Shown: positions 1-36,836 of the stretch, one piece after another
Layout of the letters: each line of letters begins with the position of its first letter
How positions within the stretch are numbered: position 1 is the first letter of the stretch
Source: a virus
Taxonomy: Duplodnaviria; Heunggongvirae; Uroviricota; Caudoviricetes
IMG/VR virus record: IMGVR_UViG_2585428015_000012
Direction: 5' to 3' (one strand)
DNA: 36,836 nucleotides
Program-made: the position numbers and the translations under genes
Notes under the pieces: generated by a model
Database searches by the model: none
Seen by the model: the letters and a program-made list of their open reading frames with translations, nothing else
Told to the model about the DNA's origin: nothing

Positions 1-426
1 ATGGAATTACAGGACTGGCGAAAAGAACCTCGTAAAAACTATTCGAATGAATTCAAACTTCGTATGGTGGAACTGGCATCACAACCTGGAGCTTGTGTTG
101 CACAGATTGCACGTGAAAATGGCGTCAATGATAATGTTATTTTCAAATGGCTCAGGCTCTGGCAGAACGAAGGGCGTGTTTCGCGGCGTCTTCCGGTAAC
201 GACCTCTTCTGACACTGGCGTTGAATTATTACCTGTAGAAATAACGCCGGATGAGCAGAAAGAACCTGTGGCGGCCATTGCGCCGTCTTTATCCACTTCC
301 ACTCAGACCAGAGTCAGTGCCAGTTCCTGCAAGGTGGAATTCCGTCACGGTAACATGACGCTGGAAAATCCATCGCCAGAGCTGCTCACAGTGTTGATCC
401 GTGAACTGACCGGGAGGGGAAGATGA
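1..426 (+). CDS. IS66 orf1 (TnpA-like small HTH protein)
   Basis: 141 aa ORF, first gene of IS66-type triplet; stop overlaps next ORF start (ATGA). Confidence 0.75.
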   Translation: MELQDWRKEPRKNYSNEFKLRMVELASQPGACVAQIARENGVNDNVIFKWLRLWQNEGRVSRRLPVTTSSDTGVELLPVEITPDEQKEPVAAIAPSLSTSTQTRVSASSCKVEFRHGNMTLENPSPELLTVLIRELTGRGR

Positions 427-773
427 TCTCACTCCCATCAGGTACCCGTATCTGGCTCGTTGCCGGCGTTACCGATATGCGTAAATCCTTCAACGGACTG
501 GGAGAACAGGTACAACATGTGCTGAATGATAATCCCTTCTCCGGTCACCTGTTTATCTTCCGTGGCCGACGGGGTGACACCGTCAAAATTCTTTGGGCTG
601 ATGCTGATGGTCTGTGCCTGTTCACCAAACGCCTGGAGGAAGGCCAGTTTATCTGGCCTGCGGTACGTGACGGCAAGGTATCCATTACCCGCTCGCAACT
701 GGCAATGCTCCTCGATAAGCTGGACTGGCGTCAGCCAAAAACATCCAGCCGTAACTCACTGACAATGTTGTAA
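423..773 (+). CDS. IS66 orf2 (TnpB-like accessory protein)
   Basis: 116 aa ORF overlapping orf1 stop; matches the size and position of IS66 Orf2. Confidence 0.75.
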   Translation: MISLPSGTRIWLVAGVTDMRKSFNGLGEQVQHVLNDNPFSGHLFIFRGRRGDTVKILWADADGLCLFTKRLEEGQFIWPAVRDGKVSITRSQLAMLLDKLDWRQPKTSSRNSLTML

Positions 774-803
774 AAAACTCCTGACCGCATTATAAAAACG
801 GTC

Positions 804-2417
804 ATGAGTCAGAAATACCTCATTCGCATCGCAGAGCTGGAAAGGTTGCTCTCTGAGCAGGCTGAAGCCCTCCGTCAGAAAGACCAGCAACTGAGTCTGG
901 TTGAAGAGACGGAAGCCTTCCTGCGCTCTGCACTGACACGTGCCGAAGAAAAGATCGAAGAAGATGAACGGGAAATAGAACATCTGCGGGCTCAGATAGA
1001 AAAACTGCGCCGGATGCTGTTCGGTACCCGTTCTGAAAAACTGCGTCGTGAAGTTGAACTGGCTGAGGCTCTGCTGAAACAACGTGAACAGGACAGCGAT
1101 CGTTACAGTGGGCGGGAAGACGATCCTCAGGTTCCCCGCCAGTTGCGACAGTCGCGCCATCGTCGTCCGTTACCGGCACACCTTCCCCGTGAAATACACC
1201 GCCTGGAGCCAGAAGAAAGCTGTTGCCCGGAGTGTGGCGGTGAGCTGGATTATCTGGGGGAAGTCAGCGCTGAACAGCTGGAACTGGTGAGCAGTGCCCT
1301 GAAAGTGATCCGCACAGAACGGGTAAAAAAAGCCTGTACAAAATGTGACTGTATTGTTGAAGCACCGGCGCCGTCCCGCCCGATAGAGCGTGGTATCGCG
1401 GGCCCCGGATTACTTGCCCGCGTGTTAACGGGAAAATACTGCGAACATCTGCCACTGTATCGTCAGAGTGAAATCTTTGCCCGCCAGGGTGTCGAACTGA
1501 GCCGGGCCTTACTCTCCAACTGGGTTGACGCGTGCTGCCAGTTAATGACACCGGTGAATGATGCCCTGTACCGTTATGTAATGAACACCCGCAAGGTTCA
1601 CACTGATGACACACCGGTAAAGGTACTGGCACCGGGTCAGAAAAAGGCGAAAACAGGGCGTATCTGGACGTATGTCCGGGATGATCGCAATGTGGGTTCG
1701 TCATCTCCTCCAGCGGTCTGGTTCGCGTACTCGCCGAACCGGCAGGGGAAACACCCGGAGCAACACCTCCGCCCCTTCCGGGGTATCCTGCAGGCGGATG
1801 CGTTCACAGGTTACGACAGGTTGTTCAGTGCAGAACGTGAAGGTGGTGCACTGACAGAAGTTGCGTGCTGGGCCCATGCCCGGCGAAAAATCCACGATGT
1901 ATACATCAGCAGCAAAAGTGCGACGGCAGAAGAAGCCCTGAAGCGAATCAGTGAACTGTACGCCATCGAGGATGAAATACGGGGATTACCGGAGTCAGAG
2001 CGTCTTGCCGTCAGGCAGCAGCGAAGCAAAGTGTTACTGACGTCGCTGCATGAATGGATGGTGGAGAAGAATGGTACGCTGTCGAAAAAATCCAGACTGG
2101 GCGAAGCGTTCAGCTATGTACTGAATCAGTGGGATGCCCTCTGTTATTACAGTGATGACGGTCTGGCGGAGGCGGATAATAATGCTGCGGAAAGAGCGCT
2201 TCGTGCAGTCTGTCTCGGAAAGAAAAACTTTATGTTCTTTGGCAGCGATCACGGCGGCGAGCGTGGAGCACTGTTGTACGGGCTGATCGGCACCTGCCGT
2301 CTGAACGGTATCGATCCGGAAGCGTATCTGCGCCATATCCTGAGCGTACTGCCGGAATGGCCTTCCAACCGAGTTGACGAACTCCTGCCATGGAACGTAG
2401 TACTCACCAATAAATAA
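804..2417 (+). CDS. IS66-family transposase (TnpC)
   Basis: 537 aa; N-terminal coiled-coil/leucine-zipper-like region, CPECGGEL...CTKCDC zinc-finger-like motif, acidic-residue-containing core; third ORF of the IS66 triplet. Confidence 0.85.
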   Translation: MSQKYLIRIAELERLLSEQAEALRQKDQQLSLVEETEAFLRSALTRAEEKIEEDEREIEHLRAQIEKLRRMLFGTRSEKLRREVELAEALLKQREQDSDRYSGREDDPQVPRQLRQSRHRRPLPAHLPREIHRLEPEESCCPECGGELDYLGEVSAEQLELVSSALKVIRTERVKKACTKCDCIVEAPAPSRPIERGIAGPGLLARVLTGKYCEHLPLYRQSEIFARQGVELSRALLSNWVDACCQLMTPVNDALYRYVMNTRKVHTDDTPVKVLAPGQKKAKTGRIWTYVRDDRNVGSSSPPAVWFAYSPNRQGKHPEQHLRPFRGILQADAFTGYDRLFSAEREGGALTEVACWAHARRKIHDVYISSKSATAEEALKRISELYAIEDEIRGLPESERLAVRQQRSKVLLTSLHEWMVEKNGTLSKKSRLGEAFSYVLNQWDALCYYSDDGLAEADNNAAERALRAVCLGKKNFMFFGSDHGGERGALLYGLIGTCRLNGIDPEAYLRHILSVLPEWPSNRVDELLPWNVVLTNK

Positions 2418-2447
2418 GCGTCAATACGGTGCTCCGTTGACGCTTAC
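2418..2447. repeat. IS66 right terminal inverted repeat (contains an internal dyad GCGTCAA..TTGACGC)
   Basis: Sequence read directly; begins immediately after the transposase stop and ends with ...CGCTTAC (GTAAGCG on the other strand). Confidence 0.6.
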
Positions 2448-3535
2448 AAATTACCTGCGTAATGAGAAAAACTTGTACCATCCTGCCGTGAAAGCAGATC
2501 GCGCCCTGTATCCACTTTTCGCCCGTCGTCCCATCCACGGATAAACTCACCGCGTAAATCGGGAAGACGGAGGGTCGGGTAGACTCTGGCCAGAACAGGA
2601 TATTGTTCTTTTGTAAAGGCGCGCCCGTCGCACTTTAACCAGCCTGCTGGCGGTGTGGCAGTGGGCCACGGAACAGGTACACCAACGGGCAGCGCCGAGC
2701 CTTCCCCCAAACCAAGGTAATTGAGGACATCTTTTATACTGCCCTTAGCGATAATAGCGCGACCAATAGCTGTAAGGGTTGCCAGCTCTGCGCGGTCTGC
2801 TCCGGTAAAATAAGGCAACCGATCTGCTGCAGTGGCAAGTCCTGCCAGAGCAGTGAGCGTGGCATCTGCCGGTTGTTTTCCGTTTGCCAGATCGTATGCA
2901 GCCTTGACCGCTTTCGGTGTGGCGGCCAGTATTTCAGACGTGCTGTTGATGGCACTGCTCAATTGTACGGTGCCTTTTGCCGTCAGCGAGGCAGCAGGCA
3001 CTCCCGTTATCTGACTCCACGGGTGAGTGTGGCTGACGGGCGCCTTGCCGGCTGCAAGGTCGTATGCAGCCTTGACCGCCTTCGGCGTGGCAGCCTCAGT
3101 TTCTGATTGACTGTCCGTGGCGCTGCTCAGTTGTACGGTGCCTTTTGCCGTCAGTGAAGCCGCAGGCACTCCCGTTATCTGACTCCACGGGTGAGTGTGG
3201 CTGGCAGGCGCCTTGCCGGCTGCCAGGTCGTATGCAGCCTTGACCGCTTTTGGTGTGGCGGCCAGCGTTTCAGAGGTGCTGTTGGTGGCACTGCTCAGTT
3301 GGGTGAACCCCTTAGCTGTCAGTGTCGCGTCCGGGTGGTTACGGGAACGTACGTGTTCAGCCAGTGACTGTGCGGCTTCCTCCGTTTTCTTCTTCAGCCA
3401 TTTCGTCCTGTTTGCCAGTTGCCGGGGGGCTCGATTTGATATCCCGTCTGCACCACCCAGAACCGGATCTGATGTCTCCAGTTGATAGATATTTTCTTCC
3501 CACTTTTCTGTTTCATTCAGGTTTCCCATAATCAA
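2444..3535 (-). CDS. Phage tail fibre protein, 3'-truncated by the IS66 insertion (stop codon lies inside the IS terminal repeat)
   Basis: 363 aa ORF with three tandem ~56 aa repeats (TAKG.VQLSSAT.S.SET.AATPKAVKAAYDLA) and a C-terminal segment matching the phage tail-collar pattern (GWLKCDG...LPDLRGEFIRGW) that breaks off where the IS begins. Confidence 0.75.
   Translation of the reverse strand: MIMGNLNETEKWEENIYQLETSDPVLGGADGISNRAPRQLANRTKWLKKKTEEAAQSLAEHVRSRNHPDATLTAKGFTQLSSATNSTSETLAATPKAVKAAYDLAAGKAPASHTHPWSQITGVPAASLTAKGTVQLSSATDSQSETEAATPKAVKAAYDLAAGKAPVSHTHPWSQITGVPAASLTAKGTVQLSSAINSTSEILAATPKAVKAAYDLANGKQPADATLTALAGLATAADRLPYFTGADRAELATLTAIGRAIIAKGSIKDVLNYLGLGEGSALPVGVPVPWPTATPPAGWLKCDGRAFTKEQYPVLARVYPTLRLPDLRGEFIRGWDDGRKVDTGRDLLSRQDGTSFSHYAGNL
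2860..3340. repeat. Three tandem ~168 bp in-frame repeats inside the tail fibre gene
   Basis: Motif cgtatgcagccttgaccgc recurs at 2893, 3061 and 3229 (168 bp spacing); flanking sequence also repeats. Confidence 0.8.
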
Positions 3536-4110
3536 CTGCTCCCGTGGTTATAACTGCCATCATGGATGGCGGTATTGTTATAGCGAATGGCCACAGACTG
3601 ATACTCCAGGCTGGCCAGATGGCAGCGGGCCGGTGCAAATGCAGCCAGCGTCTGACGCAGCATCGCGGCCTGATCGTTAGTAATGGGCTGTTTCAGAATA
3701 ACGCGATAAACTGCCCAGGCGGCTGCATCTCCATGAACAAACAGTCCGTTATAGCTGCGATTGCCGTCGTAACTGAGACGACCTGTGCCTTCAATCAGAT
3801 CCACTTCACCAAAGCCAAAACGGCGGATAACTTCCCGGATTGACCACGGCGTCCCTTTATACCGGTGCAGTTCGATGGCTGCTTTTATAAGCATGCGGCG
3901 AACATCGTCCGATTCCGCCAGCTCCCAGCCATCGCCAGACAGTGAGAACTGCTCGCCCAGCCATGGCAGCGCGGAACTGTCGACGATATCGACGAGAAAG
4001 ACCATCAGTACGCTCAGGTCGATGTTATCCAGCCGTCCTGCCAGTCTTCCCAGCGTCCTGAGACTGATATCACCCTCAAGCGGTGGCGGGAGTTGTAATG
4101 GCTCAGTCAT
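3532..4110 (-). CDS. Phage tail protein (Mu gp48 / P2 gpI-like)
   Basis: 192 aa ORF between baseplate J-like gene and tail fibre, overlapping both; position and size match the Mu/P2 tail protein I. Confidence 0.65.
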   Translation of the reverse strand: MTEPLQLPPPLEGDISLRTLGRLAGRLDNIDLSVLMVFLVDIVDSSALPWLGEQFSLSGDGWELAESDDVRRMLIKAAIELHRYKGTPWSIREVIRRFGFGEVDLIEGTGRLSYDGNRSYNGLFVHGDAAAWAVYRVILKQPITNDQAAMLRQTLAAFAPARCHLASLEYQSVAIRYNNTAIHDGSYNHGSS

Positions 4111-5206
4111 CAGACACTCCAGTCATGTTAAGAGTGATTGCCGTACAGTTTGCCCATTCGTTTTCTGCCACCACCCGCAGTGCCGGTGTCACCAGTTCAA
4201 CCTGGTACACCCCGGAAACGGACAATGCACTGATAATCTGGCTGGGGACAATATCGCGCCCCAGCGTGGCGGCACGTGATGCCACCCAGTTCTGTATGGC
4301 GCTGTTAGCGGCATCTTTTACAGACCTGGCATCCTGATCACGATAGATCGTAATCCTGGCTTCAATGGTGTAATCCACCTTCACTGGTGTTTTAGCCCGC
4401 ACTGTATCAGTGAGTGGCCTGACTTTCTCATCAGAGCAGAAACTCTCTACCAGCGTGAGAACACCGCCGTCCGGCAGACCGGTACTGAGCAGCGGATACA
4501 GATCTACGGTCCCGGGAACCGGGGAAAGCACAGCAACATCGACAATGTTGGGATGGGCCTGCATGGCATGAAAGCGGTATGCGCCACGGCTTCCGGCATT
4601 GGTGAATGACTCCGGGGCCAGCCTGATACGCTCCCGGAGCCTGTCATCGTCTTCCTGTTCTGAACCGCCGGAACTGGCCATCAGATTGCTCACCAGCAGG
4701 TTAACGTTATCAATCTCATCGAGTAACTGACTGACCTGCGCAGGTTGCCAGCCGTTACCAGCGGTACCGGGTTCGGTACAGGTGGCCGTGACATTGACCA
4801 GCAGCAATCCGGCCTTCAGTACCACATCTGTATCGGTGGCAAAAATAACGCTGTCGGAAGCGCTGACGCGGGTGCCTGCCGGGATCAGCACATCAATGGC
4901 CAGTGCCTCATCTACGGAGAACTGGAGCGTGGTGGTGGCAGGCTGCGCGGCAAGACGGTATACACCGACCAGTTCACCGAGGTAATCAATCATCGGCTCA
5001 CGGGCAAAGGCGACCAGATTCTGCTTTGCTGCCTCCTGTACCGCAACCCTGACCAGCATTTCGCGATAGGCCCACAGATCAATCAGCAGACGTTCTGCCT
5101 GTGCCGGGTACAGCGTTTTGCCGGTATCCGCTTCATACTTCGCAATCATTTCTGCCGTGATTTTGTCGGCATCGCGTTCAATAAAATCGGGTTCTGTCAG
5201 CGCCAT
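4103..5206 (-). CDS. Baseplate J-like protein (Mu gp47-like)
   Basis: 367 aa ORF in the conserved baseplate position; overlapping neighbours. Confidence 0.75.
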   Translation of the reverse strand: MALTEPDFIERDADKITAEMIAKYEADTGKTLYPAQAERLLIDLWAYREMLVRVAVQEAAKQNLVAFAREPMIDYLGELVGVYRLAAQPATTTLQFSVDEALAIDVLIPAGTRVSASDSVIFATDTDVVLKAGLLLVNVTATCTEPGTAGNGWQPAQVSQLLDEIDNVNLLVSNLMASSGGSEQEDDDRLRERIRLAPESFTNAGSRGAYRFHAMQAHPNIVDVAVLSPVPGTVDLYPLLSTGLPDGGVLTLVESFCSDEKVRPLTDTVRAKTPVKVDYTIEARITIYRDQDARSVKDAANSAIQNWVASRAATLGRDIVPSQIISALSVSGVYQVELVTPALRVVAENEWANCTAITLNMTGVSDD

Positions 5207-5544
5207 AGCAGCTCCTGAGTCCGGGTCTGTCCGTCTGAGCCTTTCCAGCTCACCCGGAGCGTAAGATGTTCGCCGTCGACGGCGGGTTTAACTGACATAA
5301 GCTGGCAGCGGGGCTCCCAGCGCCGGATGGCATCGACGGATTCGCGCACCACATGCGGAATGGCCCGGTCTACAGGCCAGTCGATATAAAGATGCAGATT
5401 GCTGCCGAACTCCGGGCGATGCGGGTCGCTGCCGCGGGGAGTCCGCAGGATAATTTGAATCGCCTGCCGGATATCATCCAGCCCCCGGACAATTTCGCCG
5501 GGAGCCTGCAGGGCTGGTTGCCAGAATACTGAGGTTGTTTTCAT
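5197..5544 (-). CDS. Baseplate wedge protein (GP46 / gpW / T4 gp25-like)
   Basis: 115 aa ORF immediately upstream of the J-like gene, typical size and synteny. Confidence 0.65.
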   Translation of the reverse strand: MKTTSVFWQPALQAPGEIVRGLDDIRQAIQIILRTPRGSDPHRPEFGSNLHLYIDWPVDRAIPHVVRESVDAIRRWEPRCQLMSVKPAVDGEHLTLRVSWKGSDGQTRTQELLWR

Positions 5545-5598
5545 GGGGGCAGTATTGCCCCCGTGCGGGAACGCTGATATTAAAGGCGTTTAAAAAGC

Positions 5599-6195
5599 TC
5601 AGTGGGAGTGGTGGCTGGAGTTTTCGCCATCAGACAACATACTGCCCGTGGCATGGACATTCCCTTTAATCTCGATATTGCCATGGATGGTCGCGGTAAC
5701 ACCTTCACCACCAGAACCCGCCATGCCTCCTTCGTAAATCAGCTTACCCCTGACACGCAGATCTCCGGTAAGTTCGGTTTCCGGTGCGTCAATCGTGGCT
5801 TTCTGTGTTTTCAATACCACATCAGCACCACACTCAATGACAATATGCTCAATGCCGCCCCGGATGATCAGAGTGTGCGTCTTCCGGTTGTAGCTGTACT
5901 CTGCACCATCAGCAAACCGGGTTCCCCGGATATTTTTGTCACTGAACGGTGGTTTATCGACGTCTGAATACACCGCGCCCAGAATAACACCATCCTCGCC
6001 GTTGGCATCGAGCAGCACCTCAACCTGCTCCCCCACGTCAGGGAGCCAGTAATCTTTGTTATCCTGGGTATTGCGCTGCAGCACGTTAAGCCAGTTTGTG
6101 CGCAGGTTATCGCATTCAGGCAGACGAACGCGGGCCTGAACCCTGTCGGCATCAACGGCACTGACCGTACCGACCTGACGAGTGACACCAGTCAT
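5599..6195 (-). CDS. Baseplate assembly protein V / central spike (Mu gp45-like)
   Basis: 198 aa ORF; synteny between the gpD-like and gpW-like genes. Confidence 0.65.
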   Translation of the reverse strand: MTGVTRQVGTVSAVDADRVQARVRLPECDNLRTNWLNVLQRNTQDNKDYWLPDVGEQVEVLLDANGEDGVILGAVYSDVDKPPFSDKNIRGTRFADGAEYSYNRKTHTLIIRGGIEHIVIECGADVVLKTQKATIDAPETELTGDLRVRGKLIYEGGMAGSGGEGVTATIHGNIEIKGNVHATGSMLSDGENSSHHSH

Positions 6196-7346
6196 TTTTT
6201 CTTCTCCTTAATCACCGTCGATGTACTGCCATCCGGGTGATAAACCGTGAGTTTCTGAGTTTTTTGTTTTTTCCCTCTTGTGACTGGCCCCCGTGCCACT
6301 TCCAGCTCTGTGGTGTAGCCGCTGTTACGGTCAAACGCATGGCGGGCAGTGGTTATGAGCCATGGCCCGGATAACTGCCCAAAACTCACCAGTTCAATTT
6401 TGTTGCCTGCTGTCAGTTGAGGTGTTCCCGTCAGCGTCAGGGAGCCGTTCTGCTGGTATTCGTTATGTCTGGCCAGTGCTGAATCCGCTTTAATCCGGGC
6501 ACTGTCCGGGTCGCTGACGCGGCTGTTAACTTTAAGTGAGTCAGCGCTGGTAACCTTACCACCTTTGAGCTTTTTGTCGCTTTCACGGGTACCACCATCA
6601 GCTTCGTAGACGATCAGTTTTTTACTGCTGCTTTTCTGGTGTTTTACCTTTGCAGATTTATAGACCCGGTTGATGGTGTCACGCAGGGAAAAGCGGGCCA
6701 CATCCTGCGGTTTTAACTGCCTGACCGGCTCCTGACTGCGCAGTGTGGCCAGATGAGAAAAAATCAGCTGGTCACTGACCACTTTCACTGCATAACCATA
6801 CTCGCTGGCCAGCCGGCGCAGAAAACCCACGTCGGTTTCAGCATACTGGGTCACCCGGTCGATTCTGATGGACTCAATGCTGCCCACCAGTTTCAGCCGG
6901 TGCTTTCTGGCAATCCGCCCCGCAACAGCTGCCAGCGTGGTGTTCTCAAAACCACGACTGGTTTTAGTCCGCAGGGCACTGTTAACCGAGGTGGCCACCC
7001 CACGGATAGAAACAACGGAAGCGGGCGAACTCACTTCGATCTCGTCTATAGAGAACGTACCGCAGGACAGCAGCTTCTCGCCCTGATAGCCCATTTTCAG
7101 CGTCAGCGTGTCACCCTTGCCCGGATACCATTTATCCAGCCAGCGGCCATCGGTGTCGTCCAGCTCCACCTCAATGGTATCGGACTCATTTTTGATGTTA
7201 TCGCTCCAGGTCACACGGGTGACATAAGGCGCGATATCAGAGGTGATGTTTTTCTGCAGATACCACAGAGTGAACACCGGTGTCAGCACATCGCTGACGC
7301 CGGTTAACGCTGATGTGACTTGCGCAGTGCTGTTTATCTCAGCCAT
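6192..7346 (-). CDS. Phage late control D-like / baseplate hub protein (Mu P-like)
   Basis: 384 aa ORF following the tail X-like and tape measure genes in the conserved myovirus tail order. Confidence 0.65.
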   Translation of the reverse strand: MAEINSTAQVTSALTGVSDVLTPVFTLWYLQKNITSDIAPYVTRVTWSDNIKNESDTIEVELDDTDGRWLDKWYPGKGDTLTLKMGYQGEKLLSCGTFSIDEIEVSSPASVVSIRGVATSVNSALRTKTSRGFENTTLAAVAGRIARKHRLKLVGSIESIRIDRVTQYAETDVGFLRRLASEYGYAVKVVSDQLIFSHLATLRSQEPVRQLKPQDVARFSLRDTINRVYKSAKVKHQKSSSKKLIVYEADGGTRESDKKLKGGKVTSADSLKVNSRVSDPDSARIKADSALARHNEYQQNGSLTLTGTPQLTAGNKIELVSFGQLSGPWLITTARHAFDRNSGYTTELEVARGPVTRGKKQKTQKLTVYHPDGSTSTVIKEKKK

Positions 7347-7549
7347 GGGGCAATATCCTCTTCTGTACGGGCTTCTTCAGCCTCAATCACCGGGATCAGT
7401 AACAACAGCCCGGAGGGCAGCACCGGCGTGATGGCCACGTGCGGATTGGCGGCAATAATCCGGGGATAGCCCAGCGGGTCACCGTAGTACTGCCATGCCA
7501 GCGAATCCCAGCGCTCTCCGTCACGGGTAACATGTTCAAGAAACATCAC
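7334..7549 (-). CDS. Tail protein X-like small protein
   Basis: 71 aa ORF overlapping both neighbours in the position of P2 gpX-like genes. Confidence 0.55.
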   Translation of the reverse strand: MMFLEHVTRDGERWDSLAWQYYGDPLGYPRIIAANPHVAITPVLPSGLLLLIPVIEAEEARTEEDIAPWLR

Positions 7550-8430
7550 ACACTCCTCGTCAGTATTCTGGCGGCCATTGCACTTAATCCCGGAGACATG
7601 CGGTTGAATGCTGTGCCGACGGCGTTAAGCTGCCCGGAAACGGTATCCAGAGCACCTGCAATATTTCTTTTGTCCACACCACTCAGCGCAGACTGTGCCT
7701 GCTGTACATACGTGGCTGCTTCGCTGGCTGTTCTGGCCAGACTGATGGCATCGGGCATGGATTCAGAGAGTGCGTTAAACGCCGGAACACTTTTCCCCAG
7801 AGCCCCGGAGATATTACCCAGTCCGCTCATCAGCCCCGGCACACGGGTCAGTGCGACAACGGGGTTATCCTTCATTTTCTGTGTCACCCGAACGGCGCTG
7901 ATAGTGGTCTGGAGTACAGACTGCGCCTGTTTCGCATAGTTGACGCCGTTGCGGATGAACTGCGCCACCCCTGAAGGTGAAGGTATGGCACCGGAGACCG
8001 CCCCGACACCCGGGAGCTTCGTGCGTATTGCCGGTGGTTGCAGAGGATTTTTCGGGTCACCGGTGTATTCCCGGAGAGACACGGTGGCACTGACAGCCAG
8101 CACGTTGCCGGTACTGTCAGTCTGCTCGCTGGTTGCAGTCACATCGGTGATCACGAACCAGCCGCGATAGTCACCGTTGCCGAAGACCAGCGCCAGTGCC
8201 TGATGGGCTTTCATGGCTGTTCGCAGTCTCGCCAGCTCCACATCGGGTACACAATAATGCTGATGGAAAACCAGAGTTATCTGGATTTCGTCCAGCCTGT
8301 CGCCGACGAACTGCAGACCAGGCTTACCCCCGATGCGGGCATGCTCCGCATAATCGACGCCGAACGTGGCCTCGAAGCCGTCCCAGTAGGTAATCAGCTC
8401 AAACTCAATATCACCCAGTACGGCAAACAT
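7546..8430 (-). CDS. Tail protein with GpU-like N-terminal region (Mu N / DNA circulation protein analogue)
   Basis: 294 aa ORF directly downstream of the tape measure gene (ATGA overlap); N-terminus MFAVLGDIEFEL... resembles the P2 GpU family. Confidence 0.55.
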   Translation of the reverse strand: MFAVLGDIEFELITYWDGFEATFGVDYAEHARIGGKPGLQFVGDRLDEIQITLVFHQHYCVPDVELARLRTAMKAHQALALVFGNGDYRGWFVITDVTATSEQTDSTGNVLAVSATVSLREYTGDPKNPLQPPAIRTKLPGVGAVSGAIPSPSGVAQFIRNGVNYAKQAQSVLQTTISAVRVTQKMKDNPVVALTRVPGLMSGLGNISGALGKSVPAFNALSESMPDAISLARTASEAATYVQQAQSALSGVDKRNIAGALDTVSGQLNAVGTAFNRMSPGLSAMAARILTRSV

Positions 8431-11381
8431 CAGCGGTACTCCTTACGTTGTTTCTGAGCCAGCAGACGCTCCAGCATTTTTTCCAGCTCATGCAGACTCA
8501 TATTCAGGGCACCAGTCAGTCCTGCAGGCGCTGTGGTTTCCCTGCCATTGAGGAAAAACTGAGGATTAAAGCTGACCTGGATACCACCAGACGTTCCACC
8601 GCCGGTTGCAGCTGCACCACGGCCTGAATATCCGGCAGCCAGGATTTCAGGCGAGGGGATACGGGGAACATCCGGTGTCATCTCATTTGCCAGACGTTGC
8701 CCTGGTAAAATCGATGCCCGGGTGGAGAGCGGAATAGCGGGCATGGAAGACAAACTATTGATTACGGCTCCGATCGCATTTTTAGCAGACGACATAAACC
8801 CATTGATATCGGGCAACGGCATACTGAAGCGAACACCTGAAGTGTTATCCCGTATTTCTGGCCCCTGAATGCTCACGGGCATTCTGGGGAGCAGTTCACT
8901 GGCCATTCGCTGCCCGGCCAGAGCTGCAAGCGGAGTGGTCCGCTGCAGGCCAATGGCGGCCCCCTGCGCGATATTGTCACCAAAGCCCATAAACACGCGG
9001 CTCGGCGAATGAATGCCCAGCTTTTCGCTGAACCAGCCACTGATGCTGTCGCCCATTCCGGTTACACTGGATTTGAGCGACTCCCATTTGTTTTTGATAC
9101 CGTTAATCAGACCATCGACAAGATGGCCACCGAAGTCGGTAAACTTTGCCGGCAGATCAACACCAAGATATTTCAGCGCAGCTGCAAAGGCTTTATAGAG
9201 CAGACCTGCCGGCGACCAGTTAATCAGCAGCTTACCAGTTCCCGCGATACCGCCGTTAAAGGCTTCCTGAATGTCAGCCCAGCATTGTTTAAACCAGCTA
9301 CTGATGCTGTCACCCATTCCGGTTACACTGGATTTGAGCGACCCCCATTTGTTTTTGATACCGTTAATCAAACCGTCGATAAGATGGCCACCGAAGTCGG
9401 TGAACTTTGCCGGCAGAGTAACGCCGAAATATTTCAGCGCAGCCGCAAAGGCTTTATAGAGCAGGCCTGCCGGCGACCAGTTAATCAGCAGCTTACCAGT
9501 TCCCGCGATACCGCCGTTAAAGGCTTCCTGAATGTCAGCCCAGCGCTGTTTAAACCAGCCACTGACTGCCCCCCAGTTGCGGTAGATAAGGTAAGCTGCT
9601 GCCGCGACAGCGGTGATAACGAGACCGATGGGATTCATCATCAGCGCTCGCCCAATCCAGAGAACGGCACGTGCAGCGCTCATAAAACCGCGAACGAGGC
9701 TGCCCGCCAGAACTTTGCTGAGTTTCAGTCCTCCGCTGGTCAGTCGGCTGAATCCAGTGACAAGCCAGCGTAATTTGCCACCTTCTCCGAGTGCGGTAGT
9801 CAGTCGATGCCAGTTGGTCCGGAGTAAAACAGCAGTTTTCCAGACGTTCACAAAGGGGGAAATAAGGAGATTCAGCCCCAGTTTGAGACCAACAGTCGCT
9901 ATCTTAATCGCAAGGAGCGCACTGATGAGCTTAAAAGCCCCACTGACAAATTGCGGGTGAGTCGCCACCCAGTGTTTTGTCCCCTGAATGAGTGGGAGCA
10001 AGTCCTGAGTCAGAGAAATAAAAGATGGAGCTAATTGATCGCCCAGCGTAATTGCCAGATCGCGACTGCTGACCATAAGTGTTTTAGTGGCTTCAAGGGG
10101 AGATTTCAGCCGCTGATCATAAGCACTGGCAAGCAAATCGTTATCCGCAGCCCTGAGAGCACCGGCACGGATCTCTCGATATCTGTCCATGTTGGCCAGC
10201 ATCGGGCGGATAAATGCCATGACCTGCATATCCGCGAACATATCGCCCAGACCAAAGTTTTTCGCCAGAGCCTGAAGTGCCTCATCTCTTGCCGTATCAT
10301 TCTTTATTTTCATGGCTGATTTGAAGCCGGCCAGCGCTTCGGGGCTTTTGGCATTGAGGTAACGTTCTATAACACTCAACATCCCTTCAATCGGAGAGAT
10401 CCCCGCAGCTTTATAACTCGCAATAGATCCCTGCAAATCAATACCCAGATCAGCAAACTGTTTCTGAGTATCGCGGGCAAAAATTTTGGTAAGAAAGTTT
10501 TTAAAATTATTGGCTGCTTCGTCGGTGGAACCTGCACCGATTTTTGCTATCTGGAGACTGGCCCCGATTTCAGCAACAGCCTCTTTTCCACTGGCAATAC
10601 CCGCCATCATTGGGGCCAGGGACTGCATCCACTTGACCTGATCCGGGATTTCAAATGACCCCTGGTCACCGGCATAAGCCATAATATTCTGAACGGCACC
10701 AAAATCTCTGGCCGCGCCTTTCAGGGAGTTTTGCCAGACTGCGGCCACTTTTGCCCAGTCCTGAGCAGACGTGCGTGTTGCCGTTGCCGCGCGGGCAATA
10801 TCCGGCATCAGAAAACCGATATCTGACACATTATCAATATTGTCGCTGATGAGTGAACCCATCGCCTCCTGCAGCTCATCCTGATACTGATTGTATTTAA
10901 GCGCCCAGCCTTTTATCTGTCCGGCAAGTGCATCCCGCGTTTTATTGTCATATTTTGCGGTGATCGACATATCAATCATTTTGTCCTGAAAAGACATGGA
11001 CTGCTGAACGGCAGGGGAAACCGTATGATAAACAGTCTGTGCCATGCCATACGCTTCAATCCCCTGACCATACAGCGCCATGCGGTTAGCTTTCAGCGCA
11101 TCACTGGTAGCGGATGCCGCTGACAGACGGCGCTGCTGGCGCTCAATTTGCTCCATGGTGCGGCTTACCCGCAGCAGCTCGCTGTTGAGATGCTGCATCC
11201 GGGAAGAACCCAGTTGACCATAACGTTCTGTTGCACGGGTTAAAGCGTTCTGACGTTCCTGCAGGCGGCGTGAGGTATCGCTCAGGGAATCAAGCGCACG
11301 GCGGGTACCGCTCATTGCAGAACGGAATGTGCTGCCAATCATCCCGCCGATAACAACGCCGACTGAAAACTGTCCCGACAT
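8430..11381 (-). CDS. Tail tape measure protein
   Basis: 983 aa ORF, largest tail gene, coiled-coil-rich N-terminus, hydrophobic central part, internal tandem duplication; GGAGG ribosome-binding site upstream. Confidence 0.85.
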   Translation of the reverse strand: MSGQFSVGVVIGGMIGSTFRSAMSGTRRALDSLSDTSRRLQERQNALTRATERYGQLGSSRMQHLNSELLRVSRTMEQIERQQRRLSAASATSDALKANRMALYGQGIEAYGMAQTVYHTVSPAVQQSMSFQDKMIDMSITAKYDNKTRDALAGQIKGWALKYNQYQDELQEAMGSLISDNIDNVSDIGFLMPDIARAATATRTSAQDWAKVAAVWQNSLKGAARDFGAVQNIMAYAGDQGSFEIPDQVKWMQSLAPMMAGIASGKEAVAEIGASLQIAKIGAGSTDEAANNFKNFLTKIFARDTQKQFADLGIDLQGSIASYKAAGISPIEGMLSVIERYLNAKSPEALAGFKSAMKIKNDTARDEALQALAKNFGLGDMFADMQVMAFIRPMLANMDRYREIRAGALRAADNDLLASAYDQRLKSPLEATKTLMVSSRDLAITLGDQLAPSFISLTQDLLPLIQGTKHWVATHPQFVSGAFKLISALLAIKIATVGLKLGLNLLISPFVNVWKTAVLLRTNWHRLTTALGEGGKLRWLVTGFSRLTSGGLKLSKVLAGSLVRGFMSAARAVLWIGRALMMNPIGLVITAVAAAAYLIYRNWGAVSGWFKQRWADIQEAFNGGIAGTGKLLINWSPAGLLYKAFAAALKYFGVTLPAKFTDFGGHLIDGLINGIKNKWGSLKSSVTGMGDSISSWFKQCWADIQEAFNGGIAGTGKLLINWSPAGLLYKAFAAALKYLGVDLPAKFTDFGGHLVDGLINGIKNKWESLKSSVTGMGDSISGWFSEKLGIHSPSRVFMGFGDNIAQGAAIGLQRTTPLAALAGQRMASELLPRMPVSIQGPEIRDNTSGVRFSMPLPDINGFMSSAKNAIGAVINSLSSMPAIPLSTRASILPGQRLANEMTPDVPRIPSPEILAAGYSGRGAAATGGGTSGGIQVSFNPQFFLNGRETTAPAGLTGALNMSLHELEKMLERLLAQKQRKEYR
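9030..9550. repeat. Tandem ~258 bp duplication inside the tape measure gene (two ~86 aa copies)
   Basis: Near-identical sequence beginning ccagc.actgatgctgtc.cccattccggttacactggatttgagcga recurs ~258 bp apart; the protein shows the corresponding duplicated 86 aa block. Confidence 0.8.
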
Positions 11382-11456
11382 AGTGGTTAACCTCCGGGGA
11401 AGGTGAAAAGACGTGAGGGGATAACGCAGAACAGCCGCTACTGGCGGCTGTCTGTA

Positions 11457-11714
11457 CTATGATTTGTCGCCGTACTCGCTTTTGATTTGCTCTTCAGCCT
11501 GCTCCAGCCACATCTCCAGATCGTCAGTATCGAGGGCATCAATCTCCCCCGGCTGAAACCGGAACCATCTCGCCAGCAGCCCCTGCGCCTGCGTCAGCGC
11601 CCTGGTTGCTCTCACCCATCCCCGTGATGAGCTGAAATCGTTTCTGTAACTGCAGGTAATCAGCCAGATCCATATTGTCGAGATCCTCCGGGAGAAGACC
11701 AGTACTGCGGGCAA
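11457..11714 (-). CDS. Overlapping downstream-frame ORF, probable frameshift extension of the tail chaperone (gpGT-like)
   Basis: 85 aa ORF overlapping the last ~175 nt of the chaperone ORF in the +1 frame and ending just before the tape measure gene. Confidence 0.45.
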   Translation of the reverse strand: MPAVLVFSRRISTIWIWLITCSYRNDFSSSRGWVRATRALTQAQGLLARWFRFQPGEIDALDTDDLEMWLEQAEEQIKSEYGDKS

Positions 11715-11874
11715 TCAGCGGTTCGTCCCAGTCTGCCGGGTTTTTGCTGATTTTGCGCACCTGCTTCAGGTCTTTTACCGTCAGGCGTTTCAGTTCAACC
11801 AGCTCAATTCTGGTGCCTGCAGCAGTGGTGAAGGGATAAGACAATTTAAAAGTATCGGATGGGGTCTGTGACAT
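11539..11874 (-). CDS. Tail assembly chaperone (gpG-like, upstream ORF of a frameshift pair)
   Basis: 111 aa acidic ORF between the tube and tape measure genes; AGGAG ribosome-binding site 8 nt upstream of ATG. Confidence 0.6.
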   Translation of the reverse strand: MSQTPSDTFKLSYPFTTAAGTRIELVELKRLTVKDLKQVRKISKNPADWDEPLIARSTGLLPEDLDNMDLADYLQLQKRFQLITGMGESNQGADAGAGAAGEMVPVSAGGD

Positions 11875-11971
11875 GATTGTGCTCCTGTGTAAGTTCAGGG
11901 CAGTATGTCGGGAGAAGCGCGTGACGGATATTAAAGGAGATTAAGAAGAAGGGGCCGGAGCCCCTGTGATG

Positions 11972-12253
11972 TCAGCAAGTGCGAAACCCCTTGCAGTTAC
12001 GCAGGAAAGCGATGAGAAGCGTCTTTCCCTCAGATTTGCCGATGCCGGAGAACCAGTGGTCGGGAGGCTCCCATGCTTCAATCAAATCCGCCAGTTTGCG
12101 GGCCTTTGAACGTGTGCAGTCAATCGGGTCATTGGTTTTACGGGTATTAAAAAGGGTTTCCACCCCCGGAATATCAAGGAGGGTAAACCACGTACCATTT
12201 GACATGCCCAGTGCCGCACATCGTCCTCCTTTATCCGTCAGTTCAACACTCAC
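11972..12253 (-). CDS. Hypothetical small protein between tail tube and chaperone (GTG start)
   Basis: 93 aa ORF on the late-gene strand starting 2 nt after the tube stop with a GGGGG stretch upstream; no recognisable family. Confidence 0.35.
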   Translation of the reverse strand: MSVELTDKGGRCAALGMSNGTWFTLLDIPGVETLFNTRKTNDPIDCTRSKARKLADLIEAWEPPDHWFSGIGKSEGKTLLIAFLRNCKGFRTC

Positions 12254-12255
12254 CG

Positions 12256-12777
12256 TCAGCCCCCGATATTGATACGGTAGTCAGTCAGTTGATCAACACC
12301 GCCGACCCGGAAGATGTTGGCCAGATAGTCCAGTTGCAGCAGCTCTTCACCATCCAGTACCTGTCTGATATACGTGCAGGTGAAGCTACTGGAGAACTCG
12401 GCGTTCTCGTGCTGTTTGAACGTCCCCAGCGGGTTCTTCTTGAACATAATCGTCAGGAAGGTGACCAGCGGGATTTCGTCAATCAGCCCCTGCGAGCTGT
12501 AGCGCTGGACGCTGGAACGACACTGCAGTGCCAGCGACCTGTACGGGTTCGCGGCAGACAGCATCGCATCGCGGTAAAAGCTGTTCCATTTGATTTCGCC
12601 TTCCAGTTTGTCAAAACCAGCCGGGAGTTCCACCTTACCCACCATCCCCAGCGCCTTGTGTTCCTGCATAATCATGGAGACATCGGGGAGTTTAACTTCC
12701 TCAGCCCGTCCCAGCAGGTTAGTACCATCCAGATAGATGTTGGCATTCGTGATGCGGTTTATCTCAATCTTTGACAT
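12256..12777 (-). CDS. Tail tube protein
   Basis: 173 aa ORF immediately downstream of the sheath gene. Confidence 0.7.
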   Translation of the reverse strand: MSKIEINRITNANIYLDGTNLLGRAEEVKLPDVSMIMQEHKALGMVGKVELPAGFDKLEGEIKWNSFYRDAMLSAANPYRSLALQCRSSVQRYSSQGLIDEIPLVTFLTIMFKKNPLGTFKQHENAEFSSSFTCTYIRQVLDGEELLQLDYLANIFRVGGVDQLTDYRINIGG

Positions 12778-14204
12778 CAGTTGCCCCCTTTCAGGGTTAA
12801 CAGGTATTCCGAGGTGATCTCAGTCTCAAACGTCAGTCGCTCCAGCGGCGGTGGTGGCGTATATTTGTAGCTCAGCAACAGGTGCCCGGCGGCCAGCTCC
12901 GTCTCCGGATTGCGGGCCGGATCAAACCAGCAACGGAAGCCCAGTACCGCACCATCACCAGTCATTTTGCGACCGTAGGCGTTGACCGACTCCGTCAGTG
13001 CATCAATCAGCGCCTGAGTAATCGGCATGTCGATGTACTGCTGGCTGAAATAACGAATGGACTCGTTGATCACATCACCGGTGCGGCGAACGTTCTCAAA
13101 GTTACGCATATGGGTGACCGTTGGCCATGCTGCCGTCCGGTTACCCCACAGACGAAGGCCGCTGCCGTAACTGCTGAATACCGTGGTGATCCCCTGTTCG
13201 TTAAGCAGGTTCACCTCACTCTGCGGGTCATCAATCATCGCGGACAGCTGGCGCTCCACGCCGGTGATCCCCAGAATCTCCTGATTGGAGGATGACCACC
13301 AGTAGCCCTTGTCCAGATCGACTCTGGCACGCAGACCTGCTGCACGCTGGCTGAGCGGCTCCAGACGCTCTGTGTTTGTCACCGGGTCATATACCTTCAC
13401 ATGCGGATAGCACAGACGGACGCGGTCGGAGCTGGTATTGAAGTTGATGGTGCCTTCCGGGCCACGACCTGCCAGAGCCTGTGCAAAGGTGGTACCGACA
13501 GGCGCATCAATGTAGGTTACCGCGCCCAGCTTCTCTGCCATGGCGATAAGCTCAACTGCGACACTCTTCTGGGTGCAGAACACCGGCGCAATCAGAATTT
13601 TGGCGAAATAGCCGTACAGGTTGAAGCTGTCGTTAAGCAGCTTCATGCCGGTTCGGTTTCCGGCGCTGTTCACCCCGCCGATGATGTCCGCCGCAGTCAC
13701 CTTCGACGGGTCCGCGTACTCATAGCTCACCTTCACGCTGCCACCGGCCTCAATAGCCTTGCCCAGGTTCGTGAGCACACCCGCCTGCGCATCAACACGG
13801 TAGTCCGTGTTCGCCGTGTGGGTGGTGCTGCCTTCACTGTTTTTCACCACCACATTAGCGACAACCGGATGCGCCAGTCTGGCCTGCCCTGTCGATTTGT
13901 CAAAGGTAACCACCTCATCCTCGATCGCCGTTTTATGTTTCGCCGGGTCGAGGACGTTAATGACCAGAACGGTGCCTGCACCATGGTCATAAATCGCATC
14001 CAGCGCCTGCGGAATGGTAAAGCCGGTGAACTGGCTGCCAAATGCCGCTGCGTCTTTCTCAGACAGGCACTGTACCAGCGTATTGACATCCCCCATCGGG
14101 GCGGTACCAATCAGGCCAATAACGGCAGATTTCACCGTTTTAACCGGGCGGGCACCGTTTTCCACCTCAATGGTTTCGGGACCATGCAGATAGTTAGCTG
14201 CCAT
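12777..14204 (-). CDS. Contractile tail sheath protein
   Basis: 475 aa ORF; size and position upstream of the tube gene are typical of Mu L-type sheath proteins. Confidence 0.85.
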   Translation of the reverse strand: MAANYLHGPETIEVENGARPVKTVKSAVIGLIGTAPMGDVNTLVQCLSEKDAAAFGSQFTGFTIPQALDAIYDHGAGTVLVINVLDPAKHKTAIEDEVVTFDKSTGQARLAHPVVANVVVKNSEGSTTHTANTDYRVDAQAGVLTNLGKAIEAGGSVKVSYEYADPSKVTAADIIGGVNSAGNRTGMKLLNDSFNLYGYFAKILIAPVFCTQKSVAVELIAMAEKLGAVTYIDAPVGTTFAQALAGRGPEGTINFNTSSDRVRLCYPHVKVYDPVTNTERLEPLSQRAAGLRARVDLDKGYWWSSSNQEILGITGVERQLSAMIDDPQSEVNLLNEQGITTVFSSYGSGLRLWGNRTAAWPTVTHMRNFENVRRTGDVINESIRYFSQQYIDMPITQALIDALTESVNAYGRKMTGDGAVLGFRCWFDPARNPETELAAGHLLLSYKYTPPPPLERLTFETEITSEYLLTLKGGN

Positions 14205-14448
14205 GGGTGTCCTCCGTTTTCACTTCGCTGTCACTGCTGCTTCTGCGCTTTGGTGACTGCACAGCCGGTGTGCCGGCGGGTTTAGTCTCTTCAGGTACCG
14301 GCGTCAGATGTTTCAGCGCCACCAGTACCTTCACGTAGTCATGCTCCTCCGGCAGGGAAACCGTCTTCCCCGGCCAGAGCAGGATTTCGGTTCCGTCCGA
14401 CAGCGTGACGCCGCTGGCCGGGCCGGAATAGCGGTATTCTTTCATCAC
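14194..14448 (-). CDS. Small phage protein (Mu gp38-like, DUF2635-like)
   Basis: 84 aa ORF overlapping the sheath start; conserved position in Mu-like late operons. Confidence 0.5.
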   Translation of the reverse strand: MMKEYRYSGPASGVTLSDGTEILLWPGKTVSLPEEHDYVKVLVALKHLTPVPEETKPAGTPAVQSPKRRSSSDSEVKTEDTHGS

Positions 14449-14909
14449 TCGCTTTCCTCATAGTTCACTTCGGTTAACAGCGGGCCGGACGGTAAATCGC
14501 TGTCTTCGATAAAGACGCTTTCAGTCGCGAAGTCGAGGGCGTACTGCCACAGCCCCCTGACTTCACCGATAAACACCTCGCGGGTCAGCCAGATACGGCG
14601 GCGGCAGCCGGGCGGGGTGTGGCCACCGAGAATGCGGCGGACAGCATCCAGGACATTAATCGCCCCTTTTTTACCGTTGAGCTGGCGGAAGACCACCGTG
14701 ACGCAGAGCTGGATAGTCTGAGACTGGATCACCGCACCGGTATCATCCGGCCTGTCAAAGCGCGAACCGGCATAGCTCAACAGCAACGCGCCAACCGGAT
14801 GGTTCAGGCGATATTCAGCCGGTTTCTCCGGGAAGTACTCCACCTGCAGTTGCGGCAGCTTCTCGCGTAACCGGGCCAGTACCGCATCAAGGACGGGCAG
14901 AACGTTCAT
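14445..14909 (-). CDS. Phage virion protein (Mu gp37-like, tail completion/terminator candidate)
   Basis: 154 aa ORF; ATGA overlap with the upstream gene. Confidence 0.55.
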   Translation of the reverse strand: MNVLPVLDAVLARLREKLPQLQVEYFPEKPAEYRLNHPVGALLLSYAGSRFDRPDDTGAVIQSQTIQLCVTVVFRQLNGKKGAINVLDAVRRILGGHTPPGCRRRIWLTREVFIGEVRGLWQYALDFATESVFIEDSDLPSGPLLTEVNYEESE

Positions 14910-15355
14910 CAGTATTTCTCCAGTAAACCGTCACGACCGCCGAAAGTGGCCGGGCGACTGCGTACACGAAACTCGCCAGGCTCAGGCACATCTTTCTGAG
15001 TGGACGGCAGCCCCAGCGTGAGCCTGTTATCACGTAACTCCCTGAGTTGCCGCAGCGCTTCTTTGTGGTCATCCTTCACCGTATCCGGGAGGTCACCTTC
15101 CGGGCGGCGGGCGTAGAGCCGGTAACGGACCAGCGTGATGGCAATGTCCCGCAGAACAGTCGGTATCTCTGCCAGTGGCAGGATATAGCGTCCGCGCAGA
15201 TGGGCATCAATCAGCTCGTCGGCATAGCGGATACAGCTGTCCACCACACGGGTATTCACTGTTGCAGGTGAGTCGAAGTCCATCTCTTCACTGGTGAGCT
15301 CGATAAGCGTCCGCTCCGGCACCTGCGCAAGCAAATCCTCCAGGGTGCAGTACAT
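14909..15355 (-). CDS. Head-tail connector-like protein (Mu gp36-like)
   Basis: Start taken at the internal ATG (MYCTLEDLLAQ...) 1 nt after the upstream gene's stop; the longer reading to 15517 would overlap the preceding gene. Confidence 0.55.
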   Translation of the reverse strand: MYCTLEDLLAQVPERTLIELTSEEMDFDSPATVNTRVVDSCIRYADELIDAHLRGRYILPLAEIPTVLRDIAITLVRYRLYARRPEGDLPDTVKDDHKEALRQLRELRDNRLTLGLPSTQKDVPEPGEFRVRSRPATFGGRDGLLEKY

Positions 15356-15356
15356 G

Positions 15357-15695
15357 TCACACCCCGCGCAGGATACGAATGACGTCGCCTTCACCCCCGG
15401 CTTCATCAAGTGCAATACCACAGGATTTACCGTCGCCGGACTGCGGCACGGCTCTGGCCTGAGCATCTGACTGAACAGCCACACCACGGCTGACAGCGGC
15501 CCCGGCCTCGACAGCAATAATGCCCAGAACGCTCACCGGCGTGCTGTCGCCGGTAACAGCATCCACTTCGGCAACCCCGAGCGCTGCGGCACCGGCTTTA
15601 CAGGGGGTATTATCTGCCCCGACAAAACGCTGCTGTGCCAGTGCTGCCCCTGCCGTTACGGTTGTGATCAGAATGACCTGCTGAGTGGTTCCCAT
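15357..15695 (-). CDS. Ala/Gly-rich small head-associated protein (Mu gp35-like)
   Basis: 112 aa ORF directly downstream of the major capsid gene. Confidence 0.5.
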   Translation of the reverse strand: MGTTQQVILITTVTAGAALAQQRFVGADNTPCKAGAAALGVAEVDAVTGDSTPVSVLGIIAVEAGAAVSRGVAVQSDAQARAVPQSGDGKSCGIALDEAGGEGDVIRILRGV

Positions 15696-15704
15696 AACGC
15701 CTCC

Positions 15705-16658
15705 TTATTTACTGATACCGGTAATGAGATACCCGGCATCGCCACCAACCACGGCGACTTTGTAGATATCGGTATAACGGCAGTACTTCACCTTGCCACC
15801 GGCTCCGTCGTATTTGTCGGCAACAGGCATCCCCTTACGACGCAGGGTGTAGCCGAAGGACGGCTCGTTCTCGTCCGCGCTGTCCGCCCCCGGCTGCGGT
15901 TTGCCGACATAGTGCAGCATCAGATTGTCTCCCCAGATATCCGCCGGCACGCTGTTCTTATCCATTGCCGCTTTCATGGACGGCAGGGAGACTGGGGCAC
16001 CGATGACGATCTCTTCGATCTGAAAGAGGTCCTGCAGGATTTCTGTGGTGATGCGCTTGCGTTCGTTGGCTCCGATGGCGGCCTGAATCGCCGGGTGGAA
16101 CTTCAGCAGCGCCATCACGCCGGCCCCCATGGTCATCAGGTTAGGACGCAGCCCCGTGGCCGTACGGACCGCTTCCATACCGGCTTCAATCACCCCGATG
16201 GGGTCCCCCTTACCACCGGCCCAGCGATCACTGGCTGTCAGTTTTTTGACGTGCCCGGTACGGTAGACCTTTTCATCCTGAGCCAGACGGGCAGCGATAA
16301 GTTCACGGCGCAGGTTCACGCCATTCGTGGCGCGACGGATGGCCTTGCTCTCTTCGTTAAACATGGACTCCGCCTGCTCGCGATAGTCCACCGGCGCAGC
16401 CAGATCGTGTTCACCCAGCACCAGGTCCAGCGTGCCTGTTTTTTCACGGACCAGAACATTGCTGTCCGCCCCGACGGCACGCTCGGTGTCATATTCCACA
16501 AAGGCGGTTTTCCCGAAGGTCGGTACACGCACGCCTTCCTTGTCCGTCAGCACGACGGGGAAAATACGTTCGCCGATGAATGCGGCATTTTTATAGCCAC
16601 GGGCGATACTGGTCAGTACCGGATCAACGACACGTTTACCTTTTAAGTAATCAGACAT
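15705..16658 (-). CDS. Major capsid protein (Mu gpT-like)
   Basis: 317 aa ORF downstream of the protease/scaffold gene; size and N-terminal sequence typical of Mu T-type head subunits. Confidence 0.85.
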   Translation of the reverse strand: MSDYLKGKRVVDPVLTSIARGYKNAAFIGERIFPVVLTDKEGVRVPTFGKTAFVEYDTERAVGADSNVLVREKTGTLDLVLGEHDLAAPVDYREQAESMFNEESKAIRRATNGVNLRRELIAARLAQDEKVYRTGHVKKLTASDRWAGGKGDPIGVIEAGMEAVRTATGLRPNLMTMGAGVMALLKFHPAIQAAIGANERKRITTEILQDLFQIEEIVIGAPVSLPSMKAAMDKNSVPADIWGDNLMLHYVGKPQPGADSADENEPSFGYTLRRKGMPVADKYDGAGGKVKYCRYTDIYKVAVVGGDAGYLITGISK

Positions 16659-16672
16659 GCTCTCTCCTTAAA

Positions 16673-17788
16673 TTACAGGCAGCGTGCGACAGCAGCCTCA
16701 TAGCTGATGCCTTCTTTTTTGGACAGGGCCACTGCTTTCTGATGCAGGGCCAGACGCTCAGGATCGGCTTCCGCAAACTCTGCCACATCCACCTTCACCG
16801 TGTCGCCGACACGCTCTTTTGTGGCCTGTTCGGCGAAATTCATCACCGGCTCCCCGTCGGAGAGCAATGAACGAAAGGCGGTGGCCAGCGGTGTGCGGCT
16901 TTCCCCCTCAGCAAACTCCACCGGCTTGTCGCCACCGGCGACGGCATCCAGCAGGGCAACCACCACGGAGGAGGCGCGGGGAGCCAGACGGCCCTCTGCG
17001 ACCAGTTTTTCTGCAAAGGCCACATTGTCCTTATGCAGTTGCTCCTGTCTGACCTGTGCATCACGCGCATCGCGATCAGCAGCCTGCTGCTTCAGGCGGC
17101 GGTTCTCCTCCTGAAGGGCTTCAATCTCTTCTTTTGTCATCGATGATTCCTCGTTACTTGCGGAAGACGGCCCCGGGCCTGTCTCACTGAATTGTGCACC
17201 TGCTGCATCCTGCGACAGTGTGTCGCGGTACGCCTCTTCGCGCAGACTGTTGAGCTGCCATTCCGGCAGGACTTTTTCTGCCTCGTCCAGACTGAAGCGG
17301 GCGATCAGAAAATCGCGCAGCTTTCCCCACAGGGAGGCATTCGTGATGGCCTGCCAGTCGGCGAACTCCACCACACCTTCTTCCTGCTCACTGAAGGACA
17401 CCTGTTTCAGCCCCTTGACGGAAGGTGGCTGTGCCCCGAGAAAGCCCACATGGCGAAGGTAGAGCACGCCGGGCTTCGGATTGGACGGTGAATCCGGGAG
17501 GTAGAAAGAGGCGGACACTTTTTTGAATCGTCCGTCGGTGACCATCTCAGCAAACTGCGGGTCCAGCTGGGCAGGCTCTGCCATCAGATCGACGCCGCTG
17601 AGCGACAGGGCTTTCACCCAGCCCCACGCCGGGTCTTCCGTTCTGGGATGACCAATCACGAGTGGTGCTTCATGGACGGACGGGTCATAGGCTTTCACGC
17701 AGGCGGCAAGATCGTCTGGCGTGAACGGCAGTTTTTTGCCGTGCATATCGGTATGAGTACCGGCTTTAAAAATGTGAATGGCTGACAT
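16673..17788 (-). CDS. Head maturation protease / scaffold fusion (Mu gpI-like)
   Basis: 371 aa ORF; N-terminal protease-like region, acidic coiled-coil C-terminal region (EEIEALQEENRRLKQQ); immediately upstream of the capsid gene. Confidence 0.8.
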   Translation of the reverse strand: MSAIHIFKAGTHTDMHGKKLPFTPDDLAACVKAYDPSVHEAPLVIGHPRTEDPAWGWVKALSLSGVDLMAEPAQLDPQFAEMVTDGRFKKVSASFYLPDSPSNPKPGVLYLRHVGFLGAQPPSVKGLKQVSFSEQEEGVVEFADWQAITNASLWGKLRDFLIARFSLDEAEKVLPEWQLNSLREEAYRDTLSQDAAGAQFSETGPGPSSASNEESSMTKEEIEALQEENRRLKQQAADRDARDAQVRQEQLHKDNVAFAEKLVAEGRLAPRASSVVVALLDAVAGGDKPVEFAEGESRTPLATAFRSLLSDGEPVMNFAEQATKERVGDTVKVDVAEFAEADPERLALHQKAVALSKKEGISYEAAVARCL

Positions 17789-18002
17789 TTTGCTGTCCCG
17801 CGTTATGTTGTCGGAGACAGTTTGTGAGAAATGCAGGCCCGGCGATTTTAATCTGCTTTAGAAAACATCAGGGGAGAAGGACAGGGAAAGCAATGCGGTG
17901 AACCGGAGGCGGTTATAAAACAGAGGCTGTAAAGCCTTTATAAAGGTAATACAGCCCCTCATTCGCTGGCAATGATAAATCACCCGCCTGAAGAGAGAAA
18001 AC
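17789..18002 (-). promoter_or_regulatory. Non-coding gap between G-like and I-like genes, candidate internal late promoter
   Basis: 214 bp gap in an otherwise overlapping operon; in Mu a C-dependent late promoter sits at the equivalent position. Confidence 0.3.
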
Positions 18003-18461
18003 TCAGCGACGGGCCGCTGATTCAAGATGGCGGACAATGGTATCGAGGATGGGGATTACCACTTCAGGCTGTAGTTCTCCATCCCCCGTCACCGGCAGGA
18101 ACGGGCGGGCCGGAAGTTCAACAGACTCATTACGCCCCGTTTTACCCCCGAACTGGTGAATGGCACCGTAAACAACGTTGGTCCCCACAACAGCCTGCCG
18201 GTCGTCATGGTCGGTTGATACTGACCCCATCAGACGCCCGGTATCCTGCAGTGTCTGCCCGTCACGTTCTTCCGCTGCCAGCGAGGGCATCCACCCCGGA
18301 CGCCCCTCATCAAGAAAGTTAAACTGTGTTTCCGCCAGCAGGGTTCCGGCGATTTTGCGCATCGCGGGCTCCAGGTCTGTGGCAGCAAGATCCAGCGCAC
18401 GGAGGCTCCGGCGCAGGGACTTATCGTTAATGGTGATACTGACCAGGTTATCGGAAGCCAT
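18003..18461 (-). CDS. Virion morphogenesis protein (Mu gpG-like)
   Basis: 152 aa ORF between the F-like and I-like genes. Confidence 0.7.
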   Translation of the reverse strand: MASDNLVSITINDKSLRRSLRALDLAATDLEPAMRKIAGTLLAETQFNFLDEGRPGWMPSLAAEERDGQTLQDTGRLMGSVSTDHDDRQAVVGTNVVYGAIHQFGGKTGRNESVELPARPFLPVTGDGELQPEVVIPILDTIVRHLESAARR

Positions 18462-18463
18462 TG

Positions 18464-19285
18464 TTATCCTCTCAGTTCCTGTTGTGCCAGTGGCTGAAGC
18501 GTACCCTGATAGCGGGCCAGGTCGGGACGGTATGCTGCCCCCGGAGCATAAGACCAGCCGACGTCGGTGGTCACCTTCGTGGTGCCGGTATTAAAGGTGG
18601 CCACGTTCCGCATTTCGCCGGTTTTCTCTGAGACCAGTTTCAGTTCCTGGCCCATGGCAGAGCCGGAGCTGATAACCTTCAGGCCACGGGCACGTACATC
18701 CGCCGCACTCAGGGCAATAACACTACAGCGGCAGCGCCAGCCGTTCGGCGGGTAAAATGCCTGCCAGAACGGGTCATCCCAGCGCAGCACCAGACCATGC
18801 AGCGCCAGATGGCTCCTGCGGGTATGGCTGTCGTTGATGCCGGTATACATCCAGTACGGCCTGTCGTCGACGTTTTCCATCTGTTCCGCCCAACGACCGG
18901 CGCTGTAGAGTACGGACATATTGGTGCGAAAGATGGTATCGAGCCGCCACGGACTGCCCTGCTGAATGGTGACCGGCTCACCCGTTACCGGGTCAGTCGT
19001 GTCACGTGGTCCCCACCATCCCTTACGCTTCAGCACCGGCTCCAGCTCCTGCCGGAACCAGCGATCGGTTTTTCCTTCATCGACAGCCTGCTGCAGTGCC
19101 CCGCGAATATCTTCCAGGATATCCAGGCGGGTCACTTTAGCAACGGTAAAGGCGCGGGCATGGGCCTCCTGCCACATTTCTTCCCAGTCCCAGGTAATCT
19201 GATATCCTTTGGACTTCAGGTAGTTGATTGCCCGCTTCGGGGGAAGCGTCATGCAGTACGCCAGTTCAGCCGTTGTCACGCTCAT
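18464..19285 (-). CDS. Head morphogenesis protein (Mu gpF-like minor head protein)
   Basis: Downstream of the portal gene; start chosen at the ATG preceded by GGGGA; alternative starts at 19312 or 19252. Confidence 0.65.
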   Translation of the reverse strand: MSVTTAELAYCMTLPPKRAINYLKSKGYQITWDWEEMWQEAHARAFTVAKVTRLDILEDIRGALQQAVDEGKTDRWFRQELEPVLKRKGWWGPRDTTDPVTGEPVTIQQGSPWRLDTIFRTNMSVLYSAGRWAEQMENVDDRPYWMYTGINDSHTRRSHLALHGLVLRWDDPFWQAFYPPNGWRCRCSVIALSAADVRARGLKVISSGSAMGQELKLVSEKTGEMRNVATFNTGTTKVTTDVGWSYAPGAAYRPDLARYQGTLQPLAQQELRG

Positions 19286-20762
19286 GCAGACGTCCCCGGA
19301 TATTTGCCACAAAGAGAATGCGGGCCAGCCGCTCCTGCAGATCGTCCGTGTTCATCTGAGGGTAGAGCTCCGCCAGTTCGCCCAGCAGCTCAGACGGGTT
19401 AACCCCGTTTTCGACCCGCCTGAACAGAGGTGCCAGGACGGGTTCCAGCGTGCCATTTAACGCGCCTCCGTTCATCAGAATGTCCAGCGCGTCGTCAAGC
19501 TGCTGCTGAGCCTGAATATCAGCATCAATCGCCTCGGCAAATGACAGCGGCAGCATGTTATTCTGGCGTTCCGACGGTGGTGTCTCGTCAATATCGCCGT
19601 CCTGCAGTTGGTACTCACGCTTGAAGTACTGCGGGGTCAGACGCAGACCCGCCCGGGTGAGTTTTTCGTCGCGGGTGGCACGGGTGTCATCAATGGCCTC
19701 CTGTTCCCACATGGCCCAGACCGGACACGGCACATCGCCGAAGTTCAGGGTGACCACCGTTCTGATGACCTGATTCACTGCCGCCTGAATGATGTCCGCA
19801 TCCGCATCGCGGATATCAGCCGTTACCTCCAGCCCGGCCTGTGCAGAGGCCTTGTTACTGTTCGCTTCCGTGGTCTGATTCTGACCGAGTAATGCAATGG
19901 AGATCTCACTGCGTGACAGTGTGATCAGCTCGCGAAATACCTCGCTGCTGTCTGCCTTGCCATCCGCTGCCCTGAGCTCAATACTGCTGTCATCGGGGAT
20001 GGCGGCCACCGCGTCCTCCACCATCTGCTCCATGGAGTCCAGCAGTTTTTCAATCTCTGCATCATTTGCGCCCCTCGGGTGCTTACCGATCACCCACGGG
20101 GAGCCAAACTTTTCGGCAAAGCGGAGCCAGAATTTCATCCCGCCTTTCTTGAAGGCGACCGGCCAGAAGCACATGGACAGGTCCGGGAAACCGTAAGGAT
20201 TGTCATACGAGGCATCCTGTGCCGGCACCACGAATTTTGACGGTGACAGCAGCTCACCCTCCACACCCGCATCACGCGCCCGAAAGCGCAGGCAGTTGTC
20301 CGTATCAAACTGAAACCACTCAGGCGGTTTGCCGACAATATCCGTCACCGCCCACGACCTGACCGAACGGCCCCACATGATTTCACAGGGCTGATACCCG
20401 TAGAGCACGGCATCGCTCATTTCACCGATGATGCGGGACAGATCCAGATCGTCGAGCATGTCGCGGATGAAACGGAAGACCCGGGCAGAGGCGTGACCAC
20501 GCTCCAGTCCACGCTCCAGCGATTTGAGCGCTGCTTTACGTCTGCGGATACAGCCCCCGACCAGCGGGTCGGTGCGCAGTTCGCGGTAGATACGGATATC
20601 CCGTCCCTGAGCCTTGAGAATGGGATCAGGATTGGGCAGATACATGCCCAGTCCGTAAAAGTCGATCGCGCGGCTGCGGGAGGCAATCTGCGCGGTCAGT
20701 GATTTCTGAGGCTCAGAAAAAGCAACAAATTCATCGGGTGAAACCCAGATACCCCTCGCCAT
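19266..20762 (-). CDS. Portal protein (Mu gpH-like)
   Basis: 498 aa ORF directly after the large terminase with a shared ATGA overlap. Confidence 0.8.
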   Translation of the reverse strand: MARGIWVSPDEFVAFSEPQKSLTAQIASRSRAIDFYGLGMYLPNPDPILKAQGRDIRIYRELRTDPLVGGCIRRRKAALKSLERGLERGHASARVFRFIRDMLDDLDLSRIIGEMSDAVLYGYQPCEIMWGRSVRSWAVTDIVGKPPEWFQFDTDNCLRFRARDAGVEGELLSPSKFVVPAQDASYDNPYGFPDLSMCFWPVAFKKGGMKFWLRFAEKFGSPWVIGKHPRGANDAEIEKLLDSMEQMVEDAVAAIPDDSSIELRAADGKADSSEVFRELITLSRSEISIALLGQNQTTEANSNKASAQAGLEVTADIRDADADIIQAAVNQVIRTVVTLNFGDVPCPVWAMWEQEAIDDTRATRDEKLTRAGLRLTPQYFKREYQLQDGDIDETPPSERQNNMLPLSFAEAIDADIQAQQQLDDALDILMNGGALNGTLEPVLAPLFRRVENGVNPSELLGELAELYPQMNTDDLQERLARILFVANIRGRLHERDNG

Positions 20763-22357
20763 CAGAATCCCTCCAGCATACGGGCCGCCTGACGACGACG
20801 GCGTGAGCTTGCCTTCACCGGCCCTTTGTTAATTTCACGGCTGGCGAAATACGCCAGCGCCAGTGCGATGGCTGAATCCCCGTGGCGTTTACCACCGTCA
20901 GCCTTTGCTTTTGAGCGTTGCTCCGGTACGCGGGGGACACCGTTCACCACCTGAACGGCCCGCAGGTCATCCAGTGTGTCTTCATCCTTTGGTAAGTCCA
21001 CCAGGTTGCCGTCTTCCAGTGCAGCTTTGACCGGAGGCATATGCTCCCGGTACCAGCCTTCGGTTGGCATCACCTGCTGAACCCGGCCGGAGCCGTAGCG
21101 CTGCATGGCGTATTCAGCCAGATAGGCACCATTACCACGGGCATCAAACGCTGCACCCAGCAGACCGGGCAGGCCATCCATCAGATACCAGGTGATTTGC
21201 TCCTGCTGTCTGAACGGCACGTTACGCAGCTCCAGTACGAATGGCACGCGTCGTACCAGGTTCTTCTCCTGCAGCAGGGGATAGTCCACCGACAAATCAC
21301 CGCTACGGCCAAAGTCGCGCCCCAGGAAAGAGCGGGCATCAGTGGGGAGTGCCTCCAGCAATGGTTTCAGATACTCATCAAGCCAGTCCTGCGTCTCGCG
21401 GAAGCGAACCTCATCAGACAGCAGTTCATAACCTTCCTTGCAGGTCAGACGCAATACCGGCGTATCAGCGGACATGCGGGACTCTATCAGGGCACGGGAC
21501 AGCCAGGCACCGCCACCGTTGGCCGGAATACAGTCAAGCTCTTCGGATGCGCCGGCACCGTAGAATTTGTACACCGATGCCATCCAGGCCTGCTCGGATG
21601 CCTCCGACCATTCCTTCCCGGTGCGCAGACAGACGCGCCGGAACAGCCCCTCAGATACGGCTTCCCGGAAAGTGATGCGATGTATGCTGCCTCCCTGACG
21701 TCCGGCACGGATATCCCCGATAAGCGTATTGAACGGATTGTCGTCACCGTCATGGGTGGAGATAACGCGTACCTTTCCCCCCCAGATAAGCATCGCCAGC
21801 GCCGCTTTCAGCAGTTCGTCCAGTTGCTCATGGAACGCCGCTTCGTCGATAACAATAATACCCTGACGGCCACGCAGGTTAGACGGGCGGCTGGAGAGCG
21901 CAACAATACGAAAGCCGGAGTCAGGAAATTTGATGGTGTAAGTCTTGATGTGTTTGTCGTCGTCGTCCTCTTCCCAGAATCCTTCTTCAATTTCACTGGC
22001 CGCATAGTTGAATGCCCGTGCCCACATCGCACACGCCTGAATGTATTCGACGGTCATGTCCTGGTTATAAGCGATGTAATACACATTCATCCCGCCTGCT
22101 GGCGCAGAAGAGGCGGCGGTCAGTACGTTATCGGATGCCTCAGCCCATGTAATACCGGTACGACGGCTCTTTTCTATCACCTTAAGCGGAGAGGTGTCTG
22201 CCACCCAGCGCTGCTGGTAAGGCAACAGAACGGGAGGGGCATCCAGCGCCGAGGTATCAGGCAAAACGGGAGCAAGGTTATTCCTCCCGTCCATGGGACT
22301 CATCCCTTCGGGGCCGCCGCCAGCGGCGTTTAAAATCACTCCGGATGATTTTGTCAT
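20762..22357 (-). CDS. Terminase large subunit
   Basis: 531 aa ORF upstream of the portal gene; nuclease-like C-terminal region with conserved acidic residues. Confidence 0.85.
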   Translation of the reverse strand: MTKSSGVILNAAGGGPEGMSPMDGRNNLAPVLPDTSALDAPPVLLPYQQRWVADTSPLKVIEKSRRTGITWAEASDNVLTAASSAPAGGMNVYYIAYNQDMTVEYIQACAMWARAFNYAASEIEEGFWEEDDDDKHIKTYTIKFPDSGFRIVALSSRPSNLRGRQGIIVIDEAAFHEQLDELLKAALAMLIWGGKVRVISTHDGDDNPFNTLIGDIRAGRQGGSIHRITFREAVSEGLFRRVCLRTGKEWSEASEQAWMASVYKFYGAGASEELDCIPANGGGAWLSRALIESRMSADTPVLRLTCKEGYELLSDEVRFRETQDWLDEYLKPLLEALPTDARSFLGRDFGRSGDLSVDYPLLQEKNLVRRVPFVLELRNVPFRQQEQITWYLMDGLPGLLGAAFDARGNGAYLAEYAMQRYGSGRVQQVMPTEGWYREHMPPVKAALEDGNLVDLPKDEDTLDDLRAVQVVNGVPRVPEQRSKAKADGGKRHGDSAIALALAYFASREINKGPVKASSRRRRQAARMLEGF

Positions 22358-22899
22358 GTGGCAATCCCCAGAATCTCGCGACGAAGCGCCTGTACTGCGT
22401 CGCTTGACAGTCCCCCCTTACGGGCAATTTTCTCGGCGTTGCTGGCTGCCTGCTGCGCTCTGGCCCGTACTTCAGACTGGAACTTTTTGAGGTTGACGGA
22501 CGCGCGGGACAGCGTAGCCACATTCTTCGCCACCTTCGACAGCAGGGCCACGCGTTCTTTAGGATCGACTTCGCCTTCTTCCGCCTCCTGCAACTGGACA
22601 ATACTCTCGAACAGCTCGGTCTGAATAAGGGCTATCACAGCCTCCGAACGCGCATCCTGATCGTCTGCTGCGCCTTCGGTCAGCATGCGGGCCGCTTCTG
22701 TTGCCGCACGGATAGCACCATAGCGGCGCTCAATCTTCTGTCCATAGCGATGGATAGCGGATTTGCTGATGACGTACCCCCGCTCACGCAACAGTGACTC
22801 CAGCTCGTTATACCCGCTGAAGCCGGATTCAGTCAGCGCCCGTTCAAGCCAGCGGCGCACGTCTTCCGGCAGCTTTTCTATTGTGCTGCGTCTGGCCAT
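22354..22899 (-). CDS. Terminase small subunit-like DNA-binding protein (Mu gp27-like)
   Basis: 181 aa ORF immediately upstream of the large terminase with overlap; N-terminal HTH-like segment. Confidence 0.6.
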   Translation of the reverse strand: MARRSTIEKLPEDVRRWLERALTESGFSGYNELESLLRERGYVISKSAIHRYGQKIERRYGAIRAATEAARMLTEGAADDQDARSEAVIALIQTELFESIVQLQEAEEGEVDPKERVALLSKVAKNVATLSRASVNLKKFQSEVRARAQQAASNAEKIARKGGLSSDAVQALRREILGIAT

Positions 22900-23210
22900 T
22901 ATTCACTCCAGTACTTTTCCGGGCGGGCAATACCCGGACCACATTCCACGGTGTATTCCACCAGGTCTACGCCGAGGCGGGTCAGGTCAGCAAACCAGTC
23001 GCCAGAAGGTTTTTTCTCCAGCTCAACCATTTTACGGTCAGCCAGATAATCCAGTTCGCGGCGCAGTTCCAGCGGTGTGGTGTCCGGGTAGATGGCACGG
23101 GACACATCCAGCAGCAGCGTCTCGCTGGCGGTGTAAGGGCGGGTCTTGTTCAGGGCAACCAGCAGACTCCAGCGCAGGGATTCGCGGCGTACCCGGGTAA
23201 TATCGACCAT
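22899..23210 (-). CDS. Hypothetical phage protein (Mu gp26-like)
   Basis: 103 aa ORF, ATGA-coupled to neighbours. Confidence 0.45.
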   Translation of the reverse strand: MVDITRVRRESLRWSLLVALNKTRPYTASETLLLDVSRAIYPDTTPLELRRELDYLADRKMVELEKKPSGDWFADLTRLGVDLVEYTVECGPGIARPEKYWSE

Positions 23211-23536
23211 TATTGACCTCCGGTATTGCGGTACTGCTGTACCACTTCCAGTTTGTTATAAAGCGCGTCCAGTTTGGCCTCAATGACTGTCTGGCCACGG
23301 ATATAATCCTCTCGACGGACATAATTCAGCGGTAAATCCGCTTTAAATCGCATAAATTCTTTTTCCAGCTCGCCCCAGTTGGAGGCGGATTGTTGCAGGG
23401 CCTGTTCAAGGGAGGCGAATCGTGCCGCCTGGCGTTCTTCTGTTTTACTGAACAACCATTTGGCGAGCCCTCCCACAAACCTCATGAAGGTGAGCAGAAA
23501 ACTCACCACCGTCCAGAATTCAACCTGCAGTGTCAT
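23210..23536 (-). CDS. Small membrane protein with N-terminal transmembrane helix (Mu gp25-like; holin/releasin candidate)
   Basis: 108 aa; hydrophobic N-terminus followed by a charged coiled-coil tail; located in the lysis cassette. Confidence 0.5.
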   Translation of the reverse strand: MTLQVEFWTVVSFLLTFMRFVGGLAKWLFSKTEERQAARFASLEQALQQSASNWGELEKEFMRFKADLPLNYVRREDYIRGQTVIEAKLDALYNKLEVVQQYRNTGGQ

Positions 23537-24183
23537 TTCTGTAATCCTTCCCGTTCATCCAGCAGCGCGTTTATCTGGTTCCGCCAGCGACGACATTGCC
23601 ATGCGTTGTCGATGATGTTGGCGAGAACGTCACGCTGGGAGACACCCGAATCGCGTAACCGGGTGTCAGTGGTTTCAGGTTGCCCGGTCGCTGTGCCAGA
23701 GCGGGTGCCAGTGGCGGCAACTGAGTCTGAATGACCGGTGTCGACGGATGCGTTGTCATATCCGAGTGCGGCGTTGTACTGGCGCACGAAACCGCGAGTA
23801 AACACGCACTCAATGGGATGACTCTTACCTTTTTCATCAATCCAGCGCTGTGTGACATCGTTAATTTGCCCCTGTAGTTGTTTGTTCCGGCTCTCCAGTT
23901 GAGCAATCTGCTCAAGATAACCGGCTTCAGCCCGCTGCCCGGCGGCCACCTGCTCCTGATACCGTCTGGCCCAGGCCCGCAGCGCAGCATTCTCAAGCGT
24001 TGCCTGCTCCGTTTTGTACGCGTCAAATGCTGACTGCAACTGACTTAGCGCGGTATCACCGTCACGCTTTGCAGAGTCATGACCACTTCTGTATCCCATG
24101 GCATACAGGCCGACCAGAAAGGCATTGATAAGAATGGCCAGCAGAATGCCGCGCCACGGCAGCTTTTTAACCAGATGCCACAC
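23533..24183 (-). CDS. i-spanin (Rz-like)
   Basis: Start placed at GTG 24183, preceded by GGAGG at 8 nt; N-terminal transmembrane segment then long coiled-coil region; contains the embedded lipoprotein ORF. The ORF track's upstream extension to 24285 would overlap the endolysin by ~118 nt. Confidence 0.6.
   Translation of the reverse strand: MWHLVKKLPWRGILLAILINAFLVGLYAMGYRSGHDSAKRDGDTALSQLQSAFDAYKTEQATLENAALRAWARRYQEQVAAGQRAEAGYLEQIAQLESRNKQLQGQINDVTQRWIDEKGKSHPIECVFTRGFVRQYNAALGYDNASVDTGHSDSVAATGTRSGTATGQPETTDTRLRDSGVSQRDVLANIIDNAWQCRRWRNQINALLDEREGLQK
23571..23837 (-). CDS. o-spanin (Rz1-like lipoprotein) embedded in the i-spanin gene in the +1 frame
   Basis: MKKVRVIPLSACLLAVSC signal with lipobox-like LAVSC, then proline-rich mature part; entirely inside the i-spanin gene. 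Confidence 0.6.
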   Translation of the reverse strand: MKKVRVIPLSACLLAVSCASTTPHSDMTTHPSTPVIQTQLPPLAPALAQRPGNLKPLTPGYAIRVSPSVTFSPTSSTTHGNVVAGGTR

Positions 24184-24907
24184 AACTGCTGCCTCCCCAT
24201 GTGAGATATCGCGGTGCCAGTTCGCGCAGGATGCGCTGCGGATAATGGCGGTTCTCCCGCCAGCTGGCCGCATTGCGTCCGGCATTCACCGTGGCGACAT
24301 GTCCGAACCAGCGGGTGCTGTCCAGACCTTTCTGTGATGCAAGCCGCCTGTCCCGTTGTACCCAGCCCAGACCACCGTTATAGCCCGACAGTGTCATGGC
24401 CATACGCTCGCAGTCACTGGCGGCGCTGACACGCTGCCACAGCCAGCGGTCATAGCTGACCAGCGCCCGGATAGCCCATGCCGGATTAAACGGCTCACGA
24501 CTGCTCAGCATCGGTATCAACTGGCTTATCCAGTCGGCAGTGGCAGGCATGAACTGCGCCAGTCCCTGAGCGCCAGCCGGCGAGATCGCATCAGGTCGCC
24601 AGCCGCTTTCCTGATGCAGTTGCGCGGCGAAATCGGCCACCGGCGCAGACAGTCCCCATTCAAGCCGGGCATTACGGATCACATCATCGCGATACTGCAG
24701 CGCAGCCTGCGGAGGTTGTGCTGCGCATGCCTGGCTGAAAAAGCCGCCACACCAGAGCAACATTGCGACAAAGAATACCCATGCCATATGAACCAGAAAG
24801 GTCCCGGCGCGGACTGACAGGCGTTCGGTTCTGATGAAGACCCGAAAGGCTTCGAAAGCCAGTTTCAGGGACATGCATACAATCCAGGTGATCTGCGGCC
24901 AGTTCAT
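24167..24907 (-). CDS. Endolysin, lytic transglycosylase (SLT domain) with N-terminal hydrophobic segment
   Basis: SLT catalytic motif (ESGWRPDAISPAGAQGLAQFMP...SGYNGG); hydrophobic stretch MAWVFFVAMLLWCGGFF near the N-terminus; TAATCATG coupling with the upstream membrane-protein gene. Confidence 0.8.
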   Translation of the reverse strand: MNWPQITWIVCMSLKLAFEAFRVFIRTERLSVRAGTFLVHMAWVFFVAMLLWCGGFFSQACAAQPPQAALQYRDDVIRNARLEWGLSAPVADFAAQLHQESGWRPDAISPAGAQGLAQFMPATADWISQLIPMLSSREPFNPAWAIRALVSYDRWLWQRVSAASDCERMAMTLSGYNGGLGWVQRDRRLASQKGLDSTRWFGHVATVNAGRNAASWRENRHYPQRILRELAPRYLTWGGSSCVASG

Positions 24908-24909
24908 GA

Positions 24910-25260
24910 TTAAAGCCCCATCGCAACAGCCAGGCAGACCGCTGCAACAATCAGTGCACGGCGGATTAACGCAGCAGAAAACACCAGGTGAAGGCCGGTC
25001 TGTACCGGGAAACGCCCTTCAGCCATCAGCCTGTCGTCATGTTTCAGGTACTGACCGGGACGGGCTTTGGGGAAGAGCGAACGGTCAAGCCAGTAACCCA
25101 GCACTGCTGCCAGCGTGATGAGTGCCAGCTTGTAGATCACAACAGGCAGCTGCTGTGGTGAGACCAGAGCGATGGTGCCCAGCAACAGCACTGAGGTCAG
25201 CAGCCAGCCGCTGAGGCGAGGTTTTTTAACAGGGGGAATGAATTTTTTCAGGTTTTTCAT
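24910..25260 (-). CDS. Two-transmembrane-helix small membrane protein, first gene of the lysis cassette (holin candidate)
   Basis: Start at ATG 25260 with AAGGAG 7 nt upstream; two hydrophobic segments; directly precedes the endolysin. Confidence 0.55.
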   Translation of the reverse strand: MKNLKKFIPPVKKPRLSGWLLTSVLLLGTIALVSPQQLPVVIYKLALITLAAVLGYWLDRSLFPKARPGQYLKHDDRLMAEGRFPVQTGLHLVFSAALIRRALIVAAVCLAVAMGL

Positions 25261-25390
25261 GTGTGTCTCCTTATCTGGTGGAGACAGCATCACAAATACA
25301 GGGCGCGAAGGATTTTAAAGCGCGTTAAGAGAGCCGGGGATACGGGATGTGCAGGATAAACGATGAATTATTCACAGAGGAGAATACGAT
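25261..25390. promoter_or_regulatory. Divergent intergenic region between the late operon and the plus-strand cargo genes
   Basis: 130 bp non-coding gap flanked by outward-facing genes, both with strong ribosome-binding sites; inverted repeat GTCTCC(N9)GGAGAC overlaps the ribosome-binding site of the lysis gene. Confidence 0.4.
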
Positions 25391-26119
25391 ATGACGCAGA
25401 CACTGAATCCGGTCATCACTGTCACCGTGTCCGGTCCTGTGGGCAGCGGTAAAAGTTACGTACTGGCGCGAATAGAGGAAGTGGTGAAACAGGAATTCGG
25501 AAACAGCGTCATTGTCGACGCCGCAGACGTGGACGGTGAGCGCCGTATGAGTGGGGATGATCTGAGCACATGGCAGAAACCACGGGCTGGCACAGTGATC
25601 AGGCTGGAGGAATACACGGGACAGGGCCTGTTGTCATACGGCGAGGAGCGTATCTGTCGGACGAATGAGCTGCTGGATGTTATATGCCCCACGGGCCGGC
25701 AACCCTGGATACTGCCCGATGCACTGCATGCCACCATTGCGGCACTGATGACAGTTTACGATCAGGAGCTGCTCATGAAGGAGTTACGTAAACTCACTGG
25801 TCAGTCAACAGAATGTTGTTCGTCCCCGAAGTACGGCAAACAGGAACACATCCCGATTAACCAGCCTCCCCGGTTCTTCGACGAATACCTTCTGACACCG
25901 GAAAATAAAGCTGAGCATGAAGAGATCAAAGCGGCGTTGTTCCGGGAAATCAGGAAGATTGCTGAAATGCAACTGGAGGGCGGGCTGGACAGAGTGATGG
26001 CGAGAGGAGAATGGGCATCGCTGTTTGAAAGAGTTTCCCCGGAATTACTTCCCCTCGCACTGGCTATCGGGATTATGCAGACAGCGGATAAACCTCACTT
26101 ACGTTCATTAAACACGTAA
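25391..26119 (+). CDS. P-loop (Walker A) protein of unknown function
   Basis: 242 aa; GAGGAG ribosome-binding site; Walker A motif VSGPVGSGKS at residues ~14-23, followed by IVDAAD; no confident family assignment. Confidence 0.6.
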   Translation: MTQTLNPVITVTVSGPVGSGKSYVLARIEEVVKQEFGNSVIVDAADVDGERRMSGDDLSTWQKPRAGTVIRLEEYTGQGLLSYGEERICRTNELLDVICPTGRQPWILPDALHATIAALMTVYDQELLMKELRKLTGQSTECCSSPKYGKQEHIPINQPPRFFDEYLLTPENKAEHEEIKAALFREIRKIAEMQLEGGLDRVMARGEWASLFERVSPELLPLALAIGIMQTADKPHLRSLNT

Positions 26120-26499
26120 CGCATAATCCGGGATACGCATTCAGCGATGACTGCATTTTCACCGGTTTTTACTGCATCCAGAAGTGACTCTTTAAATGGT
26201 ACGGGCCGGGGCTGCAGAAAGGTCGGCATGGCATTGAGCAGACAGAGCGTTTTTTCCGTGAGGACGACATCAGCCGCTCCCACAGCCAGCAACTGAGAGT
26301 AACGAATATAGCTGTTATCCCGAAGCCATATCAGCGTATCAATAAAACACCGGCACTTTTTCTGGTCGTGATCAACCTGGTCCGGGATATCGAAAAAACC
26401 AGAATAAATCAAAACCTGAGGTGCCGGATGCGTGTTCAGTAATCGGCAGAATATTTTGCCGGTGAGTACATAAAAATCATCATTTAAGGAGTGCATCAT
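26095..26499 (-). CDS. Hypothetical protein, convergent with the P-loop gene
   Basis: 134 aa ORF filling the 378 bp gap between the P-loop gene and the next plus-strand gene; 3' end overlaps the P-loop gene by 25 nt; weak ribosome-binding site. Confidence 0.4.
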   Translation of the reverse strand: MMHSLNDDFYVLTGKIFCRLLNTHPAPQVLIYSGFFDIPDQVDHDQKKCRCFIDTLIWLRDNSYIRYSQLLAVGAADVVLTEKTLCLLNAMPTFLQPRPVPFKESLLDAVKTGENAVIAECVSRIMRYVFNERK

Positions 26500-26713
26500 G
26501 AATCCCCGATTAACGTTAACAGAACATCAGCGCCGTGCTGAAGCAGTGAACAATGTTCTGGAAGATATTATCCGGTTATACCGCGGAGAACTGAGTGTCT
26601 GTCGTGCCGCTTTTCATTTTCAGGGAATACAAAAGCAGTTTGATACTTCTGTTTTTGCAGAAGGTATTACTTATGCCCTGGACCGGATAAGGTCAGAAAA
26701 TCGCCCCGGATAA
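26498..26713 (+). CDS. Hypothetical small protein (71 aa)
   Basis: ATG with AAGGAG 7 nt upstream; start is back-to-back with the minus-strand ORF start. Confidence 0.5.
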   Translation: MNPRLTLTEHQRRAEAVNNVLEDIIRLYRGELSVCRAAFHFQGIQKQFDTSVFAEGITYALDRIRSENRPG

Positions 26714-26768
26714 TCCCTAAACCACATTAACAGAAATCCCGCCATCCCTGCCGCATCATGAAAGAACG

Positions 26769-26798
26769 ACCAGCCCGGCACCCGAAAGCCGGGCTGGT
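26769..26798. other. Perfect 10 bp-stem hairpin (ACCAGCCCGG-N10-CCGGGCTGGT) between the 71 aa gene and dam
   Basis: Read directly from sequence; no U-tract on the plus strand, a partial one on the minus strand. Confidence 0.4.
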
Positions 26799-26903
26799 CA
26801 TCGCCCCACAGGAATGCGCTGTGAGCCGACCAAGGTTCAGTCAGTCTCGCGAGACCTGACCAGACTGCCATATTTTTTAATAATTGTAAAAGGCTTGCAG
26901 ATT

Positions 26904-27668
26904 ATGAAAATGCAGACATTACCCATCGTGCCGTGGATTGGTGGCAAACGCCGCCTTGCAAAACACATTCTGCCGCTGTTTCCGGCGCATGAATGTTATG
27001 TGGAGCCGTTTTGTGGGGCAGCAGCGCTCTATTTTCTTAAGACACCCGGCAAGATCGAAGTCATCAATGATATCAACGGTGAACTGGTGAATCTGTACCG
27101 GGTGGTAAAGCATCACCTGGAAGAATTTGTCCGCCAGTTCAAATGGGCGCTGGTCAGCCGTCAGATCTACAAATGGCTGCAGATCACCCCGGAAGAAACA
27201 CTGACGGATATCCAGCGTGCGGCACGGTTCTACTACCTTCAGAAGCAGGCGTTTGGCGGCAAGGTGGCAGAGCACAGCTTCGGTACCTCCACCACATCCC
27301 CGCCACGCTTCAACCTGCTACGTATTGAAGAAGAACTGTCAGCGGCACACCTGCGGCTTTCCAGAACAGTCATAGAACACATGGACTGGCAACAGTGCAT
27401 TGAGCGTTATGATCGTCCGCACACGCTGTTCTACTGCGACCCACCGTACCTGGGTACGGAAGGCTATGGTGTGGATTTTCCTGAAGGGAACTACTCGCGG
27501 CTGGCAGAGCTGGCCCGGTGCATCAGAGGAAAAATGATAATTTCGGTGAACGACATCCCGCAGATGCGCGAGGTGTTCACTGGACTGAACATACAGACAG
27601 TGAATATCAACTACAGTCTGGCGGGTAAACCCACGCCGCGCCGTGAACTGCTAATCTGCAACTTCTGA
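26904..27668 (+). CDS. DNA adenine methyltransferase (Dam family, N6-adenine)
   Basis: 254 aa; N-terminal AdoMet-binding region (IVPWIGGKRRL, EPFCGAAAL) and catalytic DPPY motif (FYCDPPYLGTEGY). Confidence 0.85.
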   Translation: MKMQTLPIVPWIGGKRRLAKHILPLFPAHECYVEPFCGAAALYFLKTPGKIEVINDINGELVNLYRVVKHHLEEFVRQFKWALVSRQIYKWLQITPEETLTDIQRAARFYYLQKQAFGGKVAEHSFGTSTTSPPRFNLLRIEEELSAAHLRLSRTVIEHMDWQQCIERYDRPHTLFYCDPPYLGTEGYGVDFPEGNYSRLAELARCIRGKMIISVNDIPQMREVFTGLNIQTVNINYSLAGKPTPRRELLICNF

Positions 27669-27675
27669 AACAAAA

Positions 27676-27698
27676 CCGGAAAGCACAATGCTTTCCGG
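27676..27698 (-). terminator. Intrinsic terminator hairpin (9 bp stem CCGGAAAGC-ACAAT-GCTTTCCGG) shared by convergent dam and repressor genes
   Basis: Perfect stem; on the minus strand it is followed by TTTTGTTTC, so it is best placed to terminate the repressor transcript. Confidence 0.5.
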
Positions 27699-27784
27699 TA
27701 AACCAAACAACTTCCACTATGTCACTGGCGATGTTTTCTGAAAGCATCCAGATCAACCACCTGTCCTTTGTGTCCGGGTCAGTA

Positions 27785-28141
27785 TCAGCCTGCGATTTTT
27801 CCTGGTTTTGGCTGAGTATAGAATCGCCCAATCTCAAGAAATGAGCGTTGTTGGTCTGGTGTCATGTCGTCAAAAGTATCTATTAGTTTTTGTTTTTCTG
27901 GGGAAATTTGATTCTGGTTTCTAGTCATACCATCTGTGCTCATTCCAGTGAGCAACCAATTTACATCAACATTAAACTCTTGATGCATCTTTAACAGAAA
28001 CTCCCCTCCAGGCATCGCCTTTCCATTTTCAATCTGACTGATACCACCATTAGAAATACCTAAACGAGCTGCAAATTCTCTCTGGTTCAACCCTGCTTTC
28101 TTCCTCACAGAAATAACGCGCTCTCCTATATCTTTGCTCAT
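27785..28141 (-). CDS. XRE-family HTH repressor (phage immunity repressor, c-like)
   Basis: 118 aa; HTH motif LNQREFAARLGISNGGISQIENG; transcribed divergently from the early operon across an operator-like palindrome; AT-rich. Confidence 0.75.
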   Translation of the reverse strand: MSKDIGERVISVRKKAGLNQREFAARLGISNGGISQIENGKAMPGGEFLLKMHQEFNVDVNWLLTGMSTDGMTRNQNQISPEKQKLIDTFDDMTPDQQRSFLEIGRFYTQPKPGKIAG

Positions 28142-28164
28142 AAAAGTGAATCTCTATCTTGATA

Positions 28165-28182
28165 TGCTCATAATTATGAGCA
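28165..28182. promoter_or_regulatory. Perfect 18 bp palindrome TGCTCATAATTATGAGCA in the repressor/ner divergent region (candidate operator)
   Basis: Read directly; lies between the repressor start (28141) and the ner-like start (28235). Confidence 0.5.
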
Positions 28183-28234
28183 ATAATCTAACACATATAA
28201 GGCAAACATCATTGCATCAACAAAGGAGACAACG

Positions 28235-28423
28235 ATGACTGCAGAACAAGTCAAAGCTCTCTTCCGCCAGCGCGGGATCACTTTCACCCGCTGGGCAGAA
28301 GAAAACGGCTACAACCGCAATGAGGTATACCGCGTTCTCAACGGGCAGACCAAAGCCCGTTACGGTAAATCCCATGAAATCGCCGTGAAGTTGGGACTGA
28401 AATCAACAGCTCAGGCGGCCTAA
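28235..28423 (+). CDS. Ner-like small DNA-binding protein
   Basis: 62 aa; AAGGAG ribosome-binding site; pattern ALFRQRGITFTRWAEENGY...GKSHEIAVKLGL resembles the Ner/Nlp HTH family; first gene of the early operon next to the repressor, as in Mu. Confidence 0.6.
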   Translation: MTAEQVKALFRQRGITFTRWAEENGYNRNEVYRVLNGQTKARYGKSHEIAVKLGLKSTAQAA

Positions 28424-28469
28424 ATATTTTGAGTCTTTGTAAAAGGTTATCACATATCGCAAAAGAGGT

Positions 28470-28784
28470 ATGCAGATGAGTAAGACGAATGTTTCAAGCT
28501 CCGGCAGTCGCATCCTCCGGGTACTCAAAGCGCTGCGCGGTCATGCCCTGAACGGTATTTCTAACGGTGAACTGGCGACAGCACTGCACGAGTCACCGGC
28601 AAACATCAACCGGGCACTCAACACCCTCATTGAAGAAGGGCTGGCTCTGAAACTGGAGAACGGACGTTTTGCACCGGGCATCCAGTTACTGCAGATCGCC
28701 ATGGCCCACAGTAACGAGATGGCACGTGCACAGGATCGTATTAACGAAATTAACCAACGTGTCATTTCAGGTAGTCGTTTGTAA
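28470..28784 (+). CDS. Putative winged-helix DNA-binding protein
   Basis: 104 aa; good ribosome-binding site; HTH-like segment GISNGELATALHESPANINRALNTLIEEGL. Confidence 0.45.
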   Translation: MQMSKTNVSSSGSRILRVLKALRGHALNGISNGELATALHESPANINRALNTLIEEGLALKLENGRFAPGIQLLQIAMAHSNEMARAQDRINEINQRVISGSRL

Positions 28785-28794
28785 GGAGTAATCA

Positions 28795-29715
28795 ATGGGA
28801 CGTACCAAATCACCGATTAACACTGAACTGAACGCCGATGTACCGCTGTCGGATGATCTCAACGTCAGCCTGAATGCCATGACACAGCATCGCATGGAGA
28901 TCATGCAGCAGTTTGGTGATGGACTGCCTTATGAACGTGAACGCATCGTTCACGAAGCACGTTTTTATATGGCGCAGAGTGCTGAATCTATGTTGGAAGC
29001 GGGTAAGCGGCTGATCATCTTAAAAGAAAATGAACCGCATGGTGATTTCACAAATATTCTGGAAAACGACCTCGGATTAGCACCACAGGTAGCTCGTCGC
29101 ATGATGCAGGCCAGCGTGAAATTTCTCGGCAATGGAGATGAACAGCCAAAACGCTCAGCGCTGAGCGTTTTGGGAAAAACCAAGTTATATGAACTGATGG
29201 TTCTGGATGACGAAGAACTCGACGCATTAGCTGATGGTGGAACCGTCGCCGGTGCAACGCTTGATGATATTGATCGCATGACCAGCCGCGAACTGAAGGC
29301 CGCCCTGCGTGAAGCGCGCGAAACCAACGCAGCTCAGCAACAGGTGCTTGCCGGAAAGGACGAAAAAATCAACGAACTGGCCACAAAACTGGAGAAGAAA
29401 TCGCGCCTGCAACCTCCGCCGCCAGACGAAGAACTGAAAAAATTGCGGGCGGAAGTGACGGCATTAGCGGTTGAGGCCGAATCGGCTATCGCCGTCCGGC
29501 TGTCCAGTGTTTTTGAGACCCTGTGTGAATACTGCACCAAAAACATGATCGATACCCCCAGAGATTTCATGGCCGGTCTGGTCTGCCAGATTGAACGCAG
29601 TGTTCATGCATTACGTGAGACGTTTGACCTTGAGGCCGCTCCATCGGGTAACGATGCCCCCGCCTGGCTGACCGAACCGGAACCTGAAATCAACCGACCG
29701 GAGGATATGCAGTAA
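28795..29715 (+). CDS. Hypothetical early protein (306 aa, coiled-coil-rich; DUF3102-like by recollection)
   Basis: TAAGGAG ribosome-binding site; acidic/coiled-coil composition; between ner-like gene and transposase. Confidence 0.45.
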   Translation: MGRTKSPINTELNADVPLSDDLNVSLNAMTQHRMEIMQQFGDGLPYERERIVHEARFYMAQSAESMLEAGKRLIILKENEPHGDFTNILENDLGLAPQVARRMMQASVKFLGNGDEQPKRSALSVLGKTKLYELMVLDDEELDALADGGTVAGATLDDIDRMTSRELKAALREARETNAAQQQVLAGKDEKINELATKLEKKSRLQPPPPDEELKKLRAEVTALAVEAESAIAVRLSSVFETLCEYCTKNMIDTPRDFMAGLVCQIERSVHALRETFDLEAAPSGNDAPAWLTEPEPEINRPEDMQ

Positions 29716-30032
29716 TGAATACGAATAACACACAAAATACCCTGATGGACAGCCCGGAGGCACTGGGGCACGCACTGTGTAATCTGCTGCCGGAGATGGT
29801 GCAGGGTTTCCGCGTGGTGACCCCTTCCGGTGAAATCTGCGTACCCGCACAGGAGACGCACCCGTTTGTACTGACGATGGAGGTGATGCTGATGCAGCAG
29901 ATAAGACGTCTGCAGAATCAGTCAGCATTACGCCCGGTAGTTGCACCGCAACCGGTAAATACCGTGGTGAAAACCTGCGATGGCGAAACACTGTGCGACC
30001 TCGCCAGAAAAATTGCCGCCAGAATCGGATAA
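29715..30032 (+). CDS. Hypothetical early protein (105 aa)
   Basis: TAATG-coupled to the preceding gene. Confidence 0.4.
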   Translation: MNTNNTQNTLMDSPEALGHALCNLLPEMVQGFRVVTPSGEICVPAQETHPFVLTMEVMLMQQIRRLQNQSALRPVVAPQPVNTVVKTCDGETLCDLARKIAARIG

Positions 30033-30047
30033 CAGGGAAGACAAGCT

Positions 30048-31817
30048 ATGACCCCGGCACTGACTGAAAAACTGGTTGAAACAGCCCGCGCGGCACGTGA
30101 CGCGGGGCATGGTAAACGCGGTGCAATATACGACGCTGCCTGTGCTGAACTTGGCATGTCCCGCGCCACTCTGCTGCGCAGGCTGAAGGAGGTATCTGTG
30201 ACTGATAAACGCAAAAAACGCGCCGATGCCGGGCGCAGCGCCCTGACCCGCGACGAAGCCGCGCTGATATCTGCCACACTGCGTGAGGCCACCCGCAAGA
30301 ACGGTAAGCGTCTCTATTCCATCGCAGATGCAGTGGAAACCCTGCGGGCTAACGGCTTTATCACCGCAGGCAGAACAGATGAAACCACCAGTGAGTTTTT
30401 CCCGTTGTCTGAAGATGCCATCAGCCGTGCTCTGCGTAACTATGGCCTGCACCCGGAACAACTGGATGCCCCTGCACCACATACCGAAGTGGCCAGTCTG
30501 CATCCCAATCATGTCTGGCAGATTGACGCCTCACTCTGCACGCTTTACTACCTGAGCAATGGACATAAAGGGCTGCAGGTGATGGACAGCGCGAAGTTCT
30601 ACAAGAACAAGCCCGCTAACCTTGCCCGTATCGCCAGTGACCGCGTGTGGAGTTACGAGATTACCGACCATGCCAGCGGCTGGATTTACGTTGAGTATGT
30701 GACGGGCGCGGAATCAGGTGAGAACCTGTGTTCTGTGCTTATCAACGCCATGCAGGAGCGTGGCGGCGCAGACGTGCTGCACGGCGTGCCGAAAATACTC
30801 TATCTCGACCCCGGCTCGGCAAACACCGCGGGTATGACGAAAAACATGTGCCGCTCACTGGGCATCGACCTGATAGCGCACAAGCCGCATAACGCCCGCG
30901 CCACCGGACAGGTGGAAAAGGCGCGTGACATTATCGAACGCAAGCTGGAGCCGGGTCTGAAGTTCCGGCCGGTTCACAGTCTGGAAGAACTCAACGCGCT
31001 GGCCGCGAAATGGCGCAGCCACTTTAACGCCACGGCTGTTCACAGCCGCCACGGTAAAACCCGCACGGATATCTGGCTGAAGATTACTGCTGAGCAGCTG
31101 AAAAAAGCGCCTTCCGTTGAGGTATGTCGTGAACTGGCTGTGGCGGCACCAGAACTCCGCAAAGTCACGCCAAAACTTCGTGTCTCGTTCCGGGGCACTG
31201 AATTTGACGTATCAACGGTACCGGGCGTACTGGTTGGTGAAAAACTGATGATTACCCGTAACCCATGGCGCAGCGATGTGGCACAGGTGGTTCTGACCGG
31301 TGAGGACGGCCACGAGACGTTCTTCCTGGTCGAAGAGGTCAGAAAGAACGAGTTTGGCTTTGCTGAAGGCGCGGCGGTATTTGGCGAAAGTTACAAAGCC
31401 CTGCCGGAAACCCCGGCACAGATGGCGGCAAAAGAAACCGAAGCGCTGGTTACCGGTACAGACAACGCCGCAGATGCAGCCGCCGCACGCAAGGCGAAGG
31501 CGCTGCCGTTCGGCGGGCGGCTTGACCCGTATAAACATATCGACGACACCACACTTCCGGCCTATATGCCGAAGCGTGGTCAGGCCTCTGACGTACGCGG
31601 GCCGCGCACTGAACAACGTCCCATGACTCATGTGGAGGCCGCGAAAGCCCTGCGCGATAAGTTCAGCGCCGACGGCCTTACCTGGACGCCGGAACATTAC
31701 CGCCAGTTAACGGCACAGTACCCGGACGGCGTACCGGAAGCCGCACTGGATGAAGTCATGGCCACGCTGACCACACCGGCCCGCAGCAGTGTTATCAGCA
31801 TTGTTAACGGCAACTGA
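30048..31817 (+). CDS. Phage DDE transposase (Mu A functional analogue; integrase-core fold with N-terminal HTH)
   Basis: 589 aa; N-terminal HTH (MSRATLLRRLKEV); central core with conserved acidic residues (WQIDAS..., LYLDPGSANT..., QVEKARDIIE); followed by an AAA+ ATPase gene as in transposable phages. Confidence 0.85.
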   Translation: MTPALTEKLVETARAARDAGHGKRGAIYDAACAELGMSRATLLRRLKEVSVTDKRKKRADAGRSALTRDEAALISATLREATRKNGKRLYSIADAVETLRANGFITAGRTDETTSEFFPLSEDAISRALRNYGLHPEQLDAPAPHTEVASLHPNHVWQIDASLCTLYYLSNGHKGLQVMDSAKFYKNKPANLARIASDRVWSYEITDHASGWIYVEYVTGAESGENLCSVLINAMQERGGADVLHGVPKILYLDPGSANTAGMTKNMCRSLGIDLIAHKPHNARATGQVEKARDIIERKLEPGLKFRPVHSLEELNALAAKWRSHFNATAVHSRHGKTRTDIWLKITAEQLKKAPSVEVCRELAVAAPELRKVTPKLRVSFRGTEFDVSTVPGVLVGEKLMITRNPWRSDVAQVVLTGEDGHETFFLVEEVRKNEFGFAEGAAVFGESYKALPETPAQMAAKETEALVTGTDNAADAAAARKAKALPFGGRLDPYKHIDDTTLPAYMPKRGQASDVRGPRTEQRPMTHVEAAKALRDKFSADGLTWTPEHYRQLTAQYPDGVPEAALDEVMATLTTPARSSVISIVNGN

Positions 31818-31827
31818 GGAGGGAAAC

Positions 31828-32994
31828 ATGCTGGTACTGAAGCAGCAACTGAAAGAGGCCCGTATTCCACAGGCGGTGGTGGCGAGAGCTGTCGATGTTT
31901 CTGAGGCCACGCTGGCCCAGATTGTGAATCATAACGCGTGGCCCCGCACCAGCCCCGGAGAAGTGCGCCGGCGTCTTGCGTCCTGGCTGGAAAGTCAGGG
32001 GATTGATACAACGAAGAGTTTTGATGCTGTACAGGGCGCGGCCACGCCCCGTACAGCGGGTACCACAGATAAAACGAGCCTCAGTGAGGAAGAGAATATG
32101 TTACTCAAAAAACAGGTGTTATTTCCAGCAACCAAAAAAGCGTTTGGTCTTTTCCGTGACCCGTTCGCCGACGAAGCCATGCAGGGTTCTGATGATGTGT
32201 TCACCACCCCGGACATTCGCTACGTGCGTGAGGCGCTGTACCAGACAGCCCGTCATGGTGGGTTTATGGCCGTCATCGGTGAGTCCGGTGCGGGTAAATC
32301 CACGCTGCGCCGCGACCTGACTGAACGTATCAACCGCGAGAATGCGCCGGTAATTGTTATCGAGCCATACATCATCGCTATGGAAGACAACGATGTGAAA
32401 GGGAAAACCCTGAAGGCAGCAGCTATTGCCGAAGCCATTATCAGTACCATCGCACCACTGGAAAGCATCAGACGCAGTCAGGACGCCCGTTTTCGCCAGT
32501 TGCATCGCGTCCTGAAAGACAGCAGCCAGGCGGGGTTCAGCCACGTTCTGGTGATTGAGGAGGCCCACAGTCTGCCCATTCCGACACTGAAACACCTCAA
32601 ACGCTTTTTTGAGCTGGAGTCCGGTTTCAAAAAACTGCTGTCCATCGTGCTGATTGGCCAGCCGGAACTGGCGACAAAACTGTCTGAACGCAATATGGAA
32701 GTCCGTGAAGTCGTTCAGCGCTGTGAGGTGGTCGAACTTCTGCCTCTGGACAATAACCTTGAAGAATTTCTGACGTTCAAACTGCAACGGGCCGGTAAAC
32801 AGCTGACGGACATTATGGACGCCGGTGCAGTGGATGCCATACGTGCCCGCCTGAGCAATCCGGGAAGTCACCGTAAAAATATGGTCAGCCTGCTGTATCC
32901 GCTGGCCGTCAGTAACCTGGTAATAGCCGCCATGAATCTGGCCGCTGAAATCGGGGTTCCACAGGTCAACGCTGACGTTGTCAAAGGGGTTTAA
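31828..32994 (+). CDS. Transposition AAA+ ATPase (Mu B functional analogue)
   Basis: Start at ATG 31828 with GAGGAGGG upstream; Walker A GESGAGKST, Walker B-like VLVIEEAH; N-terminal HTH-like segment. Confidence 0.8.
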   Translation: MLVLKQQLKEARIPQAVVARAVDVSEATLAQIVNHNAWPRTSPGEVRRRLASWLESQGIDTTKSFDAVQGAATPRTAGTTDKTSLSEEENMLLKKQVLFPATKKAFGLFRDPFADEAMQGSDDVFTTPDIRYVREALYQTARHGGFMAVIGESGAGKSTLRRDLTERINRENAPVIVIEPYIIAMEDNDVKGKTLKAAAIAEAIISTIAPLESIRRSQDARFRQLHRVLKDSSQAGFSHVLVIEEAHSLPIPTLKHLKRFFELESGFKKLLSIVLIGQPELATKLSERNMEVREVVQRCEVVELLPLDNNLEEFLTFKLQRAGKQLTDIMDAGAVDAIRARLSNPGSHRKNMVSLLYPLAVSNLVIAAMNLAAEIGVPQVNADVVKGV

Positions 32995-32996
32995 TA

Positions 32997-33266
32997 ATGA
33001 AATCCACCACAGGTATCAACCAGCAAATCAGCAAAGTGCAGTCAGCCATTATGGCGCTTAAGGCGACGAACACGGATGTACAAAGCATCACCATCAGGGG
33101 TAACAAACCTGTCATCCGCGTTTCCCGGAGTGCGCATTGCATGCGCATGCTTGAGCAGGGAAAGGCCTGTTATCTGTATACCGGACATGACCACAGGGGA
33201 TATTTCCGTCAGGGCGTTTTCGAACTGCACGGCTGTCGCGTCGTGTGGCCGGAATCTTTGTGGTAA
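32997..33266 (+). CDS. Hypothetical small early protein (89 aa)
   Basis: Coupled to the B-like gene stop (TAATAATG). Confidence 0.45.
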   Translation: MKSTTGINQQISKVQSAIMALKATNTDVQSITIRGNKPVIRVSRSAHCMRMLEQGKACYLYTGHDHRGYFRQGVFELHGCRVVWPESLW

Positions 33267-33293
33267 TCAGCACAACTGGAGAAATCATAAAAA

Positions 33294-33824
33294 ATGGCAA
33301 AAAGTACAAAAGGTGCAAAACGTATCAAGGCCGCAGCAGCACTCTGGGTGCCGGGGACACGTGAAGAGGTCATTGAGGGAATCAGACTACTCGGTGACGC
33401 ACAACGTGAACTGGTCAGGGCTGAAACAGAAATGAATGACGCCATTGGCGATATCACCGCACGTTATGCCCCGCTCACCGAGAGCCTGAAAAAACGCATG
33501 GCCGAACTGCAGTCCGGTATTCAGACATGGTGTGAGGCACACCGTGATGAACTGACCGGCAACGGGAAGGTGAAGTTCGCTAACCTCACCACCGGCGAGG
33601 TGCAGTGGCGAAACCGTCCGCCATCAGTCAGTATCCGTGGGGCGGATAATGTTATTGAATTACTGAGACGTCTGGGGCTTGAGCGCTTTATTCGTGTAAA
33701 AGAGGAAATAAATAAAGACGCTATCCTGAATGAAAAAGAGGCCGTGAAAAATATTCCCGGTATTTCCATTAAAAGCGACATTGAGGATTTTTCAATAATT
33801 CCTTTTGAGCAGGATGTGCAGTAA
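33294..33824 (+). CDS. gam: Gam-like host-nuclease inhibitor (Mu Gam family)
   Basis: 176 aa; near-colinear resemblance to Mu Gam (MAK..KRIK.AAA, ETEMNDAI, WCEA.RDELT..GKVK.ANL.TG.V.WR.RPPSVSIRG, GISIKSDIEDFSIIPFEQ). Confidence 0.85.
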   Translation: MAKSTKGAKRIKAAAALWVPGTREEVIEGIRLLGDAQRELVRAETEMNDAIGDITARYAPLTESLKKRMAELQSGIQTWCEAHRDELTGNGKVKFANLTTGEVQWRNRPPSVSIRGADNVIELLRRLGLERFIRVKEEINKDAILNEKEAVKNIPGISIKSDIEDFSIIPFEQDVQ

Positions 33825-33921
33825 ACACACCACGTTAATTATTTAATAAAAACATTTTCTTTTTTATTCCGACGTCAGCGCCGCGGGCTTCTGCACGCCG
33901 GAAACAGAGGAGAATTAAATC

Positions 33922-34116
33922 ATGATATTTAAATGTATTCAGTGCGAGAGGGATATAACAGCCCTGCGTTTTCACAGCGCCATCGCCGTGATGTCCGGTA
34001 AATACCACATCCCTGCGGTACGCGTCACCCTGGTCTGCCCGTACTGCAGCCAGCATTTTTCGGCAGACGTGCCCGTCATGGAATTCTCCCGCCCTGACAG
34101 GGAGGACTCGCAATGA
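33922..34116 (+). CDS. Small zinc-ribbon protein (CxxC...CxxC)
   Basis: 64 aa; GAGGAG ribosome-binding site; Cys pairs at 5/8 and 39/42. Confidence 0.45.
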   Translation: MIFKCIQCERDITALRFHSAIAVMSGKYHIPAVRVTLVCPYCSQHFSADVPVMEFSRPDREDSQ

Positions 34117-34385
34117 TTACCCCACAGGAAGCACGACAGCGCACCCGAACCCTTGTTGAACACTATGTCAACGAGTGTGAATGCCGCGACCTCACCGATG
34201 TGAAGCACGTCCTGACGGCGCTAATCAGCATGGCCACACAGGCCATTGTGGCGACCAACGGAAAGGAGGCTGCCCTGCAGGTACTGATGAACACACTCAC
34301 CCACACGGCAGAGCATGAGGTGCCGTACCGGATGGAAACCACTGCAGAAGGCGGCCTGCACATCACCGTCAGCCGGAAGCACTGA
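34113..34385 (+). CDS. Hypothetical small early protein (90 aa)
   Basis: GGAGG ribosome-binding site; ATGA coupling. Confidence 0.45.
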   Translation: MITPQEARQRTRTLVEHYVNECECRDLTDVKHVLTALISMATQAIVATNGKEAALQVLMNTLTHTAEHEVPYRMETTAEGGLHITVSRKH

Positions 34386-34394
34386 GGGCGCGGC

Positions 34395-34691
34395 ATGACA
34401 CGAAACACCGAACTCACCCGCACCGCCCTCTACCGTCTGGCCCTGCAGCGTTTCGGGCCGGACGCACAGGCCCTGAAACTGGCAGAAGAGGCCGCTGAAC
34501 TGGCGGCCAGTGCCGCCCGCAACCTGAACGGACAGGGCAGCGAAAGTGACCTCGCGGCAGAGCTGGCAGACGTGGAAATCATGACAGAGCAACTGCGCCT
34601 TCAGGGGATGGACCGGCTGATTGACTTCCACAAACAGAAAAAACTGGAACGTCTGGCTGCACGACTGGGCGTGATTTACACGAACGAGTAA
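34395..34691 (+). CDS. MazG-like nucleotide pyrophosphohydrolase domain protein (tentative)
   Basis: 98 aa all-alpha protein with paired acidic motifs (EEAAELAA...AAELADVEIM...L) resembling small MazG/HisE-type NTP-PPases. Confidence 0.45.
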   Translation: MTRNTELTRTALYRLALQRFGPDAQALKLAEEAAELAASAARNLNGQGSESDLAAELADVEIMTEQLRLQGMDRLIDFHKQKKLERLAARLGVIYTNE

Positions 34692-34705
34692 CCGGGAGGC
34701 ATTCA

Positions 34706-34921
34706 ATGGCTGACATACTCAGGGAAATCACCGCATGGACACTGATTCTTACTGGCCTGGCGACATGCCTCAGTGCGGGGGCAGCCCTGGCTGCCCTGCT
34801 GATGCACATAACAACACAGTGGTTATGGGAAAAGCTTAAAGCAGCATACAGCCTGAAAGAGCTGTCCGACGCTGTCCGGGCATGGAAACGGCAGAAAAAT
34901 ACCGGAGATACAGAACAATGA
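34706..34921 (+). CDS. Small membrane protein (71 aa)
   Basis: GGGAGG ribosome-binding site; hydrophobic segment WTLILTGLATCLSAGAALAALLM. Confidence 0.45.
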   Translation: MADILREITAWTLILTGLATCLSAGAALAALLMHITTQWLWEKLKAAYSLKELSDAVRAWKRQKNTGDTEQ

Positions 34922-35601
34922 CAGACCAGAATAAACACATTGAGAAACTGAAAAAGTTGCTGGCGCTGGCCGCATCCGGCAACCCGCACGAGGCCGCTCT
35001 GGCACTGCGCCGAGCCCGTAAACTGATGGATGTTCACGGCATCACACATTCCGACATTGCTATGAGTGATATTGATGAAACCATCAGTCACTACTGGCCG
35101 ACAGGCAGTCTCCGTCCACCGCGCTACATGCTGGGCCTGATGAACATCATCCGCGAGGTATTTGGTGTTAACTCCATCATTCACCCCGGCACGCATCCGT
35201 CTGTGGGGTTCTACGGCAACCGGGAACGTGCGGCACTGGCTGCATACACCTGGGAAGTGCTGGCCCGTCAGCTGAAAAAGGCGCGTCAGCAGTATATCAG
35301 TGCACAGAACAAAAGAATAAAAACCGCCACCCGCACCAGCCGTGGAGACCAGTTTGCCGAAGGCTGGGTGCTGGCCGTTATCAGTGAAATACAGTCCTTT
35401 GCCCTGACCGATGATGAGCGTGAACTGATGCAGCAGTGGCTGGAACATAAATACCCGCAGACGCAAACCACCAGGGCGCGTAAACCGGGAAGAAGCCGCA
35501 ATGGCGACGCCTCGCGCTATGCGGGGTTTCGTGAAGGGCAGAACGTCAGACTGCACCGCCCGGTCAGTGGGCAGGAACAACAGAAACTGGAGGCCAGATG
35601 A
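34918..35601 (+). CDS. Hypothetical early protein (DUF2786-like by recollection)
   Basis: Start at ATG 34918 (ATGA overlap with preceding gene, GGAG upstream); 227 aa. Confidence 0.45.
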   Translation: MTDQNKHIEKLKKLLALAASGNPHEAALALRRARKLMDVHGITHSDIAMSDIDETISHYWPTGSLRPPRYMLGLMNIIREVFGVNSIIHPGTHPSVGFYGNRERAALAAYTWEVLARQLKKARQQYISAQNKRIKTATRTSRGDQFAEGWVLAVISEIQSFALTDDERELMQQWLEHKYPQTQTTRARKPGRSRNGDASRYAGFREGQNVRLHRPVSGQEQQKLEAR

Positions 35602-35828
35602 TTACGCTATCAGGTAAAAGCCGGAAATTAAAAGCCTGCCGAATATCTGCCAGATACCTTTTTGCCCGCGCCTTTTTTAAGAACGTCAGGCCGGGGATCA
35701 CAATTGGTGTTATTGCCGGACGCGAACAGGTTGAAAAATACATGTCAGGTGCATGGTGGAATAACGACCCTGTCATTGCTGCCCGTAATATTCATATCGA
35801 ATGGGGAGGTATTCAGAATGACTACTGA
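35598..35828 (+). CDS. Hypothetical small protein (76 aa)
   Basis: ATGA-coupled ORF in the early operon. Confidence 0.4.
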   Translation: MITLSGKSRKLKACRISARYLFARAFFKNVRPGITIGVIAGREQVEKYMSGAWWNNDPVIAARNIHIEWGGIQNDY

Positions 35829-36024
35829 AACCATTGTCTGTTTTCTTTTCTGGTATATGTACGCAGGATCATGCAGCGCAAGACTTCATCGTTCCCTGGG
35901 CTATGGCAGGCACTACGACACCGCGCATTACATCCTGTACATGACCGCCGTCATGTTGTTCTGGCCAGTCACCCTGCCAGCTGCAACCGACATTGTTGCC
36001 GACAGACTGAAAAAAAGGAGATGA
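35818..36024 (+). CDS. Small membrane protein (68 aa)
   Basis: Start at ATG 35818 with GGGGAGG 8 nt upstream; hydrophobic segments. Confidence 0.4.
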   Translation: MTTETIVCFLFWYMYAGSCSARLHRSLGYGRHYDTAHYILYMTAVMLFWPVTLPAATDIVADRLKKRR

Positions 36025-36025
36025 T

Positions 36026-36475
36026 ATGCAGAAAAAACGCCTGATACAGCTTATCCATATTGCCCGTAATGAACTGGGTATGGATGAAGACACCTACCGC
36101 CAGATGTTACAGGGGCTGACCGGTAAAGCCTCAACCAAAGGAATGGATACCACACAACTAAACTGCGTGCTGGAATCCATGAAAAAGAAAGGCTTTCGCG
36201 TTAAACCAGCCAGAAAAGCCAGCTCCGGTTTACCGCTTGATAACCATCCGCAGTCCAGGAAAATTCGTGCGCTATGGCTTGAAATGGCTGCTGCCGGCAT
36301 TGTTCGTGACCGTTCAGAAAATGCATTAGCGAGGTGGATCAAGCGGGAAACGGGCATCAGCGCCCTGCGCTGGCTCAGTACTGAACAGGCAAGCAGTGTT
36401 ATTGAGAAACTGAAGAAGTGGCAGCGCAGAGCTGCGGGAGTCAAACATGAGCGACCTGAATCAGTTTCGAAGTAA
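36026..36475 (+). CDS. GemA-like regulatory protein (Mu gp16 family)
   Basis: 149 aa; N-terminus KRLIQLIHIARNELGMDEDTYRQML..LTGK.S resembles Mu GemA-type proteins; immediately upstream of mor as in Mu. Confidence 0.6.
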   Translation: MQKKRLIQLIHIARNELGMDEDTYRQMLQGLTGKASTKGMDTTQLNCVLESMKKKGFRVKPARKASSGLPLDNHPQSRKIRALWLEMAAAGIVRDRSENALARWIKRETGISALRWLSTEQASSVIEKLKKWQRRAAGVKHERPESVSK

Positions 36476-36836
36476 GGGGCCGGAACTCCTGGTGGAACTG
36501 GCACAGCATACCTCTGAGACCGTTCGCGAGATTATTGATATTGAGCCCGAAGTTGCCGACCAGATTGGTCAGGCCGTCGCGAACCGAATGATGCAGGTCT
36601 GGGGCGGGCAAAACGTTTATTTCCCGATGGGCATGGTATGGAAGGTCAGTCAGCGCGACCGGGAAATCTTCAGGGAGTTTAACGGACGCAACCACCACGA
36701 ACTGGCCCGCAAATTTGGTGTTTCGCTTCAGTGGGTCTACAGCGTGGTTAAGCGGGTAAGAAAAGAAGAACTGGATCGGATGCAGGGCAAGCTATTTGCT
36801 GATGAACCCGATGCAGATACGGAGAAAAAAGAGTAA
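36447..36836 (+). CDS. mor: Mor-like transcriptional activator (Mu Mor/C family)
   Basis: 129 aa; C-terminal HTH (NHHELARKFGVSLQWVYSVVKRVR); last gene of the early operon in the window. Confidence 0.75.
   Translation: MSDLNQFRSKGPELLVELAQHTSETVREIIDIEPEVADQIGQAVANRMMQVWGGQNVYFPMGMVWKVSQRDREIFREFNGRNHHELARKFGVSLQWVYSVVKRVRKEELDRMQGKLFADEPDADTEKKE

Follow-up and report, generated by a model that had tools for sequence, protein, structure and literature searches.

ISEc23 insertion in one of three alternative tail-fibre tips within a Gin-type invertible segment of a Bcepmuvirus-like Escherichia coli prophage

Invertible fibre ends and the host prophage

The closest described systems are the G segment of phage Mu with its recombinase Gin, and likewise the C segment and Cin of P1 and the P segment and Pin of e14, in which a serine invertase gene adjoins a segment that swaps the receptor-binding C-terminal part of the tail fibre. 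Min of plasmid p15B and the shufflons use more than two crossover sites to shuffle alternative C-termini onto one constant gene, with sites in direct orientation coexisting with inverted ones; in shufflons a tyrosine recombinase acts on pilV and not on a phage fibre. Gin systems are expected to carry a Fis-dependent recombinational enhancer in the 5' part of the invertase gene and to set host range by the orientation of the segment. BcepMu was reported to be without an invertible G region (PMC2628397), and the invertible fibre segment of the cryptic prophage e14 (PinQ) was reported to yield a protein that blocks T2 adsorption (PMC12529663).

We analysed a window of 36,836 nucleotides (the whole of IMG/VR record IMGVR_UViG_2585428015_000012), in which the tail-fibre gene is interrupted by the insertion sequence ISEc23. 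The interrupted part, cassette A, sits in a Gin-type invertible segment that contains three 26-bp crossover sites (s1, s2 and s3), three alternative fibre tips (A, B and C), one fibre-assembly gene (tfa) and one recombinase. Like the Mu G segment, this segment has an in-frame 26-bp site at the boundary of the constant and variable fibre parts, encoding ..LGL... The counts differ: two sites with two cassette pairs in Mu, against three sites, three cassettes and four states here, with only one fibre-assembly gene for the whole array. The site core is TC in Mu gix but TT here, the tips here are collar-type (gp37-like) whereas Mu S matches only shaft repeats, and the host phage is BcepMu-like. With 3 sites the array is much simpler than those of Min and the shufflons. 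All of the mechanisms involved are already known and none is new. We consider it very likely that the IS disables one of the three tips while the switch still operates, so that the phage is not irreversibly non-adsorbing.

The prophage is transposable and Bcepmuvirus-like and lies between ycaL and aroA. It shares 99.9% identity over 99% of 19.5 kb with Escherichia phage PhiKM, classified as Bcepmuvirus. A literature search returned no publication on PhiKM, and we rejected this phage as proof of viability since its genome record is partial and the fibre end there is uninformative. Annotation gave an early region with Ner-like, MuA-like, MuB-like, Gam and Mor genes and a late region with a P2-like tail module; the two regions are divergent. 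The other 49 CDSs in the window were identical to the reference prophage, and TerL was intact. About 604 copies of the prophage were found, in about 11% (roughly one in nine) of complete E. coli genomes, many of them labelled ST131, which makes the host-range switch relevant to phage-mediated gene flow in ST131. Assembly Ec-U4 has a second hit, by ISEcp1-blaCTX-M-15 in the MuB-like gene; the window is without it and matches assemblies L010 and L011.

Anatomy of the insertion

ISEc23, of the IS66 family, occupies positions 1-2447 on the + strand. Its right inverted repeat ends at 2447 (...GACGCTTAC), and the window begins 85 bp inside its left end. The element carries tnpA (1-426, +; Pfam HTH_Tnp_1), tnpB (423-773, +; TnpB_IS66) and the DDE transposase gene tnpC (804-2417, +; DDE_Tnp_IS66, zf-IS66, LZ_Tnp_IS66 and IS66_C), and RefSeq labels the transposase 'IS66-like element ISEc23 family transposase'. 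The complete copy is 2,532 bp long, with imperfect GTAAGCG... terminal inverted repeats when these are aligned. The tnpA-tnpB-tnpC order, DDE_Tnp_IS66, the GTAAGCG ends and an 8-bp duplication are all as in the family (ISEc23/ISEc8-like), and nothing here was unusual.

The 8-bp target duplication that the original prediction proposed to look for is present. The direct repeat AAATTACC flanks ISEc23 on both sides, with its right copy at 2448-2455 and its left copy just outside the window (L001 6609-6616). A single AAATTACC occurs in the IS-free locus L002, and joining the flanks with one copy reproduced the exact uninterrupted sequence of strain E41-1. This identity, together with the target duplication, marks a clean transposition, not a stop that arose by chance or an error of assembly. 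An apparent 1-bp 'indel' relative to E41-1 proved artefactual, arising where the alignment ends at an IS junction that E41-1 itself carries. Among RefSeq complete E. coli genomes with the junction between the constant fibre part (Sc) and cassette A, 368/369 lacked the IS. Four identical ISEc23 copies were found at four different sites, including three in other genomes, so this is a standard and evidently active copy; each of the three other copies also has an 8-bp duplication. Identical copies interrupt further cassettes, in this array or a related one, in different strains, and one further insertion lies in the terminase gene. We do not claim a target preference for fibre cassettes, given that the search was cassette-biased and that the four target duplications have no common motif.

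The phage-to-IS junction lies at 2447/2448, within the tail-fibre gene. From its likely ATG at 3529 the truncated gene (2444-3529, - strand) encodes 361 aa, namely 360 native residues and one junction-encoded Leu; the mechanical ORF (2444-3535, - strand) encodes 363 aa from a TTG start. The final sense codon, TTG at 2449-2447, straddles the junction, and the TAA stop at 2446-2444 lies within the right inverted repeat of the IS. ISEc23 removed the last 55 residues of the fibre (FDIGSGHS...RPRNIAFNYIVRAA), as comparison with IS-free copies of the prophage shows: these contain AAATTACC once, and their fibre extends 55 residues further, measuring 415 aa from ATG and 417 aa from TTG in L002. At least 24 independent contigs encode the identical truncated protein. 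In a homologue search with this protein, the best 120 matches were mostly longer fibres carrying additional shaft repeats; the A-tip relatives P0074 and P0082 were in that set, and the exact 415/417-aa form was absent from it. PGAP annotation breaks the intact fibre into pseudogenes.

The fibre start overlaps the stop of its upstream neighbour, tail protein I (P2 gpI-like; 3532-4110, - strand), which was assigned from Pfam Tail_P2_I and annotation, is identical to the reference prophage and forms part of an intact V-W-J-I baseplate module (Tail_P2_I, Baseplate_J). Sc (2728-3529, - strand) comprises the N-terminal baseplate-attachment region and a repeat shaft with three stretches of Pfam Phage_fiber_2. 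A 168-bp tandem repeat spans 2885-3301 in 2.5 copies (TRF), and shaft repeat units are more numerous in the fibres of relatives. The 5' part of cassette A (2448-2701, - strand) retains the Pfam Collar region in full, plus the ~30 residues that come next; the other 55 codons of the cassette sit across the IS from the window fibre.

The position of the cut relative to the collar depends on whether the motif or the structure is considered. The original prediction read the fibre ORF correctly from phage DNA into the IS66 inverted repeat, and rightly saw the fibre as truncated by an IS66-family element. It took the collar pattern GWLKCDG...LPDLRGEFIRGW to be cut short, but the Pfam Collar match, at residues 285-332 of the 363-aa translation, is complete: it spans profile positions 1-57 of 57, with ~30 native residues between it and the junction. 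A cut 'inside the collar domain' is thus wrong at the motif level but defensible structurally. The chain of a gp37-type tip turns back towards the collar (PMC12609058), and by homology the NIAFNYIVR-like C-terminal strand would return to complete it. The cassette aligns to the tip of T4 gp37 (2xgf; E=6.5e-15), with PRNIAFNYIVRAA aligning to the last residues of gp37, and all three intact tips (A, B and C) have the NIAFNYIVR-like motif, which the truncated protein lacks. Homology to gp37 suggests that the lost part consists of the distal tip and the C-terminal segment at the tip end. The closest known tips are the T4 gp37 tip (PDB 2XGF) and the gp12 collar domain, but only ~60 residues separate the collar region from the C-terminal motif in tip A. 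Reading of this insert by eye revealed no HxH motifs, which points to a collar-type tip without a long gp37-like iron-binding needle. An AlphaFold2 fold of the intact A-tip fibre P0074 from a 20-sequence alignment was unusable (mean pLDDT 33), and the structural role of the lost residues is therefore drawn from sequence homology to gp37.

The invertible segment and its arrangements in natural genomes

Site s1 (2702-2727; + strand TTCCCCCAAACC AA GGTAATTGAGGA, core 2714-2715) is gix/hix-like and forms the boundary between Sc and cassette A, encoding ..NYLGLGEG... Crossovers in natural recombinants fall precisely at this site. Our literature search returned no published table of hix/gix/cix/pix sequences, and the sites were compared directly with the Mu genome; the best match of s1 in the Mu G-region was gixL itself (17/26, same reading frame). 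All three sites share the TT core, s1 and s2 point one way and s3 the other, and homology among the three cassettes begins inside the sites. The inverted-repeat arms end at the s1 core. Cassette B follows s2 in the same orientation as A, then comes tfa, and then cassette C, inverted behind s3, and the invertase gene, which adjoins s3. The recombinase has Resolvase and HTH_7 domains (Pfam), is 72.6% identical to Mu Gin and matches the Gin structures 4m6f and 3uj3 (E=2e-93). For the expected enhancer, the comparison with Mu gin covered the first 200 nt of the gene, which share 78% DNA identity. Cassettes B and C each fuse in frame to Sc, with Pfam Collar matches covering positions 1-57 of 57 in B, as in both the truncated and the intact A-tip proteins, and 2-57 in C. 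Beyond the IS, which lengthens the s1-to-s3 distance from 2.0 to 4.6 kb, there is no damage to either cassette, to tfa, to the recombinase or to any of the three sites.

The window starts inside the IS, and we infer the arrangement beyond it from the identical or near-identical assemblies L010, L011 and Ec-U4. Inversion of s1 or s2 against s3 would generate four arrangements expressing Sc-A, Sc-B or Sc-C. Natural genomes contain all four predicted arrangements. Their junctions are 100% identical to the predicted ones, the queries for which were built by exchange exactly at the 2-bp core and matched over their full length at 100.0%. Predicted recombinant junctions were found at 100% identity in 327 (Sc-C), 294 (gin-A), 240 (gin-B) and 185 (A-end-C) genomes. 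These counts, like the 369 Sc-A genomes and the ~604 prophage carriers, are not additive and serve as evidence only that each junction exists. The non-additivity probably stems from related prophages or variant arrays, and we dropped an exact split of genomes into four states. The Sc-B and Sc-C fusions both exist as real genes in other genomes, including a 428-aa Sc-B ORF in Ecol_276. In state 0 tfa is inverted, and in state 2 it is not downstream of tip B.

The lineage with the IS occurs in three junction types. Ec-U4 has Sc-A[IS]-B / tfa, with C inverted. In L010 the arrangement is Sc-A[IS]-C-tfa / B inverted, and the hybrid site expected of s2xs3 is there. L015 combines gin and a hybrid s3/s1 site with the remnant of A and an identical IS junction, and matches the predicted s1xs3 product at 100% identity over 916 nt; here inversion has carried the damaged cassette A away from its place at the fibre gene. 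A metagenome scaffold of only 1.1 kb, L015 ends short of the tip joined to Sc. In both L010 and L015 outer and inner half-sites have recombined.

Consequences for the phage and competing explanations

In the sequence of events we favour, an active ISEc23 copy moved into the fibre gene of the Bcepmuvirus-like prophage, duplicating AAATTACC and landing in cassette A, 55 codons ahead of that cassette's stop. Whenever A is the cassette next to Sc, which is the case in the window, a tip-less fibre is encoded that most likely cannot trimerise or bind a receptor; truncated A fibres would be non-functional. The IS is carried inside the invertible segment with the sites, the invertase, B, C and tfa untouched. 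Inversion can therefore still install an intact tip, and the net effect would be the loss of one of three host-range options. Tips B and C would be expected to give infectious virions, and the prophage is presumably inducible. The insertion is probably ordinary prophage wear, and a dead phage is unlikely. The original prediction correctly placed the 3' part of the fibre and the fibre-assembly gene on the far side of the IS. Its 'probably defective for adsorption' was too strong for a hit on one of three alternative cassettes, and of its two readings an altered host range is the better.

A permanently non-adsorbing prophage, whose sole receptor-binding end was destroyed or lost, is unlikely. 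In favour of this reading, the window arrangement joins just one fibre ORF to the baseplate module and that ORF is truncated, and tfa is not co-oriented with it in Ec-U4. Yet two complete cassettes, tfa, three sites and the invertase survive beyond the IS, both cassettes fuse in frame as they do in the real genes of other genomes, and inversions have taken place in the IS lineage after the insertion, including one in which the damaged cassette left the expression position. The idea that nothing was truncated, with the native stop lying about here and the IS merely just downstream, has a next to negligible probability. It has nothing in its favour beyond being possible a priori, and the ORF runs 55 codons further in the IS-free locus. 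All intact A-tip fibres finish in ...RPRNIAFNYIVRAA, 55 residues beyond the cut, and P0074 and P0082, both intact, share this tail; the original prediction would have given way to IS-free homologues ending at the same residues, but these homologues run on. The final residues also match the conserved T4 gp37 C-terminus. RecA-dependent homologous recombination between the inverted repeats, which would make the switch slow and incidental, is highly improbable as the source of the arrangements. The arms are long and similar enough for it (229 nt at 94% and 231 nt at 86% identity), but homologous recombination would scatter crossovers along them and leave mosaics, whereas the core-exchange queries matched natural genomes at full length without a mismatch. 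Among the matches listed at 100% identity, exchange fell within the 7 bp surrounding the core, and within ~7 bp in L010 and L015, which despite the 229-nt arms at 94% identity argues for site-specific recombination, as does the intact invertase, 73% identical to Gin, encoded next to s3.

Selection in place of neutral decay, with the fibre change benefiting the host through less productive induction or an altered surface-masking or defence role, also seems quite unlikely. The truncated allele is found in at least 24 assemblies, different strains have identical ISEc23 copies in further cassettes of this array or a related one, and the e14 segment (PinQ) offers a precedent (PMC12529663). Clonal hitch-hiking explains the spread equally well, however, and the other cassette insertions came from a cassette-biased query, with one further insertion in the terminase gene and no motif shared by the target duplications. 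The insertion was moreover present in only 1/369 Sc-A loci of RefSeq complete genomes. We regard as very unlikely the bolder version, in which the three-cassette array is kept active and repeatedly remodelled by ISEc23 for host benefit, for example because its proteins defend the cell against phages as decoys or by masking receptors, as reported for e14/PinQ, and the collar-only fibre is a selected variant and not debris.

If the IS has cost the phage one tip of three, as we favour, a prophage can keep working tips through its phase-variable fibre end even when a single assembly snapshot makes its fibre look dead. Annotation pipelines and calls of prophage 'intactness' should weigh invertible cassette arrays before a fibre gene is called broken. 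The locus is also a natural experiment in which a Gin-type segment has grown to more than twice its length through an IS and inversion products are still found.

The ISEc23 insertion and the truncated fibre

Window positions 1–2447 belong to ISEc23, an IS66-family element with tnpA, tnpB, and a transposase containing all four IS66 Pfam domains. A minus-strand ORF (2444..3535) encodes a tail fibre that has one Phage Tail Collar domain and three Phage_fiber_2 repeats, and it ends inside the element, as the original prediction had it. The sequence of window 2441–2455 is cgcttac from the IS followed by aaattacc from the phage. The final sense codon, TTG, takes bases 2449 and 2448 from the phage and 2447 from the IS, and the TAA stop (2446–2444) falls within the IS terminal repeat. 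The true fibre start is likely the ATG at 3529, overlapping the stop of the upstream gpI-like gene, from which the truncated fibre is 361 aa, 360 of them native. The shaft (window 2885–3301) is a 168-bp tandem repeat of 2.5 copies with 84% matches that encodes the Phage_fiber_2 units. Relatives of 471–630 aa have more of these units, so the length of the shaft depends on how many repeat copies are present.

The IS junction in the fibre is a clean transposition event. We searched window 2300–3700 against 5,426 complete E. coli genomes with megablast, counting matches with at least 80% of the query covered. Of 369 such genomes only Ec-U4 included the IS, and among the other matches listed, 100% identity stopped exactly at window base 2448. 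The Ec-U4 element is 2,532 bp long with imperfect inverted repeats beginning GTAAGCG at its ends, and the target duplication sought in the original prediction was found as a direct repeat, AAATTACC, on both sides. Joining the Ec-U4 flanks with a single AAATTACC copy gives exactly the sequence of E41-1, whose fibre locus is IS-free. With the IS removed, the aroA-to-gpI intervals of the two genomes are 100% identical but for one 94-bp indel next to aroA, which lies close to the presumed end of the prophage, on the recombinase-gene side of aroA (~4115 in the Ec-U4 locus L001 vs ~4413 in the E41-1 locus L002).

A native stop near the junction, the alternative raised with the original prediction, does not fit the intact genes. 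At the IS-free locus the fibre ORF runs on for 55 codons past the junction (FDIGSGHSINNYDQIVDNQPGFSRFSFAGPSRGDGVNYVTIRPRNIAFNYIVRAA), and the intact same-tip relatives P0074 (471 aa) and P0082 (527 aa, 38 member sequences) have ends identical to that of the IS-free fibre. PGAP splits even the intact 415/417-aa fibre ORF (L002 6835–8088 and equivalents in many RefSeq genomes) into 2–3 "incomplete" pseudogene fragments, and in several database entries such fibres go under the name "short-chain fatty acid transporter"; each of these seems to be an annotation artefact.

The collar was thought to be cut short, but Pfam Collar is matched end to end in the truncated fibre (profile 1–57 of 57), with ~30 native residues beyond it. 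Among solved structures the best homologue is the receptor-binding tip of T4 gp37 (2xgf, E=6.5e-15), and a second, weak and non-significant alignment stretch places the fibre end PRNIAFNYIVRAA on the gp37 end VKNIAFNYIVRLA. In gp37-type tips the chain extends to a head domain and then doubles back to the collar (PMC12609058). Read against that chain path, the homology suggests that the IS takes away most of the distal insert and the strand returning to the collar. The AF2 model built to check this reading was unusable, at pLDDT 33. Tip A is collar-type like gp37 but contains no HxH motifs, and thus is not a gp37-like needle.

An invertible cassette array beyond the IS

In Ec-U4 the far side of the IS starts with the last 55 codons of cassette A, and then come, in this order, cassette B, which contains a collar, lacks its own constant part, and has the same orientation as A; a fibre-assembly gene (tfa, Caudo_TAP) and cassette C, both oppositely oriented; and a 190-aa serine recombinase gene (gin), followed by aroA. 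The rest of the fibre gene and any assembly gene had been expected either on this far side or lost. The recombinase matches Mu Gin structures (E=2e-93) and has 72.6% identity to Gin. Homology among cassettes A, B, and C begins within a 26-bp sequence, which in the cassette direction reads TCCTCAATTACC TT GGTTTGGGGGAA at s1, GGCATAGAAACG TT GGTTTGGGGGAA at s2, and GAGAGATAAACG TT GGTTTAGGAGAA at s3. Sites s1 and s2 repeat in direct orientation, with s3 inverted relative to them. All three have a TT core, whereas Mu gix is TTATCCAAAACC TC GGTTTACAGGAA. Across the whole Mu G region, s1 matches gixL best (17/26), and at the boundary between constant and variable parts the two sites encode ..LGL.. 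in the same frame. Core exchange joins either B or C to the constant fibre part (Sc) with the reading frame kept, giving 426 and 443 aa. One database protein, P0073 (567 aa), is an Sc-B fibre with an internal duplication across the crossover-site region (…GRKVDT followed by RAIIAKGSIKDVLNYLGLGEGS…), which may reflect either aberrant recombination or misassembly.

Three sites would give four arrangements: Sc-A, B, inverted tfa and C, gin (state 0); Sc-C-tfa, inverted B, inverted A, gin (state 1); Sc-B, inverted tfa and C, inverted A, gin (state 2); and Sc-A, C-tfa, inverted B, gin (state 3). We searched complete E. coli genomes with diagnostic junctions built as exchanges exactly at the core, and every one was matched at 100% identity over its full length. 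The counts, which are not additive and serve solely as proof that each junction exists, were 327 genomes for Sc-C (including EC958 and JJ1887), 294 for gin-A, 240 for gin-B, and 185 for A-end-C. Ecol_276 has an Sc-B ORF of 428 aa with A, C, and tfa on the opposite strand. Isolates 4/0, 4/1-1, 2/0, and 4/4, with consecutive accessions and apparently from one study, fall in different junction lists. The inverted arms have 229 nt in common at 94% identity, and despite this the recombinants are exact core exchanges rather than mosaics, which argues for site-specific over homologous recombination. The cassette switch operates in nature.

Inversion of the interrupted cassette and its consequences

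At least 24 contigs encode exactly this truncated protein. Over 11 kb, two assemblies with the IS-bearing allele, L010 and L011, match the window without a difference, also at the single base where Ec-U4 departs from it. Ec-U4 is in state 0. L010 shows state 3 and has, adjoining its A remnant, the hybrid site TTCTCCTAAACC AA CGTTTCTATGCC that was predicted. A look-up with an 88-aa remnant ORF, expected only if the damaged cassette had flipped beside gin, returned metagenome scaffold L015 and one further similar contig. On L015 the recombinase gene is accompanied by the hybrid site GAGAGATAAACG TT GGTTTGGGGGAA, by the remnant of A, and by the same IS junction (GGTAATTT joined to GTAAGCGTCAACGG), and the scaffold is 100% identical to the predicted s1xs3 product over 916 nt. 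A single insertion with later inversions explains these arrangements by far most simply, and with the L015 match it implies that the 4.6-kb IS-containing segment has been inverted in nature. Two ENA metagenome assemblies with the shared prefix ETEC16-1 (L013 and L015; samples SAMN05545016 and SAMN05544995) have the IS-bearing allele in different inversion states, one with the interrupted cassette as Sc-A[IS] and the other as gin-A[IS].

Tip A is disabled by the IS. In states 0 and 3, the window among them, the encoded fibre lacks the distal tip and C-terminal strand and, from known fibre folding, most likely cannot trimerise or bind a receptor. By sequence, states 1 and 2 encode an intact Sc-C or Sc-B fibre, and in state 1 Sc-C is followed directly by tfa, which has a Shine-Dalgarno-like GAGGG in front of it. 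The original prediction offered an adsorption defect or an altered host range. Since the IS hits only one of three tips, the prophage has probably lost one of three host-range options, in keeping with the latter, and probably retained the ability to adsorb. Fibre products could conceivably serve the host, for example in receptor masking as reported for e14 and PinQ (PMC12529663), but nothing here supports that reading. IS disruption of prophage genes, Gin-type fibre switching, and multi-site inversion systems are already established, as are programmed inversions in prophage fibre genes (PMC9881135; Mu genome annotation). BcepMu itself was reported without an invertible G region (PMC2628397), and a three-site, single-tfa array in a BcepMu-like phage is a mildly interesting point. 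The lineage also shows, by what occurs in nature, that a 2.5-kb insertion does not stop the switch, and offers a practical lesson for prophage-intactness calls.

The prophage and its other mobile elements

This Bcepmuvirus-like transposable prophage sits between ycaL and aroA. It occurs in ~604 of the 5,426 complete E. coli genomes and shares 99.9% identity with Escherichia phage PhiKM, whose genome is partial. Its early region is divergent (Ner-like, MuA-like, MuB-like, Gam, Mor) and its late region has a P2-like tail module. All 49 other CDSs compared between the window and the E41-1 copy were identical, and the window has an intact terminase large subunit.

In E41-1, the gene for the terminase large subunit of the same prophage contains an identical ISEc23 (L004 17669–20200; window site ~22060–22067; duplication TAACCAGG). 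That site is uninterrupted in 603/604 genomes, making this another one-off hit. Independent, sequence-identical copies occur in cassette C adjoining gin in the aroA prophage of AZ 186 (L006 2569–5100; CATCCACG), and, in a related prophage near glpQ, in the gin-proximal cassette of AVS0790 (L005 2569–5100; GAGTTATC) and AVS0196. The search that found these cassette insertions was biased towards cassettes, so we claim no enrichment there. Ec-U4 also has a 2,971-bp ISEcp1-blaCTX-M-15-wbuC unit, its duplication marked by a 5-bp overlap, in the MuB-like (ExeA family) gene (L003 5636–8606; site at window 32355–32359). The window is without this unit, and its MuB-like gene is therefore intact. The tape-measure gene has an internal direct repeat of ~290 bp at 92% identity (window 9031–9583); the annotations of Ec-U4 and E41-1 give different alleles of this gene, and in some metagenome contigs the length varies here.

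Follow-up and report, generated by a model that had tools for sequence, protein, structure and literature searches.

The window analysed here (36,836 nt) covers the greater part of one BcepMu-type prophage, an element that is common in Escherichia coli and has been described before; its early and late genes diverge from control sequences in the centre, the usual arrangement in this family (Table 1). The gene calls confirm the orientations given in the initial annotation, which described a Mu-like phage with late genes on the minus strand and early genes on the plus strand. That annotation had the element start at 2444, but positions 2444-2447 belong to ISEc23, which is not phage DNA, and the phage continues leftward outside the window. 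ISEc23 sits within the invertible tail-fibre segment of the phage; the window starts 85 bp within it, its right end (...GACGCTTAC, that is ...CGCTTAC) falls at 2447, and an identical locus, L002, shows the target duplication of 8 bp, AAATTACC. The insertion interrupts the variable 3' part of the tail-fibre gene ~55 codons ahead of the stop (the sequence beyond ISEc23 was taken from L002), and the fibre end now in the expressed position is thus broken in the window copy; every other gene in the window is an intact open reading frame. The two inverted-repeat arms in L002 (40248-40476 and 44609-44837) are 94% complementary; the window includes only one such arm, and a Gin-type recombinase is also encoded beyond it.

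Table 1. Features of the prophage and of the inserted element in the window
Feature	Position	Strand	Basis or remark
ISEc23 (IS66 family)	1..2447	+	tnpA 1-426, tnpB 423-773, tnpC 804-2417; RefSeq names
Tail-fibre gene (P2 H / Mu S type)	2448..3529	-	Phage_fiber_2 E=2.6e-56, Collar (Pfam)
Inverted-repeat arm (229 nt) for tail-fibre segment inversion	2490..2718		Repeat search on L002
P2-type contractile tail module	3532..14204	-	I, J, W, V, D, X, U, tape measure, E, tube, sheath
Candidate late-promoter box P_W, TTAAACGCCTTTAATATC	5576..5593	-	Upstream of baseplate W; 19 nt, then AATACT
Tape measure	8430-11381	-	
Tail chaperone E	11539-11874	-	
Candidate late-promoter box P_E, TTAATCTCCTTTAATATC	11927..11944	-	Upstream of chaperone/tape-measure genes; 19 nt, then CATACT
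Tail tube	12256-12777	-	Phage_tube
Tail sheath	12777-14204	-	Phage_sheath_1
Mu-type head and packaging module	14194..22899	-	Includes gp38, gp37, gp36, DUF2190
Capsid	15705-16658	-	
Protease/scaffold	16673-17788	-	
Candidate late-promoter box P_I, CTAAAGCAGATTAAAATC	17844..17861	-	Upstream of protease/scaffold; 19 nt, then CAAACT
G	18003-18461	-	
F	18464-19312	-	Phage_Mu_F
Portal	19266-20762	-	Portal_Mu
TerL	20762-22357	-	
TerS	22354-22899	-	Phage_Mu_Gp27
Lysis cassette and two small conserved genes (gp25/gp26 homologues)	22899..25260	-	BcepMu gp21-gp26 homologues; RefSeq names
Spanin	23533-24183	-	
SLT endolysin (transglycosylase)	24167-24907	-	Pfam SLT
Holin	24910-25260	-	Holin_2-3, E=1.5e-41
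Candidate late-promoter box P_lys, TTAACGCGCTTTAAAATC	25311..25328	-	Ahead of holin; 19 nt, then -10-like GATGCT
Accessory block, lower G+C	25391..27668		Four genes, none with a BcepMu homologue
242-aa protein	25391-26119	+	
134-aa protein	26095-26499	-	
71-aa protein	26498-26713	+	
Dam methylase	26814-27668	+	Pfam MethyltransfD12, TIGR00571
Hairpin, 11-bp stem, 3-nt loop	27675..27699	-	7 nt past dam stop codon
CI-type repressor, 118 aa	27785..28141	-	HTH_3 E=4.6e-15, Phage_CI_repr (Pfam)
Divergent control region	28142..28234		
Early promoter TTGATA-17-AATAAT	28159-28187	+	Promoter scan, 10/12 matches
BcepMu gp16-family HTH protein, Ner/Cro position	28235-28423	+	TIGR04111, 97 bits against a cut-off of 34
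HTH_IclR-like regulator	28470-28784	+	
DUF3102 protein	28795-29715	+	
105-aa protein	29715-30032	+	
rve DDE transposase	30048..31817	+	Pfam rve; phrog_310 'transposase' E=3.7e-147
AAA+ transposition ATPase	31789..32994	+	AAA_22 E=3.8e-20; phrog_296 'DNA transposition protein'
Remaining early genes	32997..36024	+	HI_1482-family, Gam, small ORFs, DUF2786/DUF7168 protein; RefSeq names
HI_1482-family protein	32997-33266	+	
Gam	33294-33824	+	Phage_Mu_Gam E=9.9e-41
DUF2786/DUF7168 protein	34882-35601	+	
GemA	36026..36475	+	Pfam GemA E=8.3e-41
Mor/C-family activator	36447..36836	+	PF08765, E=1.3e-43
mor-side phage end, …CAAGTCTAATCA	163 bp beyond window		After mor stop codon

Along the minus strand, the sheath and tube genes are followed by the P2 families E, T, U, X, D, V, W, J and I, down to 3532 (Pfam Phage_sheath_1, Phage_tube, Phage_TAC_7, Phage_P2_GpU, Phage_tail_X, Phage_GPD, Phage_base_V, GPW_gp25, Baseplate_J and Tail_P2_I), and the tail proteins show 31-76% identity with BcepMu gp39-gp51 in the same order. 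The head proteins are 42-67% identical to those of BcepMu (blastp) and match Phage_Mu_Gp27, Portal_Mu, Phage_Mu_F, Phage_tail_S, Phage_Mu_Gp36 and Gp37. The head and tail genes had both been described as Mu type, which holds for head and packaging but not for the tail, placed by Pfam in P2 families; the predicted virion thus combines a head of Mu type with a contractile tail of P2 type.

The G+C content is 55-60% in the late region versus 48-49% in the accessory block, where the 242-, 134- and 71-aa proteins matched only PHROGs of unknown function and had no match in PADLOC or NCBIfam. A repressor lies between the two modules, as had been proposed; it is of CI type, and its position and strand relation equal those of BcepMu gp17. 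No blastp similarity was found between the two repressors, which is expected because immunity genes vary. The repressor and dam genes are indeed convergent with a hairpin between them; however, the suggested shared terminator is not borne out, since the T-run (TTTGTTT) is on the minus strand only, and the hairpin is not clearly bidirectional and probably terminates the repressor transcript. In the divergent control region, a perfect 18-bp palindrome, TGCTCATAATTATGAGCA (28165-28182), read directly from the sequence, occupies the spacer of the early promoter and is probably the operator.

The first early genes (28235..30032), identified with TIGR04111, Pfam and PHROGs, include homologues of BcepMu gp16, gp12 and gp10. 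The transposase is 67.8% identical to BcepMu gp09 and 56% to transposase A of phage B3; its only Pfam domain is rve, the Mu transposase domains are absent and there is no match to MuA. The AAA+ ATPase (annotated start 31828) is 58.7% identical to BcepMu gp08, shows no significant match to MuB and is the functional counterpart of MuB. The transposition genes had been named A-like and B-like, which is right for function and position, but similarity to MuA and MuB is not detectable, and the predicted enzyme is an rve, Tn552-like transposase with an AAA partner, not MuA/MuB. Gam is present here whereas BcepMu has no Gam homologue, and GemA shares 43.6% identity with BcepMu gp02 and 35.8% with its Mu counterpart.

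The mor gene, whose product is 54.2% identical to BcepMu gp01, is complete and the last in the element, and the window stops at its stop codon. A late activator had been supposed to be encoded beyond mor; however, the phage ends 163 bp past it, and six-frame searches of the whole element revealed no second Mor/C homologue. The window has exactly four boxes with the bipartite consensus YTAA-N6-TTAAWATC, lacking a -35 element and followed after exactly 19 nt by a -10-like hexamer; all four are on the minus strand, each in the gap ahead of a late operon. BcepMu has related boxes at all four equivalent places; CTAAAGCCGATTAAAAGA precedes its holin gene gp21, the near-identical GTAAAGCCGATTAAAAGA precedes gp32, and TTAGCCGGCTTTAATATC lies upstream of gp49, at the place equivalent to P_W. 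Because the pattern was built from the window's own sequences, the shuffle statistic for the boxes is circular, and the independent support comes from other species, whose sequences share descent. Of the 46 boxes found across 80 loci of other species, 45 share the strand of the late genes, and 19 of the 31 holin genes detected in these relatives have a box within 260 nt upstream. The hexamer nAnnnT stands exactly 19 nt downstream of all four window boxes and 44 of the 46 others. These results suggest that the four conserved boxes are probably the targets of Mor. They mirror the four promoters without a -35 element at which the Mu C protein binds TTAT-N5-6-ATAA (PMC12867686). The Mor-then-C relay of Mu would here be cut to a single step.

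Comparison with the empty aroA-ycaL site mapped both phage ends, one ~2.6 kb to the left of the window and the other 163 bp to its right. In 20 listed genomes with differing flanking genes, homology at the mor-side end breaks off at one identical base, and the PhiKM record has 344 bp of host DNA adjoining this end. The termini are TG...CA, and each end opens with TGAT and carries two GMGATAWWT sites, likewise found at the ends of BcepMu. The end motif lies within 700 nt past the mor stop in 39 of 68 other-species relatives (55-172 nt in 31 of them). Target duplications, expected at 5-6 bp, are 6 bp long in two independent E. coli insertions, ATTAAA splitting a SWIM-domain gene in strain DEF10 and GTTAAT splitting a LysR gene in strain MEI3O-23, and the unit between them measures 37.5-38.0 kb and contains both halves. 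The site occupied most often, aroA-ycaL (360 genomes), lacks a target duplication and has lost 88 bp of host DNA; the copy there is therefore not a simple insertion left untouched.

The closest GenBank record, 'Escherichia phage PhiKM', is 100% identical to the element, which is thus already known, and its taxonomy line reads Bcepmuvirus. The E. coli lineage of this prophage takes in PhiKM, Klebsiella phage KP12 and the prophage of many ST131 genomes. It is present in 640 of 5,426 complete E. coli genomes; nearly identical copies are scattered over many sites, with two in some genomes. Some relatives carry acquired IS1 and ISEcp1-blaCTX-M-15 insertions. Blastp of the window proteins found BcepMu matches for 38 of roughly 51 genes, with order kept and 31-76% identity, and Mu matches for only 12. 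DNA matches to BcepMu are colinear along the full length, and gene order is kept across the central region, but at the DNA level the alignable share of the window's phage sequence is just 32%, at 67.7% identity; 'BcepMu-like' therefore refers to gene content and order, not close kinship. With Mu, the alignable fraction is just 2.1% of the DNA. The same layout is found in 50 of the 53 other-species relatives where it could be determined, and a published description of BcepMu likewise has two gene clusters with the lysogeny control between them (PMC2771037). A Tn552-like transposase, CA termini and a P2-like tail have also been described for BcepMu (PMC2771037; PMC2628397). The suggested BcepMu-like membership is thus well founded.

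The change of strand polarity in the centre, the fall in G+C there and the central genes without a BcepMu homologue could be taken to mean that two prophages, or a prophage and a remnant, abut at 25300-28200, with a remnant carrying the late genes to the left and a Mu-like early region to the right. This is extremely improbable, as BcepMu and most relatives have the same layout and no end sequences were found in this interval: a scan of the window allowing one mismatch gave a single match to the end motif, in the portal gene, versus 0.6 expected by chance, and none to the two-site end pattern. Abutting prophages were rejected because both halves lie in one unit bounded by 6-bp duplications that split one host gene in each of two strains, and the single element is upheld. 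Nor is it credible that the window holds a true Mu relative (genus Muvirus) with its early region inverted by rearrangement or assembly error, although Gam (61.5%), TerL (48.8%) and F (47.5%) are similar to those of Mu, GemA and Mor are also common to both, and the recombinase encoded outside the window shares 76.8% identity with Mu Gin. Against this stand the 12 Mu-protein matches versus 38 for BcepMu, the small aligned fraction, the P2-type tail, a target duplication of 6 bp rather than the 5 bp of Mu, and the absence from the element of homologues of MuA, MuB, the Mu c repressor and Ner, and an inverted Muvirus was rejected. An assembly error is unlikely because a matching prophage occurs in 640 complete genomes.

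A BcepMu-type element whose window copy is defective and domesticated, neither transposing nor making infectious particles, is unlikely but worth considering. ISEc23 breaks the tail-fibre gene in its expressed orientation, and this copy may yield no infectious particles in that state; the ST131-type copy without a target duplication, beside the 88-bp deletion, is seemingly fixed in 360 genomes; and relatives have acquired insertions of their own. However, the remaining genes are all intact, PhiKM, identical in sequence, was submitted as a phage and its record includes host DNA at the end, an intact alternative fibre end could be brought in if the segment between the 229-nt repeats inverted, and nearly identical copies occur at many sites and twice in some genomes.

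It is thus very likely that the locus is a BcepMu-type prophage, a temperate and transposable myovirus ~37 kb long with ~34.4 kb in the window, interrupted by ISEc23. In the life cycle proposed below, gene content, ends, duplications and boxes are read from the sequence, and the steps worded conditionally lean on what is known of Mu and BcepMu. During lysogeny, the repressor would bind the palindrome in the early-promoter spacer (28159-28187) and keep the rightward early operon silent. If the prophage is inducible, as we infer, derepression would allow transcription to the right end, yielding the gp16-family HTH protein, the transposase, its AAA+ partner, Gam, GemA and finally Mor. The transposase would recognize the two GMGATAWWT sites of each TG...CA end and insert the genome with a 6-bp stagger, and lytic replication would proceed by repeated transposition, followed by headful packaging with attached host DNA, as in BcepMu. 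Mor, as a diffusible activator, would switch on the four opposite-strand late promoters, which would serve the lysis, head, tail and baseplate operons. The invertase just outside the window may flip the alternative tail-fibre ends and thereby alter host range.

The window carries a BcepMu-type transposable prophage of E. coli. Its gene content was established from an ORF map, from Pfam, PHROGs and NCBIfam scans, and from the RefSeq/GenBank annotation of identical DNA, all of which bear out the layout proposed in the initial annotation, with head and tail genes on the minus strand and transposition and early genes on the plus strand. Both head and tail had been described as Mu type; by Pfam, this holds for the packaging and head genes, which belong to Mu families, whereas the tail genes belong to P2 families. 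Apart from the tail-fibre gene, which ISEc23 cuts in its expressed orientation, every phage gene in the window has an open reading frame. Rfam and tRNA scans found no RNA genes in the window.

Features of the prophage (window positions unless a locus is named; L002, locus of strain Ec-U4; L003, empty site of strain GF130)
Feature	Coordinates	Strand	Remarks
ISEc23 copy	1-2447		IS66 family, three ORFs
Inversion system	2490-2718; L002 40248-40476, 44609-44837, 44901-45473		229-nt repeats and recombinase
Late block	leftward from 25260	minus	lysis, then packaging/head, then tail modules
Holin	24910-25260	minus	lysis cassette
SLT endolysin	24167-24907	minus	lysis cassette
Spanin	23533-24183	minus	lysis cassette
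Mu-type packaging/head module		minus	Phage_Mu_Gp27 TerS, TerL, Portal_Mu, Phage_Mu_F, G, protease/scaffold, capsid, Phage_Mu_Gp36
P2-type tail module		minus	sheath, tube FII, chaperone E, tape measure, GpU, X, GPD, V, W, J, I
Tail-fibre gene	3529-2448	minus	cut by IS; last of tail module
Three genes of no assigned function	25391-26713		242, 134 and 71 aa; beside dam, between repressor and lysis genes
Dam methylase	26814-27668	plus	between late and early blocks; convergent with repressor
CI-type repressor	27785-28141	minus	between late and early blocks
Early operon	rightward from 28235	plus
62-aa HTH protein, 'BcepMu gp16 family'	start of early operon	plus	TIGR04111, 97 bits
IclR-like HTH protein, DUF3102 protein, 105-aa protein	early operon	plus	after gp16-family HTH
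rve DDE transposase	30048-31817	plus	Pfam rve only
AAA_22 ATPase	31789-32994	plus
Gam	33294-33824	plus	followed by several small genes and a DUF2786/DUF7168 protein
GemA	36026-36475	plus
Mor	36447-36836	plus	PF08765, 147.8 bits against a cut-off of 24.9
Candidate late box YTAA-N6-TTAAWATC	25311-25328	minus	upstream of holin
Candidate late box YTAA-N6-TTAAWATC	17844-17861	minus	upstream of protease/scaffold
Candidate late box YTAA-N6-TTAAWATC	11927-11944	minus	upstream of tail chaperone
Candidate late box YTAA-N6-TTAAWATC	5576-5593	minus	upstream of baseplate W
aroA-ycaL junctions	L002 2981-3010 and 45540-45560; L003 313-400		occupied against empty site

The 'BcepMu-like viruses', a name reportedly used by Summer et al. 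2004, had been named in the initial annotation as the likely relatives, and both gene content and layout confirm this. By blastp, 38 window proteins match BcepMu proteins with their order kept, among them the transposase (67.8% identity, gp09), the ATPase (58.7%), sheath (75.9%), tube (67.1%), TerS (67.2%), TerL (62.6%) and Mor (54.2%). In blastn alignments, 32% of the window's phage part aligns with BcepMu DNA at 67.7% identity in one colinear series (about 22% overall), against 2.1% with Mu (NC_000929). The element has the characters by which the BcepMu-like group is recognized, namely an rve (Tn552-like) transposase, divergent clusters with a Mor/C gene at the outer end of the early cluster, TG...CA termini, and a Mu-type head combined with a P2-type tail. 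It further shares with BcepMu the central lysogeny control, an AAA partner of the transposase, two GMGATAWWT sites at each end, a holin/SLT endolysin/spanin cassette, and related late-promoter boxes at four corresponding places. This agrees with the published description of BcepMu (NC_005882), which together with phiE255 forms the 'BcepMu-like viruses' of Lavigne et al. 2009: two opposite-strand clusters with lysogeny control at their interface, a Tn552/IS1604-type transposase, terminal CA dinucleotides, a TerL related to that of Mu and a P2-like tail cassette (PMC2771037). TG...CA termini are also known from BcepMu-related prophages (PMC2628397). The E. coli phage differs in having Gin-type tail-fibre inversion, whereas BcepMu is reported to be without an inversion system (PMC2771037). 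It also adds a Mu-like Gam (61.5% identical to that of Mu), Dam and the three unassigned central genes, and lacks the BcepMu acyltransferase gp53 and most of the small early genes of BcepMu.

In ICTV practice, the genus threshold is about 70% genome-wide nucleotide identity, and the element falls below 70% identity to BcepMu, as a strict Bcepmuvirus would not. The Bcepmuvirus taxonomy line of PhiKM (PQ738613), which is 100% identical over 24000-36836 and 99.9% over 2583-22901, thus reflects gene content and not the threshold. As deposited, PhiKM is an incomplete scaffold in permuted order, broken within the inverted repeat; it holds 344 bp of host DNA (Fe2+ ABC transporter permease; 20233-20577 of that record) between the broken tail-fibre contig and the mor-side end, a host junction different from aroA-ycaL. 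This host DNA is the only hint of replicative transposition, in which virion DNA would carry random host DNA at both ends. Unlike PhiKM, the window copy carries ISEc23 in its tail-fibre segment. Klebsiella phage KP12 (OM835952) and Escherichia phage Phi06_2974 B (KM389306) are 85-87% identical over the aligned parts only, which make up 46% to 79% of each query. A Bcepmuvirus prophage is also listed for ST131 isolates (bioRxiv 10.1101/2022.05.07.487787). The phage already has a database deposit, and the family to which it belongs, known from descriptions of 2004-2009, has the divergent layout as its hallmark.

Much in the element recalls Mu. Both are transposable temperate myoviruses with TG...CA ends and Gin-type tail-fibre inversion, and they have in common the Gam, GemA and Mor families as well as TerS, TerL, portal, F and G of Mu type; the four candidate late promoters, apparently activator-dependent, each with a bipartite A/T box and lacking a -35 element, add to this likeness. 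However, no more than 12 of the window proteins have a match in Mu (chiefly TerL, F, portal, G, gp36, Gam, GemA and Mor), and six-frame searches with MuA, MuB, the Mu c repressor and Ner gave nothing significant (for MuA, no match at E<=1). Mu transposes by means of MuA and MuB with a 5-bp duplication, relays activation in two steps from Mor to C and has its own set of tail genes, whereas the window element has an rve-type transposase, one Mor/C gene, a P2-type tail and a 6-bp duplication. In Mu, the genes from ner to the tail fibre lie on one strand with the repressor at the left end, whereas here the early and late blocks diverge. The lack of MuA, MuB, c and ner homologues, the single Mor/C gene, the divergent order and the 2.1% DNA coverage thus exclude the genus Muvirus (Mu, D108). 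Pseudomonas phage B3 and its relatives are also similar: the B3 transposase shows 56% identity and, like that of BcepMu, is encoded against the numbering of the record. With its flexible tail, B3 is a siphovirus (PMC2771037), in contrast to the P2-type contractile tail of the window element.

The window has no host flank, and both ends of the element lie outside it, so they were read from identical or near-identical E. coli copies. Prophage-matching sequence is found in 640 of 5,426 complete E. coli genomes (about 12%). In strain Ec-U4 (L002), the element sits between ycaL and aroA, and comparison with the empty site in strain GF130 (L003) shows that the phage ends with ...TGCATTTATCGCGCGGCGCATCA on the fibre side and begins with TGATTAGACTTGAGATAAATGACAGGG on the mor side, 163 bp past the mor stop codon. 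In a survey of the mor-side end, 60 records were listed, 40 at aroA-ycaL, where the match runs on through the host flank, and 20 elsewhere, where homology ends at or a few bases from the mapped end. The exact base is hit in 12 of these 20; the others run 1 to 6 bases past it, apart from a single match that falls 29 bases short. The ten with an annotated host neighbour lie at ten different genes (type III secretion, LysR, SWIM, ABC transporter, prpR and others). Moreover, 6-bp target duplications flank the element in two independent insertions, ATTAAA around 37,546 bp in DEF10 and GTTAAT around 37,978 bp in MEI3O-23, each splitting one host gene. The phage thus occupies many insertion sites, with at least 20 different flanking contexts, and short duplications are seen in two of the insertions. 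Both ends begin with TGAT and carry two GMGATAWWT sites about 22 bp apart; they read TGATTAGACTTGAGATAAATG... and TGATGCGCCGCGCGATAAATG..., compared with TGAAGAGAGGTGAGATATTT... and TGAAGCGCGGCGCGATATTT... in BcepMu. These data also decide whether the divergent blocks could be two abutting prophages, which the initial annotation had considered the case that would overturn its single element. Phage ends would then be expected within the central region; we looked for them and found no end motif there or elsewhere inside the window, and the whole unit is bounded by the 6-bp duplications in both insertions, which excludes two prophages. The single element spans about -2585 to 36999 in window coordinates, the ISEc23 copy included. 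The aroA-ycaL copy, present in 360 genomes, is an exception in that it has no target duplication and the host has lost 88 bp there, among them the start codon of ycaL. In RefSeq, ycaL is still annotated, with its start inside the phage end. Reference coordinates for the prophage should be useful because about 12% of the complete E. coli genomes carry it, among them the ST131 lineage, where it abuts ycaL and the start codon of that gene is lost.

The repressor, in the middle of the element, does not match BcepMu gp17 in blastp and shows little conservation among relatives, which fits a variable immunity gene. The 93-bp gap between it and the first early gene contains a good sigma-70 promoter in a promoter scan (TTGATA-17-AATAAT, 28159-28187, 10 of 12 matches), the spacer of which is filled by a perfect 18-bp palindrome, TGCTCATAATTATGAGCA (28165-28182), the likely operator for the repressor or the gp16-family protein. 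Dam and the repressor had been proposed to share a terminator hairpin. One hairpin with an 11-bp stem (27675-27699) indeed lies between this convergent pair, but a T-run follows the stem on the minus strand only, so it looks like the terminator of the repressor and not a clearly bidirectional one. G+C is lower in the central block that holds dam and the three unassigned genes. The 242-aa and 134-aa proteins match phrog_3787 and phrog_2266, and the 71-aa protein has no PHROGs match; none of the three has a PADLOC, NCBIfam or Pfam match or a BcepMu homologue, and Dam is the sole central accessory gene matched in the PADLOC/NCBIfam search. The three genes occupy the place usual for accessory cargo genes.

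The mor stop codon, with which the window ends, is followed by 163 non-coding bases up to the phage end. The initial annotation had placed a late activator beyond mor, outside the window; there is none, and a six-frame search of the whole element finds mor as the only Mor/C homologue. Its counterpart in BcepMu, gp01, is the first gene of that genome and is annotated 'late transcriptional activator, Mu protein C/Mor'. Among 68 relatives from other species, 39 have an end motif, A(W)(W)TATCTCA-N7-TCA, at most 700 nt past the mor stop, 31 of them at 55-172 nt; a terminal mor is therefore a family trait. The C-terminus of Mor reads ...QGKLFADEPDADTEKKE, in which QGKLF aligns with the clamp-binding motif QPDLF of Mu C, reported to be necessary for late transcription (PMC12867686). 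Because Mor is diffusible, strand and distance are indifferent, and the initial concern that an activator must reach promoters about 28 kb away on the opposite strand raises no difficulty.

The late-promoter box emerged from a comparison of the intergenic gaps that precede the late operons. At up to one mismatch, TTAA-N6-TTAAWATC has exactly four matches in the window, always on the minus strand and in the gap upstream of a late operon, a count that is circular because the pattern was taken from those gaps. Independent support comes from the related boxes of BcepMu and from 80 loci of other species (2.36 Mb), collected with the transposase as query. A degenerate pattern occurs 46 times in these loci, on the late-gene strand in 45, and lies within 260 nt upstream of 19 of the 31 detectable holin genes, although the loci share descent and the occurrences are not independent events. 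A -10-like hexamer, nAnnnT, is found exactly 19 nt downstream of all four window boxes and of 44 of the 46 boxes in relatives, where chance would give about 1 in 16. Conservation of the box spans Enterobacterales, Burkholderiales, Neisseriales and Pseudomonas, the Pseudomonas loci having TTAAACCCGATTAAAAGC, 19 nt, then GATCAT. In Burkholderiales and Pseudomonas, the hexamer is centred in a GC-rich palindrome, for example catgccgcc-GATCAT-ggcggcatg. In Mu, C has four sites with the consensus TTAT-N5-6-ATAA, at promoters with a -10 and without a -35 (PMC12867686), and the window boxes are a close parallel to these C sites. From the sequence we infer that the single Mor/C protein would directly activate the four late promoters.

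Gene order varies among the same 80 relatives. The BcepMu layout, in which the late genes lie upstream of the early operon and on the other strand, is found in 50, and for 27 the fetched flanks are too short to decide. Mu order, called when at least two of six late markers (holin, SLT, spanin, gp25, gp26, TerS) lie on the same strand downstream of the early operon, is found in three (L041, L043 and L047), and L041 has all six markers directly after mor. Their transposases are 63-68% identical to that of the window, and the presence of colinear loci among such close relatives indicates that both layouts coexist in one transposase lineage. BcepMu-type end motifs beside the repressor had no convincing match in these three loci. 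In L041, a late box lies on the opposite strand at about 737. Taken jointly with this reading of two gene orders, it is a tentative and rather doubtful generalization that in the BcepMu/B3 group one Mor/C activator may act directly on YTAR-N6-TTAAWAKM followed by 19 nt and nAnnnT, replacing the Mor-then-C relay. This family-wide late-promoter design is possibly the only unreported point; the literature searched contains no description of it, and the founding papers on BcepMu (J Mol Biol 2004) and B3 (J Bacteriol 2004) may already report it. The ends, the 6-bp duplication and the four boxes are concrete targets for induction studies, in which the regulatory circuit is testable.

The tail-fibre region has inverted repeats of 229 nt, one arm of which is in the window; the recombinase, which shares 76.8% identity with Mu Gin, sits right at the end of the element, beyond the window edge. 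DEF10 has four inverted-repeat arms, which suggests multiple inversions. ISEc23, 2,532 bp long including 85 bp past the left window edge, interrupts the tail-fibre gene in its variable part, about 55 codons ahead of the stop; an 8-bp target duplication, AAATTACC, flanks it, and no bases were deleted at the site. Prophage copies are landing sites for other mobile DNA as well: Ec-U4 has an ISEcp1-blaCTX-M-15 unit of about 2,976 bp in the transposition ATPase gene (L002 7635-10607), which the window copy lacks, and other strains have IS1 in the early region.

Follow-up and report, generated by a model that had tools for sequence, protein, structure and literature searches.

Programmed frameshifts are on record for the tail assembly chaperones of phages (PMC5009743; PMC10885494), and shifts of the −1, −2 and +1 types are all represented among them (PMC5009743). 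In phage lambda the chaperone pair gpG/gpGT is encoded, like the pair examined here, between the major tail and the tape-measure genes, and its two products share their N-terminus and are made in a fixed ratio (PMC5009743). This ratio is 30:1 in lambda, and the figure for phage Mu is about 2%, both representing low-efficiency shifts of tail chaperones. The lambda fusion arises by a −1 shift on G_GGA_AAG.

The chaperones of phages P2 and Mu belong, together with that of the present locus, to the Pfam family PF10109. In P2, gpE and gpE+E' (91 and 142 aa) are related by a −1 tandem slip on the T-run T_TTT_TTG, located seven codons before the stop codon, and the longer product is a fusion of two domains, PF10109 and PF06528. 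The locus described here shares with P2 the gene order of FII tube protein, E and T and probably the two-domain fusion, with predicted sizes of 111 and 138 aa, and its candidate slip falls on the homologous Phe codon as aligned by hhalign. Unlike in P2, however, the extension lies in the +1 frame, the site has the form X_UUU_C with no T-run, and it is situated 31 codons before the frame-0 stop. In Mu, gp41 and gp41-42 are related by a slip of two bases backwards on CGG_GGG_CGA near the stop. The Mu extension stands in the same relative frame (+1/−2) as that of the present locus, where, in contrast, the G5 run lacks conservation and in most relatives would fall past the end of frame 0.

Slippage by +1 in the ribosomal P site on UUU_C has been proven by mass spectrometry for influenza A PA-X at UCC_UUU_CGU, and the paper also predicts that UUU_C sites form a class in which the E- and A-site codons are restricted (PMC3498833). 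In bacteria, +1 P-site slippage is represented by the CUU_UGA site of E. coli prfB (RF2), the efficiency of which is influenced by the E-site codon (PMC3498833). The prfB site requires a stop codon at the A-site position and an upstream Shine-Dalgarno-like element, neither of which is present at the site described below. To our knowledge, well-supported +1 sites in bacteria are few.

Genomic context of the chaperone locus

The window, i.e. the whole stretch of 36,836 nucleotides that was analysed, represents a BcepMu-like prophage of E. coli. In the region of the chaperone it is 100% identical to Escherichia phage PhiKM, which is classified in Bcepmuvirus. Of 5426 complete E. coli genomes, 641 contain the prophage. 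Mu-type head genes (Gp36 and Gp37) are located further along the plus strand, that is, upstream in an operon read from the minus strand. The tail genes of this operon comprise a sheath gene (14204..12777, PF04984/PF17482), a gene for a tail tube protein of the P2 FII type with 173 aa (12777..12256, PF04985, E = 2.9e-53), a 93-aa ORF (12253..11972), a gpE-like tail assembly chaperone of 111 aa (11874..11539, PF10109 Phage_TAC_7, E = 5.5e-21) and, as its downstream neighbour, a tape measure gene of 983 aa (11381..8430, PF10145, E = 1.3e-20), which is labelled so in the PhiKM record. The tape measure protein is presumed to be the client of the chaperone.

The match of the chaperone to PF10109, a family entitled 'Phage tail assembly chaperone proteins, E, or 41 or 14' in Pfam, covers residues 8-81 with 74.8 bits against a cutoff of 25. 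The chaperone domain ends near residue 82, and residues 81-111 form a low-complexity tail that overlaps coding sequence of the +1 frame. This frame-0 tail varies in length and sequence among homologues, with stop codons at +12, +16, +26, +30/31 and +33 codons from Arg79. The first-pass annotation had drawn attention to the overlap of the 111-aa ORF with an 85-aa ORF on the same minus strand (11714..11457) and had interpreted the two as a frameshift pair between the tube and tape measure genes. These coordinates and the placement of the pair hold, and so does the relative frame of the downstream ORF: 11874 − 11714 = 160 and 160 mod 3 = 1, which corresponds to +1 or, equivalently, −2, in agreement with the three-frame reading, and not to the −1 frame that is usual in such pairs. 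The codon at 11714, which had been given as ATG, is TTG, and the 85-aa ORF is a mechanical one that extends upstream to this triplet.

The comparison with known systems points to a gpE / gpE+E' pair of a BcepMu-like myovirus prophage, in which the longer product would be made by a +1 P-site slip of tRNA-Phe from UUU to UUC; we assign this reading a probability of roughly 75%. The candidate site is the heptamer CGA_UUU_C (11640..11634, minus strand), which consists of the codons for Arg79 and Phe80 plus the first base of codon 81. It is followed in the +1 frame by an extension of 58 codons and a TAG stop (11633..11457, minus strand, conceptual translation).

Coding potential of the +1 frame and identity of the extension

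About 210 homologous loci from three scans and a number of added phages were compared. The first scan, with the chaperone as query, provided 79 loci from viral contigs, the second, with an alignment as query, 49 loci from bacterial genomes, and the third, with an alignment led by BcepMu, 79 more distant loci. The added sequences were BcepMu, KP12, P2, Mu, one Ralstonia, one Pseudomonas and one Pasteurella phage, and a Salmonella prophage. Since all of these homologues are related phages, conservation among them is not fully independent evidence.

A +1/−2 shift is needed to reach the extension in 205 of the 210 loci; the five exceptions are all enterobacterial and consist of four loci in which the loss of one nucleotide has joined the two frames, plus one truncated contig. 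Over the C-terminal 40 residues of the 85-aa ORF, 75 of the first scan's 79 loci show 92-100% identity, while the identity of the chaperone falls to 68% there. Upstream of Arg79 the column entropy amounts to 0.67, 0.46 and 1.21 bits at frame-0 codon positions 1, 2 and 3, with the highest value at position 3, and over codons +30 to +56 it amounts to 1.00, 0.48 and 0.37 bits, with the highest value at frame-0 position 1, which is position 3 of the +1 frame. The peak of third-position variability in the +1 frame begins at about codon +7. Residues that are invariant in this frame are spelled by three to six synonymous codons, as in the case of an Arg encoded by CGG, AGA, AGG or CGC. The variability of the third position and the use of synonymous codons at invariant residues indicate that the +1 frame is translated and is under purifying selection.

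The extension resembles the E' part of the P2 fusion. In the conceptual fusion of the window, PF10109 is matched by residues 8-82 and PF06528 (Phage_P2_GpE) by residues 100-132, the latter with 18.4 bits (E = 0.0015), which is below the 23-bit cutoff; P2 gpE+E' contains the same two Pfam domains at residues 7-85 and 104-139. PF06528 is matched by 14 of 16 fusions from homologues, with a best E-value of 7e-6, and the alignment of the fusion with P2 gpE+E' by hhalign extends over 109 columns (E = 2.5e-5, probability 75%). The PF06528 matches in homologues and the hhalign result make the extension the probable counterpart of P2 E', and the tube protein is presumed to be the partner of this domain. 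A search of the fusion against NCBIfam gave no match. In PHROGs the extension corresponds to phrog_8286 (E = 8e-34), the function of which is given there as unknown.

PHROGs files phrog_8286 as a family of its own, and gene callers and NCBI sometimes report stand-alone 'GpE family phage tail protein' ORFs of 32-52 aa in relatives, as would be expected if the +1 ORF were a separate small gene with its own start, either the TTG at 11714 or an internal GTG or ATG; the window has, besides this TTG, a GTG after the conserved Trp codon. It is nevertheless very improbable that the extension is expressed in this way. Among 88 unique homologues, 29 contain no ATG, GTG or TTG between the upstream stop of the +1 frame and the Trp that is its first invariant residue, and in those homologues that have a start codon its position differs. 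The +1 frame is poorly conserved as protein upstream of the site, and many relatives have it closed by a stop 3, 5 or 9 codons before the site. The TTG of the window is not preceded by a Shine-Dalgarno sequence, and the 27 codons that follow it are not conserved as protein; these first 27 codons of the 85-aa ORF are probably never translated in the +1 frame. Moreover, P2 makes the homologous domain only as a fusion. Independent translation from 11714, which the first-pass annotation had named as the observation that would speak against its proposal, is contradicted by the survey of start codons. Since there is no general start codon and the +1 frame is closed upstream, ribosomes must switch frame while they translate the chaperone gene, and the comparison with homologous loci supports the frameshift pair with a +1/−2 extension well, at a site other than those first suggested.

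Position of the proposed shift site

The stop codons of the two frames leave about nine codons around Phe80 in which the shift can occur. The left limit is given by stops in the +1 frame, which occur three codons before the TTC/Phe80 position in loci L135, L136 and L204, and five or nine codons before Arg79 in several enterobacterial relatives. The Ralstonia and Pseudomonas phages, like L204, have such a stop just three codons ahead of the site. The right limit is given by frame-0 stops, which are found six to seven codons after Phe80 in L161 and L162, at +12 in L022 and L023, and at +16 in L129-L134. Substitution statistics alone place the shift only between about codon −2 and codon +7, because the substitution pattern is still frame-0-like for five codons after the site.

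The only feature of this interval common to the homologues is an in-frame TTT followed by C. Among 131 enterobacterial loci, 130, including the window, have CGA_TTT_C and the remaining one has CGG_TTT_C. In 385 nt compared over 91 unique sequences, no run of 7 nt or more other than CGA_TTT_C reaches 97% conservation. The corresponding heptamers in the wider clade are CGA_TTT_C in Ralstonia phage YO107_2, GTG_TTT_C in the Pseudomonas phage and TCC_TTT_C in BcepMu. All 75 of the more distant loci with a recognisable extension contain exactly one in-frame TTT_C in the overlap, and in each of them it is located at the aligned Phe. The same residue, Phe80, is aligned by hhalign to the GFF slip site of P2.

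The conservation of UUU_C exceeds what the protein requires. Phe80 is encoded by TTT in all 93 unique enterobacterial sequences, while other conserved Phe codons alternate between TTT and TTC in proportions of 57:35 and 71:17. Residue 81 may be Q, H, R or L among homologues, and the first base of its codon is always C. Two other conserved Arg positions of frame 0 use only CGC, CGT and CGG, never CGA.

The first-pass annotation had named as possible slip sites the last codons of the chaperone ORF, GCC GGG GGA GAT TGA (11553..11539, minus strand), and the stretch CCGGTTTCA (11562..11554, minus strand); on the G-run GCC_GGG_GGA the event would be either +1 or a Mu-like −2. Both stretches are present in the sequence, the run of five G (11550..11546, minus strand) adjoins the stop codon of the window, the verified −2 site of Mu, CGG_GGG_CGA, is also a G5 run, and in some assemblies (L078, L083 and L096) one G fewer gives in-frame fusions of 138 aa. 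As sites, however, these stretches are not conserved: in most homologues frame 0 ends upstream of the G-run at a TAG at codon +26 from Arg79, which takes the place of the CCG in CCGGTTTCA and precedes the stop of the window by seven codons. Variants with CCT/CCA and AGT, which in the +1 frame are synonymous or conservative, interrupt the G-run, and the Arg codon within CCGGTTTCA varies between CGG, AGA, AGG and CGC. Because the variation in both stretches is synonymous in the +1 frame, they are already read in that frame. The locus is most conserved in the +1-frame residues upstream of them (QAQGLLARWFRFQP); these residues match the P2 E' domain and must therefore be translated as well. A shift at the end of the ORF is therefore extremely improbable, and the slip that had been placed there is better located at CGA_UUU_C, about 90 nt or 31 codons further upstream. 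A position a few codons downstream of Phe80 in this phage, on ACG_GGG_A (11625..11619, minus strand) before the conserved Trp codon, would agree with the frame-0-like substitutions that run to about codon +6 and with the first invariant +1-frame residue, the Trp at +7, and GGG_N is a recognised +1-prone codon. Yet GGG is replaced by GGA, GGC, GGT or AGC in relatives from Photorhabdus, Lonsdalea, Brenneria and Salmonella that keep both the +1 arrangement and UUU_C, and it is absent from BcepMu and the Pseudomonas phage, which also have both, making this position an unlikely one. As to direction, +1 and −2 are formally indistinguishable from sequence alone, and a −2 shift has been verified for gp41 of Mu, a member of the Pfam family to which the present chaperone belongs. 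At the conserved site, however, re-pairing two bases back is impossible, whether of UUU onto GAU or of CAG onto UUC, and a conserved homopolymer run of five is found nowhere in the permitted interval. Since no tRNA can re-pair in this manner, we regard a −2 event as highly unlikely and infer that the shift at UUU_C is +1.

Other candidate sequences in the region were also rejected. A slip on CA_GGG_GCT (Q-G-L when read in the +1 frame) would use a Gly codon that is GGG, GGC, GGT or GGA among homologues, a variation synonymous in the +1 frame, and ACN_GGG_NTG_G is conserved in close relatives only. The sequence AAA_CGA, with CGA as a slow A-site codon, has a variable preceding codon (AAA, ACC, CAA, GGC, GAG, CGT or AAG). 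For transcriptional slippage, the only run at the conserved site is T3, which would be too short for such slippage. We infer that the event is ribosomal.

Proposed mechanism and distribution of the UUU_C site

In the proposed scheme most ribosomes would read 11874..11539 in frame to produce the 111-aa chaperone. In a minority, the peptidyl-tRNA-Phe positioned in the P site on UUU (Phe80, 11637..11635) would slip one base forward onto UUC, a move expected to be favourable because its anticodon GAA forms a G:U pair with UUU and a G:C pair with UUC. Translation would then proceed in the +1 frame, beginning with AGC (11633) and ending at the TAG of 11459..11457, and the product would combine residues 1-80 (11874..11635) with 58 further residues (11633..11460) into a fusion of 138 aa, consisting of the chaperone domain, a variable linker and a gpE'-like domain. 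If lambda gpG/gpGT and P2 gpE/gpE+E' are taken as models, the N-terminal part shared by the two products may coat the tape measure protein, and the E' part may recruit the tube protein; the frequency of the slip would set the ratio of both products. A variant of this mechanism is the out-of-frame binding of Phe-tRNA to UUC while tRNA-Arg occupies CGA, which would yield the same protein and leave the same sequence signature.

The similarity to influenza A PA-X includes the UUU_C sequence itself and the proposed movement of the P-site tRNA-Phe to the better-pairing UUC, and in enterobacteria it may extend to an E-site codon conserved beyond the coding need. The heptamer with its following bases in BcepMu, TCC_TTT_CGC, may be compared with UCC_UUU_CGU of PA-X. 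The PA-X site differs in its eukaryotic host, in its rare A-site codon CGU, the place of which is usually taken here by the common codons CAG or CGC, and in the unrelated protein that it serves. In the zero frame the A site would hold CAG, CAA, CAT or CGC in enterobacteria, and elsewhere CGC, CGG or CGT; none of these codons is rare in its host (E. coli Arg codon usage as tabulated in PMC3498833), and the CAG of the window is common in E. coli. In the E site, the conservation of the rare CGA in enterobacteria suggests a stimulatory role for this codon, which is decoded through weak I:A pairing. Such a role would be clade-specific at best, since the E-site codon is not conserved in the wider clade, where TCC, GCC, AGC, TGT and GTG are found.

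With respect to other stimulators, the RNAalifold consensus of the sequence downstream of the site reaches −3 kcal/mol with no compensatory pairs or covariation, and the fold of the single downstream sequence has z = −1.9. An upstream Shine-Dalgarno-like element is neither visible in the window nor conserved among homologues. Because the stimulators typical of efficient bacterial +1 sites were not found, the efficiency of the shift may be low. Located 31 codons before the frame-0 stop and lacking the usual stimulators, a site of this type is missed by prediction tools.

Frameshifting in tail chaperones is already known; the present case is an unannotated one with an unusual site. In the RefSeq, PhiKM and KP12 records the chaperone is annotated and the frameshift product is missing, and among the records inspected (RefSeq, PhiKM, KP12 and NCBI) none joins the extension to the chaperone. 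A search of the accessible literature library revealed no description of a +1 UUU_C site in BcepMu-like phages. It is slightly more likely than not that a whole clade of P2 gpE-type chaperones, made up of those from BcepMu-like phages and prophages in Enterobacterales, Burkholderia, Pseudomonas and Ralstonia, uses a minimal UUU_C +1 site unaccompanied by a stop codon, a rare codon, a Shine-Dalgarno element or an RNA structure. If this is true, the site represents a bacterial counterpart of the UUU_C class predicted by Firth et al. from influenza PA-X, the rare CGA with its I:A wobble in the E site may be a tuning element in enterobacteria, and the direction of the frameshift was flipped in evolution at a homologous Phe codon, between −1 in P2 and +1 here. 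With P2 (−1), Mu (−2) and this locus (+1), a single chaperone family would then employ three different slips with the same two-product outcome.

The BcepMu record carries a frameshift-pair label as well, which is attached to gp42/gp43. By homology with the locus described here, the true pair of BcepMu would be gp41 and gp42. The gp43 gene overlaps a hydrophobic ORF on the opposite strand, and the labelled gp42/gp43 pair is probably spurious.

Shift direction and altered frames in related loci

Two of the related loci bear on evolutionary change in the direction of the proposed frameshift that joins the gpE'-like extension (E') to the chaperone. In the Pasteurella phage AFS-2018a (L137), E' lies in the -1 frame, as it does in P2. 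A second relevant locus, L162, contains a T6 run within the sequence GAT_TTT_TTT_CGG, which could in principle slip in either direction; its E' is nevertheless in the +1 frame.

In some assemblies, single-base deletions join the chaperone frame to that of E' in one continuous ORF, in many cases 138 aa long (loci L078, L083, L096 and L121; proteins P0004, P0006, P0007, P0009, P0023 and P0060). The deletions fall within the run of five G near the frame-0 stop, within a run of three G, or before Phe80, the codon of the proposed shift site, and they may represent homopolymer sequencing errors or decaying prophages. The ratio of the two products would be lost at such loci. In two relatives that are 98% identical (L022 and L023), codon 90 is changed from CAG to TAG, which cuts the chaperone to 89 aa, as compared with 91 aa for P2 gpE, and does not disrupt the +1 frame. 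Such an early stop fits with the frame-0 tail past the domain being dispensable.

In BcepMu (L003), gp43 (2978-3364) is annotated as an 'alternative gene42 C-terminus produced by ribosomal slippage'. It overlaps an ORF on the opposite strand encoding a strongly hydrophobic peptide (...MNIQSIAEGITYTVIAIAGVVLAVWLF...), and gp43 may be a mis-annotation. A similar reverse-strand sequence also seems to be present downstream of E' in the Brenneria, Pectobacterium and Xenorhabdus relatives.

Hairpins and the ORF flanking the chaperone gene

In the 75 nt that separate the stop codon of E' from the start of the tape measure gene lies a GC-rich hairpin on the minus strand (11432-11450), CAGCCGC-CAGTA-GCGGCTG, followed by a T-rich tract. 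The hairpin is kept, with different loops and shifted stems, in relatives whose spacers have diverged elsewhere; one example is AGCAGCCG-GTAA-CGGCTGCT TTTCTT. The structure may partially terminate transcription, or mark a processing site, between the chaperone and tape measure genes. On the other side of the chaperone gene, at 11950-11965 on the same strand, AGGGGCTCCGGCCCCT makes up a hairpin resembling a terminator, with TCTTCTTAAT after it; the scan found two terminator-like sites in the region, where chance alone would yield 1.2.

This second hairpin separates the chaperone gene from a conserved 93-aa ORF (11972-12253, minus strand), which follows the tube gene. The ORF matches phrog_1239, a family of unknown function, with an E value of 4.7e-48, while its match to DUF7739 is weak, and it is annotated as hypothetical in the records of PhiKM and the related phage KP12. 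At the corresponding position, an ORF of this kind is absent from both P2 and BcepMu.

Tape measure repeat and assembly artefacts

The tape measure gene carries a tandem duplication of 261 bp on the minus strand (9031-9565; 2.0 copies, 93% identity), through which about 87 aa of the protein are repeated and which could change tail length. At the position of the repeat, the PhiKM record is interrupted by a sequencing gap, and the tape measure gene of strain SK1144 is flagged as incomplete in RefSeq; the repeat probably disturbs assembly. Among the loci compared, an 8-kb contig from an actinobacterial assembly labelled Arthrobacter sp. GMC3 (L086, NZ_PJIO01000028.1) is 99% identical to the E. 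coli prophage region and is probably a contamination of that assembly.

What the first reader, a model, noticed from the sequence alone, without database searches (positions are those of the whole stretch)
25391..26713. Three-gene cargo locus (P-loop protein + two small proteins) at the pivot between late and early modules
These three genes have no counterpart in the canonical Mu gene set and sit in the divergent region next to a Dam methylase and the immunity repressor. The first encodes a 242 aa protein whose only recognisable feature is an N-terminal Walker A motif (GPVGSGKS) on a domain that looks too short for a standard kinase or AAA fold. It converges on a 134 aa gene with 3' overlap, which is back-to-back with a 71 aa gene carrying an excellent ribosome-binding site. 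The stretch looks somewhat AT-richer than the structural genes by eye (roughly 43-53% GC in two 100 nt samples counted), which fits horizontally acquired cargo. This layout is typical of prophage-borne superinfection-exclusion, abortive-infection or toxin-antitoxin modules, and is my best candidate for an undescribed system in this window.
Basis: partly seen in the sequence, partly recalled or inferred. Interest (0 to 1): 0.7.

Follow-up and report, generated by a model that had tools for sequence, protein, structure and literature searches.

The report
Uncharacterised mosaic cargo locus in prophage
The three genes are real, uncharacterised accessory cargo in a swap-prone slot of a BcepMu-like E. 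coli prophage common in the ST131 clone; they combine two separately mobile units and match no known defence or toxin-antitoxin family, so their role is untested.

Summary
All sequence-level observations hold: three ORFs at the stated coordinates, Walker A motif, 25-nt convergent overlap, head-to-head starts and a strong RBS. Only orfB and orfC are AT-richer. The window is a Bcepmuvirus prophage (100% identical to phage PhiKM over the locus; shares a tail-fibre crossover site with EC958 Phi2), not canonical Mu.

The holin-repressor slot is a genuine variable hotspot in E. coli. The locus is a composite, not one uniform three-gene system.

- **Unit 1:** a 76-aa phage-specific mini Walker-A domain that sits beside the holin and is fused to many different C-termini.
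- **Unit 2:** a conserved triad of the orfA C-terminal module, a winged-helix protein (orfB) and a small helical protein (orfC). It recurs in four divergent BcepMu-like lineages. In Serratia the C-module is a stand-alone 89-aa gene with no P-loop.

An orfB-family gene paired with a small ORF through a CATG start overlap also occurs in 43 of 43 P2-like viral contigs, inside the known gpA-gpQ defence hotspot.

No Pfam, NCBIfam or PADLOC family matches any of the three. A classical toxin-antitoxin pair is disfavoured.

My best guess, which is inference, is a lysogenic-conversion module. OrfB would be made in the lysogen and switched off by the opposite-strand genes when the phage goes lytic. Function is untested.

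The parts
25261..25390 (.). 130-bp divergent intergenic region between holin and orfA (GC 0.469). It must hold the late/lysis promoter and the orfA promoter.
   Evidence: the consensus scan found no sigma-70 site here
25391..26119 (+). orfA, 242 aa, a mosaic protein (PHROG 3787, unknown function)
25391..25618 (+). orfA N-domain (aa 1-76): strand, Walker A (GPVGSGKS), helix, plus about 40 aa. It is a phage-specific mini P-loop module fused to many different C-termini or found alone.
25916..26074 (+). orfA C-module (aa 176-228, motif D/R-x-V-x-x-R-x-x-W-E-x-L/F). This is the part of orfA that travels with orfB/orfC.
   Evidence: It is a stand-alone 89-aa gene in Serratia prophages, 44-45% identical. 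It is present in the L033 and L035 orfA-like proteins that also converge on orfB-family genes.
26095..26119 (.). 25-nt convergent 3' overlap of orfA and orfB
   Evidence: The equivalent overlaps are 37 nt in Serratia, 4 nt in L033 and 54 nt in L035.
26095..26499 (-). orfB, 134 aa (probably 133 aa from the ATG at 26496): a winged-helix domain plus a C-terminal helical hairpin (PHROG 2266).
26486..26500 (+). orfC Shine-Dalgarno (AAGGAG) and ATG, encoded on the reverse of orfB codons 2-4; head-to-head start junction (CATCATG).
   Evidence: The same abutting geometry appears in Serratia, and an exact 2-nt CATG overlap in 43 of 43 P2-like loci.
26498..26713 (+). orfC, 71 aa; sequence pattern suggests a small helical protein, no structure was predicted (PHROG 4490)
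   Evidence: It is 31% identical to the Serratia counterpart. pN/pS is 0.3-0.4.
26774..26797 (.). GC-rich 12-bp hairpin between orfC and dam. It looks more like a terminator on the minus strand. Context only; its role is unresolved.
26904..27668 (+). Dam-type (D12) orphan methyltransferase, co-directional with orfA and orfC. It is a neighbour and not shown to be part of the unit: it is present without orfABC in strain KE50 and absent from the P2-like loci.
   Evidence: If the window is EC958 Phi2 (one shared crossover site), this gene is probably M.EcoMIV, which is poorly transcribed in the lysogen (PMC4659465); the sequences were not compared.

Best explanation
The locus is accessory cargo in the variable holin-repressor slot of a BcepMu-like prophage, built from two mobile units.

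Unit 1 is a 76-aa Walker-A 'mini P-loop' domain. It sits beside the holin and has been recombined onto many C-termini. It most likely binds a nucleotide or phosphate ligand, perhaps as an oligomer, rather than acting as a full NTPase.

Unit 2 is a conserved triad. A winged-helix protein gene (orfB) is nested antisense between two plus-strand genes for small helical proteins: the orfA C-module and orfC. Those two genes overlap or abut both ends of orfB.

Proposed mechanism (inference). OrfB is the lysogen-expressed product. It lies on the repressor strand here, and in P2-like phages it has the orientation of old and tin. It would act by binding a competitor-phage or host nucleic acid or protein, not by catalysis. 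When the prophage turns lytic, plus-strand transcription of orfA, orfC and dam would silence orfB by convergent and 5'-antisense interference. The small proteins may also neutralise OrfB protein. The result would be an exclusion module with a built-in self-immunity switch.

What is shown: the anatomy, conservation, mobility, winged-helix fold and hotspot context. What is inferred: expression timing, protein binding and the exclusion phenotype.
For: - **Variable slot.** Of 5,426 complete E. coli genomes, 636 match the 3.6-kb region spanning the SLT lysin, holin, cargo slot, dam and repressor, 499 carry orfC, 492 carry full orfB and 483 carry full orfA. Others have no cargo or different cargo in the slot.
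- **Independent mobility of the P-loop domain.** It is fused to different C-termini across the 60 representatives, which range from 41 to 2018 aa and include partial sequences. It sits beside the holin in other prophages and occurs in large phage contigs. At least 84 E. coli genomes have the N-terminal part with other cargo.
- **Triad conservation.** The layout C-module -> <- orfB <- -> small ORF is found in the window, in Serratia (C-module alone, 89 aa) and in L033. L035 has the C-module converging on an orfB-family gene, but its small ORF was not confirmed. orfB identity falls as low as 27-54%.
- **Pair coupling.** All 43 P2-like IMG/VR loci carry orfB' plus a small ORF with an exact CATG start overlap, at 55-100% identity. 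They lie in the gpA-gpQ hotspot next to a retron-VI RT, a Fic/PDC-S04 protein, a YobI-ATPase or an AAA_15 protein (PMC9122126).
- **Orientation.** orfB' has the orientation of P2 old and tin. Here orfB shares the repressor strand.
- **Silent dam.** The co-directional dam, probably the same gene as M.EcoMIV, is poorly transcribed in the EC958 lysogen (PMC4659465; identity rests on the crossover match).
- **Foreign composition.** orfB and orfC have a lower GC content than the phage backbone.
- **Fold.** orfB is a winged-helix protein.
- **Base rate.** 15-32% of unknown P2-hotspot proteins are predicted antiviral, and 6 of 8 unknown P4 loci tested conferred defence (bioRxiv 10.64898/2026.02.27.708500).
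Against: - No phenotype or expression data exist for orfA, orfB or orfC.
- No effector domain, enzyme or TM segment is present.
- There is no PADLOC hit, even for the P2-like versions.
- The orfB family is acidic (pI 4.5-5.4), so DNA binding is uncertain.
- No convincing sigma-70 promoters were found for orfB or orfC.
- Homology between the Mu-type orfC and the P2-type small ORF is undetectable. They may be analogues only.
- In P2-like phages the pair stays constant while neighbouring cargo varies, which also fits a phage-internal function.
- orfB is deleted or frameshifted in a few prophages without loss of orfA or orfC.
- Co-occurrence counts in E. coli are dominated by one clonal ST131 prophage.
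Confidence: 0.33

Rival explanations
1. Counter-defence or host-takeover island. orfA, orfC and dam form a plus-strand, lytic-phase unit of small acidic binders plus an anti-restriction methylase. orfB would be its antisense-encoded regulator, analogous to the Aca regulators of anti-CRISPR loci.
For: - The proteins are small, acidic and have no enzymatic domains.
- They are co-directional with an orphan Dam that is silent in the lysogen.
- N-domain relatives occur in contigs of 141 kb and 20 kb that look like large phage genomes (virion-protein, DUF7941 and SNF2-helicase genes; their lifestyle was not determined).
- In strain B771 the deletion of orfB leaves a compact orfA-orfC-dam array.
Against: - The P2-like pair has no Dam and sits in a hotspot dominated by defence genes.
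- Known anti-defence genes are rare in P2 elements: 28 of 1,511.
- Dam occurs without orfABC in strain KE50.
- No similarity to any known anti-defence protein was detected. AntiDefenseFinder and dbAPIS were not available.
Confidence: 0.2
2. Phage-internal regulatory module. orfB (winged helix) and its small partners would tune the prophage's own programme, for example dam expression, late or lysis transcription beside the holin promoter, or lysogeny maintenance. There would be no role in inter-phage conflict.
For: - The winged-helix fold.
- A classic divergent regulator-target geometry.
- The locus lies between the late promoter region and the immunity region.
- The pair is constant in P2-like phages whose neighbouring cargo varies.
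- An 18-bp near-palindrome lies 37-54 bp upstream of orfC and is conserved in Serratia.
Against: - The module is absent from many otherwise similar prophages and from most P2-like phages in the phage collection: only 10 records have it. It is therefore dispensable.
- It has moved between unrelated phage families with different regulatory circuits.
- The winged-helix domain is acidic.
- The palindrome lies in conserved coding sequence, so its conservation may only reflect the protein.
Confidence: 0.17
3. ATP-dependent abortive-infection or defence system using all three genes. The P-loop protein would be the sensor or motor and orfB/orfC the effector and regulator.
For: - The Walker A G, G and K residues are invariant across the family.
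- The locus lies in a hotspot.
- There are weak sub-threshold PADLOC and Pfam P-loop hits.
Against: - The P-loop domain is only 76 aa, with no complete NTPase core.
- It is dispensable for the triad: Serratia has the C-module only, and P2-like phages have neither part of orfA.
- It also occurs with unrelated cargo.
- Some family members carry GKN instead of GKS/T.
Confidence: 0.12
4. Toxin-antitoxin or addiction pair made of orfB and orfC.
For: - The two genes are tightly coupled: 43 of 43 P2-like loci and 492 of 499 E. coli genomes.
- Both products are small.
- The pair lies on mobile elements.
Against: - The genes are head-to-head, not an operon.
- orfC persists with orfB deleted (7 genomes) or frameshifted.
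- An intact orfB' occurs without an abutting small ORF in the Kluyvera locus L029.
- There is no toxin-like domain, and no TA family hit in Pfam or PADLOC.
Confidence: 0.08

Closest known systems
P2 old/tin lysogenic-conversion (phage-exclusion) genes in the gpA-gpQ hotspot of P2-like phages (Rousset et al. 2022, PMC9122126)
   Same: orfB-family genes of P2-like phages occupy this same hotspot, in the same orientation as old and tin: opposite to gene A and read from the cos side. They are accessory, horizontally mobile, and co-resident with recognised defence systems.
   Different: There is no sequence or domain relation to Old (an ATPase-nuclease) or Tin. No effector domain is present. A phenotype has not been tested, and the sequences are not among the systems tested in that paper. 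In the window the module sits in a different phage family and slot.
Divergent regulator-target pairs and anti-CRISPR/Aca loci of Mu-like Pseudomonas phages (comparison from general knowledge)
   Same: A small protein of unknown fold sits next to a helix-turn-helix-type protein in a fixed accessory slot of a transposable phage. The divergent geometry suggests reciprocal control.
   Different: Aca genes lie downstream in the same operon as the acr gene. Here the winged-helix gene is antisense, with start codons abutting. No homology to Aca or Acr families was detected. The winged-helix domain is acidic.
P-loop NTPases, and engineered minimal 'phosphate-loop' prototypes (PDB 6c2u)
   Same: A genuine strand-Walker A-helix element. 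The family profile hits ABC, kinase and PilT Walker A segments and the designed phosphate-loop protein 6c2u (E 7e-5).
BcepMu gp18-gp20 (cargo between repressor gp17 and holin gp21 in the type phage)
   Same: Same genomic slot between the immunity repressor and the lysis cassette.
   Different: The genes are unrelated and all lie on the holin strand. tblastn of orfA and orfC finds no phage record other than PhiKM.

Membership tests
P-loop NTPase (any class: AAA+, ABC, KAP, kinase-GTPase) | Walker A motif GxxxxGK[ST] after a beta-strand | tested here: met
   GPVGSGKS at aa 15-22. G15, G20 and K21 are invariant and S22 is nearly invariant in the family. A few members have GKN instead.
P-loop NTPase (any class: AAA+, ABC, KAP, kinase-GTPase) | Complete alpha/beta core of about 150 aa or more with a Walker B acidic residue, recognisable by family HMM or fold | tested here: not met
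Known anti-phage defence systems (PADLOC-DB v2.0.0) | Significant match of at least one component to a defence-system HMM | tested here: not met
   orfA's best hit has E 0.003 and covers the P-loop segment only. orfB, orfC and their Serratia and P2-like counterparts give no hits at E <= 1. DefenseFinder was not available.
Type II toxin-antitoxin module | Co-directional bicistronic operon; the toxin is not viable without its antitoxin; recognisable toxin or antitoxin fold | tested here: not met
   The genes are head-to-head. Each gene occurs naturally without the other. No TA family hits were found. Toxicity was not tested experimentally.
Winged-helix (wHTH) DNA-binding transcription regulators (MarR/Rrf2/PadR-like) | Winged-helix fold | tested here: met
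Winged-helix (wHTH) DNA-binding transcription regulators (MarR/Rrf2/PadR-like) | Family HMM match and a basic DNA-binding surface or demonstrated operator | tested here: inconclusive
DUF2513 (UniRef label on the Serratia homologue P0031) | Match to Pfam PF10711 | tested here: not met
   No DUF2513 hit for any of 30 family members, including P0031, at E <= 1.
T7 gp5.5/5.7-like (HHpred note in the phage Midge annotation) | Profile similarity to T7 gp5.5 or gp5.7 | tested here: not met
   hhalign of the orfB family against T7 gp5.5 and gp5.7 gives probabilities of 0.1% and 0.3%. This is a weak test because the template was a single sequence.
P2-type gpA-gpQ hotspot cargo | Located between replication gene A and portal gene Q of a P2-like phage; present in only some phages | tested here: met
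   This holds for the orfB'/small-ORF pair, not for the window locus itself. The window locus occupies the analogous variable slot of a BcepMu-like phage.
Mu com-mom-type unit (small translational activator upstream of a DNA-modification gene) | Zinc-finger Com-like protein immediately upstream of, or overlapping, the modification gene | tested here: not met
   orfC has a single Cys and no zinc-finger motif. It is separated from dam by 190 bp containing a hairpin. The small ORFs of P2-like phages have no methylase downstream.

The most novel reading that the evidence does not exclude
orfB, its small head-to-head partner and (in BcepMu-like phages) the orfA C-module would form a previously unrecognised conflict system of temperate enterobacterial phages. 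It would be present in both P2-like and BcepMu-like hotspots, including the pandemic ST131 prophage Phi2. Its hallmark would be a winged-helix gene nested antisense between its modulators, so that lysogenic and lytic expression exclude each other. The attached 76-aa domain would be a natural, autonomously folding minimal Walker-A nucleotide-binding module, the smallest P-loop domain family in nature.
Probability: 0.22. Interest if true: 0.7.

Novelty: new variant of a known kind. Interest (0 to 1): 0.5.

Why it matters
The module sits in about 9% of complete E. coli genomes (499 of 5,426), largely pandemic ST131. A related pair is very common in P2-like prophages; two 100%-identity sequences are each seen on at least 1,000 contigs. 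No function, family name or defence annotation exists for any component.

If it proves to be an exclusion or counter-defence module, it would add a system with no enzymatic effector and an unusual antisense-nested control architecture. It would also extend the 'hotspot' idea from P2 and P4 to BcepMu-like transposable phages.

The 76-aa Walker-A domain would interest protein-evolution researchers as a natural counterpart of engineered P-loop prototypes.

If it is only a dispensable regulatory moron, the finding is ordinary.

Tried and rejected
- **Family scans.** Pfam, NCBIfam, PADLOC and PHROGs gave only unknown-function PHROGs for all three proteins and for their Serratia and P2-like counterparts.
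- **Solved structures.** Sequence search of the PDB gave nothing for orfB and only the generic Walker A segment for the orfA N-domain.
- **T7 gp5.5/5.7.** The similarity claimed in the phage Midge annotation was not reproduced.
- **DUF2513 label.** Not reproduced.
- **Genome scan with the N-domain.** The search pattern was too generic and returned only one relevant locus.
- **Paralogy of orfC and the orfA C-module.** hhalign gave E 0.004 and probability 8%, which is inconclusive.
- **Homology of Mu-type orfC to the P2-type small ORF.** Not detectable. An earlier apparent match was a self-match artefact and was discarded.
- **LexA boxes.** None at the orfB/orfC junction. The only good box lies upstream of a 66-aa gene next to gpA in L031 and L032.
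- **Promoter scan.** No convincing promoters for orfA, orfB or orfC.
- **Rfam.** No family anywhere in the window.
- **Literature.** No paper mentions the WP accessions or PHROG ids. The sequences are absent from the Rousset 2022 tested-system tables.
- **ORF-calling script.** The first version mis-set start codons and undercounted the small ORFs. It was replaced by a homology-anchored analysis.
Full report

| ORF | Strand and coordinates | Length |
|---|---|---|
| orfA | + 25391-26119 | 242 aa |
| orfB | - 26095-26499 | 134 aa |
| orfC | + 26498-26713 | 71 aa |

- orfA has GPVGSGKS at residues 15-22.
- orfA and orfB converge with a 25-nt overlap.
- The orfB and orfC ATGs overlap by 2 nt (CATCATG).
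- orfC has an AAGGAG Shine-Dalgarno sequence 6 nt upstream of its ATG.
- The family alignment and a GGGGA Shine-Dalgarno sequence suggest orfB really starts at its second ATG (26496). That leaves a 1-nt gap to orfC, the same as in Serratia.
- To the left lie the holin (Holin_2-3) and an SLT transglycosylase. To the right lie a D12 Dam methylase and an HTH repressor.

GC content of the region is 0.502 against a window mean of 0.551. The drop comes from orfB (0.462) and orfC (0.444). The orfA N-domain (0.561) matches the phage backbone. Each ORF has a PHROG family of unknown function. pN/pS between E. coli variants is 0.2-0.4 for orfC and for the N-domain and C-terminal segment of orfA; orfB was not tested this way.

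**2. What the element is.**
- The locus region queried (window 25200-26900) is 100% identical to Escherichia phage PhiKM (Bcepmuvirus). Part or all of it is present in 633-636 of 5,426 complete E. coli genomes, many of them O25b:H4-ST131.
- A tail-fibre invertase crossover site published for EC958 prophage Phi2 occurs at 2702-2727 (PMC4134206). This one match suggests the window is a Phi2-type prophage, in which case the adjacent Dam is probably M.EcoMIV; the two sequences were not compared directly. M.EcoMIV was poorly transcribed in the lysogen, and no methylation motif was assigned to it (PMC4659465).
- In BcepMu itself, the slot between repressor gp17 and holin gp21 holds unrelated genes gp18-20.

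**3. The slot is a hotspot.** Related E. coli prophages share the same lysis cassette and early region but differ between holin and repressor.

| Strain | Content of the slot |
|---|---|
| KE50 | Dam plus a KwaA-like protein and an NA37 nucleoid-associated protein; no orfABC |
| AVS0754 | A 158-aa N-terminal orfA fragment plus two unrelated minus-strand genes |
| A24 | A 128-aa fragment plus a protein resembling a 2TM effector |
| 503829 | A DUF2441 protein |

Counts among complete E. coli genomes: orfC in 499; orfB at 80% coverage or more in 492; orfA with any match in 583, and full length in 483.

**4. orfA is a mosaic.**
- An exhaustive HMMER scan of 1.84 billion representatives found only 60 relatives.
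- Beyond the close E. coli copies, the match is confined to aa 1-76. That segment is followed by many unrelated C-termini or stands alone; the listed proteins range from 41 to 2018 aa and include partial sequences.
- G15, G20 and K21 are invariant. S22, E50, W61 and P64 are nearly invariant.
- AlphaFold is confident only for this domain: pLDDT is about 90 there and below 50 elsewhere.
- The family profile matches only the Walker A strand-loop-helix of ordinary NTPases, and also the engineered 'phosphate-loop protein' 6c2u.
- The domain gene keeps its place, divergent from the holin, in other BcepMu-like prophages. Distant members lie in large phage contigs.

**5. The conserved unit is the orfA C-module plus orfB plus orfC.**
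- *Serratia.* In Serratia BcepMu-like prophages, the gene that converges on and overlaps orfB (54% identity) is an 89-aa protein. It corresponds only to orfA residues 176-228 (44-45% identity) and has no P-loop. An orfC-like 73-aa gene (31% identity) and Dam follow.
- *Other lineages.* In two further lineages (L033/34 and L035/36), orfA-like proteins ending in the same C-module again converge on orfB-family genes (HMM E 4e-22 and 6e-18). In L033 a 69-aa ORF follows with a 2-nt start overlap.
- *Contrast.* The four E. coli variants examined without the C-module have no orfB.
- *Paralogy.* orfC and the C-module may be distant paralogues, but the test was inconclusive.

**6. orfB.**
- The AF2 model (pLDDT 76.5) shows a winged-helix domain plus a C-terminal helical hairpin.
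- The family is restricted to Enterobacterales. Most members are acidic and none has a TM segment.
- No Pfam, NCBIfam or PADLOC family matches.

**7. A related pair in P2-like phages.**
- orfB homologues of about 31% identity (143 aa) occur in phages Midge, FSL SP-004 and ST147-VIM1phi7.1, and in many prophages.
- In all 43 P2-like IMG/VR loci retrieved, the gene is paired head-to-head with a 60-64-aa ORF through an exact CATG start overlap. Identities range from 55 to 100%.
- The pair lies in the gpA-gpQ hotspot described by Rousset et al. (PMC9122126). Its neighbours include a retron-VI reverse transcriptase, a Fic/PDC-S04 protein, a YobI-ATPase or an AAA_15 protein.
- It has the orientation of the P2 exclusion genes old and tin.
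- It was not among the systems tested in that paper.
- The P2-type small ORF shows no detectable homology to Mu-type orfC. The C-module is absent from these loci.

**8. Exceptions that bear on toxin-antitoxin models.**
- orfB is deleted, with orfA and orfC intact, in strain B771 and about six other genomes.
- orfB is frameshifted in strain PK8275.
- A Kluyvera P2-like prophage has an intact orfB' with no abutting small ORF.

**9. Interpretation.**

Shown:
- The locus is accessory and horizontally mobile.
- It is a composite of two units.
- The triad and the pair keep a conserved antisense-nested geometry.
- orfB has a winged-helix fold.
- The locus sits in hotspot context.
- It matches no known family.

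Inferred:
- OrfB is the lysogen-expressed product. It lies on the repressor strand and has the old/tin orientation.
- The plus-strand genes orfA, orfC and dam are lytic-phase genes. The basis is that dam, probably the same gene as M.EcoMIV, is silent in the EC958 lysogen.
- Because each gene's Shine-Dalgarno sequence and promoter must lie inside its partner, and the 3' ends overlap, transcription of one strand should suppress the other.
- The small proteins may also bind OrfB.

I therefore favour a lysogenic-conversion (exclusion) module with built-in self-control, at confidence about 0.33. The rivals are a counter-defence island with dam (0.2), a phage-internal regulator (0.17), an ATP-dependent defence system using the P-loop (0.12) and a toxin-antitoxin pair (0.08). 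Base rates from a 2026 preprint temper the defence reading: 15-32% of unknown P2-hotspot proteins are predicted antiviral.

**10. Verdict.** The locus is a genuinely uncharacterised and common prophage cargo with an unusual architecture, but no function has been demonstrated. Interest is moderate (0.5). In terms of novelty it is a new variant of a known kind, namely prophage hotspot cargo.

Noticed in passing
window 26755-26880 (minus strand); hairpin 26774-26797; promoter-like site 26910-26883 (-): A strongly structured minus-strand element (MFE -57.5 kcal/mol, z = -4.3) ends in a 12-bp GC hairpin followed by a U-rich tail. Together with a minus-strand sigma-70-like site, it could give a transcript of about 110 nt antisense to the dam leader. 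It may be an antisense regulator of dam, or only a bidirectional terminator. There is no Rfam match.
   Followed up: partly
window 2702-2727: This matches the published 5' crossover site of the invertible tail-fibre segment of EC958 prophage Phi2, with the hybrid half-site GGTTTGGGGGAA. The window is therefore a Phi2-type ST131 prophage, possibly with the segment in the alternative orientation (PMC4134206).
   Followed up: partly
window 26904-27668 (dam): If the window is the EC958 Phi2 prophage (suggested by one shared crossover site), this gene is probably M.EcoMIV. That enzyme was reported as poorly transcribed in the lysogen and has no assigned methylation motif. REBASE calls it a putative type IIA enzyme rather than a GATC Dam (PMC4659465).
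   Followed up: partly
window 26444-26461: An 18-bp near-perfect palindrome, CGGCAGAATATTTTGCCG, lies inside the orfB 5' coding region, 37-54 bp upstream of the orfC ATG. An equivalent palindrome is present in the Serratia locus (L019 7034-7055). It could be an operator, or only a consequence of the conserved GKIFCR codons.
   Followed up: partly
L006, L007, L008, L009, L013 (same slot in other prophages): Alternative cargo in the holin-repressor slot includes a KwaA-like 401-aa protein with an NA37 nucleoid-associated protein (KE50), a protein resembling a 2TM effector (A24), a DUF2441 protein (503829), and a coiled-coil plus zinc-ribbon 157-aa protein (L013). None is a complete known defence system.
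   Followed up: partly
L031 and L032, position 6724-6739: A near-consensus LexA box, CTGTATGCATATACAG, lies upstream of a 66-aa gene between gpA and orfB' in 186-like Serratia prophages. This suggests an SOS-controlled DinI/Tum-like gene next to the pair.
   Followed up: no
NZ_CP015085.1 (E. coli O25b:H4), protein P0174: The same ST131 genome that carries the BcepMu-type orfB (hit H39) also encodes a P2-type orfB' paralogue. One host can therefore hold both versions of the pair.
   Followed up: no
orfA family proteins P0111-P0137: Short helical modules are extensively shuffled among orfA-like proteins. Examples are 'W-x-LPDA...YD..L..ELRK', also found at orfA aa 105-137, and 'DDL-DRPVP-HIQ-LM-KLGISFEEYQETDLQPVVDLVNWAL'. 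A subgroup carries GKN instead of GKS in the Walker A motif.
   Followed up: partly
window 27675-27699: An 11-bp-stem terminator-like hairpin lies between the convergent dam and repressor genes. Only its minus-strand reading was reported. It would end the repressor transcript before it runs antisense into dam.
   Followed up: no

Follow-up and report, generated by a model that had tools for sequence, protein, structure and literature searches.

A solitary Dam-family adenine methyltransferase gene on a BcepMu-like prophage of Escherichia coli and a conserved structured element preceding it

A BcepMu-like transposable prophage that is present in ~12% of complete E. coli genomes, i.e. in about one of eight and among them the pandemic ST131 clone, carries a methylase gene that is routinely annotated "DNA adenine methylase" and thereby implicitly read as a GATC enzyme. 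Which site does this enzyme read, when is it made and what does the phage gain from it? We addressed these questions on a stretch of 36,836 nucleotides containing the prophage (IMG/VR record IMGVR_UViG_2585428015_000012; hereafter "the window"), for which an initial sequence-only reading had proposed an orphan Dam-type methylase on a transposable phage, convergent with the immunity repressor gene and expressed in the lysogen.

The methylase gene and its carrier prophage

The window is 100% identical at the DNA level to Escherichia phage PhiKM, which is classified as Bcepmuvirus. We regard phages as BcepMu-like if they combine divergent early and late arms with an rve transposase, a gp16-family protein, Gam, GemA, Mor and P2-like tail genes. 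The window has an rve transposase, a TIGR04111 match to the gp16 family and a gene order parallel to that of BcepMu, confirming that the methylase gene resides on a transposable phage. The HTH_3/CI-type repressor candidate is divergent from the gp16-family gene and, as had been claimed, convergent with the methylase gene, here referred to as dam (Table 1). Every enterobacterial BcepMu-like relative examined carries dam, while BcepMu itself lacks it; BcepMu gp18 was compared as a candidate for a diverged dam and is not dam.

The gene itself is already known, and phage-borne orphan methylases of the Dam family are common. Its product is identical to M.EcoMIV (EC958_1101, WP_000783854.1), the sole D12 methylase of prophage Phi2 in E. 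coli ST131 EC958, and both prophages occupy the same chromosomal site, aroA/ycaL. M.EcoMIV, a name also used by REBASE, has been described as a PF02086 orphan Dam homolog on a prophage (Forde et al. 2015, PMC4659465); it is the same gene without any difference, and that description does not extend to the BcepMu-like placement, a comparison of the DNA-reading residues or the upstream element presented below.

The open reading frame is real. It comprises 254 codons plus stop, its coordinates match RefSeq WP_000783854.1 in identical prophages, and comparison with relatives revealed purifying selection (dN/dS 0.04-0.14). In the GenBank record of PhiKM the gene starts at an in-frame ATG at 26814. 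We rejected this codon as the start because several relatives do not have it and because the reading frame is interrupted by indels of 7 and 12 nt. Both the ATG at position 26904 and its AAAGG Shine-Dalgarno sequence are invariant.

The predicted product is a D12/Dam-family (alpha-class) N6-adenine DNA methyltransferase. It matches PF02086 with E=6e-29 (102 bits, cutoff 22) and PHROG 56 with E=1.5e-100, and passes the "Dam family" model TIGR00571 marginally (116.6 bits, cutoff 114.85). The motifs follow the order typical of the alpha class, i.e. AdoMet motif I, target-recognition region and catalytic DPPY, with motif I being an FxGxA variant of FxGxG. The earlier statement that the DPPY and AdoMet-binding motifs are clear is thereby borne out.

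Table 1. Features of the methylase locus and its surroundings (positions refer to the window).
Feature	Position	Strand	Remarks
Conserved motif CTCTTAACGCGCTTTAAAATCC, candidate late-activator site	25314..25351	-	upstream of holin/lysis operon; putative function
Lineage-specific cargo of three ORFs (P-loop 242 aa, 134 aa, 71 aa)	25391..26713		between lysis promoter and dam leader; 25391-26119 (+), 26095-26499 (-), 26498-26713 (+)
Conserved three-helix element, model R1	26756..26842	-	covariation; no Rfam family
R1 helix P0	26764-26767 with 26835-26838
R1 helix H1, GC hairpin	26770-26798		followed by CGTTCTTTC on minus strand
R1 helix H2, CACAG/CTGTG	26807-26823
H3, long palindromic hairpin	26839..26866		between R1 and Shine-Dalgarno block; sequence varies among phages, self-complementarity constant
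Shine-Dalgarno AAAGG and conserved block GGCTTGCAG	26889..26900	+	just before ATG; AAAGG 26889-26893, GGCTTGCAG 26892-26900; complementary to CTGTGAGCC at 26819-26827
dam-family N6-adenine DNA methyltransferase CDS (254 aa)	26904..27668	+	identical to M.EcoMIV / WP_000783854.1
Motif I (AdoMet binding), EPFCGAAALYF	27003..27035	+	aa 34-44; aligns with EcoDam EPFVGAGSVF
DNA-recognition hairpin region, FGGKVAEHSFGTSTTSPPRF	27252..27311	+	aa 117-136; aligns with hairpin of EcoDam (119-138); N120/L122/R124 replaced by G/K/A
Motif IV, catalytic DPPY	27438..27449	+	aa 179-182
Intrinsic terminator hairpin, 11 bp	27675..27699	-	T-run on minus strand only; 6 nt past dam stop, 85 nt past repressor stop
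HTH_3/CI-type repressor candidate (118 aa)	27785..28141	-	convergent with dam; position of BcepMu gp17
BcepMu gp16-family small DNA-binding protein	28235..28423	+	first early-arm gene (Ner position); TIGR04111, 97.4 bits

Target specificity: GATC or not

The label "Dam-type" makes two statements, one on the family, which stands (PF02086, TIGR00571), and one on GATC, which fares worse. Against the EcoDam equivalog model NF008152, the window protein scores 67 bits, far below the cutoff of 441. It shares fold family, motif order, the AdoMet and DPPY motifs, an aromatic intercalator and the hairpin length with the GATC-specific enzymes EcoDam, T4 Dam and DpnM (structures 2G1P, 1YFL and 2DPM), but is only ~25-27% identical to them. 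We inspected the residues by which EcoDam reads GATC, with roles taken from PMC4417163 (K9, Y119, N120, L122, R124, P134 and Y138; EcoDam numbering). Only Y119 is kept, in form of F117, plus Y138 as F136 in the HMMER alignment. K9 is replaced by P10, an invariant proline, N120 by G118, L122 by K120 and R124 by A122, in a column that varies within the subfamily. In EcoDam, K9 and R124 are the residues reading the two G:C pairs, and an R124A exchange abolishes discrimination of the fourth base pair (PMC4417163). As judged from these replacements, the window enzyme probably does not read GATC in the manner of EcoDam, and its specificity may be non-GATC or relaxed.

The literature on BcepMu, phiE125/phi1026b, Campylobacter CJIE1, ST131 and the Photorhabdus methylomes was searched for a characterised homolog from which the specificity could be taken, and none was found. 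For none of the M.EcoMIV homologs with >65% identity has a recognition site been reported (Forde et al. 2015, PMC4659465). REBASE lists no site for M.EcoMIV or the Photorhabdus protein plu3449, although GATC is predicted for another prophage methylase of Photorhabdus.

The window enzyme could nevertheless be a genuine GATC-specific Dam that recognises the same site as the host enzyme. Several phage Dam-family enzymes that act in Dam+ hosts (T4, T1, P1, VT2) are GATC-specific, so the prior for GATC is not small, and at position 120 of the window protein an invariant basic residue (K/R) could stand in for R124. Such an enzyme would supplement GATC methylation whenever replicative transposition proceeds faster than host Dam can follow, in the manner of T4, T1 and P1; the progeny would be shielded from restriction of the MboI/DpnII type and from nicking by MutH, and Dam-less hosts would be supplied with GATC methylation. 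The TIGR00571 score just above the cutoff, the identity of the best solved relatives, which are the three GATC enzymes named above, and the retained intercalating aromatic and hairpin length agree with this explanation. Furthermore, two homologs with 65-69% identity, from Yersinia (L130) and Pantoea (L151), are preceded by GATC clusters instead of the leader described below. Masking by host Dam would also explain that the EC958 methylome showed no new motif, a finding that would then be uninformative on expression. However, the failed equivalog model, the exchanged reading residues and the missing REBASE sites argue against a GATC enzyme, and control by Com-type or structured-leader elements suggests that leaky product is harmful. 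The enterobacterial carriers contain GATC at 0.38-0.55 of expectation, with an early region that is GATC-free over 6.1 kb, whereas dam-less BcepMu shows no depletion (1.02 of expectation); this is weak evidence on specificity, because host Dam, SeqA or MutH may drive avoidance independently of the phage enzyme. Taking both sides into account, we consider a GATC-specific Dam rather unlikely. Since the sequence gives the GATC reading no warrant, methylome and phage-therapy work should leave the specificity of this enzyme open.

The element upstream of dam and expression in the lysogen

The dam gene is preceded by an element of ~150 nt, which is composed of R1, hairpin H3 and the block pairing with the Shine-Dalgarno region and which recurs in >100 phage loci. 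Covariation supports R1: 91.9% of the cells are paired as compared to 25-36% in slid controls, and double changes are observed in 14 of the 19 pairs. R1 was detected ahead of dam in two further sets of 81 and 28 loci, and in a scan that started from the motif, dam was located ~76 nt downstream in 103 of the 115 matches. Rfam scans with gathering as well as E-value thresholds yielded nothing meaningful for the upstream element, and R1 is absent from the com-mom region of Mu. The covarying element preceding dam seems to be new and undescribed. It probably imposes tight control on the methylase gene, which could be exerted through occlusion of the ribosome binding site or through termination of, or antisense pairing by, leftward transcripts. 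When sigma-70 promoters for dam or a leftward RNA were searched, no consistently conserved -10/-35 elements were detectable on either strand, and comparison with the consensus did not identify a promoter on either of them.

As to the nature of the element, we tentatively propose an undescribed regulatory RNA module, which would act either as a riboregulator in the leader or as a cis-antisense RNA equipped with a terminator. The module would accompany the methylase, with or without Com, in Mu-, BcepMu-, B3- and lambda-like phages of both Beta- and Gammaproteobacteria and silence the enzyme until late lytic growth, since a relaxed mom-like specificity would be harmful if leaky. We hold this to be a real possibility, albeit short of a probable one. 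In any case, the gene is part of a mobile cassette whose upstream structure is strongly conserved, covaries and is not represented in Rfam, and in some phages this structure occupies the place where Com-type translational control alone was known. It thereby offers a testable handle on how transposable phages silence DNA-modification functions in lysogens.

Is the gene expressed in the lysogen, as the sequence-only reading had suggested from a terminator shared with the repressor gene? A single hairpin indeed lies between both stop codons, but its T-run is on the repressor strand only, so that by the usual rule it ends the repressor transcript and not that of dam; relatives have plus-strand terminators of their own downstream of dam. 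Published measurements also speak against expression. In the EC958 lysogen, M.EcoMIV transcription as determined by RT-qPCR was significantly lower than that of dam of the host, and no extra methylation motif was observed (Forde et al. 2015, PMC4659465). The probable Photorhabdus ortholog plu3449 reached <0.001x the level of gyrB in all growth phases. The only contrary datum comes from the phi1026b homolog (65% identical), for which RNA-seq of a lysogen culture detected a moderate signal (21,563 RPKM vs 1,000-4,700 for structural genes), and silence in lysogens may therefore not be universal. In sum, the window methylase seems to be silent in the lysogen.

These data also bear on the idea of a lysogenic-conversion (moron) methylase, which the prophage would express along with its repressor and which would change gene expression in the host or vaccinate its chromosome. 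The location in the immunity/cargo region beside the repressor gene would suit such a function, the phi1026b homolog has been described as an expressed moron, and in relatives dam is self-contained, with a terminator belonging to the unit. However, the EC958 and Photorhabdus measurements speak against it; the hairpin terminates the repressor strand, convergence favours interference over co-expression, and in other phages the gene lies within late operons. We therefore regard a moron function as improbable.

Relatives, role of the methylase and its neighbourhood

The closest relatives of the window protein are ORF48 of Pseudomonas phage B3 and genes at the mom position of Mu-like phages, at the extreme right end. 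Homologs with 65-75% identity either lie terminally on contigs of 36-41 kb, behind baseplate/tail-fibre genes, or follow holin/endolysin/Rz genes, and their orientation is always that of the late genes. B3 ORF48, designated "Dam modification methylase", is 64% identical over the full length; both genes reside on transposable phages and both modules have R1 just upstream (B3 locus L090, 1725-1812). In B3, however, ORF48 overlaps the Com homolog ORF47 (PF10122) and the module is part of the tail operon, whereas the window gene is central, divergent from the late lysis operon and without Com: the sole small CxxC...CxxC ORF of the window (33922-34116) has no PF10122 match. The 65% identical protein of Burkholderia phage phi1026b (gp26/27; phiE125 gp27 type) is likewise solitary with R1 upstream (L060-L087), but its carrier is a lambda-like siphovirus, in which the gene follows the lysis cassette and is reported to be expressed in lysogen culture.

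The Mom system of Mu resembles this arrangement in that a late, tightly controlled adenine modification is encoded on a transposable phage, and relatives of dam share its slot or its Com coupling. Mom differs in being an unrelated protein that produces acetamido-adenine rather than methylation, Mu has no R1 ahead of com-mom, and the window methylase locus has no GATC/OxyR-type sites. There is published precedent for Mu-like prophages with adenine methylases in place of mom (PMC3299994). These enzymes, Hia5, Hin1523 and Nma1821, are Dam-related with DPPY and FxGxG motifs and a divergent target-recognition region, and serve in anti-restriction (Drozdz et al. 2012, PMC3299994). They are non-specific adenine methylases, but, as judged indirectly, seem to form a subfamily distinct from that of the window protein: B3 ORF48 is reported to be outside the 1000 closest relatives of Hia5, which shares no more than ~15% identity with MboIA (PMC3299994), while the window protein matches DpnM directly (E=6.5e-17). 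On this comparison, Hia5-type non-specific activity is not transferable to the window protein by homology.

On balance, we favour the explanation that the window encodes a mom-like, late-expressed anti-restriction methylase, which is predicted to be active, is solitary, belongs to the B3 ORF48-type subfamily and is silent in lysogens. The gene would be essentially silent in lysogens and would be turned on with the late genes in lytic growth, the basic architecture being a leader that abuts the divergent promoter of the lysis operon. Replicated phage DNA would then be methylated before packaging, so that the progeny could resist restriction in the next host, and the enzyme would be a functional analogue of Mom. 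Protection from host restriction, one of the two functions envisaged earlier, appears as the most plausible role. With respect to late timing, CTCTTAACGCGCTTTAAAATCC upstream of the holin/lysis operon may represent an activator site. In a search for motifs shared by the regions upstream of dam and of the late operon, the pattern TTAAC-N5-TTWAA produced four matches, a number also reached in 8 of 100 shuffles and thus not significant. We also noticed a degenerate copy of CTCTTAACGCGCTTTAAAATCC at 26718-26741, adjoining the dam leader, which as a repeated motif is not statistically significant.

The other function envisaged earlier was tuning of Dam-dependent promoters as in Mu mom. More generally, the methylase could regulate the phage itself through methylation-sensitive promoters, transposase binding or recognition of the packaging site as at P1 pac. 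IS10/Tn5 transposition and Mu mom are controlled by methylation, and the gene is kept throughout the enterobacterial BcepMu-like relatives examined. However, the dam leader, the early operator region (28142-28234) and the lysis promoter region are all free of GATC, which is moreover depleted phage-wide, and the tuning proposal finds no support here. BcepMu manages without the gene, which is consequently dispensable for the life cycle of this phage type, and one and the same cassette serves siphoviruses, Mu-like and B3-like phages that differ in replication and packaging. Regulation of the phage by its methylase is thus quite improbable.

Compared to this, it is more improbable still that the enzyme and one of the unannotated cargo ORFs next to it make up a restriction or defence pair that has escaped recognition: type II endonucleases are often missed by HMMs, there is a weak PADLOC match to PD-Lambda-5_B (E=5.8e-16) and one neighbour has a P-loop, but the three ORFs are confined to the closest relatives and no conserved partner gene of dam emerged across 160 loci. 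Searches of the flanking ORFs with Pfam, NCBIfam and PADLOC returned no nuclease or defence match, with the proviso that novel endonucleases can escape HMMs. The window methylase is solitary, in agreement with the earlier claim that no restriction endonuclease gene is adjacent: the flanks vary while dam stays, and in most BcepMu-like relatives, which retain dam and lack the cargo, the gene lies directly beside the holin promoter.

The dam gene and its prophage

The DPPY and AdoMet-binding motifs, which the sequence-only reading had called clear, could both be located in the dam product (residues 179–182, and EPFCGAAALYF at residues 34–44), and the protein matched Pfam PF02086 (D12 class N6-adenine methylase; E=6e-29) and PHROG 56 (E=1.5e-100). 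The score against the "Dam family" subfamily model of NCBIfam, 116.6 bits, was barely over the cutoff of 114.85. RefSeq annotates the gene as WP_000783854.1 at exactly 26904–27668 in identical prophages. The GenBank record of phage PhiKM (PQ738613.1) begins it at the upstream in-frame ATG 26814, 90 nt too early: several relatives have no such codon, and indels of 7 and 12 nt disrupt the frame, whereas neither ATG 26904 nor its AAAGG ribosome-binding site varies. Pairwise dN/dS values of 0.04–0.14 against 33 relatives indicate that the protein is under purifying selection.

Positions of the features discussed
Feature	Position	Strand	Remarks
Holin gene	24910–25293		late arm (leftward)
R1, three-helix domain	26756–26842	-	covariance model; one copy in the window
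P0, four-base-pair helix	26764–26767 with 26835–26838
H1, GC hairpin	26770–26798
H2, hairpin	26807–26823		5 bp (CACAG/CTGTG), 7-nt loop
H3, long palindromic hairpin	26839–26866		sequence variable
SD block, GGCTTGCAG	26892–26900		abuts start codon; complementary to CTGTGAGCC at 26819–26827
dam, N6-adenine methyltransferase, 254 aa	26904–27668	+	ORF call, profile matches, RefSeq coordinates
Terminator hairpin between dam and repressor stops	27675–27699	-	T-run on minus strand only
HTH_3/CI-type repressor candidate	27785–28141	-	convergent with dam

The window is 100% identical to Escherichia phage PhiKM (Bcepmuvirus) across the 4 kb tested and identical to a prophage in the aroA–ycaL interval of E. 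coli ST131. Of 5,426 complete E. coli genomes, 636 carry the element as judged with a 6-kb probe around dam; 383 of these matches reach ≥99% identity. The layout is that of BcepMu, with a leftward late arm (tail, head and lysis genes) and a rightward early arm (genes for a gp16-family protein, an rve transposase, an ExeA/MuB-like protein, Gam, GemA and Mor), and dam is placed between them. The BcepMu genome contains no dam, and its gp18, considered as a diverged copy, is an unrelated protein. Position and orientation of dam are kept in 17/17 enterobacterial BcepMu-like viral contigs and across the ~17 species-level genome loci examined, where both flanks are variable: three ORFs at 25391–26713 occur in the closest relatives only, and the immunity module has been swapped repeatedly. 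Profile searches returned no nuclease or defence-system match among the neighbours, in agreement with the earlier statement that no cognate restriction endonuclease gene is adjacent; on this ground, and within the reach of profile methods, the enzyme is solitary.

The insertion at 25391–26713, which separates the dam leader from the lysis promoter, encodes a P-loop protein of 242 aa, a 134-aa protein on the opposite strand and a 71-aa protein, which match solely PHROGs of unknown function; it is apparently flanked by the late-promoter motif (25314–25351) and a degenerate copy thereof (26718–26741). Record PQ738613.1 omits the HTH repressor gene and calls a 41-aa opposite-strand ORF (27719–27844) instead. 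Its sequence is circularly permuted, and the phage ends are separated by a fragment of a host gene ("Fe2+ ABC transporter permease"), which is what packaging of host DNA in a Mu-type virion would give. A 64-aa ORF with two CxxC pairs in the early arm (33922–34116, plus strand; hypothetical in RefSeq) was considered as Com, the translational activator of Mu mom, but has no PF10122 match. Dam-bearing elements are present on at least 8 scaffolds of one Methylophaga thiooxydans DMS010 genome and at three loci in one Paludibacterium denitrificans genome, as would fit active transposable prophages.

The sequence-only observation was correct, and the gene is an ordinary phage orphan methylase that has been catalogued before. 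M.EcoMIV (EC958_1101) was described as a PF02086 orphan methylase on prophage Phi2 of E. coli EC958, 100% identical to many E. coli annotations; the recognition site is known for no homolog above 65% identity, and no methylation motif was attributable to it (Forde et al. 2015, PMC4659465). The prophage of the window is also present in the EC958 chromosome, whose sole D12 methylase is sequence-identical to the window protein. Prophage, domain and description, rather than locus-tag mapping, fit only this gene, and we therefore equate the two.

Target specificity

Members of PF02086 have several specificities, and Dam-family membership therefore leaves the GATC question unsettled. The idea of a GATC-type Dam found no support: the protein scored 67 against the EcoDam equivalog model (cutoff 441) and is only ~25–27% identical to DpnM and EcoDam. 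Residues were aligned by HMMER (high posterior probabilities) and by hhalign with a profile of 15 diverse subfamily members, which agreed on the DNA-reading hairpin. EcoDam Y119, N120, L122 and R124 correspond to F117, G118, K120 and A122, the R124 column is variable across the subfamily, and K9 in the N-terminal loop aligns with an invariant Pro. In EcoDam, the contact made first, and the one that discriminates most, is that of R124 with Gua, and the R124A variant methylates GATG and GATT more rapidly than GATC; the first base pair is read by K9 and Y138, and Y119 intercalates (Horton et al., PMC4417163). Of these DNA-reading residues the intercalating aromatic alone is retained. The invariant K/R at position 120 could assume the Gua contact, so that GATC specificity is possible, yet not inferable.

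GATC is depleted in the enterobacterial carriers (observed/expected: window 0.55, KP12 0.38, Phi06_2974B 0.43) vs 1.02 in the dam-less Burkholderia phage BcepMu. A GATC-free stretch of 6,149 bp (29547–35696; 18.4 sites expected) spans the early operon with transposase A, the B-like ATPase, gam and small ORFs. This depletion is a weak hint on specificity, and selection linked to host Dam could have produced it with no contribution from the phage enzyme. No tetranucleotide is avoided more strongly in the 36.8 kb window than CTAG, found once vs 8 expected by a second-order Markov model.

A conserved structured element upstream of dam

The unexpected result of the analysis was the ~150 nt in front of dam (26756–26903), where conservation exceeds that of the coding sequence. 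When 32 distinct sequences (Enterobacterales, Betaproteobacteria and others) were aligned with MAFFT, the three helices of domain R1 (P0, H1 and H2) were paired in 91.9% of cells, vs 25–36% with slid partners. Double changes occurred in 14 of their 19 pairs, and the observed score was attained in 0/500 shuffles.

The R1 covariance model gave full-length matches upstream of dam or com-dam at 81 + 28 further loci, including the phi1026b group and B3 (there overlapping the annotated mini-ORFs 45/46); BcepMu and the region upstream of Mu com-mom gave none. In IMG/VR, a motif-first scan placed a dam homolog ~76 nt downstream in 103 of 115 usable matches. The element is present at >100 phage and prophage loci of Beta- and Gammaproteobacteria, and a search of Rfam 15 returned no matching family. 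It is linked throughout to the first ORF of the module, be it com or dam, which argues for a role in regulating the methylase.

Signals as to the strand are contradictory. For the three-helix domain they point to the minus strand: A.C cells far outnumber G.U cells in P0 and H1 (33 vs 6), the minus-strand RNA folds better by a mean of 9.5 kcal/mol (better in 29/32 sequences), and its end is a U-rich tract. Pairings with the ribosome-binding region contain G.U pairs valid on the plus strand alone, and so favour that strand, but lack covariation. The element might be a leftward terminator shielding upstream late genes from antisense transcription, a cis-antisense RNA, or a plus-strand leader occluding the ribosome-binding site.

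Expression and a mom-like role

The sequence-only reading had proposed that dam shares a terminator with the repressor and is expressed in the lysogen. A hairpin does lie between the two genes, but its T-run (TTTGTTTCAG) is confined to the minus-strand flank, the plus-strand flank being AAACCAAAC, and we therefore assign it to the repressor. In relatives with other immunity modules unrelated hairpins follow dam, several with plus-strand T-runs. Expression in the lysogen is unsupported: two genes that converge need not be expressed together, and two data sets from lysogens speak against it. In EC958, transcription of M.EcoMIV in mid-log LB culture was significantly lower than that of dam of EC958 (PMC4659465). 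In Photorhabdus luminescens TT01, plu3449 (256 aa, same InterPro Dam-type domain, solitary gene in prophage P80, no REBASE-predicted target), a probable ortholog judging from size, domain and location rather than sequence, was transcribed at <0.001-fold gyrB in all growth phases. The phi1026b methylase is a counter-example, with 21,563 RPKM in lysogen culture vs 1,000–4,700 for structural genes.

Among phages, the nearest homologs are Burkholderia phi1026b gp26 (65%), ORF48 of the transposable Pseudomonas phage B3 (64%), Halomonas phiHAP-1 (62%) and an Acinetobacter phage protein (58%). The B3 gene and the gene of a Com homolog (PF10122, 77.7 bits) overlap at the 3' end of the latter, the Com-coupled arrangement that Mu uses for mom. 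Many 65–75% homologs in IMG/VR are located within a few bases of the ends of 36–41 kb contigs, directly 3' of baseplate, tail-fibre and tail-fibre-assembly genes, a position that in Mu-like phages is the mom slot; others lie behind holin/endolysin/Rz genes, and the orientation is that of the late genes throughout. In the basic BcepMu-like architecture, ~100 nt separate the start of the dam leader from the divergent holin gene, with the lysis promoter region between. Mu-like prophages without mom have Dam-related adenine methylases in its place, and these (Hia5, Hin1523) are nearly non-specific; B3 ORF48 belongs to another lineage (Drozdz et al., PMC3299994). Taken together, the context of the relatives is most economically read as dam serving a late, mom-like anti-restriction function. 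The earlier interpretation is right in part: of the two roles suggested before, protection from restriction is plausible, while Dam-dependent promoter tuning as in Mu mom is unsupported: the dam leader, the early operator region and the lysis promoter contain no GATC, and such a switch is therefore not evident. Homologs from Yersinia pekkanenii (L130) and Ca. Pantoea bathycoeliae (L151), 65–69% identical and without the R1 leader, have GATC clusters instead (4 and 2 sites within 60 nt, respectively) ~70 nt upstream, reminiscent of the Mu mom promoter under Dam/OxyR control.

Follow-up and report, generated by a model that had tools for sequence, protein, structure and literature searches.

A conserved winged-helix and DUF3102 gene pair, followed by one optional gene, precedes the transposase gene of a BcepMu-like Escherichia coli prophage

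Which of the genes that separate a ner-like gene from the transposase gene of a transposable prophage belong to the phage's own machinery, and which have been inserted? The question is raised by a 36,836-nucleotide stretch of viral DNA (the window) in which three open reading frames (ORF1 to ORF3) occupy this position. A sequence-only reading had taken all three as extra genes inserted relative to Mu, and had proposed for them anti-defence or host-takeover functions or a separate layer of control over transposition. Transposable phages are the textbook DDE transposition system, yet nearly all that is known of the mechanism comes from Mu itself. The window is a Bcepmuvirus-like transposable prophage, as seen from its 100% identity over 4301 bp to Escherichia phage PhiKM (Bcepmuvirus) and from the Gam, GemA and Mor Pfam matches in its phage. 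Of 5426 complete E. coli genomes, 643 (~12%) contain DNA related to the window, and Salmonella, Klebsiella, Burkholderia and Pseudomonas also harbour the B3/BcepMu lineage.

The three frames lie on the plus strand where they had been placed (28470-28784, 28795-29715 and 29715-30032), and the good ribosome-binding sites and translational coupling ascribed to them are present: AGAGG lies 6 nt 5′ of the second ATG of ORF1 (28476), AAGGAG overlaps the ORF1 stop and is 5 nt ahead of the ORF2 ATG, GGAGGA stands ahead of a TAATG in which the ORF2 stop and the ORF3 start overlap, and the ORF3 stop is 15 nt from the tnpA ATG. ORF1 to ORF3 are tightly coupled in one early operon behind the ner-like gene (Table 1). 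The placement of AGAGG and the use of start 28476 by RefSeq and PhiKM make a product of 102 aa more likely for ORF1 than the 104 aa read from the alternative ATG at 28470 (28470-28784). For tnpB, the annotated start is that of Table 1, and the mechanical ORF begins at GTG 31789. Matches of ORF1, ORF2 and ORF3 to PHROG families (5e-45, 1e-143 and 1e-73, respectively) show that these are genuine, conserved genes rather than chance ORFs.

Table 1. Features of the early region, in window coordinates.
Feature	Position	Strand	Basis or remark
Prophage repressor, Xre/cI-type HTH, 118 aa	27785..28141	-	Pfam HTH_3 4.6e-15; PHROG families of transcriptional repressors
Early promoter-like site, TTGATA, 17 nt, AATAAT	28159..28187	+	Promoter scan and sequence
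ner-like small DNA-binding protein, 62 aa, heads early operon	28235..28423	+	TIGR04111; phrog_925 3.8e-33
ORF1, basic winged-helix protein, 102 aa	28476..28784	+	HTH_IclR; phrog_1368 5e-45; RefSeq/PhiKM start
ORF2, 306 aa	28795..29715	+	
ORF2 N-half, residues 1-155, DUF3102 helical domain	28795..29259	+	
ORF2 C-half, residues 156-306	29260..29715	+	Model helices; co-variation with TnpA/TnpB
ORF3, lineage-restricted, 105 aa	29715..30032	+	phrog_5446
TnpA, DDE (rve) transposase, B3/BcepMu type, 589 aa	30048..31817	+	Pfam rve 35.8 bits; phrog_310 3.7e-147
TnpB, AAA_22/ExeA-type transposition ATPase	31828..32994	+	Pfam AAA_22 3.8e-20; phrog_296; annotations

The promoter-like site upstream of ner (28159-28187) was the only σ70-like promoter that a promoter scan returned in 27700-30200, and the 4 terminator-like matches in the same interval are no excess over shuffled sequence (mean 2.5), a lone promoter without terminator excess being what a single early operon would give. 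The spacer of this site holds a palindrome, GCTCATAATTATGAGC (28166-28181; inverted repeat I1), and an extra GCTCATAA half-site lies at 28136-28143; together they probably constitute the predicted Pe and its operator. The repressor gene points away from the early operon. In Fc02, a related phage, transcripts of the pE operon, which runs from ner via transposase A/B to mor, appear within 10 min after induction, and apart from transposase A/B, gemA and mor, most ORFs of this operon carry no functional assignment (PMC9936078). The gene heading the operon in the window is ner-like by position and size: it belongs to the TIGR04111 BcepMu gp16 family (97.4 bits, cut-off 34), and its score against the Mu Ner family, Pfam HTH_35 (PF13693), is 17.9 bits, below the gathering threshold of 25 bits.

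How widely the genes behind ner are shared bears directly on whether they are insertions. In a genome scan with a 6-sequence alignment as query, the order wHTH (ORF1), DUF3102 (ORF2), TnpA, TnpB was present in 74 of the 74 complete loci, these being the loci that hold all four genes (6 others were cut by contig ends or decayed), with a median gap of 3 nt between the DUF3102 gene and tnpA. The hosts comprise Enterobacterales, Burkholderiales, Pseudomonas, Neisseriales, Cellvibrionales, Thiotrichaceae and one Spirochaetia MAG. The same order is found in seven phage genomes, KP12, BcepMu, phiE255, B3, PM105 and, much diverged, JBD25 and JD18. TnpA homologues occur in 69 phage records, and by tblastn (69 versus 32 records) JBD25 and JD18 seemed to be exceptions; nevertheless, both carry diverged homologues at the corresponding positions (hhalign 96.5% and 98.1%, E 1e-13). 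ORF1 is the homologue of BcepMu gp12 and B3 ORF14. BcepMu gp12 and gp10, B3 ORF14 and ORF13, and phiE255 gp42 and gp41 are true homologues in equivalent position (identity 33-58% for ORF1 and 34-55% for ORF2), lying directly upstream of an rve transposase and an ExeA-like ATPase as in the window; they are conserved hypothetical proteins, assigned to Pfam DUF3102 and to PHROGs 1368 and 1748. The arrangements differ in that the window has ORF3 between the DUF3102 gene and tnpA, whereas BcepMu has the small gp11 between the two conserved genes instead.

The window carries a B3/BcepMu-type transposition module of four genes on one strand, in the same order and at close spacing, and in the loci examined ORF1 and ORF2 are never missing where TnpA and TnpB are intact. 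Homologues of both were found in all relatives inspected, which span Bcepmuvirus, Beetrevirus and beyond. ORF1 and ORF2 are core genes of the B3/BcepMu lineage and not morons. The picture of three inserted genes holds relative to Mu, and for ORF3, and fails for ORF1 and ORF2, which close relatives also possess. The sequence-only reading had set against its own proposal the case of universally conserved core genes with assigned replication or transposition roles; the universal conservation is borne out for ORF1 and ORF2, but the literature assigns them no function: none of the three papers found to mention DUF3102 is functional, and a search on gp10/gp12-type proteins found no functional study.

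The winged-helix character proposed for ORF1 was confirmed by a Pfam match to HTH_IclR (7.9e-6, 26 bits; cut-off 22), in addition to HTH_24 and MarR. The protein is strongly basic (pI 10.7; family median 9.97), and its dN/dS of 0.03, versus 0.08 for tnpA, reflects purifying selection that is equally strong. A sequence search of the PDB gave marginal MarR matches at best. Membership of the IclR regulator family was rejected: ORF1 shares with these regulators only the N-terminal winged-helix motif, is 102 aa long versus ~250 aa, and lacks the C-terminal effector-binding domain, so that the GenBank name IclR overstates the relationship.

ORF2 is, as had been proposed, acidic (pI 4.74) and rich in coiled coil. 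In its AlphaFold2 model (pLDDT 89) the fold is entirely helical, and long helices span residues 164-205, 210-249 and 256-276. Residues 65-173 match Pfam DUF3102 (PF11300) at 27.0 bits (E 5.6e-6; gathering threshold 24.4 bits), as do 74 of 81 diverse relatives, and ORF2 is a DUF3102 protein by this threshold. The N-half contains an HTH-like helix pair (residues 82-92 and 97-111); the median pI of DUF3102 N-domains is 5.0, an acidic value uncommon in a DNA-binding domain. The C-half comprises, in order, a conserved LDDIDRM-SxRELRxALREA motif, a long antiparallel coiled coil, a third helix and an acidic tail. ORF2 had no match in a PDB sequence search or in a Foldseek search of the PDB; a profile search of PDB sequences with the 81 relatives returned syntaxin only (E 0.09), and Foldseek against BFVD returned DUF3102 or uncharacterised phage proteins only. 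Two metagenomic lineages have no separate wHTH gene and carry a 240-aa N-terminal extension fused to DUF3102, the extension being Cys-rich in one of them (L093). A wHTH-DUF3102 fusion was considered and rejected, as what precedes DUF3102 in the long members of the family is an unrelated extension, rich in Cys in several of them, instead of a wHTH.

The two halves of ORF2 have had different histories. Identity in the C-half correlates with that of TnpA (Spearman 0.64-0.68) and TnpB (0.55), and that of the N-half shows no correlation above 0.45 with any compared gene. Between phiE255 and BcepMu, identity is 95-97% for TnpA, 98% for TnpB, 85% for the wHTH protein and 85% for the C-half, versus 37% for the N-half; in JBD25 gp15, the C-half is the best-conserved part. 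ORF2 is modular, and its N-domain is exchanged like a cassette. The C-half and tnpA are adjacent coding segments, and their correlation could simply come from physical linkage.

ORF3 behaves differently and is the only true insertion, or accessory gene, among the three. With it, ~335 bp separate the ORF2 end from the ATG of tnpA, and in relatives without it the ORF2 stop is 3 nt from tnpA. ORF3 forms 11 clusters among 5.8 billion proteins, ranges over enterobacterial BcepMu-like prophages only, and is missing from ~225 of 632 related E. coli prophages (about a third). Xenorhabdus has a 57-aa homologue in the same slot (28% identity) and Photorhabdus a 16-codon remnant. Searches of Pfam, NCBIfam, PADLOC and the PDB gave no match. 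That ORF3 is a decaying remnant or spurious ORF would agree with its low-confidence model (pLDDT 58.8), with the lack of a family beyond one PHROG of unknown function and with the loss or truncation of the gene to 16 codons in related prophages. We nonetheless consider this highly improbable, since every variant keeps the frame open, even at 55% identity (P0235) and 28% (Xenorhabdus), with a conserved core QGF-x4-T-x2-GE-x9-PF, the dN/dS of 0.30 is below 1, the GGAGGA ribosome-binding site is strong and coupled to ORF2 through TAATG, and the GC3 of 0.62 matches that of tnpA. ORF3 is a dispensable, fast-evolving small protein, most likely a modulator whose target is the host, competing phages or transposition itself. 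Aqs1 (DMS3-3), Tip (D3112) and gene 10 of Fc02/Ps56 are, like ORF3, small and variable genes in the early slot between ner and the transposase gene. Kinship with two small genes was tried and rejected: ORF3 is unlike Aqs1 in sequence (hhalign probability 0.3%), and comparison with BcepMu gp11 revealed no similarity.

For ORF1 and ORF2 we favour the reading of a regulatory layer on transposition. We propose, tentatively and with slightly less than even confidence, that the region forms the first half of a conserved wHTH-DUF3102-TnpA-TnpB transposition module in which ORF1 and ORF2 act as a trans-acting DNA-binding/adaptor pair; that this module is the defining trait of the B3/BcepMu lineage among transposable (Mu-like) phages seems likewise just short of an even chance. 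ORF1, as a basic winged-helix protein, would bind phage DNA, and ORF2 would be an acidic dimeric adaptor. The exchangeable DUF3102 N-domain could set specificity, either for a DNA site (possibly via the HTH-like helices) or for a partner, and the conserved coiled-coil C-half could contact the transposition proteins. Together, ORF1 and ORF2 might assemble or license the transpososome, or tie it to the immunity switch, and might take over in trans the task that MuA performs in cis with its N-terminal enhancer/operator-binding domain. ORF3 would then be a small optional gene wedged ahead of tnpA in this E. coli lineage. In a stronger version, which we regard as unlikely, ORF2 and ORF1 would be obligatory third and fourth transposition subunits in a large class of transposable phages (B3, BcepMu and KS10 types), reading the enhancer/operator in trans, with ORF2 as the direct target of the repressor; DDE-transposase/AAA+ systems would then have a specificity subunit of a new kind, encoded separately and open to exchange. 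A link to the repressor is suggested by four Arsenophonus-type prophages that carry a DUF3102-HTH_3 fusion at the repressor position. The repressor-fused DUF3102 shares 78-83% identity with the early copy in the same element (63% in the fourth element, L049, over a longer, 257-residue alignment) and 59-70% with copies from other elements. The repressor domain co-evolves with the early copy, and the fusion of such a copy to the repressor in some lineages points to ORF2 as a possible direct target of repressor control.

Conservation beside tnpA is in itself equally compatible with a transcriptional role. ORF1 and ORF2 could be early lysis/lysogeny transcriptional regulators, a repressor/co-repressor or activator pair in the manner of KorA/KorB or λ CII, acting outside transposition, which we hold to be somewhat unlikely, and we give no greater weight to the corollary that the pair adjoins tnpA merely because the early operon begins there. 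Against such a role, ner and the repressor gene are highly mosaic (identity correlations 0.07-0.26), yet ORF1 and the ORF2 C-half follow TnpA/TnpB in identity; at most a small gene separates the pair from tnpA, the ORF2 stop typically being 3 nt from the tnpA start; the phage already has ner and Mor, and relatives also have CII-like regulators; and in KS10 the DUF3102 gene precedes an unrelated type of transposase. A KorB-like comparison can also be drawn without sequence-specific regulation, with ORF2 bridging DNA in the manner of ParB/KorB and so condensing or pairing phage DNA, for instance through synapsis of its two ends. This too appears improbable. The 81-sequence ORF2 family aligns to the Spo0J/ParB HTH with an hhalign probability of 0.4%, and the central HTH domains of KorB, ParB and SopB show no profile similarity and gain no Foldseek support, the ParB N-terminal domain being absent from ORF2. 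Membership of ORF2 in the ParB/KorB HTH domain family is not supported on profile comparison.

The proposal that all three ORFs are early accessory genes serving anti-defence or host takeover has precedents in other transposable phages, in which DMS3-3 occupies the ner-transposase slot, the small early genes Aqs1 and Tip inhibit PilB and LasR (PMC12378983, PMC12607904), and the gene after ner in Fc02 gives superinfection exclusion (PMC9936078). The signature of ORF3, with its few clusters, its absences among related prophages and its relaxed dN/dS, is also what such a gene would show. We judge the proposal improbable for the set as a whole, because ORF1 and ORF2 are universal (all 74 complete loci and every phage relative inspected), syntenic and strongly constrained by purifying selection in several bacterial orders. 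PADLOC-DB gave no meaningful match, with marginal HTH or coiled-coil hits only for ORF1 and ORF2 (E 2.5e-5 to 6e-3) and none for ORF3, and ORF3 resembles neither Aqs1 nor BcepMu gp11 and has no recognisable fold. PADLOC and NCBIfam returned nothing useful for any of the three proteins. For ORF3, the narrow range, dispensability and relaxed constraint agree with the accessory part of the proposal; nothing ties it to a specific anti-defence or takeover function.

If, as in the favoured reading, ORF1 and ORF2 serve transposition or its control, the machinery of this family would comprise at minimum four proteins instead of two, and the exchangeable DUF3102 N-domain would offer a natural handle on specificity. 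The B3/BcepMu lineage is abundant, uses a transposase different from that of Mu, and always has, ahead of this transposase, two additional uncharacterised proteins. The annotation is also corrected: ORF1 is not an IclR regulator, ORF1 and ORF2 are not morons, and ORF3 is the sole accessory candidate here.

A further comparison is with Mu. PF02316 is a DNA-binding domain common to MuA (domain Iα) and the Mu repressor c, both of which bind the operator/enhancer. In Pfam searches at E ≤ 0.1, no match to this domain (HTH_Tnp_Mu_1) was found in TnpA, nor in ORF1 or ORF2. Homology of the pair to the MuA N terminus was rejected, as hhalign against the N terminus of the DMS3 transposase gave probabilities of 0.08% (wHTH) and 0.46% (DUF3102); with values of 0.1-0.5% to MuA N-terminal domains, the Mu analogy is one of position and complementarity. 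In Mu the domain acts in cis, whereas ORF1 and ORF2 are separate polypeptides with putative DNA binding and no sequence relationship to it. In KS10, ner is followed by a DUF3102-like gene, gp15 (hhalign 97.4%), and then by a Mu-type transposase without PF02316. The complementarity, drawn from three lineages, is thin because a census of Mu-type transposases in viral contigs gave only KS10-like and D3112-like lineages. Where the transposase lacks PF02316, the phage carries a DUF3102 gene; phages with DMS3/D3112-type transposases, which have PF02316, do not. Furthermore, just as Mu places one specificity domain on both its transposition machinery and its repressor, the DUF3102-HTH_3 fusions of the Arsenophonus-type prophages may be the analogue of that arrangement in the B3/BcepMu lineage.

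The observation of three ORFs between the ner-like gene and the transposase is correct, and their ribosome-binding sites and couplings are visible directly in the sequence. AGAGG lies 6 nt upstream of the second ATG of ORF1 (28476), which is the start in both RefSeq and PhiKM records, so that the protein is more likely 102 than 104 aa. AAGGAG, 5 nt ahead of the ORF2 ATG, overlaps the ORF1 stop codon, ORF2 and ORF3 overlap in TAATG preceded by GGAGGA, and 15 nt separate the end of ORF3 from the tnpA start. One sigma-70-like promoter is found, upstream of the ner-like gene, and the four terminator-like matches in the stretch are not above the shuffled-sequence expectation. The palindrome GCTCATAATTATGAGC fills the spacer of the sole promoter-like site (TTGATA/AATAAT), and together with a third half-site, GCTCATAA, it probably forms the repressor operators. 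The mechanically called tnpB ORF starts at a GTG (31789) and overlaps the tnpA end by 29 nt; database annotations start at 31828. The window is an ordinary BcepMu-like prophage that had been sequenced before. Over 27700-32000 its sequence and that of Escherichia phage PhiKM, assigned to Bcepmuvirus, are 100% identical, and 643 out of 5426 complete E. coli genomes contain prophages that match this part. Three ORFs at 25391-26713, placed between the lysis genes and the Dam methylase gene, have no significant family match. They may form a moron or an exclusion locus, since Klebsiella phage KP12 carries other genes in the corresponding region.

Coordinates of features in the window and in related loci (L-numbers, own coordinates)
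Feature	Location	Strand	Remark
ORF of 242 aa	within 25391-26713		Walker-A-like GPVGSGKS motif
ORF of 134 aa	within 25391-26713	-	
ORF of 71 aa	within 25391-26713		
Xre-type repressor	27785-28141	-	divergent from the early operon
Promoter-like site region	28136-28187		
Half-site	28136-28143		
Palindrome	28166-28181		
ner-like gene	28235-28423		BcepMu gp16 family
ORF1	28470/28476-28784		
ORF2	28795-29715		
ORF2 patch divergent from PK8261	29035-29304		L010 2199-3116 in PK8261
ORF3	29715-30032		105 aa
tnpA	30048-31817		rve transposase
tnpB	31828-32994		ExeA/AAA_22 ATPase
Gam, GemA, Mor			around the three ORFs
DUF3102-Xre HTH fusion	L031 4198-5115	-	
DUF3102-Xre HTH fusion	L045 1172-2302	-	
DUF3102-Xre HTH fusion	L047 4199-5179	-	
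DUF3102-Xre HTH fusion	L049 4199-5179	-	
DUF3102 protein, 537 aa	L093 2105-3718		240-aa N-terminal extension; directly between ner and tnpA
DUF3102 protein, 545 aa	L094 1056-2693		240-aa N-terminal extension; directly between ner and tnpA
Xenorhabdus ehlersii ORF3 homologue	L040 6950-7123		
Photorhabdus spacer	L035 6958-7010		
Rubrivivax MAG slot	L058 6814-7373		
KS10 gp15	L096 1580-2632		
DMS3 DMS3-3 gene and transposase	L095 1862-4136		

ORF1 is a basic winged-helix protein (pI 10.7) with HTH_IclR, HTH_24 and MarR matches. Using tblastn, homologues of ORF1 and ORF2 are found in BcepMu (gp12, gp10), phiE255 (gp42, gp41), B3 (ORF14, ORF13), PM105, KP12, Stenotrophomonas and Ralstonia phages and two cyanophages, directly 5′ of the transposase in every annotated case. 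Scanning a single genome for each bacterial species gave 80 loci, in which genes were called with our own HMMs built from phage proteins; the order wHTH, DUF3102, TnpA, TnpB holds in all 74 that contain the four genes, with a median DUF3102 gene-tnpA gap of 3 nt, and the other six are decayed or cut by contig ends. Homologues occur in 69 phage records for the transposase versus 32 for ORF2. JBD25 and JD18 look like exceptions, but their proteins of 104 and 317-325 aa at the ORF1 and ORF2 positions are diverged homologues by profile comparison (probability 96.5% and 98.1%). The family comprises 1585 clusters at 50% identity. Furthermore, dN/dS is 0.03 for ORF1 and 0.08 for the transposase, and constraint on ORF1 is as strong as on the transposase. 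ORF1 and ORF2 are thus core genes, not insertions as the sequence-only reading had it. That reading named universal conservation together with an assigned role as what would refute it; for these two genes the universal conservation is found, and no role is assigned. In the related phage Fc02, the pE operon is on within 10 min of induction, and in a 2023 transcriptome most of its ORFs except transposase A/B, gemA and mor were without assigned function (PMC9936078).

ORF3 is the only gene of the three that fits an insertion, and the accessory interpretation stands for this gene; ORF1 and ORF2 fit its alternative, a regulatory layer. ORF3 has no match in any library searched. Among 5.8 billion proteins it accounts for 11 clusters, whose members come exclusively from E. 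coli or Salmonella, and it occurs in one phage record only. Its region is present in 407 of 632 E. coli genomes carrying the related prophage; where it is absent, 3 nt separate the ORF2 stop from the tnpA ATG, and the insertion runs from GGAGG near the ORF2 end to the tnpA start. ORF3 is not a recent import: its GC3 matches that of tnpA, and a 57-aa Xenorhabdus ehlersii homologue with the same core and a Photorhabdus remnant occupy the same slot. The latter is a 16-codon deletion remnant, in which the 52-53 nt DUF3102-tnpA spacer encodes MNKSELKKMLEKKLKK, a match to the two ends of the Xenorhabdus homologue with the middle deleted; such spacers occur in loci L034-L039, L048 and L065. The dN/dS of ORF3, 0.30, is four to ten times its neighbours', and its model is poor (pLDDT 58.8; helix, beta-hairpin, helix, disordered stretch, helix). 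Pseudomonas transposable phages have small early genes at similar positions that target the host or keep out other phages, and by analogy such a role is plausible for ORF3. Aqs1 (DMS3-3) and BcepMu gp11 are unrelated to it on comparison. In a Rubrivivax MAG the slot holds another, unrelated ORF of ~190 aa.

ORF2 is acidic (pI 4.74), and its AlphaFold2 model, built with 81 diverse relatives, is all helical (pLDDT 89), residues 164-249 forming a long antiparallel coiled coil. The N-half (residues ~1-155) is the Pfam DUF3102 domain, with an HTH-like helix pair at 82-111, and the C-half opens with a conserved LDDIDRM-SxRELRxALREA before the coiled coil. The two halves have different histories. Across pairwise protein identities in 73 loci, the C-half tracks TnpA (Spearman 0.64-0.68) and TnpB (0.55), the N-half shows no correlation above 0.45 with any gene, wHTH correlates with TnpB (0.52) though it is more distant than the N-half, and ner correlates with no other gene; part of these correlations is explained by physical linkage, the two effects being inseparable here. 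The clearest single case is phiE255 versus BcepMu, with identities of 95-97% for TnpA, 98% for TnpB, 85% for both wHTH and the C-half, and 37% for the N-half. The E. coli PK8261 prophage, otherwise 95% identical to the window, diverges in a patch of ORF2 (residues ~81-170, 50-75% protein identity, flanks nearly identical) that spans the HTH-like core and looks like recent recombination. The N-domain thus acts as an exchangeable cassette in an otherwise co-inherited block.

Several observations bear on function. In KS10, with the order ner, gp15, Mu-type transposase, ATPase, gp15 matches the DUF3102 family profile over the N-domain and coiled-coil start (97.4%, E 1e-11), and thus a DUF3102-type protein precedes a different kind of transposase from that of the window. 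The Mu N-terminal DNA-binding domain PF02316 is common to MuA and the Mu repressor and reads operator and enhancer. It is absent from the KS10 and window transposases; DMS3/D3112-type transposases have it and lack a DUF3102 gene, DMS3 having only the 69-aa DMS3-3 gene in front. The complementary pattern recurs in 11 KS10-like and 17 of 18 D3112-like viral contigs (one unclear) and, resting on three lineages, may hold across transposable phages. Furthermore, four prophages of insect symbionts (Arsenophonus, Symbiopectobacterium, Pantoea bathycoeliae) carry at the repressor position a gene that fuses a DUF3102 domain, a coiled coil and an Xre-type HTH. Three of these fusions share 78-83% identity in the DUF3102 part with the early-operon copy of their own element; for the fourth, L049, the value is 63%, over a longer alignment of 257 residues. 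Identity to copies in other elements is only 59-70%, which indicates concerted evolution and a requirement that the specificities match. Two metagenomic lineages (L093, L094) have no separate wHTH gene; the extensions of their DUF3102 proteins have no family match, and that of L093 contains Cys-rich repeats.

What remains of interest is a transposase always accompanied by two uncharacterised proteins, for which modular evolution, PF02316 complementarity and the repressor link yield a specific, testable hypothesis. Together, KS10 gp15, the complementary pattern, the repressor fusions and the wHTH-less lineages suggest that ORF1 and ORF2 are a DNA-binding/adaptor pair linked with both the transposase and the immunity switch, against which stands the acidic N-domain of ORF2. 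No homology connects either protein with the N-terminus of MuA. In function the pair would resemble the N-terminal domain of MuA, but separately encoded.

Follow-up and report, generated by a model that had tools for sequence, protein, structure and literature searches.

A predicted MazG-superfamily NTP pyrophosphohydrolase encoded in a Mu-like phage early operon

The early operon and its 98-residue reading frame

We analyzed a window of 36,836 nucleotides, the whole stretch of viral DNA held in IMG/VR record IMGVR_UViG_2585428015_000012, which includes a Mu-type early operon (Table 1). Positions 33200-36836 of the window match Escherichia phage PhiKM (PQ738613.1), a Mu/BcepMu-like transposable phage of the genus Bcepmuvirus, with 100% identity, and so do positions 2583-4500. 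Besides the genes for the transposase, the MuB-like ATPase, Gam, GemA and Mor, the operon holds several small ORFs, among them the gene for the 98-aa protein that is the subject of this work. The first-pass annotation of the window had assigned this gene to the semi-essential early region, a term that would apply by analogy with phage Mu, and the gene map bears out the position: the gene follows the transposase and the MuB-like ATPase and lies between Gam on one side and GemA and Mor (36026-36836) on the other. Across 39 Mu-like viral contigs, at identities as low as 53%, the gene remains flanked by the MuB-like gene and DUF2786-GemA-Mor, and several of the small neighboring genes are present in some loci and absent from others. 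The gene for the DUF2786/DUF7168 protein, two genes downstream, accompanies the MazG-like gene in most Mu-like loci. Its start lies at 34882 in the longest ORF, which overlaps the upstream gene, versus 34918 in GenBank/RefSeq. Searches by tblastn of the Mu-like loci L022-L039, which carry the clade at ∼70-75% identity, did not find a Gam homologue or a copy of the 71-aa membrane ORF.

Table 1. Features of the early operon, of the MazG-like gene and of related loci. Positions are those of the window, except for the BcepMu gene.
Feature	Coordinates	Strand	Basis or remarks
D12-class Dam methylase	26814-27668		Pfam-type assignment
HTH repressor	27785-28141	-	
Mu-type early operon	30048..36836	+	Pfam matches, gene order in loci L002-L040, PhiKM annotation
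rve transposase	30048-31817	+	
MuB-like AAA ATPase	31789-32994	+	
Gam	33294-33824	+	
Shine-Dalgarno-like GAGGG	34384..34388	+	6 nt before the ATG; overlaps the stop codon of the upstream ORF; read from the sequence
Predicted MazG-like (all-alpha) NTP pyrophosphohydrolase gene	34395..34691	+	single-domain, 98 aa
First acidic motif EExxE (codons E31-E32-A-A-E35)	34485..34499	+	predicted Mg2+ ligands, helix 2; aligns with TEEMGEL of Bacillus MazG 5ie9
Second acidic motif ExxD (codons E56-L-A-D59)	34560..34571	+	predicted Mg2+ ligands, helix 3; aligns with EEELGDV of 5ie9
Q66 codon	34590..34592	+	83/83 members
K83-L-E-R86 codons	34641..34652	+	basic, C-terminal part of the long helix; K83 in 81/83 and R86 in 82/83 members
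DUF2786/DUF7168 protein	34882-35601	+	PHROG 421; two genes downstream of the MazG-like gene
GemA	36026-36475	+	
Mor	36447-36836	+	
BcepMu gp06 'pyrophosphatase' (YP_024679.1)	L084 (NC_005882) 2668-3105	-	145 aa

As read from the sequence, the gene is a 98-aa ORF that begins with ATG, stop codon included in its coordinates, exactly as the first-pass annotation had described it. The two glutamate-rich motifs quoted in that annotation are also found, EEAAELAA at residues 31-38 (nt 34485-34508) and AAELADVEIM at residues 54-63 (nt 34554-34583). The flanking + strand ORFs are tightly packed around the gene (34113-34385 upstream and 34706-34921 downstream), and this close packing is operon-like, as expected. 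Two antisense ORFs are long (161 and 333 aa; 34221-34706 and 34579-35580, - strand) and overlap the early genes, so that the length of an ORF in this region is by itself no proof of coding. In searches with the + strand proteins, the family matches around 34395-34691 all fell on + strand proteins. That the + strand frame is coding follows from its match to PHROG 2245 (below), from a family of homologues that includes 46 close relatives in Enterobacterales, from dN/dS values of 0.10-0.24 calculated against homologues at 68-97% nucleotide identity, and from the fact that the same CDS was called by GenBank record PQ738613 and by RefSeq. We conclude that the gene is genuine and subject to purifying selection, and that base composition most likely gave rise to the two antisense frames as by-products.

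Several observations concern the relation of the window to PhiKM. Three ORFs on the + strand within positions 1-2417 (1-426, 423-773 and 804-2417; 141, 116 and 537 aa) match the 'transposase' PHROGs 1013, 623 and 688, in a three-ORF layout that we take to be that of an IS66-family insertion sequence; the first base of the window is the first letter of the ATG of the first of these ORFs. In PhiKM, only ∼500 bp lie between the stop codon of Mor and the point where identity resumes (position 2583 of the window). Given this short interval, the element at 1-2417 seems, by comparison with PhiKM, to have been inserted or to replace other sequence. Some labels in the PhiKM record (PQ738613.1, 6833-7177 and 1629-2795) appear doubtful: a short ORF located between Mor and the tail-fiber gene is called 'Fe2+ ABC transporter permease protein 2', the MuB-like AAA ATPase 'Eha protein', and the Mor-family protein 'positive regulator of late transcription protein C'.

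Family profile, conserved residues and predicted fold

The 98-aa protein matched PHROG 2245, 'nucleoside triphosphate pyrophosphohydrolase', over residues 1-97 (E = 5.5e-34, 118.9 bits), which makes it a full-length member, and two other NTP-PPase/MazG-like PHROGs matched it more weakly. In recently annotated genomes, the identical gene (RefSeq WP_001295929.1) is named 'nucleoside triphosphate pyrophosphohydrolase family protein', and it is 'hypothetical' in older annotations and in the PhiKM record. The prediction of an NTP pyrophosphohydrolase is thus already in public databases (RefSeq, PHROG 2245) and, in part, in published work on the genus. Using a profile built from close homologues, a full HMMER scan of 1.84 billion cluster representatives recovered 10,445 of them at E <= 1e-3, of which 1,916 passed E <= 1e-10; family members are mostly 90-110 aa long. 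Conservation was scored on an alignment of 83 diverse members, which, except for three close homologues, are 31-54% identical to the window protein.

The assignment of this family within Pfam was less direct. The window protein itself gave no match to Pfam MazG, and its scores against Pfam PRA-PH (15.5 bits versus a gathering score of 21.3; E = 0.023) and against the HisE equivalog TIGR03188 (14.6 bits versus a cut-off of 42.7; E = 0.029) place it outside both models. When the 83 members were scanned individually, 44 matched Pfam MazG, 18 matched PRA-PH and 8 matched MazG-like at E <= 0.1; at E <= 1e-3, Pfam MazG was matched by 7/83, with a best value of 2.2e-5. The family consensus aligned to positions 7-69 of the 74-position MazG profile (63 positions) with E = 0.0047 and 17.6 bits versus a gathering score of 22. 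The window protein falls short of the gathering thresholds of Pfam MazG (PF03819), PRA-PH (PF01503) and MazG-like (PF12643), which makes it a relative at the level of the superfamily and not a formal member of these Pfam families. A second large family-profile search, meant as a bridge to Pfam-labelled MazG proteins, gave only unlabelled family members among the best 120 relatives listed, none of which carried precomputed Pfam domains. Judged by these profile comparisons, the family is a branch of the superfamily that lies outside Pfam coverage.

Comparison with proteins of solved structure gave a similar picture. Against PDB sequences, neither phmmer with the protein nor hmmsearch with a narrow 22-sequence profile returned anything meaningful. 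The broader family profile matched Bacillus MazG 5ie9 at E = 0.007 and the integron-type iMazG 2q73 at E = 0.053, as well as 2q5z (iMazG), 2gta (YpjD) and 1vmg (SsMazG), and in both displayed alignments, those of 5ie9 and 2q73, the EExxE and ExxD motifs are aligned. An hhalign comparison of the family profile with E. coli MazG was not significant, a weak test given that the template was a single sequence. The sequence link to MazG is consistent but weak.

The acidic residues of the two motifs are conserved throughout the alignment. E31, D59 and Q66 are invariant in 83/83 members, E32 is present in 81/83, and E35 and E56 are each present in 82/83; more broadly, G21, Q25, E32, E35, E56, A58, K83, R86 and L87 are kept in 81-82 of the 83. 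The four predicted acidic ligands that the superfamily calls for (E-x-x-E/D followed by E-x-x-D) are present as E32, E35, E56 and D59, together with E31, at 97-100% conservation among the 83 relatives, and 20 residues separate E32-x-x-E35 from E56-x-x-D59. The signature EEXX(E/D) is the Mg2+-binding motif of MazG enzymes, and the reported metal ligands are E119/E122/E138/D141 in Mycobacterium tuberculosis MazG and E46/E49/E74/D77 in the Campylobacter jejuni dUTPase (PMC10014863). The acidic pattern of the 98-aa protein matches this predicted metal-binding signature, and its spacing fits that of the reported ligands. Q66 possibly contacts the substrate or a water molecule. By analogy with the basic residues of the dimeric dUTPase (PMC10014863), K83 and R86 are candidate phosphate binders.

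We then consider the predicted fold. An AlphaFold2 monomer model computed from the 83-sequence alignment reached a pLDDT of 95 and a pTM of 0.80, with all five models above 94, and consists of helices at residues 9-44 and 50-91, in keeping with the earlier description of the protein as all-alpha. A first model, built from a shallow alignment, had returned only weak PDB matches in Foldseek. In a viral structure library, the top matches were phage proteins named NTP pyrophosphohydrolase (TM 0.74-0.82). The all-alpha model superposes on solved members of the superfamily, and in this model the fold resembles those of solved MazG and HisE structures. Matches outside the superfamily reached comparable Z values (encapsulated ferritin-like proteins, designed helical proteins and ribosomal protein uL29) but at much lower identity, 10-13% for ferritin-like proteins versus 18-26% for MazG/HisE. 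Structure prediction and profile searches had been proposed in the first-pass annotation as a check, and an unrelated fold devoid of the glutamate arrangement was not what they returned. Moroz et al. are said to have united MazG, HisE and dimeric dUTPase in 2005 as one superfamily, the all-alpha NTP pyrophosphohydrolases. Tandem two-domain relatives exist in the family (P0052 and P0058), and these are compatible with a dimeric catalytic unit.

The gene segment is present in 621 of 5,426 complete E. coli genomes (∼11%), always on the chromosome and by way of Mu-like prophages. Distant members of the family (34-49% identity) occur in unrelated phages, usually where the replication/DNA-metabolism region ends, and their neighbors there encode N6/N4 and C5 methylases, DUF1064 proteins, RusA, SSB, a VapE-type primase, ThyX, HNH endonucleases and the small terminase. 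Among 137 neighboring proteins at 24 such distant loci, no recurrent partner gene was found. Varied DNA-metabolism neighbors with no recurrent partner make the pattern of a stand-alone accessory gene of nucleotide metabolism, like that of phage dUTPase.

Length variants were seen in several branches. In a clade at ∼70-75% identity, some gene calls (P0012, P0029, P0031 and P0036; 166-169 aa) add a C-terminal extension of ∼70 aa (LPRRELLEDWCGAVPNSAFIGA). Many distant members are 150-180 aa long and carry one of two recurrent N-terminal extensions, which the longest-ORF rule may explain: type 1 is a ∼60-aa domain with the pattern 'GLFY...GIDN.TGDAWVEEF..EEC..WL', and type 2 is Cys-rich ('EIVTALRCC...') (extended members: P0220, P0239, P0241, P0262, P0263 and P0266; P0227, P0252, P0271 and P0297). 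At locus L044, there is an in-frame XRE-type HTH segment upstream, and here too the longest-ORF rule may be the explanation.

Comparison with known MazG-type proteins

The single-domain MazG proteins of Bacillus (YpjD/BcMazG; 2gta and 5ie9) and of integrons (iMazG; 2q5z and 2q73) are related to the family only marginally at the sequence level (E = 0.007-0.15 with the family profile). They differ from the window protein in having a longer loop between the two motifs and in lying within Pfam MazG, whereas the window protein falls under that threshold. The MazG of Sulfolobus solfataricus (SSO3215; 1vmg) is an archaeal cellular protein whose match to the profile reached only E = 0.33, and we know of no established substrate of its own. 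The modeled fold also resembles that of HisE, the phosphoribosyl-ATP pyrophosphatase (PF01503; 1yvw, 6j22 and 7bgm), but the window protein scores under the curated cut-offs for it, no his genes were found among the early-operon neighbors of 34395-34691, and PR-ATP hydrolysis would serve no evident purpose in a phage early operon. E. coli MazG (3cra/3crc) is a 263-aa protein with tandem domains encoded downstream of mazEF and relA, whereas the protein described here is a single domain of 98 aa from a phage operon; neither the tandem arrangement of ∼260 aa nor the mazEF-relA neighborhood was seen.

In BcepMu, the type phage of the genus Bcepmuvirus, gp06 shares the same slot, in the early operon between the MuB-like gene and GemA/Mor, and its motifs SEVAEAME and EVELAD are comparable to those of the window protein. 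It belongs to a different and very distant subfamily: tblastn gave no match, and hhalign of the family profile with gp06 as a single sequence or with a 60-sequence alignment of the gp06 family was not significant, although single or low-diversity templates make this a weak test. Lynch et al. (2012) used HHpred to assign AH2 gp25 to MazG and counted gp06 as one of the proteins resembling it (PMC3483164). The presence of distinct MazG-like subfamilies in the same slot in BcepMu and in the phage studied here suggests that the activity may have been selected repeatedly in the early operons of transposable phages. The MazG of cyanophage S-PM2 is also a phage-encoded, MazG-type protein, but this cyanophage is lytic and T4-like, and the protein is of the canonical Pfam MazG type. 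In our literature searches, it was the only phage MazG that had been tested biochemically, and searches covering MazG in Mu-like phages, MazG in relation to dITP and defense, and MazG-like anti-defense proteins of phages turned up no experimental study of the present family.

Possible roles during infection

On the basis of the PHROG 2245 match, the acidic residues, the alignment with 5ie9 and the RefSeq name, the gene very probably encodes a small MazG-type NTP-cleaving enzyme of the superfamily that comprises MazG, HisE and dimeric dUTPase. The first-pass annotation had tentatively proposed a small MazG/HisE-type NTP pyrophosphohydrolase; that proposal stands at the level of the superfamily but does not hold for Pfam MazG proper. 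As for the role of the protein, we favor, with some confidence but well short of certainty, a single-domain all-alpha NTP pyrophosphohydrolase acting to clean or rebalance the (d)NTP pool during transposition. In such a scheme, the protein would be made from the early operon alongside the transposase, the MuB-like ATPase and Gam, and the helical chains would assemble as a homodimer or homotetramer. One or more Mg2+ ions would be held by E32, E35, E56 and D59 with the aid of E31, and K83 and R86 would bind the triphosphate, so that the alpha-beta phosphoanhydride bond of a (d)NTP could be cleaved to (d)NMP and PPi. The consequence would be a (d)NTP pool cleaned or rebalanced while replicative transposition proceeds, a form of 'house-cleaning' like that of small MazG proteins and phage dUTPases.

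A different role was implied by the earlier suggestion that the gene forms an anti-defense toolkit with Gam and the Dam methylase. Gam and a D12-class Dam methylase are both present, but no functional link among the three genes was found, and our results neither support nor refute the idea of a toolkit. A counter-defense enzyme of this kind would hydrolyze a triphosphate-bearing immune nucleotide or the non-canonical (d)NTPs made by a defense system; candidates are the dITP of Kongming, the (d)ITP of which RADAR-type deaminases are a source, and p3diT-type signals. Cyclic oligonucleotide signals carry no triphosphate, and would thus offer such an enzyme nothing to cleave. Compatible chemistry is known, as the substrates of house-cleaning NTP pyrophosphatases include dITP and further non-canonical NTPs (PMC10014863), dITP has been documented as an immune signal (10.1101/2024.12.20.629578), and p3diT, which bears a triphosphate, served as a test ligand in another defense study (PMC12265719); in addition, the gene is an accessory early gene of a temperate phage and sits beside Gam. 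However, the known inhibitor of Kongming is a dAMP phosphatase and not a pyrophosphatase (10.1101/2024.12.20.629578), our literature searches found no anti-defense role for a phage MazG-like enzyme, and the family is very large and resides mostly in DNA-metabolism regions, without the patchy variable-locus pattern typical of anti-defense genes. The PADLOC-DB models gave no match for the 98-aa protein or for 7 neighboring proteins. We consider a counter-defense enzyme unlikely, and its more specific form, a dedicated counter-defense factor of transposable phages that destroys triphosphate-type signals or dITP/ITP-like (d)NTPs, slightly less likely again. If true, this large phage family outside Pfam coverage would represent widespread anti-defense enzymes that degrade signals or toxins.

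Three further possibilities fit the data less well than pool cleaning. MazZ of Z-genome phages and the T4 dCTPase gp56 remove a canonical dNTP in base-modification pathways, and the window protein could be a helper of the same sort, clearing one canonical dNTP to let a modified base enter the DNA in its place, the more so as superfamily members of other phages do this and the phage has a Dam-type methylase. Dam, however, methylates DNA that has already been synthesized, which calls for no altered nucleotide pool; the early region showed no PurZ, dCMP hydroxymethylase, thymidylate synthase or other nucleotide-modifying partner, and the neighbors of distant family members are heterogeneous, all of which makes a base-modification helper improbable. 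The protein could also modulate the stringent response, lowering (p)ppGpp directly or indirectly and so keeping a starved host permissive, an old hypothesis for cyanophage and E. coli MazG that Lynch et al. (2012) repeated for BcepMu gp06 and its relatives (PMC3483164). This appears very doubtful given that S-PM2 MazG hydrolyzes dGTP and dCTP preferentially and neither binds nor hydrolyzes (p)ppGpp (PMC6850273), and that a single 98-aa domain with no mazEF/relA link stands against the 263-aa tandem protein of E. coli. Finally, the helical hairpin may not be an enzyme at all but a ferritin-like/encapsulated-ferritin-like metal binder, a regulator or a nucleotide 'sponge' that has lost catalysis. 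Spurious structural matches are common for short helical folds, and the best sequence-profile match in the PDB was to the N-terminal region of a STAS-domain protein (3zta, E = 7e-4). We rejected a relation to 3zta because the EExxE motif is unmatched in that alignment. The low identity of the ferritin-like matches relative to MazG/HisE, and the near-invariance of the full acidic set with K83 and R86 throughout this very large family, as is typical of an active enzyme, leave little room for a non-enzymatic protein.

With pool cleaning by a small MazG-type enzyme as the preferred reading, the main value of these results is the correction of an annotation, in that the gene listed as 'hypothetical' in PhiKM can be renamed a predicted MazG-superfamily NTP pyrophosphohydrolase. 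The gene is common in E. coli, and the family to which it belongs is very large among phages.
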